Assembly: GCA_026770705.1 (NCBI GenBank)
Contig: JANJGN010000385.1
Location: 124,001-188,000, forward strand
Length of the DNA stretch: 64,000 nt
Direction: 5' to 3'
From: Isurus oxyrinchus
Taxonomy: Eukaryota
A program made the position numbers and the translations under genes. The notes under the pieces are model-generated. The model saw only the letters and a program-made list of their open reading frames with translations, was not told the DNA's origin and searched no databases. Below, piece after piece: positions 1 through 64,000 of this stretch (within the stretch, counting starts at the first letter, position 1; the number at the start of each line of letters is the position of its first letter).

Positions 1-1092
1 TGTTCCTGTGTAGCAGGTTCGAGGGGGCTGAATGACCTCCTCCTGTTCCTATTCAATGGGCAGTCAAAGCATGTGTCTGATTTTGGACATCGAACCCAAT
101 TCTGTCCTCAGGACACTGATAGAGGGAGAGACCAGTTATAGATCAATGCAGGAGGATTATTTATTTTCCCAATCTTTGATCCAAGCATCTCATCAAACAC
201 AGAGCGGAATACTGATCAAGGATGTTGGTCTCTGTAATCTGTAACACATCGCACAGTCCACCCATCCACTCAGCCTTCAGGATGGATGCTAAATGTACTC
301 TCCAAGTGTGAAGGACTAAAATTGTGGTTTATTGCAGCTATATCTCATTCTGTTATCAAAGCTGTCTCATCCATCCATGACATATTGAAGAAGATAAACC
401 TGCAACCAAATTTTCACATCATAATTTCCAATGTTCATTGGCAATATCAATGTAAACATGTCACGTTGTACTGATGAACTCCCATCATTGGTGGCACTGT
501 AGCACATGTTATCTTCTAAGCTGCAGAGAATTTCTCAAATCTCCAATCAAATTGTATCCCAGATTGTTGTTCGTTTCGCTGTTTAACAATGAAGTGTAAA
601 ATCCAAATATATTTCTGAAAATACATTTGACTACAAAATGGTGTAAATTTTACCAATCTCCTCTGTTCCAATTATCCACCGATCCTGCATTTCCTGAAGT
701 CTGCACTGGCTGATGAATATTCTAAACACTGACAGACAGGAAGGTGAATAACAGAATGAAAATTAACTCTTAATCACGGACACGGGATTGAATTTGTCCG
801 TTATGTCCTGGTACATCATCGAACGATATCTAAAGACATTTACAATCAGAATGGAGAGAAGGATGTTTCCAACAGTGAGGGACAATTCTGAAGGAGGATG
901 TTCGAATTGAAACCCACAGACAATCATCCTGGATAGATCATTCCGAAGAAATTCCATCAGATTGTAACAAGAGGTTTAAATCTATTTCCTGGGAGTGAGT
1001 TCCTGTGGATATTAGGAAGGTAAATTGGAGTTTTGAATGATTCTCCCATTCTGTATTCTCCCCACACTGTGTGTGTCTCATTCTTGCTCTGT

Positions 1093-1209
1093 TTATAAAT
1101 TCCCATAAACAGAATCCTTGGCAAAATCACAGTTTGCGTAAAGATCATCATCTGTATCAGGATTGACTCCGCGGTTAGATTTCATTTCCAGATCCTTCTC
1201 ATCTTTCTT
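1093..1209 (-). CDS. Terminal cytoplasmic exon with DLYANC and SVYGNL (ITIM consensus)
   Basis: tctattacag| KKDEKDLEMKSNRGVNPDTDDDLYANCDFAKDSVYGNL*; candidate minus-strand AATAAA at 328-333. Confidence 0.7.
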   Translation of the reverse strand, partial: KKDEKDLEMKSNRGVNPDTDDDLYANCDFAKDSVYGNL

Positions 1210-1304
1210 CTGTAATAGAAACAGAAATGATCAGAGTGACAATCAGAGTGATCAGTGTTTAGTATTATTGATCCAAATCGAAAATTCCACCCACAATACA
1301 TACA

Positions 1305-2600
1305 TTAATTATTGACACTGAACAGGGTTTGATTATTGACACTGAATGGGGTTTGATTATTGATACTGAACAGGGTTTGATTATTGATACTGAACGGGGT
1401 TTGATTATTAATATTGAACGGGGTTCGATTATTGATACTGAACGGGGTTTGATTATTGATACTGAACGGGGTTTGATTATTGATACTGAACGGGGTTTGA
1501 TTATTGATACTGAATGGGATTTGTTTATTGATTCTGAACGGGGTTTGATTATTGATACTGAACGGGGTTTGATTATTGATACTGAACGGGGTTTGATTAT
1601 TAATACTGAACGGGGTTTGATTATTGTTACTGAATGGGGTTTGATTATTGACACTGAACGGGGGTTGATTATTGATACTGAACGGGGTTTGATTATTGAT
1701 ACTGAACGGGGGTTGATTATTGATACTGATCGGGGGTTGATTATTGATACTGAACGGGGATTGATTATTGACACTGAACGGGGTTTGATTATTGATTCTG
1801 AACGGGGTTTGATTATTGAAACTGTACGGGGTTTGATTATTGATTATGAACGAGTTTTGATTATTGATACTGAACGGGGTTTGATTATTGACACTGAACG
1901 GGGTTTGATTATTGATTCTGAACGGGGTTTGATTATTGATACTGTACGGGGTTTGATTATTGATTATGAACGGGTTTTGATTATTGATACTGAACGGGGT
2001 TTGATTATTGATTATGAACGGGTTTTGATTATTGACACTGAACAGGGTTTGATTATTTATACTGAACGGTGTTTGATTATTGATCCTGAACGGAGTTTGA
2101 TTATTGATCCTGAAAGGGGTTTGATTATTGATACTGAACTGGGTTTGATTATTGATACTGAACTGGGTTTGATTATTGATTCTGAAAGGAGTTTGATTAT
2201 TGATACTGAATGGGGTTTGATTATTGACATTGAACGGGGTTTGATTATTGATTCTAAACGGTGTTTGATTATTGAACCTGAACGGAGTTTGATTATTGAT
2301 ACTGAACGGGGTTTGTTTATTGATTCTGAACAGTGTTTGATTATTGATTCTGAAAGGGGTTTGATTATTGATACTGAACGGGGTTTGATTATTGATTCTG
2401 AACGGTGTTTGATTATTAATTCTGAACGGGGTTTGATTATTGATTCTGAACGGGGTTTGATTATTGATACTGAACGGGGTTTGATTATTGATTCTGAACG
2501 GGGTGTGATTATTGATACTGAACGGGGTTTGATTATTGATACTGAACGGGGTTTGATTATTGATACTGATCGGGGTTTGATTATTGATTCTGAACGGTGT
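1305..2600. repeat. 24-bp minisatellite (TGATACTGAACGGGGTTTGATTAT), ~54 copies
   Basis: Period 24 seen directly; explains the IIDTERGL / INNQTPFS / SIIKPRSV ORFs. Confidence 0.97.
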
Positions 2601-2730
2601 TGGGTGTGAGTTTGGTTGGGTTTGGGAGTGACTGTATAAAACATTGCAGATACAGGACTGGAGCAGCCATATCAATAACCAGGCTACTGGAGCAGCTGAG
2701 AGGCTGGGGATCCTGTGGTGTGTGACTCAC

Positions 2731-2835
2731 CTGATTCCTCAAAGCCCAACCACGCTCACAGTTTTCATAAACAGGACCTCGATATTCATCAACACGATGG
2801 TTCGATTTGATTCCTGCTTTCACCTCGCCTCTCTT
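2731..2835 (-). CDS. Cytoplasmic exon with YENC motif (gene A or remnant of another paralog)
   Basis: tctattacag| KRGEVKAGIKSNHRVDEYRGPVYENCERGWALRNQ |gtgagt; 105 nt, phase 0-0. Confidence 0.6.
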
Positions 2836-3180
2836 CTGTAATAGAGATGGAAATGGACAGAGTGACTATCAACATGATGTGTATTCGGTGTTGGGTTTGA
2901 TTATTGGGGAGAGAGTTCCAGATTTCCACTCCCCTTTGTGTGAAGAAGTGCTTCCTGACATCACCCCTGAACGGCCTGGCTCCAATCTGAAGTTCCAGCC
3001 CCCTTGTTCTAGACTCCACCCGACCCCCACCACCCACCCCCACCCGAGGGAATAGCTTCTCTCTATCGACCCTATCGAGTGTTTAATCAGTTTGAACCCC
3101 TCAGTTACATCACTCCTTTAATCTTCTAGACCTGAGGGAATATAATCGTAGACTGTGTGTAACCTGTCTGCATAATTTAA

Positions 3181-3600
3181 CCAGAAAGATGTTCTGTACA
3201 ACAGACCTGAGCCTCACACCCAGATCTCAATAATCTGTAGAAATCTTTCAAAGGCATCAATCATTGGAATCTGATTATATATAAAGTCACAACATTAACA
3301 AAGGACGGTGTTGGTGGTGGAAGTGAATTCCAATCGTTCCGTTACTTACCCAGTACCTGTCCAACTGCTCGCCTGGGGAGGAACTGCCCACACGCTCTGC
3401 TTGGGCTGAATGACCTCTTCCTGTGCTGCTCCCTCTGTGTATTTAATGAGAAAGGGTTGATGTGTCTCTGTGAGTAAAATCAGGAATTGGGGAACAATTG
3501 TGAAAACCCTTTCACTGAAACGTAGGGCCTTAGTGTTGTGTTGTAAACAAACTGTTAACCCTTTGTGTCCTGACTCTGTGACGTGATTCCTGTGTAAAGC
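3181..3600 (-). promoter_or_regulatory. Orphan copy of promoter/exon 1 plus 5' part of intron 1, without a leader exon
   Basis: Near-identical to 15555-15900; donor GTAAGT at ~3349 is intact. Confidence 0.6.
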
Positions 3601-3719
3601 TGAGCAGTCGTTGAGCGAGTTTCAATTCACTGCTCAATCCAGCTGTTGAGGTGGATCTTCTGAAGGAGCAGATGTTGCTCAGCGCTCCTTAAAAATGTGA
3701 GAGACTGAACAACGTGTAG

Positions 3720-3880
3720 GAGGATGAGAGAGAGAATGAGAAGGAGAGCATTAGTGGAGATTGGAGAGAGAGTGAATGAGAGAGAGAATGAGAAGGAGAG
3801 CATTAGTGGAGATAAGAGAGAGTGAATGAGAGAGAGAATGAGAAGGAGAGCATTAGTGGAGATAAGAGAGAGTGAATGAA
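3720..3880. repeat. GA-rich ~51-bp tandem repeat, ~3 copies
   Basis: gagagagaatgagaaggagagcattagtggagat repeated. Confidence 0.8.
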
Positions 3881-4188
3881 ACATGGAAAGAGGAAAGAGA
3901 TTGCATTCACTAACAAAAGAAAGGTTTTCATTTATATAGCTCCTTTCACATCCTCAGTAGGTCACAAGGTATCTTATGGTCCGGGTCAACACTGCCTGTT
4001 ACAGGACTGAGTTGTGAAACAGTGAATGTTGGATGAGATGTTAAACAGTAGGTGAACATCAAAGCTCTTCAGGGGCTGTGAAGGGTTTTGGGTTGTGAAA
4101 GGTGCTATAGAAATGCAAGTTCTTTCTATAAGGAGAGAAGTTTGAAGAAAACATTTTCAAAAACAACCAATTAAACCTTCCCACTTAC

Positions 4189-4285
4189 TTTCTCACACAC
4201 TTGAAGATGAAGAATCCACTCAGTCCAACACTCAAACAGATTCCAGCTCCAAGCAATCCTGCTTTCCATTCATTGGAATCTCGCC
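4189..4285 (-). CDS. Gene A transmembrane exon
   Basis: ttttacag| RDSNEWKAGLLGAGICLSVGLSGFFIFKCVRK |gtaagt; 97 nt, paralog of 46688-46784; not in the ORF track. Confidence 0.85.
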
Positions 4286-7200
4286 CTGTAAAATCAGCCA
4301 ATGAATGACTCCGGTACAGTTTGAGAATGGTTCCCTGTGTACATGTAGTAATTCTGAACTTGTGAAGTGATATTGTCTATGCATGAAAGGTCTATACAAA
4401 TAACATTTATCTATGTAATATTTATTGATAATATCCATGTACATGCAGGTTTCTATAAGGAGGATTCACATATAACAGAGGTGCCAAGCTGCTGAGGTGA
4501 CACACAGGACTACATACACACCAAACAGCGGAAACAACATGCTATAGACAGAGCAAAGCGATCCCACAACCAACGGGTCAGATCTAAGCTCTGCAGTCCT
4601 GCCACATCCAGTCATGAATGGTGATGGACAATTAAAGATCTAACAGGAGGAGGATGTTCCACAAATATCCCCATCCTTAATGATGGGGGAGCTCAGCACA
4701 TCAGTGCAAACGACAAGGCTGAAGCATTGGCAACCATGTTCAGCCAGAAGTGCTGAGTGGATGATCCATCTCGGCCTCCTCCAGAGGGTCCCAGCATCAC
4801 AGATGTCAGCTTTCAGACAATTCGATTGACTCCACGTGACATCAGCAATTAGCTGATGATACTGGATACAGCAAAGGCTATTGGCCCTGGCAACAACCCA
4901 GCAACAGGAAATAATGTGGCTACAAGAGCGGGTAAGAGGCTGGGAACTCTGCGGTGAGTAACTCACCTCCTGACCCCCCAAAGCCTGTCCACCATCGACA
5001 AGGCACAAGTCAGGAGTGTGATGGAATAATCTCCAATTGCCTGAATAAGTGCAGCTCCAACAACACTCAAGAAGCTCGACACCATCCAGGAGCAGCTTGT
5101 TTGATCGACAGCCCATCCACCAGCATAAACATTCATACCCTCCACCACTGGCACACAATGGCAGCAGTGTGTGCACCATCTACAAGATGCACTGCAGCAA
5201 CTCACCAAGGCTCCTTCGACAGCACCTTCCAAACTCTTAACCTCTTCCACCAAGACAGTTCCAAGTCAGTGAGGTGTGTGATTTGGAAGCGAACTTGAGG
5301 TGGTGGTCTGCCCTGGGACTTGGAAATATATTGGCCGTTCTTTCACCATCACTGGGACAAAATCCTGGAACTCCCACCCTAACAGCACTGAGGGTGTACC
5401 TACACCACAGGGAATGTAGTGGTTAAAGAAGGCAGCTCACCACCACCTTCTCAAGGGGCAGTTACAGATGGGCAATAATTTCTGGTCTTGTCAACAATGC
5501 CCACATCCCATGAGCTAACAACAAGAGAACGTTCAATTCTGTGTAACTCACGTTCCACAGTGATGGTTATGAATCTCTCCACTGCTCCATGTTCATTCTC
5601 TGCCACACACTGATATTCTCCAGTGTCCCTGGATGTAACGTGAGGAATCACCAACCACAGCTCATTGTTGGAACTTGTTCTGTTCATTGGGACATTAAGA
5701 TGTTGCCACGTCAGGTTAGAAGCTGGGAAGCTCTCGACAGAGCAGATTATCACTGCAGAATTCCCCTCAATTATATTGATTGATGAAGCGTTAATCATAT
5801 CAAGAGAATTAATTGAGAGATTCTGTGGTGTGTCTGAAAACAAATAAAGATCATTACTTACATTGACTGTGAAACGCTTTGAGACACCCTGAGAATGTGA
5901 AAGGTGTGATATCAATGTAGGTTCCTTCACCACAAAGCACTTAATTCAGGCAGACAATTCAGTTCAGTAGTGAGGGAGTGCTGTGTTGTTGGAGGGTCAG
6001 TACTGATGGAGTGCTGCACTGTTGGAGGGTCAGTACTGAGGTAGTGCTGCACTGTCAGAGGGTCAGTACTGAGGGAGAGCTGCCCTCTTGGCGCGTGAGT
6101 ACTGATGACCTGCTGCACTGTTGGAGGGCAGGTACTGTGAAAGCTGCACTGCCGCATAGTCAGTACTGAGCAAGTACTTCACTGTCAGAGAATCAGTACT
6201 GAGGGAGTGCTGAACTGTTGGAGGATCAGTACTGAGGGAGTGCTGCACTGTTGGGGGATCAGAACCGCTTCACTGAGTTTCGGTTAAAACTGAACTGGAA
6301 CACACACTGTCAGAGGGTCAGTACTGAGGGAGTGCTGCACTGTTGGAGAATCAGTACTGAGGGAGTGCTGCACTGTCAGAGGATCAAATTATTTCTGATC
6401 CAAACCCCATATTGTTGTATTGTTGATTCCGATGCAGCATTGTAGACTGACTTGTCCCCAAGCTCAGCACTGACCCTACTCCAGCAGACCCTGTGAAACA
6501 CACTAACAAAGCGCCTCTCGCCTGAGCTCTGCATGTGTTGGAGGTGCCGCTGTGGTGGGTTCATGACCTTCACCATCCGCTTCACTGAGTTTCGGTTAAA
6601 ACTGAAATGGAACACAAACTAAACGCTGATGGAAACCATCACTTCCTCTTCTCCAACATGAAGAGTTTCAGCAGAAGAGGTAAACTGTTGCTGAAAAGGA
6701 ACTTTCTTCATCATATCACAGAATCATATAGAATAGCAGGAGGCCATTCATGCCATCTTGGCTGTGCTAGCTCTTTAAAAGAAGCACACAATTGGTTTCA
6801 ATCCACCTCTCTTCCCCCATCGTCCTTCAAATTCTTCCTGTTCCAGATTGAATCCAAATTCATGAATATAAATCCCCTCAGATGGGAGTAACCATCACTG
6901 AGCAGGCAGGTTAGGTTTTATTGTGCACAGCGAGTTGCTGTGATCTGGAAGGTGCTGCCTGAAAGGGCGGTGGAAGCAGATTCAATAGGATCTTTCAAAA
7001 TACTTGCAGAGTGTGAGAGAATGGGAGATTGGGACCAATTGGATATCTGTCCCAGGAGACCAGGACAGGGACAATGGGCTGAGTGGCCTCTTTCTGTGCT
7101 GTTTGATTCTGTGGTTTTCTAATATTTATCTGCACTGCAGATCAGAGACAAACAGGAAACAATAAACTTCTGACCTTTCCACCCAGGCTGAATTGTCATC

Positions 7201-10200
7201 TCTTTATTTTCAGCCAGTTTGCTTAATTCTTGTGGTTTGGTGGTGAAACTGTGCAGCAAGTGTGAGTGTTGGGTTGTAGATCTGTCTATTCTGACTGCTG
7301 CTGTGCTCATGGTGACTTCTCAATTACATGAGAGTCTCTGAGATCCTCCACACCCAAGGATTAAGGAGAGACTTCCAAAGATTCAGGACCCTGTACTGAA
7401 GAGGTGCTGCACTGTCAGAGGGTCAGTACTGAGGGAGTGCTGCACTGTCAGAGGGTCAGTACTGAGGGAGTGCTGCACTGTCAGAGGGTCAGTACTGAGG
7501 AAGTGCTGCACTGTCAGAGGGTCAGTACTGAGGGAGTGCTGCACTGTCAGAGAGTCAGTACTGAGGGAGTGCTGCACTGTCAGAGGGTCAGTACTGAGGG
7601 AGTGCTGCACTGTCAGAGGGTCAGTACTGAAGCAATGCTGCACTGTCAGAGGGTCAGTATTGAGGGAGTGCTGCACTGTCAGAGGGTCAGTACTGAGGGA
7701 GTGCTGCACTGTAAGAGAGTCAGTACTGAAGCAATGCTGCACTGTCAGAGGGTCAGTACTGAAGAGGGACCCTGAGAATGTGAAAGGTGTGATATCAATG
7801 TAGGTTCCTTCACCACAAAGCACTTAATTCAGGCAGACACTTCAGTTCAGTACTGAGGGAGTGCTGTATTGTTGGAGGGTCAGTACTGATGGAGTGCTGC
7901 ACTGTTGGAGGGTCAGTACTGAGGTAGTGCTGCACTGTGGGAGGGTCAGTACTGAGGGAGAGCTGCCCTCTTGGCGCGTGAGTACTGATGACCTGCTGCA
8001 CTGTTGGAGGGCAGGTACTGTGAAAGCTGCACTGCCGCATAGTCAGTACTGAGCAAGTACTTCACTGTCAGAGAATCAGTACTGAGGGAGTGCTGAACTG
8101 TTGGAGGATCAGTACTGAGGGAGTGCTGCACTGTTGGAGGATCAGGACTGAGGGAGTGGTGCACTGTCGGAGGGTCAGTACTGATGGACTGCTGCACTGT
8201 TGGAAGATCAGTACTGAGGGAGTGCTGCACTGTCGGAGGGTCAGTACTGATGGAGTGGTGCACTGTCAGAGGGTCAGTACTGAGGGAGTGCTGCACTGTT
8301 GGAGGGTCAGTACTGAGGGAGTGCTGCACTGTTGGAGGGTCAGTACTAGGGGAGTGTTGCACTGTTGGAGGGCCAGTACTGGAAGAGTGCTGCACTCTCG
8401 GAGGGTCAGTACTTAGGGAATGCTGCACTGTCGGAGGGTCAGTACTGAGGGAGTGCTGCACTGTCGGAGGGTCAGTAATTAGGGAGCTCTGCACTGTTGG
8501 AGGGTCAGTACTGAGGGAGTGCTGCACTGTTGGAGGGTCAATACTTAGGGAATGCTGCACTGCCAGAGGGTCAGTACTGAGGGAGTGCTGCACTGTTGGA
8601 GGGTCAGTAATTAGGGAGATCTGCACTGTCGGAGGGTGATAAGACCATAAGACCACAGGACGTCAGAGCAGAAGGAGGCCATTCGGCCAATCAACTCTGC
8701 TCCGCCATTCAATGACACCATGGCTGATCTGACAATCCTCAACTCCACTTTCCTGCCTCTTCCCCATAGCCTTTGATTCCCTGACTGATTAAAAAACTGT
8801 GTATCTCAGCCTTGAATATAATTAATGACCCAGCCTCTGCAGCTCTCTGCAGTAAAGAATTCCACACATTCACTACCCTCTGAGAGAAGAAACTCCTCAT
8901 CTCTGTCTTAAATGGGTGACCCCTTACTCTGAGATTATGCCCTCTGGTCCTAGACTCTCCCACAAGGGGAAACAACCTCTCAGCATCTACCCTGTCAAGC
9001 ACCCTAAGAATCTTATATGTTTCAATAAGGTCAGCTCTCATTCTCCTAAACTCCAATGAGTACAGGCCCATCCTACTCAACCTCTCCTCATATGAAAATC
9101 CCTCCATTACTGGGATCAACTTAGTGAACCTTCTCGGGACTGCCTCCAATGCCAGTACATCTTTCCTTAGATAAGGGAACCAAAACTGCTCACAGTATTC
9201 TAGGTGTGGTCTAACTAGTGCCTTGTATAGTTTTAGCAAGGCTTCCCTATTTTTATACTCCTTTCCCTTTGAAATAAAGGCCAACATTCCACCTGCCTTC
9301 CCTATTAACTGTTGAACTTGTATGTTATCTTTCTGATGACCCCCAAATTCCTCTATGCTTCAGCTTTCCAATGTCTTTCTCCATTGAAATAATATTCAGC
9401 TCCTCTATACATCCTGCCACAGTGCAGCAGCTCACATTTTCCCACATTATATTCCATCTGCCAAGTTGATGCCCACTCACTGAACCTGTCTATGTCCCTC
9501 TGTAGACTCTTTGTGACACCCTCACCACTTGCCTTCCCATCTATTTTTGTGCCATCCACAAACTTGGCGATAGTACATTAATTTCCCTCATCCAAGTCAT
9601 TAATTATATATTGTAAATAATTGTGGCCCCAGCACTGATCCCTGTGGCAATCCACAGGTTGCCATCCTGAAAATGCCCCCCTTATCCCAACTCTCTGACT
9701 TCTATTAGTTAGCCGATCCTCTATCCATGCTAATATACTGCCCCCAACACCATGGGCTCTTATCTTATTAAGTAGCCTTATATGTGGTACTTTACTGAAT
9801 GCCTTTTGGAAATCCAAATATATTACATCTACTGGTTCCCCTTTATCTATCCTGTTTGTTACCTCCTCAAAGAATTCTAATAAATTTGTCATGCATGATT
9901 TCCCCTTCATGAAGCCTGTGTTTGTTTAAATTATGCATTTCTAAATAGTCTGCTATTACATCCTTTATAATGGACTCTAACATGTTCCCAATGACAGATG
10001 TTAAGCTAACTGGCCTATAGTTACCTGTTTGTTGTCTCCCTCCCTTTTTGAATATGGGTGTTACTTTGGCAGATTTCCAATCCTCTGGGAGTTTCCCAGA
10101 ATCTAAGGATTCTTGGAAGATTAAAACCAGTACATCCACTATCTCTGCATCTACTTCCTTTAATATCCTAAGATGCAACCTATCAGGTCCAGGGGACCTA

Positions 10201-13200
10201 TCAGACTTGAGACCCATTAGTTTCGCTAGCGTTATTCTCTAGTGATAGTTATTGTATTTATTTCCTCTCCCCACCCCCCTTTTGCCCCTTGATTATTTAG
10301 TATTTTTGGAATGATATTAGTGTGTTCTACCGTGAAGACTGATGCAAAGTATTTATTCAACTCCTCTGTCATTTTCTGGTTCCCCATTATTATTTCCCCA
10401 GCCTAGTTCTCTAAGGGGCCTATGAACACTTTGGTCTCTCTCTCCCTTTTTATATATTTAAAGGAGCTTTTATTGTCCTTTTTTATATCAATTGCTAGTT
10501 TACCTAGTTTTCTCCCTCTTTATTTATTTTTTGGTCATCTTCTGTTGGTTTTTAAAACTCTCTCAATCCTCTGGCTTACCACTAATCTTTGTCGTGCTGC
10601 ATGTTTTTTCTTTCAATTTGACACACACCTTAACTTCTTTGGGTAACCCAGGTTGGTTTATTCTCTTCCTACAATCCTTCTTTCTCACTGGGATATATCG
10701 TTGTTGTGAGTCATGAGCTATTTTCTTAAACATCTGCTTTGTTCATCCAGCATCTTTTCTGCTAAACCCCTTTCCCAGTCCACTCCAGACAACCCTGTCC
10801 TTATTCCTTTGTAATTACACTTATTTAAGTCCAGCACAGTTGTTTCCGACCCAGGTTTCTCAGTCTCAGAGGGAATGCTAAATTCTACCAGGTTATGTTC
10901 ACTGTTTTCCACGGGATCATTTATTCTGAGATCATGTATGAAACCTGCCTCATTACACATTACCAGATCCAAAATAGCCTGATCCCTGGTTAGATCCACG
11001 ACATATTATTCCAGGAAACTGTCTTGAATACACTCTATGAATTCTTGCTCATGGCTACCTCTGCCAATTGGGTTTTCCCAATCTACATGAAGATTAATGT
11101 ACTGCCTTTTTTACATGCCCTCATTATCTCATGATTTATTCTCTGTCCTACAGCCGAGCTACAGTCATGGGGCTGATAGACCACTCCCACCAGTTCCTAC
11201 CTCCCCTTGTTATTCATTACCTCGAGCCATATGGATTCTATACCCTCCGATCCAAGATCATTTCTTGCTTTCGTACTTATTCCATCTCCTATTAACAAAG
11301 CTACCCCACCACCTTTCCTTCCTGCCTGTCTTTTTGAAAAGACACATACCCCTGAATATTTATTTCAAAGCTTTGATCTCCTTGTAACCATGTCTCCATA
11401 ATGGCTATAAGATCAAACCCATTAACCTCTATTTTTGCCTTTAATTCATTTATTTTGTTCCAAATACTATGTGCATTTAAGTCAAGAGCCATTAATTTTG
11501 TCTTTTTATCATTTTCCTCCCTCTGACTCTATTTGCTGATGTATTTTAATGTTTGGACACTGTGTACCCACCTGTCACACACTGGGTATCATCACCAAAA
11601 CAGCTATCCTGCAATGCTGGCAAATCCTTTTGCTTTGTAAGCCTACATATACCCTCTCCAGAACACTCTCCCCATCTATTTAGTTTAAAGGCAATACTGA
11701 GGGAGAGCAGCACTGTCAAAGGGTCATTACTGAGGGAGTGTTGCACTGTCAGTGGGTCAGGACTGAGGGAGTGCTGCACTGTCAGAGGGTCAGTACTGAG
11801 GGAGTGCTGCACTGTCAGAGGGTCAGTACTGAGGGAGTGCTGACTGTCAGAGGGTCAGTACTGAGGGAGTGTTGCATTGTCATAGGGTCAGTACTGAGGG
11901 AGTGCTGCACTGTCATAGGGTCAGTACTGAGGGAGTGCTGCACTGTCAGGGGGTGAGTACATTGCGATTCCTGCTCTGCTCTATCGGTCTCTTGGCTGGA
12001 AATAAAAGCCGCTGTGTTACTGTTCAGAAACTGTTATTAATTGTGTTCTGGTCACTATTTTCCCTAAAAAACAGATTATCTGATTCTCATCAGAATACCT
12101 TTCTATGGGATCCTGCTGTGCATTATCTACACTGTTCTAGCTAATGTAGAATGAAAGGTGTCCGTACTTACATTGCACAGTTAGTACGAGGGTCCGCTCC
12201 GATGAAACAGATGGATATCTCACTCTGCAGCAGAGAGTGTGTCCGTGGTGTTTGAGTGATGGGATCAGGGTCAGAACAGAAGTATAGGTCAGAGTGACAC
12301 CATGCTGAGTTACAGTGTTTGAGACGGATCCAGGTACGTCAGTGGGAGTGTCCCAGGTTAAGACAGGTGCTGCTGTTCCATTGCACGTTGTGTTGAAGGT
12401 GCAGCTTACATCCACACGCTTTCCTGCAATAATTTCAGCAGGGAATATCGTGGGTTTATCTGTGAAATCTAAGAGACAGAAAATGGATCTTTTTAGAGAA
12501 ATATAACGTGAAGCATCAGTTCAAATAGAAATCACAGTCCCACAAGAGAAAGCACTTTTACAAGGATGATATCAGAACTGAGAGGTTACAATGATCAGGA
12601 AAGATTTTCTTGCTCTTTGGCAGTTGTGTTTCTGTCTCTCAGCTTAATACACGTTCACTCCGAGACATGTGAATTGAGAACACTGGATGAGAGAAGAGGC
12701 TCAGACCAGAGATTGGAGTTAAAAGCAGAATACTGCGGATGCTGGAAATCTGAAACAAAAACAAAAATTGCTGGAAAGACTCAGCAGGTCTGACAGTATC
12801 AGTGGAGAGGAAGACAGAGTTAACGTTTCGAGTCCGTATGACTCTTCATCAGACCAGAGGTTTGAGTTCACTGGCTTCTCATTTCCTCAGTGATCTGGGT
12901 GATTTATCACCTTGTGGTTTGTTGGATCTTGCTGTGCACAAACTGCCTGCTGTGTTTAACATCTGTGACCACAATTCAGGAATAATTTCATTGGCTGTGA
13001 AGGGATTTGGATCCACCTGAGGTGGTAAATTGCGCTGCAGAAATGCACATCTTTCTTTTATCGATACGTCAGACTTTTAAACAGGACAGGAGAGATTGAT
13101 GGGAGTGGATAACCTGATAATACAGTTAATGCTTTTCGTTATTGATATTAAAGTGAGTATTAGAGGTTGCTTTAGGACTGAACCGGAAGCTATCACCAGG

Positions 13201-15269
13201 TTATTGAGAATCAGACAGTGTGTTATATTAAGCTGTGTTTTGTGTTAATATGTAAACGTCACAGTTTGTGTTATTTCCCATTGAGTGTTGAATGTGAATT
13301 GTTGAGTAATTATAACACAGCACTTACCAGAAACATGAAGCTGGGTTACAGGGTAATAGTTATGGCTCGGACCATTGTCAAATTCTATCCTGAAAAAATA
13401 AGGTCCTGCATCTTCCCGTCTGATGTTGTTTATAATCAGGGAACAGTCGCCATCTTTCAGGTCTCCAGACAGCCGGGTCCGATGGTGGAACCGTGGTAAC
13501 TCGTGACTGTGATCCTTGGAGTGAAAGGCAATGGGAGCCCAGGGAATCTGTTTCTCATTATTAAACCAGACTCCACCTCGCGGTTGGCTTTCCAAATGTG
13601 ATGGATAACTGTAATGACATGGAATCTGTACACACGAACCTTCCTGCGCTGTCACCTCTCGGGGAGTGTCACCTTTCCACTCTTGTGACAGTCCAACTGG
13701 GGAGAGAAATATCAATATTTAACTCTGGATGTTTTGAAGATCCATTAGGCTCAATATCCACCCCCTCCATCACTGGGGCACAGTGGCTGCAGTGTGGACC
13801 ATCTACAGGACACACAAGGTACTCCCCAAGGTTTCACAATGGATGGAAGAGAGTCCTGGACACAGGAGTGGACTAGTTCATTCTACATTGGCTCATGGTC
13901 CTCAGGACCCTGTTTAGTGAAGCCAGTGAGACAGTGTCACTGTGCCTTGTATTATAATGCTCCTGTGTAGCCCCTTGGATTTTTTTTTTTACAGTTAAGG
14001 CGCTATGTAAATATAATCTATTGCTCTCTGCTCATCTGGACCATTTGGATTCTTCATTTCAAGCGGACTGGTGACAGCTTCATGTTCAGTCCAAATGCAG
14101 CCTCTAATTATCACTTTAATGTCAATGATTAAATGTGACCCAACACACTGTCTACAAGACACACCAACTGAGATCCATTCAGTGCTGATTTACAAGACAG
14201 GACAATGGATTAGGAGCCCTCAGAACTCCCCCCATTATCACCGTCATGAATCACTAATTAGCCTAACATTCCTGTCTGCTCCTCAACACAGCTGATTGGT
14301 TAATCTGATTCAATCTGATTGGTGCACTTTGGACCTTCATTGGCTGAGGAATCTCGTTGGATCCTCATTGTTTAAGGAATCTCTTTGGATCCTCATTGTT
14401 TAAGGAATCTCTTTGGATCCTCATTGTCTAAGGGATTATTTCTGATCCAAACCCCATATTGTTGTATTGTTGATTCCGATGCAGCATTGTAGACTGACTT
14501 GTCCCCAAGCTCAGCACTGACCCTACTCCAGCAGACACTGTGAAACACACTAACAAAGCGCCTCTAGCCTGAGCTCTGCATGTGTCGAGAGAAAGACAAA
14601 TATACAAACTGAATATTGACCCATTTACACACGGACAGCTTTACCTTCCTTCTCTCTTTCAGTTATCTTGCTCCCTTATTGAAGTATCTGGCAAGGTGAG
14701 AATGGACAGGAAGTGTGACACTGAACAGCCTGTCTATTCTAGGAGCTGCTGTGTTGTCTTCATGGGAAATTCTGAATAAAATCAGCAAAAGACACATTTC
14801 AGGATATTGCTATCAGACACCTAACATAGGGAGAGACTTCATCCTCCAGTTTTTATCCCTGATTTTCTACTCAACCTTTTACCACCCTTCCCCCCATCCA
14901 CACTGACTTACATAGGCTCCCAGTCAAGCAGTACCTCCATTTTAAGATTCTCATGCTCAATTCCCAATCCCCCCAACCCCCTCTCCAGTCCCTACCTCTG
15001 TAACCTCATCCAGCCCCTTCACCCCTCTGAGATCTCTGCTCTCCTCCAATTCTGCTGTCAGACAGGGAGTCAGTGTATATCAGTGAGCACAGGGGTGATG
15101 GGTCAATGGGACTTGGTCTGTGTTTGTACACTGGCTCACTGCTGAATCAGTTCCCAATCACAGCTCAATAAGAATGATCTTTACAAAGACACTTTACCAT
15201 AAATCTGTCCAAGCTGACGATGATATTACCTTGGAGAAGTGACAGGAGGAAGTAAGATTTCCCGATCAT
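4189..15269 (-). CDS. Gene A: Siglec-like receptor (leader, V, 2 C2, TM); link to cytoplasmic exons uncertain
   Basis: Join complement 15230-15269, 13328-13696, 12172-12468, 5552-5833, 4189-4285. Open frame, GT-AG introns, exon sizes identical to the gene C counterparts. Confidence 0.82.
4505..5512 (+). mobile_element. Degenerate non-LTR retrotransposon (CR1/L2 superfamily) 3' portion
   Basis: Homologous to 52595-53320 (+) and 46920-47345 (-); shared tail ggcagctcaccaccaccttctcaaggg. Confidence 0.75.
5552..5833 (-). CDS. Gene A Ig domain 3 exon
   Basis: YTPQNLSINSLDMINASSINIIEGNSAVIICSVESFP...YQCVAENEHG; 282 nt, AG/GT. Confidence 0.9.
5960..6380. repeat. 33-bp minisatellite (CAGTACTGAGGGAGTGCTGCACTGTCAGAGGGT)
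   Basis: Period 33; ~5885-6250 is also duplicated at ~7769-8135. Confidence 0.9.
7390..8638. repeat. 33-bp minisatellite array
   Basis: STEGVLHCQRV-type ORFs reflect the 33-nt period. Confidence 0.95.
8640..11690 (-). mobile_element. CR1-type LINE ORF2 (endonuclease + RT), degenerate
   Basis: Fragments LNAHSIWNK..ETWL (EN), DLVMCN, SPGPD..NYRPVSLTS, YLDFQKAF, LYKALVRPHLEYC; flanked on both sides by the 33-bp minisatellite. Confidence 0.93.
11695..11955. repeat. 33-bp minisatellite
   Basis: Same unit. Confidence 0.9.
12172..12468 (-). CDS. Gene A C2-set domain 2 exon
   Basis: 297 nt, AG/GT, nearly identical to 40230-40526. Confidence 0.92.
12818..12855 (-). ncRNA. Minimal type I hammerhead ribozyme (Penelope-type), intron of gene A
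   Basis: Reverse complement GGT-CTGATGA-A-GAGTC-atacg-GACTC-GAAAC-GTTA-ACT. Confidence 0.7.
13328..13696 (-). CDS. Gene A Siglec-type V-set exon
   Basis: GLSQEWKGD...GSCVQIPCHY...GPYFFRIEFDNG; 369 nt, AG/GT. Confidence 0.93.
15230..15269 (-). CDS. Gene A leader exon coding part (MIGKSYFLLSLLQ)
   Basis: Exon 15230-15311 (82 nt, same size as in gene C), ATG at 15269. Confidence 0.85.
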
Positions 15270-15720
15270 TGTCCACTCCCAGATAATTCCTCAGCTTCTA
15301 ACTCTGAAGTTCTGAAAGAGAAAGGAGTTAATGAGACCTCACCTCTTGTCCAACAGCTCTCGAGAGATCAGAACTGCTTTTAGACAATGTCTTCACGGAT
15401 CTAATTTGATTCTCTGTGGGATGATAGGTGCTCTGCAGAGAGTTACAAGGCTTTAAGAAAGAAAAACATTGAAGGACTTGCATTTCTATAGCACCTTTCA
15501 ACACCTCAGGATATCCCAAAGCTCATGTCCCTGCACTTCCCTCATCCCTTGAGCTAGAAAGATGTTCTGTACAACAGACTTGAGCCTCACACCCAGATCT
15601 CAATAATTAGTAGAAATCTTTCAAAGGCATCAATCATTGGAATCTGTCTTTATAAAGTCACAACATCAACAAAGGACGGTGTTGGTCGTGGAAGTGAATT
15701 CCAATCGTTCCGTTACTTAC

Positions 15721-15860
15721 CCAGGACCTGTCCGACTTCTCGCCTGGGGAGGTACTGCCCACACGCTCTGCTTGGGCTGAATGACCTCTTCCTGTGCTGC
15801 TCCCTCTGTGTATTTAATGAGAAAGGGTGGATGTGTCACTGTGAGACAAAGTGGGAGGTG
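15721..15860 (-). promoter_or_regulatory. Gene A promoter and non-coding exon 1
   Basis: Reverse complement of the exon-1 block, donor GTAAGT at 15720-15715, TTAAATA at ~15811-15817. Confidence 0.65.
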
Positions 15861-15939
15861 GTTGCTGTCAAAGTATGAAAGCAAACTGTTAACCCTTGGA
15901 GTGCCAAGGCTGTGTCCGAATGTGACTAACCCTTTTCCC

Positions 15940-16852
15940 ATGTAACAGGCTCGAGGGGCTGAATGGCCTCCTCCTGTTCCTGTGTAATGGGATTGAGGGG
16001 GCTGAATGGGCCCCTCATGTTCATGTGTAACAGGCTCAAGGGGTTGAACGGCCTCCTCCTTTTCTTTTCTTACAAGCTCGAGAGGCTGAATGGGCCTCCT
16101 CCTGTTTCTGTGTCATAGGCTCGATGGGCTGAATGGGCCTCCTCCTGTTCCTGTGTCACAGGCTCGATGGGCTGAATGGGCCTCCTCCTGTTCCTGTGTC
16201 ACAGGCTTGAGGGGGCTGAATGGGCCTCCTCCTGTTCCTGTGTAACAGGCTCGAGGGGGCTGAATGGGCCTCCTCCTGTTCCTGTGTAACAGGCTCGAGG
16301 GGGCTGAGTGGGCCTCCTTCTGTTGCTGTGTAACAGGCTCAAGGGGCTGAATGGGCCTCCTCCTGTTCCTGTGTAACAGGCTCAAAGGGCTGAATGGCCT
16401 CCTCCTTTCTTCTGTGTAACAGACTCGAGGCGGCTGAATGGGCCTCCTCCTGTTCCTGTGTAACAGGCTCAGGGGGCTGAATGGCCCTCCTCCTGTTACT
16501 GTGTAACAGGCTCAAGGGGCTGAATGGGCCTCCTCCTGTTCCTGTGTAACAGGCTCGAGGGGCTGAATGGGCCTCCTCCTTTCTTCTGTGTAACAGACTC
16601 GAGGCAGCTGAATGGGCCTCCTCCTGTTCCTGTGTAACAGGCTCAAGGGGCTGAATGGGCCTCCTCCTGTTGCTGTGTAACAGGCTCGAGGGGCTGAATG
16701 GGCCTCCTCCTGTTGCTGTGTAACAGGCTCGAGGGGCTGAATGGGCCTCCTCCTGTTCCTGTGTAACAGGCTCGAGGGGGCTGAATGGGCCTCCTCCTGT
16801 TCCTGTGTTACAGGCTCAAGGGGCTGAATGGGCCTCCTCCTTTCTTCTGTGT
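15940..16852. repeat. 43-44-bp minisatellite (TGTAACAGGCTCGAGGGGCTGAATGGGCCTCCTCCTGTTCCTG), ~21 copies
   Basis: Direct periodicity; the unit resembles CR1 3' tails elsewhere in the window. Confidence 0.95.
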
Positions 16853-17829
16853 AAATGGCCAGTCCAAAGGATGTGTTTGATGCTGGGGTTAATGGCCTCC
16901 AACACAATCCTGTCCTCACATGATTAACTTAGTTAGTGACTGGTTACTGGTTAATGCAGGAGGATTATTTATTTTCCCAATCTTTTATCCATGTGTCTGG
17001 TTAGGATCTTTTCATCAAACACAGAGCGGAACCAGGATCGAGGATGTTGGTGTCTGAAATCTGTAACACATCGCACCGTCCACCCATTCACTCAGCCTTC
17101 AGGATGGAGGCTAATTGTACTTTCAAAAACGGAAAGACTGAAATGGTTGTAAGTTGTAGCTTTAGCTCATTCTGTTGTCAAAGCTGTTTCAGCCATCCAG
17201 GATACAGTGAAAAACGTACATTTGCAAGCAACTTTTCACATCATAGCTCCCTCTGTTCACAATGACATTGGCAACATCAATGTAAACATGTCACGCTGTA
17301 ATGACATCCTCCCACCAGTGCTGGCACCGTAGCACACCTGTTTTCCTCTGTGTTGTCGGAAGTCTACCAATTCTCCAATCAAATTGTTTCCCTTTCCCAG
17401 GCTGCGATTAGTTTAATATTAAACAATAACTCATAAAATACACATGTTCTCTGAACATATGTTTGACTGCAAAATGGTGAATAAATTATAGGGATTTGCT
17501 CTGGTCCAATTATCCACCGATCCTACATTTCCTGAAGTCTACACTGGCTGGTGAATATTCTGTAAACACTGACAGACAGGAAGGTGAATAACAGAATGAA
17601 AATTAACTCATAATCACGGACTGGAATGCACGGCCTGGAAGTGTTGTGGAGGCAGGTTCAATCGAGGCATTCAGGAGGGCATTAGATGATTATTTGGATA
17701 GAGAAAAGGTGCAGGGGCATGGGGAAAGGCAGGGCTATGACACTAGGTCATGATGCTCATTTGGAGAGCTGGGATAGACACGATGGGCTGAATGGCCTCC
17801 TGCTGTGCCATTAAGACTCTGTGATCCTG

Positions 17830-19630
17830 CAGAGGAGACTCTGAAAGGCAAACCGGTTTATTGATACAACCCTTTGTGTGTATTAATTGTGACAAACTTC
17901 TGGGAGGCCTTCTCGAACTCCAATTGTTGATAAGCATGACTCATATCAGCTCCGTGTAGGCCGTTCCAGTCAATTCTTGTCATCTCCACAAACACTTTGG
18001 CCAGGCTCAGGTCCAGGGACTATTGGTGCTGCCCATTCTGAGGACTGCACAGATTGTATCCCTCCCAGTTTCTAGAACCTGCCCAATTCAGCATCTGCCT
18101 TTTCCCACATTGCATAAGGTACTGGCCGTGCCTTCATAAATCAGAGGGGTAGAGTCTGGATCCACATGAATTTTTGCTTGCAGCCCCTGGATCTCCCCGA
18201 GTTCATCTTGGAAAACTGAGATGTATTTTTGTAGTAGCTCAGGTAGCCCACTGGCTCTCAGTTGGAAGATCTCAGACCAATCCAGTTTAATATCTTTCAG
18301 CCAGTTTCGTCCAAGGAGGCTTGGTCCCTCACCAGCTCCCATCATCAAGGGTCATTTTACTGATTGACTTCCATACTGTATAACAACCCTGCTTATGTCT
18401 TTGGCTTGAATGTCTTCTCCCGTGTAAGTTTTCAGTTAGTCATCTGTTTCTTCCAAATTTAATTGACTTTCCCCATGATTCCAGTATTTGAAAGTATGCT
18501 CACCAATTAGCGTAATGTTAGCTCCTGTGTCCACCCCCATTCTGAGAGCTCTATCATTCACCCTCACTGTTACATAGATTGGCTCTGTTCTTCCTACCTT
18601 TAAATTATACAATGAATAACTATCTGAATCTGTTACTTCAGGCTCTTCTTTGTTATGGATCTCACAGGGTTTTCTCTCTTGATTGAAACTCTGCCTGATT
18701 CTATCCTTGCAATCTCTCATGGGCTCTCTGTTTCGATGACAGTAAAAACAATTGATTTTTTTAAAGTTCCATTCACTACGAGGTTGTCTGCTTCACCTCT
18801 GTTCCCATTATTCCATGTTTTCTCTGCAAAGTCATTCCTTTTTATTTGCTGCTAGTGGTGGAGGTTTCCCGCTTCTCATCAGAGCTGTACATTTTCCCGC
18901 ACTTCTTGGCTGAGGCTCCTCACCCAACATGAGGACGGTGACATTTTGTACTCTCCATATGTTTTTCGAGTCCCTCACTGCTCTTTCCATAGCCAGCACT
19001 CTTCCCAGAGCCTTCTGAATATCCAAATCTGTTTCAGACAGTAATCTCTTCTGAATCGAATCTTCATTTATACTGCACACCAGTCGATCTCTCAGCATAT
19101 CATTTATAGATTTACCAAACTCACAATGTCCTGTTAACTGTTTCAGAATTCCCACATAACATGCAGCTGCCTCCCCTGGGACTCTATTTCTTGAGTTAAA
19201 TTTGGACCGTTGCATCGTTACCGAGGGCTGGGGCTGGGAAGGAATCTTCACAAGGTTCACTATATCATCTAAACTTTTTGAATCCATGGCACCGGGTGAC
19301 ATTAAAGTTCGCATCAATCCCTAAATCTTACTCCCACACGTGGATAAGAGGGTCGCTCGCCTCTTCTCCTCCCCATCAATGTCATTCACTTGGAAAAAGA
19401 ACGCGAGAAGTTCACCATAATGAGACCAATCGCCCACCGTTGGGTCGAAAGGATCAACTCTTCCAAACTGCAGCATTCTTCGAGGGGGCTGCCTCGGTTA
19501 TTAGGATGGAAATTATATTTATAATCACTGCGTGAGGCACAGCCCGATTTCGGTTCCCTTGCTCTCATTCCTTGATTTTTCTTCCTTGTTTTTCACCTCA
19601 TCGCCAGTTTATTCAACCCTTGTCACTACT
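17830..19630 (-). mobile_element. Gypsy-type LTR retrotransposon relic (gag, protease, start of pol)
   Basis: CEFG..MLRDRLVCSI..IQKRLL gag, GVDTGA protease, SLLGRNWL; PBS-like TGGCGATGAGG at 19596-19606. Confidence 0.88.
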
Positions 19631-20169
19631 TTAGTTTGCACTCCCTCGGTACTGAGCCTGCGACAGTGCAGCATTCCCTGGGTACGGACCCTCCGACTGT
19701 GCAGTGGTCCCTTAGTCATGACCCCCTGATAGTGCAGCAGCTCCTAAGTACTGATGCTTGAAAAGTGTAGCGCTCCCTCAGCATTGACCATCTGACAGTG
19801 CAGCACTCCTTCAGCACTGGCACACCCAGAGTGCAACACTCGCAGTACAGACCCTCCGACAGTGCAGCACTAAGTCAGTGCTGACCGTCCAACAGTGCAA
19901 CACTCCCTCAGTACTGACTCTCCGACTGTGCAGGACTCTCAGTCCTGACACCGAGTGCCGGTCTGGTTTGCCAGCCTGAATTTTGCCAAATGAATTTCGA
20001 ACTGACGACCTTCTCACTCAGAGAGAGAGAGAGGGTTCGAAATCCAGTGACACACAGGAGAAATTCCTGGTCAATGACTTTCCACTTTTGAGCAGAAATA
20101 TCATCACAAGTCCAGAACGCAAAGGGTTAACAGCTGCAAAAAACTCAAAACACGACCTGTTCTGTCACT

Positions 20170-20317
20170 TTGATCCAACTTCCTCATTTTGTCTCACAGT
20201 GACACATCCACCCTTTCTCATTAAATACACAGAGGCAGCAGCACAGGAAGAGGTCATTCAGCCCAAGCAGAGCGTGTGGGCAGTTCCTCCCCAGGCAAGC
20301 AGTCGGACAGGTCCTGG
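20170..20317 (+). promoter_or_regulatory. Gene B promoter and non-coding exon 1
   Basis: ACTTCCTC box ~20178, TTAAATA 20221, donor at 20317/20318. Confidence 0.62.
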
Positions 20318-20767
20318 GTAAGTAACGGAACGACTGGAATTCACTTCCACAACCAACACCGTCCTTTGTTGATGTTGTGACTTTATAAAAACAGATTCCA
20401 ATGATTGATGCCTTTGAAAGATTTCTACTGATTATTGAGATCTGGGTTTGAGGCTCAATTCTGTTGTACAGAACATCTTTCTAGCTCAAGGGATGAGGGA
20501 AGAGCAGGGACATGAGCTTTGGGACATCCTGAGGAGGTGAAAGGCGATATAGAAATGCAAGTCCTTCATTGATTTATTTTTTTAAAGCTTTTTAACTCTC
20601 TGCAGAGCACCTATCATCCCACAGAGAACCAAATTAGTCTGTGAAGACATTGTGTAAAAGCAGTTCTGATCTCTCGAGAGCTGTCGGACAAGAGGTGAGG
20701 TCTCATTAACTCCTTTCTCTTTCACAGTTTGAGAGTGAGAAGCTAAAGGAATATCTGGAAGTGGACA

Positions 20768-20807
20768 ATGATCGGGAAATCTTACTTCCTCCTGTCACTT
20801 CTCCAAG
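20768..20807 (+). CDS. Gene B leader exon coding part
   Basis: MIGKSYFLLSLLQ, donor AAG|GTAATA. Confidence 0.8.
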
Positions 20808-21839
20808 GTAATATCATCATCAGTTTGGACAGACTTATGGCTAATAGTCTTTGTAAAAGATCATTCTTATTGAGCTCTGATAGGGAACCGATTCAGCAGT
20901 GAGCCAGTGTACAAACTCACACCAAGTCCCAATCACCCATCACCCCTGTGCTCACTGATATACACTGACTCCCTGTCTGACAGCAGAACTGCAGGACAGC
21001 AGAGACCTCAAAGGGTTTCAGGGCTGGAGGAGGTGACAGTGACAGGGAGTAGAGAGGGAGGATGGAGGGATAAGGAATCAATGAAGAGATTTTGAAAATT
21101 GAGTCATTGCTGGACTGGGAGCCAGTGTAGGTCAGCGAGTGACAGGAGAGCGATCGGCTGAATAGAGAAGCAGGGATAAAAACTGGGGGATGAAGTCTAT
21201 CCTGATGCTAGCACTCCGATATCAATGCCCTGAAATTTTTCTCTCTTGCTGATTTTCATCAGAATTTCCCATGAAGACAACACAGAAGCTCTTAGATTAG
21301 ACAGGCAGTTCAGCGTCACACTTCCTGTCCATTCTCACCATGCTAGAAAATTCGATAAGATAGCAAGATAACTGATAGAGAGAAGGGAGGCAAAGCTGTC
21401 TGTATGTAGAACTGTCAAATATTCTGAGTTATCATGATGGTTTCTGATCTGCTGCAGAGTTTATATTTCATTGAAACTTATCACTTTGCAGCTCAGAGAG
21501 AGACCATTGACTCACTGCCTGAAAGGGCGGTGGAAGCAGATTCAACAGGAACTTTCAGAAGGGGAACTGGATAAATACTTGAAGGGGACATTTTGCAGGG
21601 CTGTGGGGGAGAGAGCAGAGGTGAGAGTGGGAATAATTGGACAGATCTTTCAAAGGCCCAGCACAGGTTCGATGGGCCAAATGGCTTCCTTCTGTTCCAG
21701 ATCATTCGACAATCCGATAAATTAAGTCCGATTTCAATAACTCTTCAGGCTCCTGCTGCAGGAATGGATCTTTGAGAAGGACAGGGAGCAAGCGGTTTCT
21801 CATATCATGTTCATATTTATTGACAATTACATAAGTGTA

Positions 21840-24800
21840 CGGAACTGTTGAATATTTGAGTCTCTAAAGTGTAGATTTGACCTTCTGGTACACCCAGATC
21901 TTGTGCTGGTTACCTTGTCCGGAGGTGTCTTTAACTGCTCACAGTGATCTGTGGGATTGTCACCCTTGGATGTTGTTCCTGATTTCATGTGGAATCTTCT
22001 CCTCGATGGAATAGGAGCGGGAATGTATCTGATTTATCCTCGGTTCCGCCTCACCGCTGTGCCCTTGTGTGTTTGACTCCATAGGCCGTTGGTTCTGAAC
22101 AAATCCTTGTCACCTCGGCTGGTGGTCATGAACCTTCTGTGGGATCCTGGATGTGAACTTGTCCCAACTGTAAACTTGGTAACTCTGCACCTCCATTTTT
22201 ATCACGAACATTCCTTATCTTCTCTTGTAGTTTTAAAAGTTGCGCTCTGGTTTCTGAGAGAGTAGAATGGGTAAGAATAGCGAAATTGGTCACTACTGGC
22301 CCACCAAACATGCTCTCTGTCAGTGATGGAATAAGGTGAGGTGATGGTGTAGTGGTATTGTTGCTGGACGAGTAATTCAGAGACCCAGGGTAATGTCCTG
22401 AGCATATGGGTTCAAATCCTGCCATAATAGATGATGGAATTTGAATTTAATAAAAAGATGAAATTCAAAGTCTAGTGATGACCACAAAACGATTGTTGCA
22501 AATCCGACCTGGTTCACCAGTGCCCTTTAGGGAACAAAATTGTCTGGCCGACATGTGACTCCAGACTCCACGTCAATGTGGTTAACTCTTACATTAGGGA
22601 TGGGTAATAAATCCTGGCCTGACCAGTGACTCCCACATCCCATGAATGAATTTAACAAAGTTGCAGTTGTAGGTGTCGATCTCAGATGTAACATTGCAAT
22701 GTGTGGATCTTGCTTGGCCTGTCTACATTTGAGAATTAGGGATCTCACTGTGTGAACCATTCATTCAGCTAGGCTGTTAGATCTGGGGTAATGAGGAGAA
22801 GAAGTAGTGTGATTGATATTCCAGATTATCTGTAATCATGTCCCTACGCTCACCAAATAAACTGAAAATAGTGCTTAGAGTGTAAGCAGCAGTTGTGCTC
22901 GGTGTGTTGTGCTATTTTTGAATAACGGGATATCTGGTAAAGCTGTCGACGATGATGATGAAGTCAGTGACATGGACATGAAAGGATTCAGATGTGATTT
23001 TGGACTAAGAATGGGCAGGAATTTCCTGTGGAATCAGTGGTTCTTTGTGTTGACTTGGCTCATCCTCTTGACAAGCCTCGAACTTCCCTACAACGACTTC
23101 AAGGTCATTGTTTATACCCGGCCAGGGACTGTATCTCTTGTGAGTCTCCTTGTCTGATCTGTGCCCATGTGTGAAGGATGAAGTTGTTGAAGAATATATC
23201 ATCACAAAGGTTCTGGTATGAAGCGATGCCTGCCATTAAAAATGACTCCCTGGGAGATGCCTCGCTTATCCCGATGACGTCAAGTTGAATCAGGCCACCC
23301 TTTCAATGATATTTCCACAGTTCCTGTAGAATTTTTCACTGTCCCCTCTTGTAGATGCTGGCATTTCTGTTGTGCTAAATGTTCTGGATCAATTGACAGA
23401 CTTGCATTCTCCTGCAGGTGTAATGTTGCAGCTCCCTTGAAACTGCAAATACTGTTGAAACTTTCTGCATATTTCAATGTTATGTCCATGAGCTGAGTTG
23501 ATGGGGTAGTTTCTGAGGTTGACCCATGTCAGTTCTGACAGATTCCATCGATTGTCACTAGTGTGAGGTCACTGCATGCCGGTAGACTTGCAATTGCTCA
23601 GCCTTTAGTCTCCACGATGTAGAACATCTGTGACACCCAGGAGGATTGATTGTACTTGCACCCCAGGACTATGTATTCCGCACATGGAGTTGGTAAAGTG
23701 TTGTACACAGCAGTAGGTTTCCCCATGGACTTCCATGTCCTTGGATACATGTCTTTGAAAATTTACTGGGGTGGTCTGGGGGAGGGGAATGTTGGCACTT
23801 GCCCTTGTGTCAATCTTGGCCAATAAAGGAGAGGTAGCAACTTTCTCAGGGCAGATAATTGGAATCTTGGCCAATAGTGCGGGTGATGTGACAGCATCTG
23901 TTCTCCGTGAGATTGATGGTGTAAAAGGTGTGAAATTGTTCAACAATTGCACAAAACGTTGAGCACAAATGTTGCACAAACTCTAGGCCGGGGTTTTCCG
24001 GCCCAGTCATGGTAGGACCTGCCTTGGGAGATTGGGACAAATATAAATCCATTGGCTTTCGGCCGGACCGGACAATCCTGGCAGTGGGTGGGGCCAGAAA
24101 ATCCCACCACTATGGGACATTTTCAGTTTATTTGATGTGCCCAGAGAGATCATTAAGGACAACAATCCACAATTTATTGGCAAGCCACGTCAGGATATGT
24201 GTGAGAGGTGGAATATCGATCACCGCTCCTCGTCTCACCATGTACATCATCGCCATTTCCTGGTTTGTCAGTCACCACATGTATATGTTCCTGATGGGAT
24301 AGCGGATGGTCATTCTTATTGATTGAAGGTTCCCCGTTGTGTAGGGTCTGTTTGGATCAGCGCATGGCTCCTTGTAGCTGCATCAGCCTTTGCTCTAGTG
24401 CCCTGCCACTGTCAATGGCCCTTTCTGCCACAAGCCTTGCAGGATTGGTGGAAAGCTGGGCATTTCCTTGGTGCCTGCAGAAGGCCACACCTTCCACACG
24501 TCTCACTAGGTTTGGATGTTCTAGTGAGTGTGTCAACAACTTATGTTGTACTGAGGACCTGTAAGCTTCGTTGACCTGCGAGGATCACTTCGTATTTATG
24601 TCTATCCTTGAGTAGCTCTTCAATGCTATAGGTTTTGGTCTTATCTAGCAGATCTTTCTGGAAGGCTTCCATGGGAGTGGATGCGATCACCAACTCAACA
24701 ACTGTGTCTGCAGGCTCTGTGTTTGAAATCACAGTGCGTACCCTTTTCTCTACATCGGCTGATGAAGTGGTCTATGGGTTGTGTAGGTTGATGAAATGAC

Positions 24801-25880
24801 ATAAACTCTAGTTGATGAATATGGAGTTTCACCTGATTCTGAACCTGTCTTCCAATGTCGTCCATATCTATTGGGGATCCTTTCGCTCTTCTGCTGTTAA
24901 TCCTGACGTGTTCAGCCTGTGTAGACCTTTATTCCCAATCCCGAGGTGAATTTTTATGGGTGGTTCGTCTGGTTCAGTCACACCTGAATCAGGAAACCAG
25001 AGCTCTGTACGCTGTTTAAACATTCTGAATTCAGATAGTCGGTCAGCTACATCCCAGTTCAAACTGGGGAATTTCGTGGACGTTCTGACAATATTCCTTT
25101 GACCTTCCTTCTCCTACAGGACCTGGGATGAGTGTCGCTTTAGCCCCTTTCGTGCGCTTTTCCGAAGCTCCGCCCACGAAGACAGGTTGTGGCAGGAACA
25201 CACCACGGAGTAATGGAGTCTTTGTTTTTTATTCAATTTGCTGTTCAGCAATCTCGAAGCCGCCCGTTATAATCACTAACTTCTCTGGCCTGATTTTTAT
25301 AATGGTTTTTGTGTGTTTGACTCTCCCTCGCTCACTATCGATCCAGCCCACACCCTGGTCACTCGCCTTCCCTGACTGAGCTAACCCGCTGCTGGTCCTG
25401 GCGATACACACTGTCCCACTCACTGACCTACAGGCCGTGTGCTGTAATCTCACCACGAGGGATCCGTCTGCTCCCCAGCTCTTTACTTGAGCTCTTTCCC
25501 GTCACTGTGTCTTCAAAGGTTTCCTGAGCAGTCAGTACACTGCGATTTCAACCCTCTCTGATGCTGTGTCTCTGTTGTGGTCTGACCAAAGCGTCGAGGG
25601 TCGTCTCATGTCATGTAGCTCGATCTAAGGCTGTTCACCACGTCATACCTGTACTGAATCTTGCTGCCAGAATGTTTGGCCATCGCTGATCACCATGTTG
25701 TGTTTTTATAATGATATAAAGGCACCAACCACTGATACGGAATTGGGTAAATACATTGTGGGTTCAGTTATTTAGAACAGGGACATGAGAACAGATATAC
25801 AAGGATAGAAAGCTGGGAGACACCTGCAGCCAAACTGTGTGAGCTGTGTTCTGCTCACAGGCCAAAGTGAAACTTGGACT
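21840..25880 (-). mobile_element. Second Gypsy-type LTR retrotransposon relic in gene B intron 2
   Basis: gag FRMFKQRTELWF, protease KIDTRASAN, integrase HKRYSPWPGINND and HLRSTP; LTR/PBS-like junction CA|TGGTGATCAG at ~25686-25697. Confidence 0.85.
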
Positions 25881-25887
25881 GGATGGT

Positions 25888-28127
25888 GTTATCATCCCAG
25901 CTGATGTTACTACTGGGCAAGTCAGATCCCAGGGTGGAACTCAGCTTGATAGGTCCTAACTTTTATTTTTTATTTAGGAATGTGGAGTGCGGCTACTGAA
26001 CAGAGTCACAGGAATCATCTGATGACCTTCTAACAAAAGAATAAAACATTTATTAAACTAGGAAAGACAAACTATATTACATTCCTCCTTCACCCAGACC
26101 TATACATTTACAGATTCATAAGGATAACACAATTACAATAACTATCTTATACTCTCATGTTCACACTGAGTACACAGTCGATGTAAACCAAAAGATGACC
26201 TGTGGTCAGGGACACCACATTCTGAAACCAAGTGACAGAACCCACGTGAAACAAATGCTCCGGGTCCCTCCTCAACCTACTCCAGACAATTGTTACACCG
26301 TGAGGCAACTGGTCTAATGAAACTGCGTCTTTCACATGAGGGTTTCCAATCTCAAAGAGAGCCAAGTGCTTTCTTTGGAATCTTCTCCAACATGACACTT
26401 TCACTCAGACACCTTCCACAAGGGACCACTTTCACTATTTCAAACTCTCCTTCCCATGTTCCTGTCCCCTGGATCGCCACGTGCATTCAGCCTTCCTTCC
26501 ACGCCCTGTCTCTCCAATGCTCAGCCGTGTCAATGGAACACCATGGCTTCACATGGCCAGAGTAAGTGACATCAACATTTGGCTGTCTCCTGTGATCTTC
26601 TGGCTTCTAATCAGCCTATTTTGCTTTATGTCTGTGTCCTTTTGCTTTTTCTCTTTTAGCTTGGATCCCTCCTCTGCTCCTCAATCTTAACTTCACTTTA
26701 CAGGGCCTTTCCCAGATTTGACTAGAAGGTTTTCTTGGGCCCTTTCTCCTGTTCCACTCGATGGTTTTGGCTTCTTCTTTACTTTGGGACTGACTATCTG
26801 TCCCGCTCCTTTGCTGCTTCTCCTGGCAACTCCTTTCAACAGAACTGAAAGTACTTTTCTGTTTTTCTCGGTCTCTGTGGGTCTTTCCGTCTGGACCACT
26901 GTTGCTAGGCAACAGCACAGTTTCTTACACCTTGTATTTGTTTTGACTTTCATTCAAGAGTCATCAAACCTCATTAGATTGCTGTCTTCTGTAAAAATGA
27001 AACCAAAACTCAAGTCTCCCACTTTCCTAACACACAAATTCAGAAATCAAACTAAACTTGAACTTAAAGATAGACCTGATGCCTAACACACACAAATACA
27101 CATAGAACTTCCTTAATCTATCCCCACTTCCTAAAAATCACATGACACACTTCTCCTCGAGTGATGTCATGCTGCTGTCCCTGAAAGGCATATTACAACA
27201 GTGTTATCACTTGGCAGGTGATGTGTGCCAGGCAGACCAAGTCCATGAGAGAAAGATGGTCACATGATCATAATTCTTTTGCAATTTGTGTTTATTATGG
27301 GATGTGTGCACCAAATTCAGAAGCAATAATTACACCAAGACCTTTAGAGATTTGAAAATTAAACTAAAATACTTGCTCTCAAAATAAAAGATTTCAAGCA
27401 CATACATAACTCTACAGTTACCACTATAATAATTCTTAAAATTCCTAATTAACCTGACTCCCAGTTACACTCCCTTTAAGGCAACAGACTAAAAATAGAT
27501 GTTAGATTTAAAACAACTCAGCAAGTTAACACAATATAAAAGCAATACCCTGCACAGAGGAATTCCAAGTGGCTTTTCCCCAACTTCAGTTCTGTTGGAT
27601 AGCAGGCTTGTGCACAAATGCTTGAGGTTTCATTAAGACTATATCACACACTCGTGTTAGATCTTACATGGCATTCTGACACATAGCCTTTCATTCTCCT
27701 TGATATATATATATATTTTTCTCTTTGTAACATGAAAATTCTATTGTTCCAAATGTTTTTGAAACTGTATCTTCCACATAACAAACTCTTTCGTGGTGCC
27801 CATATTGCCAGGAGCCTTTGAGAAAAATAAACACATTCCTTAGTCTTGCTTATCTGGCTAGTTGTAAACAAGCTAAGATTCCTTTGAAATCCAACAACCG
27901 CTTCATTGATATAAAAATGCAAATTCTCTTCATACCTTCCATGCTAAGCAGCATCCATGTTTCCTCAATAGAATGTCAAGCACCTAGCTCCTTTGGATAA
28001 TTTTAAACTTCCAATCTAATTAACTCCAAATGTACTTAAATCACATGCAGACCCATCATGCATACCCCCATAAACCTACTTTACAATATACTATAAAATA
28101 TTATGAAAATTATTATACTTACATCAC
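25888..28127. mobile_element. LTR-like elements (TG...CA bounded segments)
   Basis: TGTTAT...CATGACA (25888-27147) and a second AT-rich segment ending CATCACA; no clear coding homology. Confidence 0.45.
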
Positions 28128-28518
28128 AATAGGAACCACTGCCTTAGACACTGAGGATCTAGGACAGCAAGGCCAATTCATGATTCATGATGGTGATAAT
28201 GGGGGAATTCTGAAGGCTCCAAATCCATTGTCCTACATTGTAAATCAGCAGTGAACTCACTTCAATTAGTGTGTCTTGTAGACACTGTGTTGGGTGGAAG
28301 ACTGGCTTCACTAAACAGGGTCCTGAGGGCCATGACCAATGCAGAATGAACTTGTCCACTCCTGTGTCCAGGATTCAGTTCAATGTGTTGTGAAACCTTG
28401 GGGCACTCATTGTGAGTCCAGACTGCAGCCACTGTGCCCCAGTGATGGAGGGGGTGGATATCGAGTCTAGTGGATTGACAAAACATTCAGAGTTAAATAT
28501 TGATATTTCTCTCCCTAG

Positions 28519-28893
28519 TTGGATTACCACAAGAGTGGAAAGGTGACACTCCACAAGAGGTGACAGCGCAGGAAGGTTCCTGTGTACAGATTCCATGTCA
28601 TTACAGCTACCCATCATATTTAGTAGCAAGATCACCTGTCGGAATCTGGTATATGAGAAGGAATTGGGAAACATGGAATGAATGGCCTATAGCCTTTCAC
28701 TCCAAGGAACATAATCGTGAGTTACCACGGTTCCACCATCGGACCCGGCTCTCTGGAGACCTGAAAGATGGCGACTGTTCCCTGATTATAAACAACATCA
28801 GACGGGAAGATGAAGGACCTTATTTTTTCAGAATAGAATTTGACAATGGTCCGAGCCGTAACTATTACCCTGTAACCCAGCTTCACATTTCTG
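28519..28893 (+). CDS. Gene B V-set exon V1 (intact)
   Basis: 375 nt open frame, ccctag| and |gtaagt; YFFRIE Arg retained; distinct segment YLVARSPVGIWYMRRNWETWNEWP. Confidence 0.88.
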
Positions 28894-29139
28894 GTAAGTG
28901 CTGTGTTATAATTACTCACCAATTCACATCCAACACTCAATGGGAAATAATAGTGTTTGATTTGCTTGTTTTTTGGCCGTGTTAACCAGCGTCACTATTT
29001 TTAATGATTTGTCTATTTCTGCTCCCAGATCCATGAGCTTATTGTGTGTGATTGAATCCACATCATAGCTGTAACGTAAACCGAGCTGAGGGGTGATGAC
29101 ACCTCCCCCCTGAGTGAAGTATCTCCTCCCCACTACACC

Positions 29140-29700
29140 TTTCACCCCTCACACTGTCTGTGTAAAACCTACAACCATCCCATTCTCTGTAACCTCTTCA
29201 AGCCTTTACCACTTCCCTATATCTGTAAATTCATCCTGCCCAACAAACCTACCAATCTCTGCAACCTCCTCCAGCCACTACAAACCTCCCTATTTCTGTA
29301 ACTTCCTCCTGCCCCTAAAAGCTTCCCTATCTCTGTAGCCTGCTCCAGTCCCGACAACTTTCCCTGCCCCTGTAACCTGCCCCAGTCACTACAACCCTCC
29401 CTACCTCTGCAAACTCCTCCAGATTCTACACTCTCCCAATCTCTCTTAACTTTTCCAGCCCCTACAACCCTCCCTATTTCTGTAACTCCTCCAATCACTA
29501 CAACCCTCACTATCTCTGTAATCTCCTCCAGACCCTACACTCTCCCAATCTCTCTTAACTTTTTCAGCCCCGACAACTATCCCTATCTCTGTAACCTCCT
29601 CCAGTCACTCCAATCCTCTGAGGTGTCTGCGCTCCTCCAATTCCAGCCTCTTGACCATCCCCCGATCCCATCACTCCAACATCAGCAGCTGTGCCTTCAG
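29140..29700. repeat. Degenerate C-rich 37-bp-type repeat / L2-like fragment
   Basis: Complement of the unit at 48510-49850. Confidence 0.7.
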
Positions 29701-30224
29701 CCTTGAGTCTTATTTTAGAGGGAATGTACAAACCTCCTTAGATTTCTGACCAAAATGTCATTTGATTATTTTTATTGAGCGAATGCCAAGCCCCGATACC
29801 GAGCGAGAGCCTCCTCATTTGCTGAGTTTAGGGTGATGAGTCAGCCCCTTAGTCCGTAGAGGGGATTCTCCTCGGTAATGTGCAGCCTTGTTTGTGTCTC
29901 TCCACAAGCGCATGAGGGGTTTGTACAGAGGCTGCAGCGCTGGAGGGGGTCTGCACAGGGGTCCTGGCCTGTCCTGAGCCGGTTTTAGCAAGGACCACTC
30001 TGGCCTTGGCAGTTGAAAGCCAGCCATTGGACAGACGGGGCCTGTCACAAGGAGCCTGTTAGTCACTCCCCCCCGTGTCTCCTGTGCTCAGATCCAGACC
30101 ATGTTGGCTGGTGGATCTGGCTCAGGAAGGGTCCTCCCCATGGGACCCCCAGACGGAAGGTGGGTCGAGCGGGTCATTCACTTGCATGTTTATTCTGCAG
30201 CTTTAATATTTTAAGATGGTAAGA

Positions 30225-31015
30225 ATGTAGGAACATAAGAAATAGGGACAGGAGCAGGCCATTCGGCCCCTCGAGCCTGCTCTCGCTGATCTGGTTGTGG
30301 CCTTAACTCCATTTTCCTGCCTGTCCCCCAAACCCTTGACTCCCTTGTCGATCAAAAACCTGCCTCACTCAGCCTTGAGTCTATTCAATGGCCCAGCCTC
30401 CACTGCTCTCTGGGGAAGAGAATTCCACAGGCTAGCGCCCCTCTGAGAGAGGAAATTCCTCCTCATCTCAGTCTTAAACGGGAGAGTCCTCATTCTGAAA
30501 CTGTGCTCCCTGGTTCTAGATTCCCCCACGAGGGGGAAACATCCTCCCAGCATCCACGCTGTCAAGCCCCCTCGGAATCGGATATGTTTCAATAAGGTCA
30601 CCCCTCATTCTTCTAAACTCCAATGGATACAGGCCCAACCTGCTCAACATTTCCTCACAGGACAAACCCTTTAATCCCAGGAATCAGCCCAGTGAAGCTT
30701 CTCTGAACTGCCTGCACACAATGATCCTGTTACAATCTCACTAACGCCCTGTGTAGCTGTTGCAAGACTTCCCTCCTTTTATACTCCATCCCTTTGCAAT
30801 AAAGGCCAACATTCCACTTGCCTTCCTCATTCCGTGGTGTTCCTGAATGCTGACTTTCTGTGATTCATGTACAAGGACACCCAGATCCCTCTGTACTGCA
30901 TTCTGCAGCCTGTCTCCATTTAAATAATATCCTGTTTTTCTATTCTTCCTGCCAAAATAATTTGTTGCCATTCTCCTCAGTATTGACCATCCCCCCAATT
31001 CAGCCTCATCTGTAA
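30225..31015 (-). mobile_element. CR1 LINE 3' end
   Basis: QRDLGVLVHESQKV, FPLVGESRTR..WNSLPQRAVEA. Confidence 0.88.
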
Positions 31016-31076
31016 ATATCGGGTTCAGTGGATCCACAAACCATTCAGAGTTAAATATTGAGATTTCTCTCCCCAG

Positions 31077-31453
31077 TTGGACTGTCACAAGAGTGGAAAG
31101 GTGACACTCCACGAGAGGTGACAGCGCAGGAAGGTTCGTGTGTACAGATCAATGTCATTACAGTTACCCATCACATTTGGTAAAGAAAACACATGTCGGA
31201 ATCTGGTATATGAGGAGGTACATACAGAACAAATGGTCTAAATGGTCTATAGCCTTTCACTCCAAGGATCACAGTCACGAGTTACCACGGTTCCACCATC
31301 GGACCCGGCTGTCTGGAGACCTGAAAGATGGCGACTGTTCCCTGATTATAAACAACATCAGACGGGAAGATGCAGGACCTTATTTTTTCAGAATAGAATT
31401 TGACAATGGTCCGAGTCATAACTAAAACCCTGTAACCCAGCTTCACGTTTCTG
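31077..31453 (+). pseudogene. Pseudo V-set exon V2
   Basis: 1-nt deletion near 31150 (cagatcaatgt vs cagattccatgt), TAT>TAA stop at 31423-31425, donor GT>AT at 31454. Confidence 0.88.
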
Positions 31454-32266
31454 ATAAGTGCTGTGTTATAATTACTCAACAATTCACATCCAACACTCAA
31501 TGGGAAATAACACAAACTGTGACATTTACATATTAACACAAAACACAGCTTATTATAACATACTGTCTGATTCTCAATATCCTGGTGATAGCTTCCAGTT
31601 CAATCTGAAAGCAACCTCTAATACTCACTTTAATATCAATGATTAAATGTATTGACTGTGTACATCAATGTTATCAGGTTATCCACTCCCATCGATCTCC
31701 CTAACCCTGTATGACAGTCTTACATTTCGACAAAAGATAGATTCGCATTTCTATAGCGCCTTTCAACACCTCTGTACATCGCAAATGGATTCACAAGCAA
31801 TGAAATAATTCTTGAAATGAAGCCCTTGTTGTAATCTGGGAAACACAATAGCCAATTTGTTCACAGGAATCTCCCAGAAAAGGTGATGTGATCAATAACC
31901 TGATCACCTGCTTTAGATGCCGGTTCAGTGATTGGTTCAAATGGATTCTCTCCTGCTGGGAACAGGATAGAATTTAAATCTGGCAGATTTCGGAGAAAGT
32001 AACAAGCCAGTGTGTCAGGAACTGTGAGCTGCTCCCCCACCCTCACCTGGGATTGTCAATTCAATTGTCTCAAAGTGGAAGTGAATTCATCTGAGTGACA
32101 GAAACTCCACTACGTCTGAAAATAGGAAATTCTCTCCTGATCGTTGTAATCTCTCAGTTCTGATATCATCCATGTAAAAGTGCTTTCTCTTGTGGGACTG
32201 TGGTTTCTATTTGAACTGATGCTTCACGTTATATTTCTCTAAAAGGATCCATTCTCTGTCTGTTAG

Positions 32267-32561
32267 ATTTCACAGATAAACCCACGATATTCCCTGCTGA
32301 AATTATAGCAGGAAAGTGTGTGGATGTAAGCTGCACCTTCAACACAACGTGCAATGGAACAGCAGCACCTGTCTTAACCTGGGACACTCCCACTGACGTA
32401 CCTGGATCAGTCTCAAACACTGTAACTCAGCATGGTGTCACTCTGACCTATACTTCTGTTCTGACCCTGATCCCATCACTCAAACACCATGGACACACTC
32501 AGCTGCAGAGTGAGATATCCATCTGTTTCATCGGAGCGGACCCTCGTACTAACTGTGCAAG
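32267..32561 (+). pseudogene. Gene B domain 2 exon with 2-nt deletion
   Basis: 295 nt vs 297 in A and C; one AC unit lost at ~32495 (ggacacactc vs ggacacacactc); splice sites intact. Confidence 0.82.
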
Positions 32562-32884
32562 GTAAGTACCGACACCTTTCATTCTACATCAGCACTCCCT
32601 CGGCGCTGACCCTCTGACAGTGCAGCCCGTTCTCAGTATCTACATTCTCAGACCTCTCAAAGTGCTTCACAGTCGATAGAAGTTAACTGATCTTTATATG
32701 ATTATTGCTGAATGAAGAGACAATCTGTCTAAAGTTTACAGCTCGCACACATTATTTTCCATGGCAACACCGCCTCCAATCAGAGACCACTTGCCAATCA
32801 ATCAGCACTCTCTTCCCATTAAATATAAATTGTTGTTCACTTCCTGTTGGTAAACCTGTGATCTGTCATGTTGAGTCCTGCCCT

Positions 32885-33037
32885 GACATCTGAATATCAC
32901 AATGAACAGAACAAGTTCCAGCAATGAGCTGTGGTTCGTGATTCCTCATGTTACATCCAGGGACACTGGAGACTATCAGTGTGTGGCAGAGAATGAACAT
33001 GGAGCAGTGGAGGGTTTCATAACCATCACTGTGGAAC
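32885..33037 (+). pseudogene. Gene B domain 3 exon, 5' half missing
   Basis: Homology starts mid-exon (HLNITMNRTSS...YQCVAENEHG) with the donor gtgagt kept; the acceptor and first half are replaced by repeat-like sequence. Confidence 0.82.
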
Positions 33038-34155
33038 GTGAGTGTACAAAGACTTCAACAGCTCTCTCAGATTCAAACACTACACAAACACACACAAATA
33101 TACAAACCTAAATAGACACGTGCAGACACACAATCCCACATGTATGAGCACACAAAAGGACACACTCACAAACAAACACACTAACACATTCTCCCCCATG
33201 GGTTACCTGACCTCCCTCAGTGCTGCACCGGAGAGTTGACATGGATTCTGGGAGTTGTATTCCCTTTCAAGTTTATGGAAGAACGCGGAAATTGCAAAGT
33301 CTATTAGACACCCAGATGCACAGAGTTTCTCACAGATACTCTCTGCCTCTCTAACTCTCTATCCTCCTTTAAAAAGCTTCCTGAAACCTAACCCTTTGAC
33401 CAGTCACCTGTCCCAACTCCTCCTTATGTAATTCTGTGTGAAATGTTGTTTGAGTATCTGACAGTAAGAGAGAGATGGAGAGGTTTATGAAGGAATTTCT
33501 GTTGGTGAAAAGCTTACATCATGTTCTCACCTTTCCAGAGCCCATTTTGCACATGATGTCCAATGTCCAAGTTCATAATGGGGATTGCCTATGTAAACGT
33601 CACGCTGCAGTTACACTCTGCCACCAGTGGTGGCATGGTAGCACTTAACCCTTGCATCTCCCAGCTTTTCAAGCAATTTCACTTCCCAATTTGCTACTAC
33701 TCACTTCAACCACTCCCTGTGGGAGCGAGTTCCACATTCTCCCCTCTCTCTGGGTAAAGATTGGAACTGTTTATTAAGCGGGGGGTGTAAGTCCGTGGGG
33801 GAGTCCATCTCGATCCTGCCCGATTCGCACACACGTCCGAGATGGATTTCCACCCGGCACTAAACGTTTCCAGAATTTTCTACAGCACAATCCTGTACAC
33901 AGCGATGGAGAGAAACATTGGACAGGGAGTCCAACAGCACAATGATCCATTCGCACCAATGTTCCACGCTAAGGGGAAAGTTCCGATTGTCCACTCTTAG
34001 AGTGTTTACAATGAAAACATTCATTCCACATTGAATCCCAGTGGATGGGTCAATATTACAGCAAATGTTGCAGTGATATGAAGCTTGATTGTTCAGCCAG
34101 AGTGAGAGATTGAAAGCGGAGAGTCAGTGATGATTTCTTTCTGTGTGTTCTCTAG

Positions 34156-34295
34156 ACAGTGGAGGAGAGATTCTGCACGTGATCCTGATCCTGGGAATAC
34201 GAGCTGTGATATTCCTTGTGGCTGTGGTTATCACTATCGCTGGAGTCTGTGTCTGGGAGAGACAAACAGTGAAAGGAAGTCGACAGACTGTTTGA
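34156..34295 (+). CDS. Gene B TM + short tail exon with intramembrane Arg
   Basis: ttctctag| SGGEILHVILILGIRAVIFLVAVVITIAGVCVWERQTVKGSRQTV*; phase 1; not reported in this frame in the ORF track. Confidence 0.8.
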
Positions 34296-34319
34296 AGCTT
34301 TGTGCAGCAACAATCTTAT

Positions 34320-34920
34320 TACGGAACAGAAGGACGGTATTCAGCCCATCGACTCCATGCTGTCTCTCTGTAGAGCAATACAGTCAGTCCCATTCCCCCG
34401 CTCTATCCCCGTAGCCCTTCAAGTTTATTTCCCCTCAAGTGTCCGTCCAATTTCCTTTGAAATCGTTCATCGTCTCCGCTGCCACCATCCTCGTAGGCAG
34501 CGAGTTCCAGCTCATTACCACTCGCTGTGTAAAAAAGTTCCTCCTCACATCCCCCCTCTGCCCACAACCTTCAATCTGTGTCCCCCAGTCCTTGTACCAT
34601 CAGCTAATGGCAACAGCTTCTCTTTGTCTACCTGATCTAAACGCATCATCATCTTGTACACCTCGATCAGATCCCCCCTCAATCTCCTTTGCTCCAAGGA
34701 GAACAACCCCAGCTTCTCCAACCCAACCTTGTAGCTAAAATCCCTCATCTCTGGACCCATTCTGCTCAATCTCCTCCCCACCCTCTCAAGGACCCTCACT
34801 TCCTTCCCAAAGTGAGGAGACCAGAACTGGACACAATACTCTAGTTGTGACCTAACCAGAGCTTTATAAATGTTCAGCATAACCTCCCTGTGTTTGTACT
34901 CAATCCCTCGATTTATGAAA
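34320..34920 (-). mobile_element. CR1 LINE 3' end
   Basis: YKALVRSQLEYCVQFWSP..RRLRGDLIEVYK. Confidence 0.9.
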
Positions 34921-35609
34921 AGCTTATTCTTTCCATCAGCACAAACAGCAATTTCCAAGCGGACTCCCATCAGCAGACAGAGTGCAATGAAACATCGGCA
35001 TGCCTGCTTCTTAATGTACGGAGAGAAACCTGGAACGAGAGATTCTCCTTCTTCTCCTCAGCAAGCTGAAACTTTTCCTTATACCTGGTGCTCCCCAGTC
35101 CTGCTGTGTGGACACATCATAACCACGGCATTGTCTGGCTGTGTGCAGCCAACATGGTCGAATAGGAATGAACAGAAATGTGACGTTGCTAAACTCTGTT
35201 CTCTGATTGGAATGTGCTTTCTGAATGCTGCACCTTTTTCATGCTGTGATAGATTGTAAGAAGCATTTGGGTTATGAATAAAATTACATTGATTAACACA
35301 AGTGATTAAAATGCTCAGCCTGTTCTGTAGATACTTATAGATTAAAATTCTTATTTTGCTGCCAGATTCTTGCCTCAAAGAAAAGCTTCTTGTTGTCACA
35401 TTTTCTCTATTATATAAATTCCTGTGCCCATCCTTATAATAGAAATTTCCAATGTAAACATGTCACATTGTAGTTTCACATTCCTGCCAGTGGTGTTGCC
35501 ATTCCAAAGCTGTCTTGCTGCACAGACACAGTAAGAAATATTCTCGATGTGTACATGATGTTGTTGTTACACAGACATCAGGCGGAATCTTGGGCAGTGC
35601 CTAGAATGC

Positions 35610-37292
35610 ACATAGGACAGTGCAGACCACACTCAGAACTGACAGTGCAGCGTTTCCTCAGTGCTGACCCTCCGTCAGTGCAGCGCTCCCTCATTACTGT
35701 CCCTCTGACAGTGCTGCACTACCTCATTATTGACCCTTTTCAAGTGCAGCACCCCGTCATCATTGACCTTCTGACCGTGCAGCACTCCCTCATGGCTGAC
35801 ACTCTGACAGTGCAACAATCCCTGAACACTGACCCTCTGATACTGTACCCCTCCATCACTAATGACTTTCCAACAGTTCAGCACTCCCTAGGTACAGACC
35901 CTCTGACAGGGCAGCATTCCATCAGTATTCAAACTCCCACTATGCAGCTGTCCCTCAGGATTCTCCCCCCCACAGTGCAGCACTCCCTCAGTACTCTCCC
36001 TCCCACAGTGCAGCACTCCCTCAGTACTCACCCTCCCACAGTGCAGCAATCCCTCAGTACTCTCACTCCCACAGTGCAGTACTCCCTCAGTACTCACCCT
36101 CCCACAGTGCAGCACTCCCTCAGTACTCACCGTCCCACAGTGCAGCACACCCTCAGTACTCACCCTCCCACAGTGCAGCACTCCATCAGTACTCACCCTC
36201 CCAAAGTGCAGCACTCCCTCAGTACTCACCCTCCCACAGTGCAGCACTCCCTCAGTACTCACCCTCCCACAGTGCAGCACACCCTCAGTACTCACCCTCC
36301 CACAGTGCTGTGCGAGTTGTTTAAATCAAGACTGGTGCCCAAAGAGGGAGGTTTCAATGCTAAATCATTGAAATCGGTGAAAATTATTTTTAGGCTGAGG
36401 GGAACAAGACTTAGTTCCTCATATCCTTTCTTTAGCAATAACACACAGTACTAGAATCTCTGTTTAAATAAATTCCAGTTAAACATTGCCATGAAAGGAT
36501 ATCTTCTCACACTCCTCTCTACCTCAGTAGTAACCATCCCACAGTCCAGCACCCCCTCAATACTGACCCTCCGACTGTGCAAATCTCACTCAGTACAGAC
36601 CCGCTGACAGTTCAGCACTCCCTCATTACTGATCCTCTGACAGTGCAGCACTCCCTCATTAAGGACCCTCTTCCAGTGCAGCACTCCCACATTACTGTCC
36701 CTCTGACAGTGCAGCACTCCCACATTACTGACCCTCTGACAGTGCAGCACTCCCACATTACTGTCCCTCTGACAGTGCAGCACTCCCTCAGTACTGACCC
36801 TCCGACATTGCAGCATTCCTTCACTACTGGCCCTCTGACAGTGCAGCACTCTCACATTACTGACCCTCTGACAGTGCAGCAGACCCTCAGTACTGACCCC
36901 ACTAACAGTGCAGCACTCGCTCAGTACTGACCCTCCCACAGTGCAGCACTCCCTCAGTACTATACTCCTGATAGTGAAGTACTCCCTTATTAATGACCCT
37001 CTTCCAGTGCAGAACTCCCACATTACTGAACCTCTGACAATGCAGCACTCCCACATTACTGACACTCTGACAGTGCAGCACTCCCACATTACTGTCCCTC
37101 TGACAGTGCAGCACTCCCTCAGTACTGACCCTCCGACATTGCAGCAATCCTTCACTACTGGCCCTCTGACAGTGCAGCAATCCCACATTACTGACCTTCT
37201 GATAGTGCAGCACTCACTCAGTACTGACCCTCACACAGTGCAGCACTCCCTCAGTACTATACCCCTGACAGTGCAGCACTCCTTCAGTAATG
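35610..37292. repeat. 33-bp minisatellite arrays (opposite orientation)
   Basis: TVQHSLSTDPL-type periodicity, interrupted at ~36310-36530. Confidence 0.92.
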
Positions 37293-37509
37293 ATATCAGG
37301 GATTGTCAACATGTATCATACGGCCAGAGACCTGTATTGGGAATTCTATCGCCTGCGCTTCAGCCTCTGAGATGAGGGGGAGGGGTCTAATCCCACGGAG
37401 CCAATGGAGAAGCTTGATGACTACAGCTGCCCAAATATGAGCTGACAGATCACACATGGTAAACGTTTTGCTGAGAGCACAAAACATCCTCGAACTTCTC
37501 ACTCATTAC

Positions 37510-37651
37510 CCACTTCCTCATTTTGACTCACAGTGACACATCCACCCTTTCTAATTAAACACACAGAGGGAGCAGCACAGGAAGAGGTCATTCAGCCCAA
37601 GCAGAGCGTGTGGGCAGTTCCTCCCCAGGCGAGCAGTCGGACAGGTCCTGG
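37510..37651 (+). promoter_or_regulatory. Gene C promoter and non-coding exon 1
   Basis: PU.1/ETS box CACTTCCTC at 37511, TATA-like TTAAA at ~37555, strong donor TGG|GTAAGT at 37651/37652. The same block precedes every leader exon. TSS not determined. Confidence 0.65.
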
Positions 37652-38101
37652 GTAAGTAACGGAACGATTGGAATTCACTTCCACCACCAACACTGTCCTT
37701 TGTTGATGTTGTGACTTTATAAAGACAGATTCCAATGATTGATGCCTTTGAAAGATTTCTACTGATTATTGAGATCTGGGTGTGAGGCTCAAGTCTGTTG
37801 TACAGAACATCTTTCTAGCTCAAGGGATGAGGGAATTGCAGAGACATGAGCTTTGGGACATCCTGAGGTGGTGAAAGGTGCTATGGAAATGCAAGTCCTT
37901 CATTGTTTTACCTTCTTAAAGCCTTGTAACTCTCTGCAGAGCACCTATCATCCCACAGAGAATCAAACTATTCTGTGAAGACATTGTCTAAAAGCAGTTC
38001 TGATCTCTCGAGAGCTGTTGGACAAGAGGTGAGATCTCATTAACTCCTTTCTCTTTCAGAACTTCAGAGTTAGATGCTGAGGAAATATCTGGGAGTGGAC
38101 A

Positions 38102-38141
38102 ATGATCGGGAAATCTTACTTCCTCCTGTCACTTCTCCAAG
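38102..38141 (+). CDS. Gene C leader exon coding part (MIGKSYFLLSLLQ, signal peptide)
   Basis: Acceptor ctctttcag|38060, acaATG at 38102, donor AAG|GTAATA, phase 1. Confidence 0.85.
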
Positions 38142-48483: not shown

Positions 48484-50960
48484 CTGTCGCTGATTACTAG
48501 GTACATGTTAATGAGGTTACAGTGATAGGGAGGTTTGTAGGGGCTGGAAGAGGTTACAAAGAAAGGGAGGGTTGTAGGGGCTGGAGGAGGTTATAGTGAT
48601 AGGGAGGGTTGTAGGGGCTGGTGGAGGTTAGAGAGATAGGGAGGGTTGTAGGGGCTGGAGGAGGTTACAGAGATAGGAGGGATGTAGGGGCTGGAGGAGG
48701 TTACAGAGATAGGGAGGAGTGTAGAGGCTGGAGGAGGTTACAGAGATAGGGAGAGTTGTAGGGGCTGGAGGAGGTTACAGAGATAGGGAGGGGTGTAGGG
48801 GCTGTAGGAAGTTACAGAGATAGGGAGGGTTGTGCGGGCTGGAGGAGGTTACAGAGATAGGGAGGGGGTGTAGGGGCTGGAGGAGCTTACAGAGATAGGG
48901 ACGGTTGTAGGGGTTGGAGGAGGTTACAGAGAATGGGAGGGTTGTAGGGACTGGAGGAGGTTACAGAGAATGGGAGGGTTGTAGGGACTGGAGGAGGTTA
49001 CAGAGATAGGGAGGGTTGTAGGCACTGGAGGAGGTTACAGAGATAGGGAGGGTTGTAGGGGCTGGAGGAGGTTACAGAGAATGGGAGGGTTGTAGGGACT
49101 GGAGGAGGTTACAGAGATAGGGAGTGTTGTAGGGGCTGGAGGAGGTTACAGAGATAGGGAGAGTTGTAGGGGCTGGAGGAGGTTACAGAGATAGGGAGGG
49201 TTGTGCGGGCTGGAGGAGGTTACAGAGATAGGGAGGGTTGTAGGGGCTGGAGGAGGTTACAGAGAATGGGAGGGTTGTAGGGACTGGAGGAGGTTACAGA
49301 GATAGGGAGGGGTGTAGGGACTGGAGGAGGTTACAGAGATAGGGAGGGGTGTAGGGGCTGGAGGAGGTTACAGAGATAGGGAGGGGTGTAGGGGCTGGAG
49401 GAGGTTACAGAGATAGGGAGGGTTGTAGGGACTGGAGGAGGTTACAGAGATAGGGAGGGGTGTAGGGACTGGAGGAGGTTACAGAGATAGGGAGGGGTGT
49501 AGGGACTGGAGGAGGTTACAGAGATAGGGAGGGGTGTAGGGGCTGGAGGAGGTTACAGAGATAGGGAGGGGTGTAGGGGCTGGAGGAGGTTACAGAGATA
49601 GGGAGGGTTGTAGGGACTGGAGGAGGTTACAGAGAATGGGAGGGTTGTAGGGACTGGAGGAGGTTACAGAGATAGGGAACGCTGTAGGGACTGGAGGAGG
49701 TTACAGAGAATGGGAGGGTTGTAGGGACTGGAGGAGGTTACAGAGATAGGGAGGGGTGTAGGGACTGGAGGAGGTTACAGAGAATGGGAGGGTTGTAGGG
49801 ACTGGAGGAGGTTACAGAGATAGGGAACGCTGTAGGGGCTGGAGGAAATTTAAAATCAATATGCTGCTAACCAGGAGCCAATGCTGGTCAGTGAGCACCA
49901 GAGATGATAGGTGAGTGGGACTCAGTGCGAGTTAAGGCACGGGCAGCAGAGGTTCGGATGACCTCAAGTTTATGGAGGGTCAGGGCTAAGGGATTGCTGC
50001 ACTGTTGGAGGGTCAGTACTGAGTGAGAGCTGCACTGTCAGTGGGTCAGTTCCGAGGGAGTGCTGCACTGTCAGAGGGTCGGTGCTAAGGAAGTGCTGCA
50101 CTGTTGGAGGGTCAGGGCTAAGGGAGTGCTGCACTGTTGGAGGGTCAGTTCCGAGGGAGTGCTGCACTGTCAGAGGGTCAGTTCCGAGGGAGTGCTGCAC
50201 TGTCGGAGGGTCAGGGCTAAGGGAGTGCTGCACTGTTGGAGGGTCAGTTCCGAGGGAGTGCTGCACTGTCAGAGGGTCAGTTCCGAGGGAGTGCTGCACT
50301 GTCGGAGGGTCAGTTCCGAGGGAGTGCTGCACTGTCAGAGGGTTGGTGCTAAGGAAGTGCTGCACTGTTGGAGGGTCAGTACTGAGGGAGTGCTGCACTG
50401 TCGGAGGGTCAGTACTGAGGGAGTGCGAGACTGACAGAGGGTCAGTAATGAGGGACTGTGAGACTGACAGAGGGTCAGTAATGAGGGAGTGTGAGACTGA
50501 CAGAGGGTCACTATTGAGGATGTGCTGCACAGTCGGGGGGGTCAGTACTGAGGGAGCACTGCACTGCCATAGGTGGTTTCCTTCAGATGACATGAGAGAG
50601 AGGGTTAAACCTATTGAGACACGACCGACACTAACGAGGCTGCACAATAATTTAACCCTATCAGTGCCAGTAAATGATGTGAGGATGTCTTCTGTTTCCA
50701 TTTCTCTGTAGGGTAAACAGAACGTGCTGATTACTGAGCCCCGGAACACAACCAGAGACACAACTAGTGAGGGGGAGACCCCAGCTCCCCGGGGTCTCTC
50801 TGAAGGTGCATTGGGAGGCGATGCTGGACATGGAATCCCTAACAATCCCGACGAGCTTCTCTACGCCAATACCCAAGTCTTCAGGGTGCCCAGTGGTGAT
50901 GGGTCTGTCCACAGGGAAGAGGAGACGGAATACGCACAGATCAGCTTCAAGCGAAACTGA
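38102..50960 (+). CDS. Gene C: complete Siglec/MAG-like type I receptor (leader, V-set, 3 C2-set, TM, ITIM-like + ITSM tail), 8 coding exons, 569 aa
   Basis: Join 38102-38141, 39003-39371, 40230-40526, 42689-42970, 45000-45293, 46688-46784, 47482-47563, 50712-50960 = 1710 nt, open frame. All introns are GT-AG and phases are compatible (1,1,1,1,1,2,0). The N gap at 42011-42274 could hide an extra exon. Confidence 0.88.
38565..38685. promoter_or_regulatory. Putative haematopoietic intronic enhancer of gene C
   Basis: RUNX sites at 38570, 38579, 38652; E-box CAGCTG 38589; ETS CACTTCCTG 38626 and AGGAAGT 38662. Confidence 0.5.
39003..39371 (+). CDS. Gene C Siglec-type V-set exon
   Basis: ELSQEWKGDTPREVTAQEGSCVQIPCHYSYP...DGDCSLIINNITREDAGPYFFRIE. 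Shows the Siglec Cys pattern (B-E strand pair plus interdomain Cys) and the F-strand Arg in YFFR. ccccag| acceptor and |gtaagt donor. Confidence 0.93.
39843..39880 (+). ncRNA. Minimal type I hammerhead ribozyme (Penelope-type), intron of gene C
   Basis: GGT-CTGATGA-A-GAGTC-atacg-GACTC-GAAAC-GTTA-ACC: both core boxes, 5-bp stem II, 3-bp stem I, palindromic minimal stem III. Confidence 0.7.
40230..40526 (+). CDS. Gene C C2-set domain 2 exon
   Basis: DFTDKPTILPAEIIAGKRVDVSCTFNTTCNGTAAPVLTW...LCCRVRYPSVSSERTLVLTVQ; 297 nt, AG/GT, phase 1-1. Confidence 0.92.
40900..41660. mobile_element. CR1 3' tail (-) abutting Gypsy integrase C-terminal fragment (+)
   Basis: CR1 tail 40900-41338; PLKARFSG..VNYLIDTPD..INMLKRY at ~41500-41645. 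Confidence 0.7.
41872..42010. repeat. (CA)n microsatellite running into assembly gap
   Basis: Direct. Confidence 0.95.
42011..42274. other. Assembly gap (N)
   Basis: 264 N. Confidence 1.
42689..42970 (+). CDS. Gene C Ig domain 3 exon
   Basis: DGPQNLSITS...IICSVESFPASNLTW...DTGDYQCVAENEHG; 282 nt, AG/GT. Confidence 0.92.
43010..43298 (-). mobile_element. RTE-clade LINE 3' fragment
   Basis: MLRISWMDRKTNE..LTTIEGE..KR..W pattern of the RTE RT C-terminus. Confidence 0.7.
43299..44350 (-). mobile_element. Penelope-like element fragment (GIY-YIG endonuclease) with degenerate hammerhead
   Basis: NLIYCIHCSQCGLLYMGQTKHRLGDR..EH..LEEQHLIF..LN; hammerhead-like motif at ~43330-43362 with GAAA>CAAA. 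Confidence 0.88.
44350..44930 (-). mobile_element. L2-like LINE fragment with internal 37-bp expansion
   Basis: ELHWLPVRQ..FKI L2-type motif; 37-bp units at ~44500-44690. Confidence 0.7.
45000..45293 (+). CDS. Gene C membrane-proximal Ig domain 4 exon (MAG domain 5-like)
   Basis: KPEISQQSECTRRSEGVTCVCVATSNPAGDLTWHLPSANISG...SCSVQNPH. The C..CxC..SNP pattern is typical of the MAG/Siglec juxtamembrane domain. 294 nt, AG/GT. Confidence 0.88.
45640..46160. repeat. AT-rich ~38-bp minisatellite
   Basis: tatataaatgttacatagattacattgataaa units. Confidence 0.88.
46688..46784 (+). CDS. Gene C transmembrane exon
   Basis: tttacag| GRDSSKWTVGLFTAGIMLSVFLFEMFIFICVRK |gtaagt; 97 nt, phase 1-2. Confidence 0.88.
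46920..47345 (-). mobile_element. LINE 3' fragment (same family as 4505-5512)
   Basis: LRQHLPNPRPLPSRRTRAA..WNSL..HHLLKG. Confidence 0.8.
47482..47563 (+). CDS. Gene C cytoplasmic exon 1
   Basis: ttgcag| RKTAMEERVSGTSDIALTPSPLSVKRQ |gtacag. Phase 2-0 bridges the TM and last exon exactly. Confidence 0.72.
47699..48425. mobile_element. Solo-LTR-like element
   Basis: TGTTATGA...TCATGACA inverted termini; homologous to 54991-55820. Confidence 0.65.
48510..49850. repeat. G-rich 37-bp minisatellite (GGGAGGGTTGTAGGGGCTGGAGGAGGTTACAGAGATA), ~36 copies
   Basis: Direct periodicity. Confidence 0.96.
49970..50570. repeat. 33-bp minisatellite
   Basis: Same unit family. Confidence 0.92.
50712..50960 (+). 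CDS. Gene C terminal cytoplasmic exon with LLYANT and TEYAQI motifs
   Basis: ctctgtag| GKQNVLITEP...DELLYANTQVF...EETEYAQISFKRN*; typical Siglec two-tyrosine tail. Confidence 0.88.
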   Translation, partial: GKQNVLITEPRNTTRDTTSEGETPAPRGLSEGALGGDAGHGIPNNPDELLYANTQVFRVPSGDGSVHREEETEYAQISFKRN

Positions 50961-51147
50961 GTGTGAAATGGGGAGAGGGGGTGAGGAGGTTTGTGGGTGG
51001 GGGCCGGGATTATGATTCCTTGGAACATGAGACAACCCACTGGGGGAGAGGGGGAGAGAGGGAGGAAGGGACTGAATGGGTCTGCGGTTGGTGTGGTTTG
51101 GAATGTAATGTTTCCCCAGTGACGACTTGATGCTGCGACATTGCGGA

Positions 51148-51332
51148 NNNNNNNNNNNNNNNNNNNNNNNNNNNNNNNNNNNNNNNNNNNNNNNNNNNNN
51201 NNNNNNNNNNNNNNNNNNNNNNNNNNNNNNNNNNNNNNNNNNNNNNNNNNNNNNNNNNNNNNNNNNNNNNNNNNNNNNNNNNNNNNNNNNNNNNNNNNNN
51301 NNNNNNNNNNNNNNNNNNNNNNNNNNNNNNNN
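51148..51332. other. Assembly gap (N)
   Basis: 185 N, in the gene C 3' UTR region. Confidence 1.
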
Positions 51333-52594
51333 TTAACTGCCTTGGTTAACTGTGCTTTTGGTCATCTGTCCCTAATATCTCATTATGTGTCTCAGAGATG
51401 GATTTATATGTGTTTAACAATCCCCTGAAGAGCTCTGGGACAGTTTGCCTCATTAAGTGTGCTATACAAATGCAAGTTGTTGGAGTATCTTGGACCTGCC
51501 TCGATTCAGAATGGAACCATGGATACTCCTTTGACAGGGCGTGTGTGCAACAGGCTCGCAATAAATGCATTGCACGGCAACAACTAAGCATGTCCTTTGA
51601 TGCTGATGCATCCCAGTCCTGCTGTGTGGACACATCACAACCGAGGGACTGCCTGACTGCGTGCAGCCAACATGGTTGAATAGTAATTAGCAGAAATGTG
51701 ATGTCACTGAACCTTGTTAACATTTTAGAATGTGCTTTCTGAGTTCTGCAACTAGTTTATTCTGTGATAGATTACAAGAAGCCTTTGCATTTTCTATAAT
51801 ATTACATTTATTGTCACAAGGGATTTAAATGCCCAGAAAACTCTGTACAGATATATTTTTATTAAATATCCTACTCTGGGACAACCTCCCTTCTCCAATC
51901 TGTTAATTCATGTCATTGCATTTCCCCACCAAATTATGTAAATTCCTGTGTCCACATTTATCATGAAAATTTCCCATGTAAACATGTCACACTGTACTTA
52001 CACTCTCCTGCCAGTGGTAGTGCTGTAAACACACCAAATTCTTTCTCAGAGACTGCAGCACATCTCCCAGTTGTCTTTACAATATTATTAAGATACAGGG
52101 AATGGGGACAATCTTCACACTGTGGTTACGATGCTGTTAAGACAGAGAGCTGGTGAAACATCCCCCCTTCCACAGAGTTGAGGGTAGGGTCAGTTCTGGC
52201 TGTGAGACCCCCACACTCATCCCACGCCCCCTGTTCATTTCTCCATCCCCGCTCTAACTTAGCGCTTTTACACATGAAGGTCGGGGCCCACAGGAAAGTG
52301 TGGAAGGGCTGCCCATCGCAGCTGGAACAAGGATCCTGGCGGGTCTCCCAGGATAGAATGGCGGAGTGGGGGAGGGGGAGCAGTGGGGTCAATATCCACA
52401 CCCTCCCCAACACCCCCATCACTGTCACTACCAAGAGGGAACATCAGTCTCGAGACAGAGGCCAGAGTGTGACCAACTGAGACAAACTGAGACTGAAACC
52501 AGCATCAACCAGTGTCCCAGCAAATAAGGTCAGAGTAGGGGAAATGGGGAAAAGACAGAAAGGTTCTTAATCTGAATGCATGCAAGAGAGAATC

Positions 52595-53320
52595 TAACCA
52601 TTTCTCCTTGATATTCAATGGCAGCACCATCACTGAATCCCCGAATATCAACATCCTGGGGGTTACCATAGGCCAGAGAGTGAACTGGACCTGCCACATA
52701 AATGCTATGACAGTTAGAGCAGCTCAGAGGCTGGGAATCCTGTGGTGAGTAACTCACCTCCTGACTCCTCAAATCCTGTCCATCATCGACATAGCACAAG
52801 GCAGGAGTGTGAATGGAATACTCTCCACTTGCCTGGATGAGTGCAGCTCCAACAACACTCAAGAAGCCCGACAGCACCCTGGACAAAGCAGCCCCACATG
52901 ATTGGCTCCCCCTCAATCACAGCAACACTCACTCCCTCCATCGTCAATGCACAGTGGCAGCAGTGTGTCCCATCTACAACATGCACTTCAGCAACTCAGC
53001 AAGGTTCCTTCAACAGCACCTTCCAAACCCACGACCTCTACCATCGAGAAGGACAAGGGCAGCAGGCATAGGGGAACACCACCACCTGGAAGTTCCCCTC
53101 CAAGACACACCTCATCCTGATTTTGAAATATATCGCCGTCCCTTCACTGCCACTTGGTCAAAATCTTGGACTTCCTTCTCTAACTGCATTGTGGGTGTAC
53201 CTACACCACATGGACTGCAGAGGTTCAGGAAGGCAGCTCACCACCACCTTCTCAAGGTAATTAGGGATGGGCCATAAATGCTGGCCTAGCCAGTGATGCC
53301 CACTTCCCATGGAAGAATGA
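52595..53320 (+). mobile_element. LINE 3' fragment
   Basis: MEYSPLAWMSAAPTTLKK..HSLHRQCTVAA. Confidence 0.85.
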
Positions 53321-53324
53321 ATAT

Positions 53325-56120
53325 ATAAAACATTAATTTGGAACAAAATGAATGAAGCTATAGCACAAATAGAGATTAATGGGTACGATAAGATGGACAC
53401 TGCAGAGAGTTGGTTGCAAGGTGACCAAGGTTGGAAATTGAAAATTGAAGGATATTTGGAATCTTTGAAAGGATAGGAAAAATGAAAAGGAGGTGGGATA
53501 GCTCTCTTAATAAAAGATGAGACCTGTAAAGTAGTGAGAAATGATCTTGGCTCAGATGTCAAGATGCACAGTCAGTTTGGGTGAATATAAGAAATTACAA
53601 GGGAAAGAAATCTCTGATGGGTTGGTTTACACTCCCCCCTGATAGTAGTTACACTGCAGGGACAGATTATAAATAAATACATGCGGAGGTTTGTGTGAAA
53701 GGCACCACAATAATCATGGGAGTTTTCAATCGTCATACAGATTAGACAACTCAAATTAGCAAATGTAGCTTTCAGCAATTGTATTCAGGACAGTATTTTA
53801 GAACAATGCAATGTGGAACCAACCAGGGAAGAGGCTGTTTTAGTCCTGGCAATGTTTAATGAGACAAGACTAATTAACATCTCATTGTAAAGGACCCTCA
53901 AGGGAAGAGTAATCATACGGTGTTGAAATTTAATATTCAAATTAGAAACTTGGTTCTGAAACTAGTGTCATAAACTTATCTAGAGACAATTACAAGGGTT
54001 AAAAGCAGAGTCGGCCCAAGTGGAGTGGGACAGCAGGTTAAAGGGGGGATTGGGGTAGATGAGGAGTAACAGGCATCTAAAGAGATCTTTCATAAATTCC
54101 AATGAAGATATTTTCCAGTAAGAAAGAAAGAATCTATAAGGAGGATGGAGCATCGGCGGCTAACTCAGGAAGCTAAGGACGGTATCCAATTGTGAGATAA
54201 AGCCGGCAATGTTGGGATGCTTAGTGATAGGCTGGAGATTGGGAATATTTGAGAAACCAGAAAAGTGAGGGGAGAAATATAAGGAGGCAGAAATGATGAT
54301 ATGAGAGTAAACTAGCAAGAACCATAAACAATGACAGTGAGATGTTGTACATTAAAATAAGAGAGAAGCTACAGTAATAATGGGACACATAGAAAATCAG
54401 ACTGGGGAATTAATAATGGGAAACAGGAAACGACAGAGACTTTCAACAAGAATTTTGTGTCTGTCTTCACAGTAAAAATCTCTAAAACCATCCCAATAGC
54501 AGGAGAAAGTCACGGTGCAACAAGGAGGGAGGAACATAAAACAATCACTATCACCAGAGAAAAAGTATTAAGAAAACTAATGAGACAGATGCTGACAAGT
54601 CCCATGGAGCAGACGGCCTGAATGTGAGGGTCTGAAAGGAAATGGCTGCAGAGACGGTGGATGCATTGGTTGTAATCTTCCAGAATTCCTTAGATTATGG
54701 GAAGGTCCCAGCGGATTGGAAAAACATAAATGAAACACATCTGTTCAATAAAGGGAGGAGGCAGAAAGCAAGAAACCACAGGTCAGATAGTCTAATATCT
54801 GTCATTGGGAAAATACCAGAATTCATTATGAAGGAGGGAGCAGCAGGACATTTAGAAAACCATAATTCAATCAGACAGAGTCAACATGGGTTTGTGAAAG
54901 GGATATCATGTTTGAAAAAATAATTAGATTTCCTCGAGGATGTAACAAGTGGATTGGATAAAGGGGAACCTGTAGATGTGGTGTATTAGGGACTATGACA
55001 CAGCCAAGGGTAAAGGCTGAGTTGTTCAAATCCCAGAGGGAAATTTGAAACAACTGTCATAACCCAATTTTGCTGTTTGTAATTTCGAGATGAAGACTTT
55101 GAATTCAGTAGGAATAAGACCACCGATGATTGTGGGTTTTTTATATAAAACTAAATAAACCATTTATTAATTTAACAACAAATTTAACATATACACATTG
55201 GCTACAAATAACTATTATAAAAACTTTTTAACAAATCCCCCAATTAATCAACCTCACGTAAATCTCTACTAAGGCAACAATGAACCATTGACATAATACA
55301 GACACCAGGCAAAGCACATTTGACATTACGAATTCTGAATGAGGTTCCTTTGCAAGTTGGTTGGAGGCTACAGGCTGGTTAGGTCTGAAATGCTCCTGCC
55401 TCACACACACAAACTCCTTCCTTTATATAGCTAGCTTTCCCTTTGAATGTAAATTTTCCATTGTATCACTCGGTCTTCTGAACTCCAGCTCTTCGAACAA
55501 TAAAACCCCCTTTCATAGCACCAATTTCATTAGTAAGTTCAAGAAAAAACACATCTTTTGGATCCGTCTAACTAGGTGCAAGATTTTACCCCCAGTCTGG
55601 AATGGTTTATTCAACAATTGCAAATGAACACTTTACTGTTCTCCTCACAATTCACCCAATTAACATCTCAAAACTACTAAACATCAAAGCAGACAAACCC
55701 ACTGGCTTTATTCCAATTAAGACACACCCAGACACACACCTATACATGGACCACCACTAGAATTCTATTTTAAATAATAATTTCCAAGCACATTTTACAC
55801 ACAAATATCTCTTCATGACATTGGATTTCCAAAAGGCTTTTGATAAGGCCCCACATCAAAGGATACTGCACAGGGTGAAATTGGATGGTGTTGGGGGGGA
55901 TATATTAATATGGATAGAGGACTGGCTAACTGACAGGAAACAGAGAGCCAGGATAAATGGGTGATTTTCAGCTTGGTAAACTGTAACAAGTGGAGAGCCA
56001 CAGGGATCAGTGCTGAGGCCTCAACTATTCACAAACTACATTAGTGACTTGGATGAAGGGACTGACTGTACTGTAGGCAGATTTTCTGACTGTGTGGTGA
56101 AGATAGGTAGGAAATATATA
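53325..56120 (+). mobile_element. CR1 ORF2 degenerate, interrupted by a solo-LTR-like insert at 54991-55820
   Basis: LVVIFQNSLDYGKVPADWK..SQHGFVKG; the VY|LDFQKAFDK motif is split by the insert. Confidence 0.88.
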
Positions 56121-57001
56121 AAACAAAAACAGAATTACCTGGAAAAACTCAGCAGGTCTGGCAGCATCAGCGGAGTAGAAAAGAGTTGAGGTTTCGAGTC
56201 CTCATGACCCTTCAACTGTGAGGAGGACACAAAGGGGCTGCAGAGGGAGATAAATAGTTTCAGTGAGGGGACAAAAAAATGAGTGGTTGGAATGTAAGGA
56301 ATGAAAACGTCAGATTGTCCAGCTGATCCTACTTGTTCTGTTCTTATATTCTTATACAGACACAGGGTTTACTGACAGTGCACAGCAAAGTGCTGTTCTC
56401 TCACTTTGTTCCAACTTCCTCATTTTGTCTCACAGTGACACATCAACCCTTTCTCATTAAATACACAGAGGGAGCAGCACAGGAAGAGGTCATTCAGCCC
56501 AAGCAGAGCGTGTGGGCAGTTCCTCCCCAGGCGAGCAGTCGGACAGGTCCTGGGTAAGTAACGGAACGATTGGAATTCACTTCCACCACCAACACCGTCC
56601 TTTGTTGATGTTGACTTTATAAAGACAGATTCCAATGATTGATGCCTTTGAAAGATTTCTACTGATTATTGAGATCTGGGTGTGAGGCTCAAGTCTGTTG
56701 TACTGCACATCTTTCTAGCTCAAGGGATGAGGGAAGTGGAGTGACATGAGATTTTGGATGCTCTGAGGTGGTGAAAGGTGCTATACAAATGCAAATCCTT
56801 CATTGTTTTTCTTCCTTAAAGCCTTGTAACTCTCTGCAGAGCACCTATCATCCCACCGTGAATCAAATTAGTCAGTGAATACATTGTCTAAAAGGAGTTC
56901 TGATCTTTCAAGAGCTGTCGGACAAGAGGTGAGGACTCATTAACTCCTTTCTCTTTCAGATTTTGAGAGTGAGAAGTGAATGGAATATCTGGGAGTGGAC
57001 A

Positions 57002-57041
57002 ATGATCGGGAAATCTTACTTCCTCCTGTCACTTCTCCAAG
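57002..57041 (+). CDS. Leader exon D1 coding part
   Basis: MIGKSYFLLSLLQ, exon 56960-57041, AG/GT intact. Confidence 0.65.
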
Positions 57042-58767
57042 GTAATATCATCGTCAGCTTGGACAGATTTATGGTAAAGTGTCTTTGTAAAGATCATTCT
57101 TATTGAGCTGTGATTGGGAACTGATTCAGCAGTGAGCCAGTGTACAAACTCATACCAAGTCCCATTCACCCATCACCCCTGTGCTCACTGATATACACTG
57201 ACTCCCTGTCTGAAAGCAGAATTGGAGGAGAATAGAGATCTCAGAGGGTTGTAGGGGCGGGAGGAGGTTACAGGGTTAGGCAGGATTGTAGCAGCTAGAG
57301 CAGAATCTTAAACTTCAGGTGATGTCGGCTATTGGTCAGTGATAGATGGGGAGTGATGGGTTGAGCAGAAAATCAGGGAAAAAAACTGGGGGATGAAATC
57401 TATCCAGGTGCTAGGATTCTGAAAGCAAAAACCAGAAATTTGAGTCTTTTGCTGATTTTAGACAGATTTTCCCATGAAGACAACACAGCAGCTCCTAGAA
57501 TAGACAGGCTGTTCAGTGTCACACTTCCTGTCCAGTCTCACCATGCTAGATACTTCAATAAGGGAGCAAGATAACTGAAAGAGAGAAGGAAGGTAAAGCT
57601 GTCTGTGTGTAAAACTGTCAAATATTCTGAGTTATCATGATTGTCTCTGATCTGCTGCAGAGTTTAAATTTCACAGAATCTGAGCACTTTGCAGCTCAGA
57701 GAGAGACCATTGACTCACTGCCTGAAAGGGCGGTGGAAGCAGATTCAACAGGAACTTTCAGAAGGGGAACTGGATAAATACTTGAAGGGGACATTTTGCA
57801 GGGCTGTGGAGGAGAGAGCAGAGCTGAGCGTGGGACTAATTGGACAGATCTTTCAAAGCCTCAACTATTCACAATCTACATTAGTGACTTGGATGAAGGG
57901 ACTGACTGTACTGTAGGCAGATTTTCTGACTGTGTGGTGAAGATAGGTAGGAAATATATAAGCTGTGCAGGAAAGCAAGTTGTGAGGAGGACACAAAGAG
58001 GCTGCAGAGGGAGATTAATAGTTTCAGTGAGTGGATAAAAAAATGAGTGGTTGGCATAGAAGGAATGAAAATGTCAGGGTGTCCAGCTGATCCTACTTGT
58101 TCTGTTCTTATATTCTTATACAGACACAGGGTTTACTGACAGTGCACAGCAAAGTGCGGTTCACTCACTTTGTTCCAACTTCCTCATTTTGTCTCACAGT
58201 GACACATCAGCTCTTTCTAATTAAATACACAGAGGGAGCAGCACAGGAAGAGGTCATTCAGCCCAAGCAGAGCGTGTGGGCAGTTCCTCCCCAGGCGAGC
58301 AGTCGGACAGGTCCTGGGTAAGTAACGGAACGATTGGAATTCACTTCCACCACCAACACTGTCCTTTGTTGATGTTGTGACTTTATAAAGACAGATTCCA
58401 ATGATTGATGCCTTTGAAAGATTTCTACTGATTATTGAGATCTGGGTGTGAGGCTCAATTCTGTTGTACAGAACATCTTTCTAGCTCAGGGGATGAGGGA
58501 AGTGGAGTGACATGAGCTTTTGGATGCTCTGAGGTGGTGAAAGGTGCTATACAAATGCAAATCCTTCATTGTTTTTCTTCCTTAAAGCCTTGTAACTCTC
58601 TGCAGAGCACCTATCATCCCACCGTGAATCAAATTAGTCTGTGAAGACATTGTCTAAAAGGAGTTCTGATCTTTCGAGAGCTGTCGGACAAGAGGTGAGG
58701 TCTATTTAACTCCTTTCTCTTTCAGAGTTTGAGAGTGAGAAGTGAATGGAATATCTGGGAGTGGACA

Positions 58768-58807
58768 ATGATCGGGAAATCTTACTTCCTCCTGTCACTT
58801 CTCCAAG
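58768..58807 (+). CDS. Leader exon D2 coding part
   Basis: MIGKSYFLLSLLQ, exon 58726-58807. Confidence 0.65.
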
Positions 58808-60520
58808 GTAATATCATCGTCAGCTTGGACAGATTTATGGTAAAGGGTCTTTGTAAAGATCAATCTTATTGATCTCTGATTGGGAACTAATTCAGCAGTG
58901 AGCCAGTGTACAAACTCATACCAAGTCCCATTCACCCATCACCCCTGTGCTCACTGATATACACTGACTCCCTGTCTGACAGCAGAATTGGAGGAGAATA
59001 GAGATCTCAGAGGGTTGTAGGGGCTGGAGACGGTTACACAATTAGGCAGGATTGTAGCAGCTAGAGCAGGATCTTAAACTTCAGGTGATGTCGAGTGTTG
59101 GTCAGTGATAGATGGGGAGTGATGGGTTGAGCAGAAAATCAGGGAAAGAACCTGAAATCTATCCAGGTGCTAGGACTCTGATAGCAAAAACCTGAAATTT
59201 GTGTCTTTTGCTGATTTTGGTCAGAATTTCCCATGAAGACAACACAGCAGCTCCTAGAATAGACAGGCTGTTCAGTGTCACACTTCCTGCCCATTCTCAC
59301 CATGCTAGATACTTCAATAAGGGAGCAAGATAACTGAAAGAGAGAAGGGAGGCAAAGCTGTCTGTGTGTAAAACTGTCAAATATTCTGAGTTATCATGAT
59401 TGTCTCTGACCTGCTGCAGAGTTTAAATTTCACAGAATCTGAGCACTTTGCAGCTCAGAGAGAGACCATTGACTCACTGCCTGAAAGGGCGGTGGAAGCA
59501 GATTCAACAGGAACTTTCAGAAGGGGAACTGGATAAATACTTGAAGGGGACATTTTGCAGGGCTTTGAAGGAGAGAGCAGAGCTGAGCGTGGGAATAATT
59601 AGACAGATATTTCAAAGCCTCAACTATTCACAATCTACATTAATGACTTGGATGAAGAGACTGACTGTACTGTCGGCAGATTTTCTGATTGTATGGTGAA
59701 GATAGGTAGCAAATATATAAGCTGTGCTGGAAAGCTGGTTGTGAGGAGGACACAAAGAGGCTGCAGAGGGAGATAAATAGTTTCAGTGAGTGGATAAAAA
59801 AATGAGTGGTTGGCATAGAAGGAATGGAAAATATCAGGGTGTCCAGCTGATCCTACTTGTTCTGTTCTTATATTCTTATACATACACAGGGTTTACTGAC
59901 AGTGCACAGCAAAGTGCGGTTCACTCACTTTGTTCCAACTTCCTCTTTTAAACACACAGACACATTAACCCTTTCTGATTAAATACACAGAGGGAGCAGC
60001 ACAGGAAGAGGTCATTCAGCTCAAGCAGAGCGTGTGGGCAGTTCCTCCCCAGGCGAGCAGTCGGACAGGTCCTGGGTAAGTAACGGAACGATTGGAATTC
60101 ACTTCCACGACCAACACCGTCCTTTGCTGATGTTGACTTTATAAAGACAGATTCCAATGATTGATGCCTTTGAAAGATTTCTACTGATTATTGAGATCTG
60201 GTGTGAGGCTCAAGTCTGTTGTACTGCACATCTTTCTAGCTCAAGGGATGAGGGAAGTGGAGTGACGAGATTTTGGATGCCCTGAGGTGGTGAAAGGTGC
60301 TATACAAATGCAAATCCTTCATTGTTTTTCTTCCTTAAAGCCTTGTAACTCTCTGCAGAGCACCTATCATCCCACCGTGAATCAAATTAGTCAGTGAAGA
60401 CATTGTCTAAAAGGAGTTCTGATCTTGCAAGAGCTGTCGGACAAGAGGTGAGGACTCATTAAATTCTTTCTCTTTCAGAGTTTGAGATTGAGAAGTGAAT
60501 GGAATATCTGGGAGTGGACA

Positions 60521-60560
60521 ATGATCGGGAAATGTTACTTCCTCCTGTCACTTCTCCAAG
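60521..60560 (+). CDS. Leader exon D3 coding part
   Basis: MIGKCYFLLSLLQ, exon 60479-60560. Confidence 0.65.
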
Positions 60561-62287
60561 GTAATATCATCGTCAGCTTGGACAGATTTATGGTAAAGTG
60601 TCTTTGTAAAGATCATTCTCATTGAGCTGTGATTGGGAACTAATTCAGCAGTGAGCCAGTGTACAAACTCATACCAAGTCCCATTCACCCATCACCCCTG
60701 TGCTCACTGAAATACACTGACTCCCTGTCTGACAGCAGAATTGGAGGAGAATAGAGATCTCAGAGCGTTGTAGGGGCTGGAGACGGTTACACAATTAGGC
60801 AGGATTGTAGCAGCTAGAGCAGAATCTTAAACTTCAGGTGATGTCGGCTGTTGGTCAGTGATAGATGGGGAGTGATGGGTTGAGCAGAAAATCAGGGAAA
60901 AAAACAGGGGGATGACAGCTATCCTGACGCTAGGACACGGATAACAATGCGCTGTAATTTTGTGTCTATTGCTGATTTTAGTCAGAATTTCCCATGAAGA
61001 CAACACAGCAGCTCCTAGAATAGACAGGCTGTTCAGTGTCACACTTCCTGTCCATTCTCACCTTGCTAGATACTTCAATAAGGGAGCAAGATAACTGAAA
61101 GAGACAAGGAAGGTAAAGCTGTCCGTGTGTAAAGGTGTCAAATATTCTGAGTTATCATGAGTGTCTCTGACCTGCTGCAGAGTTTAAATTTCACAGAATC
61201 TGAGCACTTTGCAGCTCAGAGAGAGACCATTGACTCACTGCCTGAAAGGGCGGTGGAAGCAGATTCAACAGGAACTTTCAGAAGGGGAACTGGATAAATA
61301 CTTGAAGGGGACATTTTGCAGGGCTTTGGAGGAGAGAGCAGAGCTGAGCGTGGGAATAATTAGACAGATATTTCAAAGCATCAACTATTCACAATCTACA
61401 TTAGTGACTTGGATGAAGGGACTGACTGTACTGTAGGCAGATTTTCTGACTGTATGGTGAAGATAGGTAGGAAATATATAAGCTGTGCAGGAAAGCAAGT
61501 TGTGAGGAGGACACAAAGAGGCTGCAGAGGAAGATAAATAGTTTCAGTGAGTGGATAAAAAAATGAGTGGCTGGCATGTAAGGAATGAAAATGTCAGGGT
61601 GTCCAGCTGATCCTACTTGTTCTGTTCTTATATTCTTATACAGACACAGGGTTTGCTAACAGTGCACAGCTAAGTGCTGTTCACTCACTTTGTTCCAACT
61701 TCCTCATTTTGTCTCACAGAGACACATCAGCTCTTTCTAATTAAATACACAGAGGGAGCAGCACAGGAAGAGGTCATTCAGCCCAAGCAGAGCGTGTGGG
61801 CAGTTCCTCCCCAGGCGAGCAGTCGGACAGGTCCTGGGTAAGTAACGGAACGATTGGAATTCACTTCCACCGCCAACACCGTACTTTGTTGATGTTGTGA
61901 CTTTATAAAGACAGATTCCAATGATTGATGCCTTTGAAAGATTTCTACTGATTATTGAGATCTGGGTGTGAGGGTCAAGTCTGTTGTACAGAACATCTTT
62001 CTAGCTCAAGGGATGAGGGAAGTGGAGTGACATGAGATTTTGGATGCTCTGAGGTGGTGAAAGGTGCTATACAAATGCAAATCCTTCATTGTTTTTCTTC
62101 CTTAAAGCCTTGTAACTCTCTGCAGAGCACCTATCATCCCACCGTGAATCAAATTAGTCAGTGAAGACATTGTCTAAAAGGAGTTCTGATCTCTTGAGAG
62201 CTGTCGGACAAGAGGTGAGGTCTCATTAACTCCTTTCTCTTTCAGAGTTTGAGATTGAGAAGTGAATGTAATATCTGGGAGTAGACA

Positions 62288-62327
62288 ATGATCGGGAAAT
62301 CTTACTTCCTCCTGTCACTTCTCCAAG
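62288..62327 (+). CDS. Leader exon D4 coding part
   Basis: MIGKSYFLLSLLQ, exon 62246-62327; the downstream intron resembles gene A intron 2, so a V exon is expected beyond the window. Confidence 0.72.
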
Positions 62328-63493
62328 GTAATATGATCGTCAGCTTGGACAGATTTATGGTAAAGGGTCTTTGTAAAGATCATTCTTATTGAGCTGTGAT
62401 TGGGAACTAATTCAGCAGTGAGCCAGTGTATAAACTCACACCAAGTCCCATTCACCCATCACCCCTGTGCTCACTGATATACACTGACTCCCTGTCTGAC
62501 AGCAGAATTGGAGAAGAATAGTGATCTCAGAGCGTTGTAGGGGCTGGAGACGGTTACACAATTAGGCAGGATTGTAGCAGCTAGAGCAGAATCTTAAACT
62601 TCAGGTGATGTCGGCTGTTGGTCAGTGATAGATGGGGAGTGATGGGTTGAGAAGTAAATCAGGGAAAGAACCTGGGGGATGAAATCTATCCAGGTGCTAG
62701 GATTCTGATAGCAATATCCTGAAATTTGTGTCTTTTGCTGATTTTGGTCAGAATTTCCCATGAAGACAACACAGCAGCTCCTAGAATAGACAGGCTGTTC
62801 AGTGTCACACTTCCTGTCCATTCACACCATGCCAGAAACTTTGATAAGGGAGCAAGATCACTGAAAGAGAGAAGGGAGGCAAAGCTGTCTGTGTATTCTG
62901 AGTTATCATGATTGTCTCTGATCTGCTGCAGAGTTTAAATTTCACAGAATCTGAGCACTTTGCAGCTCAGAGAGAGACCATTGACTCACTGCCTGAAAGG
63001 GCGGTGGAAGCAGATTCAACAGGAACTTTCAGAAGGGGAACTGGATAAATACTTGAAGGGAAATTTGCAGGGATGTGTGAAAGGTGCTGGAGAGGAATTG
63101 GGAAAGAGCCAGCACATGCACGATGGGTCAAATGAGCTCCTCCTGTGCTGTATCATTCAACAATCAGAGAATTTTAGATCCTTATCAGCAAATCTTCAGA
63201 ATCCTGCTGAATCATGGATATTTCAGAAGGACAGTTAACAAGAGGTTTCTGGTATCAGCGTTTCATATGGGACCCAGTTCAGTTTGAACAAATAAACAAC
63301 GTCATCCTGAAAGTCATGAACCCACCACAGCGGCACCTCCGACACATGCAGAGCTCAGGCTAGAGGCGCTTTGTTAGTGTGTTTCACAGGGTCTGCTGGA
63401 GTAGGGTCAGTGCTGAGCTTGGGGACAAGTCAGTCTACAATGCTGCATCGGAATCAACAATACAACAATATGGGGTTTGGATCAGAAATAATC

Positions 63494-63720
63494 CCTTAGA
63501 CAATGAGGATCCAAAGAGATTCCTTAGACAATGAAGATCCAAAGAGATTCCTTAGACAATGAGGATCCAAAGAGATTCCTTAGACAATGAGGATCCAAAG
63601 AGATTCCTTAGACAATGAAGATCCAAAGAGATTCCTTAGACAATGAGGATCCAAAGAGATTCCTTAGACAATGAAGATCCAAAGAGATTCCTTAGACAAA
63701 GAGCATCCAAAGAGATTTCT
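63494..63720. repeat. 28-bp tandem repeat (CCTTAGACAATGAGGATCCAAAGAGATT), ~8 copies
   Basis: Direct; ~3 copies of the same unit at ~14345-14435 on the - strand. Confidence 0.92.
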
Positions 63721-64000
63721 TATTCCATTGGTTGTCTAATTGTGGTCCATGATTTTCCAAGGGGTCCTTGGCAGAATCAAATTATCGAGCAAGAGAGAGA
63801 AAAACACCGGAGAGAACGGGAAAGGTGGGTTGGGTTCATGACTTTCAAAGATGGTGTTGTTTATTTGTTCAAACTGAACTGGGCCCCACACAAAACGCTG
63901 ATACCAGAAACCTCTTGTTCCCTGTCCTTCTGAAATATCCGTGACTTCAGCAGGATTCTGAAGAGTTGCTGATGGAGGAACAGAAACCCAATTTTTTTTT

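Follow-up and report, generated by a model that had tools for sequence, protein, structure and literature searches.

The window (the whole stretch of 64,000 nucleotides of Isurus oxyrinchus DNA analysed here) contains all of the exons described in the first-pass annotation. Two complete in-frame gene models, gene A and gene C, were built from them, and their structures are established, with splice sites and phases that agree throughout. Gene A runs on the minus strand from 15269 to 1093, and consists of a leader, V, C2 and third Ig exon (Ig3), an uncharged transmembrane (TM) exon and three tail exons. Gene C runs on the plus strand from 38102 to 50960, and has a leader, V, C2, Ig3, a fourth Ig exon (Ig4), a TM exon and a tail with the motifs LLYANT and TEYAQI. 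All Ig exons are phase 1-1, and the motif YFFRIE is found in four V-type exons of the window.

Gene A:
15231..15269, minus: leader exon, MIGKSYFLLSLLQ, phase 1 donor, found by six-frame motif search
13328..13696, minus: V-set exon, Siglec-type, with the YFFRIE arginine
12172..12468, minus: C2-set exon, 95% identity to basking shark P0215
5552..5833, minus: third Ig exon, I-set/Ig_3 type, MAG domain-4-like (Pfam and PDB results from the C copy)
4189..4285, minus: TM exon, uncharged helix WKAGLLGAGICLSVGLSGFFIF, phase 1 to 2, 94% to P0215
3350..3434, minus: cytoplasmic exon 1, GSSTGRGHSAQAERVGSSSPGEQLDRYW
2731..2835, minus: cytoplasmic exon 2, DEYRGPVYENC, YxN motif
1093..1209, minus: last coding exon, DLYANC (YxN), SVYGNL (ITIM consensus), stop TAA at 1095-1093

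Gene C:
38102..38140, plus: leader exon
39003..39371, plus: V-set exon, Siglec-type
40230..40526, plus: C2-set exon
42689..42970, plus: third Ig exon
45000..45293, plus: fourth Ig exon, membrane-proximal, MAG domain-5-like, 94% to white shark P0159
46688..46784, plus: TM exon, WTVGLFTAGIMLSVFLFEMFIFICV, Glu codon 46756-46758
47482..47563, plus: cytoplasmic exon 1, RKTAMEERVSGTSDIALTPSPLSVKRQ
50712..50960, plus: last coding exon, LLYANT (degenerate ITIM), TEYAQI (ITSM), stop

Other features:
20768..20806, plus: probable gene B leader exon, facing the leader of A head to head
14611-15859 / 21424-20178: inverted repeat (A leader and probable B leader region)
56217..63077, plus: four tandem 1.76-kb cassettes, one leader exon each
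57002-57040, 58768-58806, 60521-60559 and 62288-62326, plus: the cassette leader exons
42011..42274: assembly gap, unfilled, inside the C2-Ig3 intron of gene C, directly after a (CA)n run
51148..51332: assembly gap, unfilled, starting 187 bases beyond the last base of the stop codon of C

No V exon is found downstream of the four leader cassettes within the window. Neither gap is crossed by any exon or reading frame. Because the Ig exons are all phase 1-1, any Ig exon hidden in the first gap would leave the frame intact; the first 26 residues read after this gap match the C-terminal end of white shark P0212.

The first-pass annotation gave gene A an uncharged TM with YENC, YANC and SVYGNL, and gene C the motifs LLYANT and TEYAQI. 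All of these were found, the TM of A at 4285-4189, its motifs in 2835-2731 and the last exon, and those of C in the last exon. YENC and YANC are YxN motifs and not ITIMs; only SVYGNL meets the ITIM consensus in gene A, whose tail has three YxN tyrosines, the last of them (SVYGNL) being also an ITIM. In gene C, TEYAQI meets the ITSM consensus, while LLYANT has Thr where the ITIM consensus wants I/V/L, and is not a canonical ITIM. The TM helix of gene C contains the Glu. Both models have counterparts in other sharks. Basking shark P0215 matches gene A exon by exon at 81-95%, all three tail exons included, and the gene A leader shares its N-terminus with shark homologs. White shark P0159 matches the exons of gene C at 81-100%, with the exception of Ig3, which it lacks.

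Gene B and its arginine-bearing exon

The third gene is of a different kind, with the following exons and remnants.

28519..28893, plus: V exon B1, intact, divergent C-C' loop YLVARSPVGIWYMRRNWETWNEWP
31077..31453, plus: V pseudo-exon B2, 1-bp deletion, TAA stop, donor GT>GA, upstream flank replaced
32267..32561, plus: C2 exon, 2-bp deletion as assembled, giving a frameshift and loss of the F-strand Cys
32885..33037, plus: Ig3 remnant, 3' half only, donor retained
34156..34295, plus: Arg-TM exon, ILHVILILGIRAVIFLVAVVITIAGVCVW then ERQTVKGSRQTV and a stop; Arg codon 34200-34202, TGA 34293-34295

The TM Arg and the tyrosine-free tail of about 12 residues that had been proposed for B are both present, the tail being 12 residues long (ERQTVKGSRQTV). 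White shark, catsharks and bamboo shark all conserve the Arg-TM exon. However, the damage to V B2, C2 and Ig3 places a V-C2-TM product of gene B out of frame as assembled. Judged from its assembled sequence, gene B, which holds the Arg-TM exon, is a degenerate gene and does not make an intact third member.

Evidence for splicing comes from assembled contigs of sequencing runs, whose RNA status is presumed; X1 is a DNA run. The GT..AG joints 28893>32267 and 32561>34156 are found in X4 and X18, and are absent from X1. RNA-like contigs contain C2-to-ArgTM and Ig3-to-ArgTM junctions, also GT..AG and landing on 34156, one X17 contig joins 32774-33037 to 34156-34299, and an X4 contig spans the intron-exon stretch 33857-34164 with one mismatch. 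Gene B's own mature mRNA was not seen, in that no contig carries B's letters across the C2 exon. Gene B is probably a decaying activating-type member that has kept its Arg-TM exon and one of its V exons intact, and its locus is transcribed.

It is possible, though unlikely, that gene B is a working activating receptor, so that the window would hold a true inhibitory/activating pair. The C2 deletion falls in a dinucleotide run, and would then have been introduced by the assembly within (AC)n/(TC)n sequence; or else C2 would be skipped and B1 would join Arg-TM directly, which keeps the frame because both exons are phase 1, and would yield a one-domain receptor. The V B1 and Arg-TM exons are intact and have good splice sites, and the joints of the transcribed locus fall exactly at B's exon borders. 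Moreover, the dead V lacks a donor and the Ig3 remnant lacks an acceptor, so that both would be skipped anyway. Yet three separate lesions in one gene suggest decay, and no V-to-ArgTM joint is among those listed. All contigs across C2, both RNA and DNA, have the paralog letters where the 2-bp deletion lies and at each of the three C2 sites specific to B, and the sole locus-specific contig (from X17, a sister organism) has a 1-bp deletion at 34184, within the TM exon.

The V domain and its candidate ligand

That the receptors are Siglec-like, as first proposed, is borne out by sequence matches in the PDB, by the predicted fold, and by a near-invariant Arg and cysteine pattern. The closest relatives of the V exon by sequence among solved structures are Siglec-5, MAG, Siglec-7, Siglec-8 and CD33 (E about 1e-14), and the Pfam matches are V-set and Ig_CD22. 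The AlphaFold prediction has a pLDDT of 92.4, and Siglec V domains occupy essentially every listed Foldseek rank to about 43. Across 42 sequences of the family, residues C21, C26, C84 and R102 show almost no variation. Sequence and model together establish the V domain as a Siglec V domain, in sequence as in predicted fold, in which the key arginine (of YFFRIE) has been kept.

We hypothesise that the V domain binds sialylated glycans through this arginine. The ITIM/ITSM tails would recruit SH2 phosphatases and the YxN motifs Grb2-type adaptors, and Arg-TM members would signal via a putative Asp-bearing ITAM adaptor. In sharks, no homolog of FcR-gamma came to light in a survey published in 2014 (PMC4016189).

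A doubtful alternative is that the heads descend from Siglecs but have lost their affinity for sialic acid, and recognise other ligands (pathogen or self proteins), the shared heads and varied tails resulting from an arms race unrelated to glycans. The differences between A and C are indeed mostly non-synonymous (non-synonymous to synonymous, 7 to 3 in V and 10 to 1 in Ig3), the C-C' loop types are sharply distinct, and there is a precedent in some mammalian Siglecs, which have lost sialic acid binding (reviewed in PMC13358205). Against this, every V exon of the window retains the essential Arg, its YFFRxE context and the Siglec cysteines, and these scarcely vary among the 42 relatives.

The shared head of A and C

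Genes A and C are 100% identical in the leader, 97.3% in V, 97.1% in the V-C2 intron and 98.0% in C2. Immediately past C2 the identity is about 60%, the TM exons are 73% identical, and the tails are unrelated. This sharp boundary between shared head and unrelated tail is established. The first-pass annotation described a near-identical front end on three back ends, which holds for A and C (97.1-100%) but not for B, where B2 is dead, C2 is frameshifted, Ig3 is halved, and B1 is about 90% identical to the V exons of A and C and differs in its C-C' loop. A 1.8-kb block was probably duplicated, or copied by gene conversion, so that the leader-V-C2 heads of A and C stayed near-identical or recently became so. 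A and C are intact single-pass receptors with unrelated membrane and cytoplasmic parts.

A reading of B and C as one complex locus seems quite improbable. Here B1 would be the first V and C's V the second V of a two-V receptor such as P0159 of white shark, the Arg-TM exon would serve as an alternative terminal exon or have been abandoned as one, and tails would be picked by alternative splicing or polyadenylation, not by separate genes. White and basking shark models do carry V1 (MRR-type loop) followed by V2 (ENQ-type loop), the loop of B1 is of the V1 type and that of C's V of the V2 type, and the common 1-1 phase of the Ig exons would allow it. However, the V exon of C is preceded, at 0.9 kb, by a promoter-leader cassette that belongs to C itself, the joints from B1's donor lead to the C2 exon at 32267, and about 10 kb with a stop-bearing terminal exon separates B1 from C's V exon. 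The window does have two gaps and many repeats, but it is hardly credible that the heads of A and C are so alike because of an error of assembly, with one head placed twice in inverted orientation, given that about 3% of sites differ between the copies in exons and intron alike, that each runs on into distinct downstream exons supported by orthologs, and that the leader-V introns are unequal (1534 bases in A, 862 in C).

Relation to known Siglecs and to other elasmobranchs

As in the human pairs Siglec-5/Siglec-14 and Siglec-11/Siglec-16, A and C are linked genes with near-identical V-C2 heads, intron included, and a sharp drop in identity downstream. At the level of the shark family, a further likeness is the presence of two types, the first with ITIM-type tyrosines, the second with a basic residue in the TM and a very short tail. 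In contrast, the two intact head-sharers of the window are both tyrosine-tailed, and its gene with the Arg-TM exon is degenerate; the shark system also adds Ig3 and Ig4 modules, two-V heads and an inverted head block. It must have arisen independently of the primate pairs.

MAG (Siglec-4) is the best fold match of the shark V domain (TMq 0.88, rmsd 1.7 A), and the shark C2, Ig3 and Ig4 exons match MAG domains 2, 4 and 5. However, MAG is a single conserved five-domain gene, whereas the shark genes are multi-copy, with ITIM/ITSM/YxN tails and Arg-TM forms, and have no equivalent of domain 3. HAMP adjoins MAG and CD22 on human 19q13.1. The CD33-related Siglecs (CD33, Siglec-5, -7, -8, -9 and -10) resemble the shark genes in V (E 1e-13 to 1e-14) and in the V-C2 core, and the tail of gene C has their arrangement of a membrane-proximal xxYAxx and a distal TEYxxI, 23 residues apart. 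They differ in that C's LLYANT has Thr at +3, and an A-type YxN tail is atypical for them. The gene A tail, with YxN motifs and a terminal ITIM, resembles that of CD22 (Siglec-2), and is comparable to that of the turtle CD22-like protein P0016 (EVYENM ... IVYSNV); but the shark V is only weakly similar to CD22 (E 1e-4), which has seven Ig domains. An elasmobranch tail profile matches Siglec-like tails of turtle, frog and fish (E 1e-5 to 1e-2; reversed controls 0.38).

More than 100 relatives are annotated in elasmobranchs by NCBI, under the names Siglec-5 to -14, CD33-like or MAG-like. They include the XP_078389734 family (Cetorhinus), the XP_041037177/79/80 and P0246 cluster (Carcharodon) and XP_072326180 (Scyliorhinus torazame), which belong to the same family: their V domains are 67-92% identical to the A/C-type V exons, and they have the same three tail types, the leader MIGKSYFLLSLLQ and the Arg-TM cassette ILGIRAVIF. 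They differ in being automatic models named for assorted human Siglecs. Intact Arg-TM members with the same head and a short tail are annotated in four species (white shark, two catsharks and bamboo shark). In white shark, the length given for the longest contig is the same, 1,818,738 bases, for P0011 (ITIM/ITSM tail), P0014 (YxN tail) and P0246 (Arg-TM), in keeping with linkage of the three. We found no paper that describes the shark Siglec-type family, or that analyses the annotated elasmobranch proteins as a paired family.

It is established that, within the family, splice joints lead onto the Arg-TM exon and that other sharks have kept all three types of tail. The first-pass annotation proposed a paired receptor cluster, and in keeping with this Arg-TM splice joints are seen and V lies, by sequence and predicted fold, within the Siglecs. 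Since intact Arg-TM members occur in the other sharks and B is degenerate, the pairing holds for the family and not for the window, where both intact head-sharing genes carry tyrosine-motif tails and no inhibitory/activating pair is therefore demonstrated. A paired inhibitory/activating system is thus supported for the family only. The window probably belongs to an extensive family of elasmobranch Ig receptor genes of Siglec type (MAG/CD33-like), present as inverted and tandem duplicates, with A and C intact and B a decaying gene of the activating type; it contributes one more member to a family that the annotations of other sharks already include.

Organisation of the receptor cluster

Self-comparison of the window and six-frame motif searches show that Ig-receptor exons are clustered on both strands, interspersed with minisatellites and fragments of retroelements. 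The motif YFFRIE occurs in four V-type exons, and there are seven leader exons, each encoding MIGKSYFLLSLLQ or a one-residue variant, which is also the N-terminus of many shark relatives. A leader within 230 bases upstream of the V exon was considered and rejected because that stretch holds no convincing signal peptide; homologs placed the true leader, MIGKSYFLLSLLQ, 0.9-1.5 kb upstream of the V exon. Gene models were built exon by exon from sequence, with borders set by alignment. They give two complete Siglec-like genes, gene A on the minus strand and gene C on the plus strand, with the damaged gene B on the plus strand between them.

Features of the cluster, as positions in the window

15269-15231, minus, gene A leader exon
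13696-13328, minus, gene A V exon, with YFFRIE
12468-12172, minus, gene A C2 exon
5833-5552, minus, gene A Ig3 exon
4285-4189, minus, gene A TM exon
3434-3350, 2835-2731 and 1209-1093, minus, gene A cytoplasmic exons
28519-28893, plus, gene B V exon B1, with YFFRIE
31077-31453, plus, gene B V exon B2, with YFFRIE
38102-38140, plus, gene C leader exon
39003-39371, plus, gene C V exon, with YFFRIE
40230-40526, plus, gene C C2 exon
42689-42970, plus, gene C Ig3 exon
45000-45293, plus, gene C Ig4 exon
46688-46784, plus, gene C TM exon
47482-47563 and 50712-50960, plus, gene C cytoplasmic exons
20768, 57002, 58768, 60521 and 62288, plus, starts of the other leader exons
42011-42274, first assembly gap, in the C2-Ig3 intron of gene C directly after a (CA)n run
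51148-51332, second assembly gap, beginning 187 bases beyond the last base of the gene C stop codon

In both models all exon borders are AG/GT and all phases are compatible. Every exon of gene A, the three tail exons included, is 81-95% identical to the basking shark protein P0215, while the leader, V, C2, Ig4, TM and tail exons of gene C are 81-100% identical to the white shark protein P0159. The Ig3 domain is absent from P0159, and the Ig3 exon of gene C is matched instead by P0215 and another relative, P0238. For the V domain, identity to basking and white shark proteins is 81-92%.

Neither assembly gap is crossed by any exon or reading frame. Because every Ig exon is of phase 1-1, the frame would be the same with or without an unseen Ig exon in the first gap. 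Directly after this gap, positions 42275-42352 encode 26 residues with 88% identity to the C-terminus of the white shark protein P0212, in which a partial Ig3 domain precedes the matching residues; on this sequence match, the gap may conceal an Ig3 remnant.

Long minisatellite arrays, whose periods are near 24, 33 and 37 bases, occupy 1305-2601, 5886-8637, 35640-37290, 48513-49846 and 49973-50573, in introns of A and C and between genes, and yield long spurious ORFs. Retroelement fragments are found at 8739-10217 (minus), in the C2-Ig3 intron of gene A, and at 18088-19317 (minus), between the A and B leaders; one gives a weak reverse-transcriptase match and the other a weak match to a retroviral-type aspartyl protease, both under the Pfam cut-offs. 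At 56217-63077 there are four tandem 1.76-kb cassettes, 94-95% identical, with one leader exon apiece (one reading MIGKCYF) and no V exon between them, and these may serve as alternative first exons for a gene past the end of the window. Each leader exon has, about 0.5 kb upstream, an exon-like element of 85 bases flanked by AG and GT. The element shares about 93% identity with the first cytoplasmic exon of gene A (3434-3350), and may be a 5' UTR exon or the relic of a duplicated unit.

Positions of the 85-base element

37566-37654
near 15813-15724, minus
near 20225-20314
near 56461-56550
near 58225-58314
near 59983-60072
near 61745-61834

Siglec-type domains and the shared head of genes A and C

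The first-pass annotation called these receptors Siglec-like, a description that the V sequence, predicted fold, arginine and cysteines all bear out. A phmmer search of the PDB with the V exon gave Siglec-5 (E = 7e-15), MAG (1.5e-14) and Siglec-7 (2.7e-14), the next non-Siglec being at 1e-8. The solved-structure relatives comprise Siglec-5, MAG, Siglec-7, Siglec-8, CD33, Siglec-10 and sialoadhesin (E = 7e-15 to 5e-12), and matches to Siglec-15 and CD22 are weaker. By this sequence search, the V domain is about equally near Siglec-5, Siglec-7, CD33 and MAG, and far from CD22 and Siglec-15. Its fold was predicted by AlphaFold with an alignment of 42 relatives (pLDDT 92.4). For the predicted model, Foldseek lists Siglec V domains at essentially every rank to about 43, with TMq of 0.78-0.88; MAG reaches a TMq of 0.88 with an rmsd of 1.7 Å.

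In Siglecs, an arginine on strand F (YFFRxE) contacts the carboxylate of sialic acid. The motif FFRIE is present in all four V exons and aligns on FFRVE of Siglec-5 (GSYFFRVE), and R102 is nearly invariant among the 42 sequences, as are C21, C26 and C84. The Siglec cysteine pattern consists of CxxxxC on strand B, a strand-E cysteine replacing that of strand F, and an extra cysteine in the first C2 domain. At the sequence level, the V exons show it as SCVQIPC and DCSLII with no cysteine in YFFRIE, and the C2 exon has SCTFNTTC and LCC.

The C2, Ig3 and Ig4 exons match MAG domains 2, 4 and 5, with MAG domain 5 the sole strong match of Ig4. MAG exists as one conserved gene, which encodes five Ig domains and lacks an ITIM-type tail. 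Orthology to MAG (Siglec-4) was rejected because there are several copies in 64 kb, with three to four Ig exons each and ITIM, ITSM or YxN tails; the family is also expanded in every elasmobranch among the relatives listed.

The tails of the two intact genes are as first described. In gene A the helix, WKAGLLGAGICLSVGLSGFFIF, is uncharged and the tail holds DEYRGP, PVYENC, DLYANC and SVYGNL, and gene C has LLYANT and TEYAQI 23 residues apart. The motifs call for finer distinction. SVYGNL of gene A fits the ITIM consensus S/I/V/LxYxxI/V/L and is a canonical ITIM; YENC and YANC are YxN motifs, of the Grb2 SH2 type, and not ITIMs. In gene C, TEYAQI conforms to the ITSM consensus; LLYANT departs from the ITIM consensus by its Thr at +3, a position taken by Ile in many relatives (LLYANI, LLYASI). 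The TM helix of gene C also contains a Glu (FLFEMFIF, codon 46756-46758), where the white and basking shark orthologs read AGII or VGIF. A mid-helix Glu is likewise found in two other relatives, P0164 and P0237. It is unusual for a receptor with a tyrosine tail to have an acidic residue in its helix.

The head of the two genes, that is, the leader-V-C2 part, is almost the same: identity between A and C is 100% for the leader, 97.3% for V, 97.1% for the V-C2 intron and 98.0% for C2, and drops to about 60% in the first 300 bases past C2. Further downstream, the Ig3 exons (5552-5833 and 42689-42970) are 95.7% identical with unalignable flanking introns; identity is 73% between the TM exons, and the tails have no relation to each other. 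A border this sharp, beside an intron no less alike than the exons, is the hallmark of a block recently duplicated or gene-converted, and mammalian paired receptors have the same sharp border between head and tail. Linked genes with near-identical putative ligand-binding domains and divergent signalling parts, as originally proposed, are therefore present in A and C. In the Ig3 exons, 10 of the 11 bases that differ between A and C lie in codons with a changed amino acid.

Gene B, a putative activating-type member, damaged as assembled

An intact third member, with a basic TM residue and a short tail free of tyrosine, had also been proposed. This is not what the locus contains as assembled, despite an intact Arg-TM exon:

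34156-34295, plus, Arg-TM exon of gene B, reading SGGEILHVILILGIRAVIFLVAVVITIAGVCVWERQTVKGSRQTV followed by a stop, with a phase 1 acceptor

In the C2 exon, a deletion of 2 bp takes out the F-strand cysteine and alters the exit phase, and in this phase the Arg-TM exon would be read without its helix (ORF 34127-34414). V exon B2, the one adjoining C2, is dead, with a 1-bp deletion, a TAA stop, a donor changed from GT to GA and a replaced upstream flank, and only the 3' half of the Ig3 exon is left. V exon B1 is intact, with a differing C-C' loop of the kind found in the first V domain of two-V white and basking shark proteins. Gene B can yield an in-frame product in only two cases, with B1 spliced straight to the Arg-TM exon or with the 2-bp deletion being an artefact of assembly.

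The V exons of the window, otherwise near-identical, diverge sharply in the C-C' loop, which is of two types, ENQPRGGVWFNNEKQIPW and ARSPVGIWYMRRNWETWNEW. Both types stand in tandem within one protein in white and basking shark.

C-C' loop segments of the V exons

28617-28690 and 31175-31250, B1 and B2
39095-39170 and 13604-13530, genes C and A, compared with those of gene B

Read evidence over gene B (28300-34299) came from contigs of four sequencing runs: X1, which is DNA; X4 and X18, labelled possible RNA; and X17, from a sister organism. Contigs of X4 and X18 contain two GT..AG joints, one linking V to C2 (28893 to 32267) and the other C2 to Arg-TM (32561 to 34156); the X1 contigs of this region contain neither. 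That the Arg-TM exon is never spliced to this V family, which the first-pass annotation had named as grounds for refuting the pairing, is contradicted by these joints at the level of the family. At C2 positions 32307, 32317 and 32490 and at the 2-bp deletion, every contig of all runs, DNA included, has A- or C-type letters, and the RNA contigs containing C2 therefore derive from paralogs. The deletion itself rests on the assembly, and since contigs drop rare variants, the lack of B letters is no proof of absence.

For gene B itself, the contigs show no more than that it is transcribed and that its TM acceptor is used. One X17 contig, 674 bases long, covers 32774-33037, including the Ig3 remnant, and continues at 34156-34299 across a joint. 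Its opening 110 bases are the locus-specific flank of the truncated Ig3 exon, so that it comes from the orthologous gene B locus; it carries a 1-bp deletion at 34184, within the TM exon. An X4 contig spans 33857-34164 with one mismatch, which indicates that the gene B locus, or a near-identical copy, is transcribed.

In X1, the summed contig depth over the V, C2, Ig3 and Arg-TM exons is tens of times greater than over unique intron pieces. The excess hints that the genome may hold near-identical copies of these exons by the dozen, although depth summed in this way does not measure copy number.

The elasmobranch family and its possible origin

All 120 relatives listed are from sharks, skates or rays, and nearly all carry NCBI names of Siglec-5 to -14, CD33-like or MAG-like. 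The shark genes are already present in automatic annotation. Among the relatives fetched, at least 15 proteins have tails with an ITIM plus TEYxxI, and at least 10 have YxN tails with an ITIM-like (S/V)xYxN(V/I/L/M) end. The Arg-TM cassette, ILGIRA(V/G)IF with a tail of 8-15 residues, is found in white shark (P0246, P0200, P0204), in two catsharks (P0006, P0219, P0228, P0116) and in bamboo shark (P0023), and a stingray protein, P0205, has a differing Arg-bearing helix and a short tail. A region search with the cassette recovered proteins of this family alone, from white shark and catsharks. Catshark (ERRTVKGSRQTV) and the window (ERQTVKGSRQTV) have nearly the same 12-residue tail. In white shark, P0011 (ITIM/ITSM), P0014 (YxN) and P0246 (Arg-TM) are on contigs of one listed size, which suggests that they are linked. 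The proposed pairing of inhibitory and activating receptors is supported for the family, where intact Arg-TM members occur elsewhere, but not for the window locus, where none is intact as assembled.

Paired Ig receptors and paired Siglecs are already well known. The Siglec-5/14 and Siglec-11/16 pairs arose within mammals, so the shark pairing must be a separate event. An old origin is possible for the inhibitory tail. A profile built on 21 tails from elasmobranchs matches Siglec-like tails of turtle, frog and ray-finned fish, for example ELADLHYASVDFSK...ATEYSEIR, with E values of 1e-5 to 1e-2 in a set of about 170 proteins (the best reversed-sequence control is 0.38); short motifs can converge, and these matches are suggestive only. 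A broader proposal, to which we give a slim chance, is that CD33-type Siglecs, with V-C2 and an ITIM plus TEYxxI, were present in the jawed-vertebrate ancestor in a MAG/CD22/hepcidin region (human HAMP adjoins MAG and CD22), expanded into a large family in elasmobranchs, and were repeatedly paired there by moves of the head block. If this were true, the head block would have passed repeatedly between ITIM/ITSM, YxN and Arg-TM back ends in elasmobranchs, and the mammalian CD33-related cluster, with its paired members, would be a late replay of an old design and not a mammalian invention.

As to mechanism, we hypothesise that the V domain would bind a sialylated ligand via the conserved arginine, with specificity set by the variable C-C' loop. 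Phosphorylated SVYGNL and TEYAQI would recruit SH2 phosphatases, the YxN sites would recruit Grb2-type adaptors, and Arg-TM members would pair with an acidic-TM ITAM adaptor, of the kind to which DAP12 and FcR-gamma belong. FcR-gamma was not found in sharks in a 2014 survey (PMC4016189). The family raises the question of which adaptor serves Arg-TM receptors in sharks.

Our search of the literature on sharks, elasmobranchs and cartilaginous fish returned no paper describing Siglecs or paired Siglec-like receptors. In reviews, Siglec-1, CD22, MAG and Siglec-15 are held to be the old, conserved Siglecs, and the CD33-related and paired Siglecs to be fast-evolving, largely mammalian additions (PMC9630641, PMC13358205). 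This picture is challenged by a large family in sharks and rays that has Siglec heads, CD33-like ITIM/ITSM tails, YxN tails and Arg-TM partners, with one head block common to different tails. To this family the window contributes exact models for two genes that share a head but differ in their tyrosine tails. It also offers an example of turnover, in which an activating-type member, transcribed yet decaying, neighbours two intact genes with tyrosine tails. With the family, one can test at the base of the jawed vertebrates how inhibitory Siglec signalling and the paired-receptor design originated.

Follow-up and report, generated by a model that had tools for sequence, protein, structure and literature searches.

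Recurring BC-C-CC' loop types on near-identical Siglec-type V exons in a shark gene cluster, likely exchanged by gene conversion

Genes and V exons of the window

The window is the whole 64,000-nt stretch of Isurus oxyrinchus DNA analysed here (contig JANJGN010000385.1, positions 124,001 to 188,000). Gene models built with homologous RefSeq models as guides placed genes A, B and C in it (Table 1); the named proteins closest to them come from Carcharodon and Cetorhinus, matching at up to 98% in V. Gene A, on the minus strand, has the order leader-V-C2-I-anchor-tail; its tail (1090-1210, minus strand) carries tyrosine motifs (LYAN, SVYGNL) and is unlike that of gene C, in which leader-V-C2-I-C2-anchor is followed by an ITIM-like tail. 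The order in gene B is leader-V1-V2-C2-truncated I-Arg anchor. No leader of its own was found upstream of B-V2; alternative use of tandem V exons through separate leaders was rejected, since one leader is common to the tandem V exons.

B-V2 has a 1-nt deletion upstream of its loop, an in-frame stop and a non-GT donor (AT), and the C2 exon of gene B is frameshifted. Because of these defects, gene B as assembled cannot encode an activating receptor: with a C2 exon of 295 nt rather than 297, its anchor is out of frame even when V2 is skipped. The truncated I-set exon remnant between the C2 exon and the Arg anchor of gene B (32887-33078) recurs in many Arg-anchor genes, and one public contig splices C2 directly to the Arg anchor, past the remnant. 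Four tandem 1.76-kb units with one leader exon each (57002, 58768, 60521 and 62288) occupy 56217-63077 and precede a single V exon just past the window end; a similar array of eight leader units lies at C385:410866-423208.

Table 1. Positions of exons, variable segments and related features in the window.
Feature	Position	Strand	Remark
Gene A, V exon	13328..13696	-	single V
Gene A, V variable segment	13533-13598	-	IPWAP class
Gene B, leader coding exon	20768..20807	+	
B-V1 exon	28519..28893	+	intact V-set domain, phase 1-1
B-V1 variable segment	28617-28688	+	BC loop, C strand, CC' loop by alignment; Trp/basic class
CC' loop of B-V1	28662..28688	+	three in-frame 9-nt x-Trp-x units
F-strand Arg of B-V1	28830..28832	+	aligns with the sialic-acid-binding Arg of CD33, Siglec-5 and Siglec-8
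B-V2 exon	31077..31453	+	broken; internal-V introns on both sides
Minimal conversion tract in B-V2	31167..31251	+	40/40 diagnostic sites of first-position (HLVKKTH) type
B-V2 variable segment	31174-31248	+	
Gene B, C2-set exon	32267..32561	+	frameshifted near end; 295 nt instead of 297
Gene B, terminal exon	34156..34295	+	membrane anchor with Arg, short tail
Gene C, V exon	39003..39371	+	single V
Gene C, V variable segment	39101-39166	+	IPWAP class
Gene C, last exon	50712..50960	+	two tyrosine motifs (LLYANT, TEYAQI), ITIM-like

The Siglec-like identity proposed in a preliminary description of this DNA was borne out by Pfam and PDB matches and by sequence features. Pfam matches were V-set and Ig_CD22, then C2-set_2; the best PDB matches by sequence were CD33-related Siglecs (Siglec-5, CD33, Siglec-8 and Siglec-7, E 4e-14 to 2e-11), and a fold search returned CD33/MAG among the best matches. 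The essential F-strand Arg is present in all four V exons of the window and is kept family-wide in 49 of 57 intact exons. V-domain cysteines lie in GSCV, IPC and DCSL, and C2 has a second Cys six residues after its B-strand Cys, a pattern that fits a B-E pair plus an extra pair predicted to link domains 1 and 2. Membrane features comprise the tyrosine motifs in the gene C tail and the Arg anchor exon, before which gene B is frameshifted. By every sequence feature examined, the family is Siglec-type.

Four differing hypervariable loops had been reported between SYPS and IAFHSK. All four peptides were found exactly as quoted, but the segments of A and C differ at only 4 of 66 nt and are one type, so the window has three types, not four. 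For B-V1, the start of the segment had been placed correctly and its end 2 nt too far (28690 instead of 28688). When the four exons were aligned, 45 of 75 columns varied in the segment versus 29 of 303 outside it (Fisher p 3e-19). Strand limits were taken from alignment to CD33, Siglec-5 and Siglec-8 and from the secondary structure of a modelled close two-V homologue (AlphaFold, pLDDT 74, pTM 0.50; V1-V2 linker pLDDT <50); the model and a Foldseek search gave the strand boundaries and the Siglec fold. On this basis the segment takes in the BC loop and the C strand, with its invariant G-x-W, as well as the CC' loop, and is thus broader than the CC' loop alone.

Loop types and their distribution in the family

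A 30-nt framework word had 555 exact matches in the assembly (control 0), the initial 2.77 Mb of a single contig accounting for 99, and protein searches gave about 1067 first-look candidates. Across C52:1-490000, BLAST found 34 V exons and the exact word 25; 555 is therefore a lower bound for the assembly, although haplotype redundancy among contigs may inflate counts up to about twofold. Motif matches in the assembly numbered 119 for the Trp/basic class and 296 for the Cys-starting class. The cluster lies in pieces on many contigs that contain repeated blocks, and a contiguous 1.1 Mb of it was sampled (78 V hits, of which 1 truncated exon was dropped and 77 were delimited; 57 intact, 20 broken). 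One gene (C52:1871383-1887050) has seven intact tandem V exons followed by a single C2 and an Arg anchor, and at C52:2282413-2296537 eight Cys-type V motifs follow one another. In several ITIM genes (C385:3096-7700 and others) both cytoplasmic exons are doubled in tandem, giving four tyrosine motifs. A lone 122-nt V-exon fragment (C25:36073437-36073558) lies outside the cluster, on a contig of 45 Mb. A screen of contig ends for exons of the family yielded no marker gene in the flanks that would place the cluster relative to the mammalian CD33-related genes.

Spliced V-C2 joints were present in contigs of three public runs presumed to be RNA, and spliced V-V and C2-Arg-anchor joints in contigs of one such run. 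These joints show that family members are spliced in this way, which does not imply expression of the window copies themselves; the V1-V2 joint of one gene, compared with the public contigs, was absent among the joints listed. Each V exon is complete and spliced as such, and all variation seen is germline variation in the assembly.

Variation over the genomic V paralogs was concentrated rather than evenly spread. In the 57 intact exons from contiguous DNA, the segment made up 20% of the columns but 48% of the entropy, with a mean of 1.31 bits in its 25 columns versus 0.36 bits in the 100 others. Entropy from pattern-selected loci was set aside in favour of contiguous DNA, since loci picked by the 30-nt word are bound to be invariant in strands D-E. 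The F-G stretch formed a second, weaker hotspot (0.6-0.85 bits). The earlier picture of a single hypervariable segment in otherwise invariant V domains thus holds in the window but weakens family-wide, since variation also extends to F-G and to the essential Arg within it.

The loops form about nine recurring types and no continuum; the segment was itself the basis on which classes were drawn. The 118 distinct intact V proteins, whose choice was to some extent shaped by the search queries, contained 58 different segments, 21-31 residues long; their BC and CC' parts occurred in 11 combinations, and F-G came in four types. One BC/CC' combination is common to 60 of the 118, so the repertoire is far less diverse than that of antibody CDRs. 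CC' loops of the Trp/basic class are built up from a 9-nt x-Trp-x unit, in frame and in 1-3 copies that are exact repeats in places, and slippage is the likely source of the 9-nt length change. The type GRSRVGI..KGIDGNPQPKWS was found only in broken exons, in several copies (C385:55409, 335604 and copies on C52), and is possibly a dead lineage or a donor pool.

Loop type was sorted by exon position. Among intact exons, the first segment residue is Cys in 25/25 internal and 0/32 first V exons; the four exceptions to this rule are all broken exons, B-V2 included. The internal-V Cys sits 7 residues after the B-strand Cys. CD33 C169 is described as forming an inter-domain bond (PMC7426717), with C163, from PMC13220637, six residues earlier; by likeness to C169, the internal BC-loop Cys would accept an inter-domain disulfide. 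Internal loops are Cys-starting and mostly neutral or acidic. Trp/basic loops have a net charge of +1 to +7 and 2-4 Trp; intact exons carrying them are all in first position, 16 of 17 as the outermost V of multi-V genes, and on contig C52 a Cys-type V lies within 5 kb downstream of 31 of 32 Trp/basic exons and upstream of none. The essential Arg is lost in 6/17 Trp/basic domains and kept in 23/25 internal domains.

Trp/basic loops had been assigned to the activating gene. Enrichment there was confirmed: 13 of 17 intact Trp/basic exons are on Arg-anchor genes and 4 on ITIM genes, and the carriers are 13/14 Arg-anchor genes with an intact V1, 4/8 ITIM genes and 0/7 genes with a gene-A-type anchor and intact V1, counts that include duplicates and are non-independent. 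An exclusive tie was rejected on account of the four exons on ITIM genes. The tighter correlate of Trp/basic loops is first position in a multi-V gene.

Mosaic exons, codon substitution and age of the loop types

Patchwork conversion, proposed earlier, was supported by mosaic exons, a recombination test and a double ancestry switch in B-V2. In some pairs, segments differing at 55% of bases sit on frameworks differing at only 2%. Neighbouring-site incompatibility was 0.159 versus 0.248 in shuffled data (p 0.0005), indicating recombination. Loops were <80% identical in 129 of 336 exon pairs, non-independent and including intact exons, in which both flanking introns were >=93% identical. B-V1 itself is a mosaic: its loop and upstream intron are nearest one V1 class, its F-G part and downstream intron nearest others. 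The loop of B-V2 is 99% identical to HLVKKTH exons, while its upstream intron is 98-100% identical to internal-V introns. Upstream of the tract, 100 diagnostic sites are of internal-V type, as are those from position 31511 onward with three exceptions; the maximal tract is 31036-31510, giving a tract length of 85-475 bp. The junction word of B-V2 occurs once in the assembly and gained no confirmation from the public contigs compared with gene B, and that one case may be an assembly or polishing chimera. Segment and framework distances were still positively correlated (Spearman 0.48-0.57), so that much of the history is whole-gene duplication. Taken together, these sequence patterns make conversion a well-supported candidate mechanism of loop exchange.

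Between the Trp/basic and the other classes, pS and pN were 0.56 and 0.52 in the segment, and 0.10 and 0.06 in the core; pS was thus raised about fivefold over the core along with pN, and the segment is deeply diverged at synonymous and nonsynonymous sites alike, while the scaffold that carries it is homogenised. Codon models were fitted on separate trees and are open to bias from recombination and short alignments. A single-omega fit to BC+C over all classes gave 1.8, with omega = 1 only about 2 lnL units worse; within classes BC+C gave 1.3 and 1.7, the commonest CC' class 0.87, F-G 0.8-2.0 (1.6-2.0 in two of three sets) and the framework core 0.84. In 8/8 partitions the support range either included omega = 1 or had it at its edge. 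Positive selection on the loops therefore appears borderline, with omega >1 in BC+C and <1 in the commonest CC' class. Of the earlier proposal, CDR-like diversification by patchwork conversion and selection, the conversion half is supported and the selection half is not shown, given the equally high synonymous divergence and the borderline omega; with the high framework omega, the loop variation may be neutral. Motif retention and positional sorting are better, though indirect, signs of function than omega.

Loop classes within this genome are about 30% identical to one another in the segment, and each is 59-95% identical to its best Carcharodon or Cetorhinus match. PWAP-type loops were found in lamniform, carcharhiniform, orectolobiform, sawshark and hexanchiform proteins and in one ray protein (six orders). 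Among 138 foreign V domains, Trp/basic types occurred in lamniform proteins only, an absence elsewhere that carries little weight, since an IPWAP-type sequence had been used to start the search. When the tree was built from frameworks only, 12 changes were required for the order label and 21 for the loop label (PWAP label, 16); on a segment tree the order label required 22 and the loop label 4, the latter being low partly by construction because loop classes were defined from the segment. A single framework group of PWAP rows was rejected (AU p 7.5e-5). As judged from these framework trees (78 columns, a quick method, mostly unresolved), frameworks follow lineage better than loop type.

Interpretation and comparison with known systems

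We consider it likely that the BC-C-CC' face, in about nine types, is exchanged between germline V exons as a conversion cassette. The segment forms the BC-C-CC' face of the Siglec-type V domain, occurs in few types over hundreds of germline exons and would be passed between them as a short cassette; the near-identical framework around it probably supplies the homology arms and is itself homogenised as exchange proceeds. Selection for different ligands may have retained the loop types over the long term. Cationic, Trp-rich loops would bind polyanionic ligands, some of them presumably without sialic acid because 6/17 such domains have no essential Arg.

Rapid point mutation under strong positive selection, as in CDRs, is an improbable source of the segment variety. 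It would account for omega >1 in BC+C (1.3-1.8) and in two of three F-G sets (1.6-2.0), and for Trp/basic types that are lamniform only among the 138 foreign domains and hence younger than PWAP, but not for a pS raised in step with pN, an omega of 1 at or within the support range of all eight partitions, or types that recur unchanged in many copies and across species. Hardly more probable is a neutral by-product, in which loops too diverged for conversion persist on a tolerant surface and have no distinct ligands. The PWAP motif is kept from hexanchiform sharks to a ray, Cys and Trp/basic types are strictly position-sorted among intact exons (the four exceptions all being broken) and loops do move between loci, all of which speak against it, even though heterology blocks gene conversion, omega is near 1 in the loops and 0.84 in the core, and 20/77 exons are broken.

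Assembly or polishing error in a repetitive cluster could produce apparent mosaics and an inflated copy number, as the many contigs with repeated blocks and the single B-V2 junction might suggest. We regard this as very improbable: other sharks have RefSeq proteins, independent of this assembly, with the same loop types and multi-V layouts, several copies share a given mosaic combination, and public contigs contain spliced junctions.

Beyond cassette exchange by conversion, which we prefer, a doubtful but possible extension is a lamniform germline combinatorial repertoire, in which hundreds of V exons are interchangeable scaffolds, loop and F-G cassettes are recombined among them with broken copies as donors, a distal cationic Trp-repeat domain meets microbial polyanions or membranes, and Cys-stapled internal domains still read sialic acid. 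If the cassette reading is true, the cluster is a natural loop-swap library on a constant scaffold, with types predating the shark-ray split and moved in short tracts, and a putative large inherited set of binding specificities. It would open to test the extent to which the BC/CC' face by itself determines Siglec specificity, and would show one way for receptor diversity to arise in the germline of the oldest antibody-bearing lineage. Searches of open-access literature found no published description of the shark cluster, although automatic RefSeq models of members exist. The ingredients, V-domain variability and conversion, are known; new are the unusual scale and the likely sub-exon cassette exchange.

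Chicken CHIR, teleost NITR/DICP and KIR/LILR are likewise large germline clusters with inhibitory and activating members and localised variability; unlike the shark genes, they do not have Siglec-type domains. Known Siglecs make up a small family whose members bind sugar through a single domain, and the shark cluster is one to two orders of magnitude larger. With CD33-related Siglecs it shares the F-strand Arg, the putative B-E disulfide, the extra Cys and a variable CC' loop; it differs in having hundreds of V exons, compared with about 15 human Siglecs (PMC8615218), as many as 7 tandem V exons in a single mapped gene, and loops that are recurring discrete types on a near-identical framework. 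According to PMC10477811 and PMC7250851, the variable CC' loop of human Siglecs is tied to glycan specificity and its basic and aromatic residues grip sulfate. By analogy, the shark segment most likely tunes ligand choice, and cationic Trp-rich distal domains would suit polyanionic targets.

Many shark models are named after Siglec-12 in RefSeq, and tandem V-set domains, as described for Siglec-12 in PMC6288428, are found in the shark multi-V genes; internal shark V domains may differ in their BC-loop Cys, which resembles CD33 C169. Primate SIGLEC11/16 and SIGLEC5/14 are closest in process: V-set exons undergo gene conversion between paired inhibitory and charged-anchor receptors, according to PMC5701461 and PMC6288428. 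Their conversion covers about 2 kb and keeps the binding of two genes alike, whereas in the shark tracts as short as 85-475 bp would replace the loop alone, and many genes would be involved.
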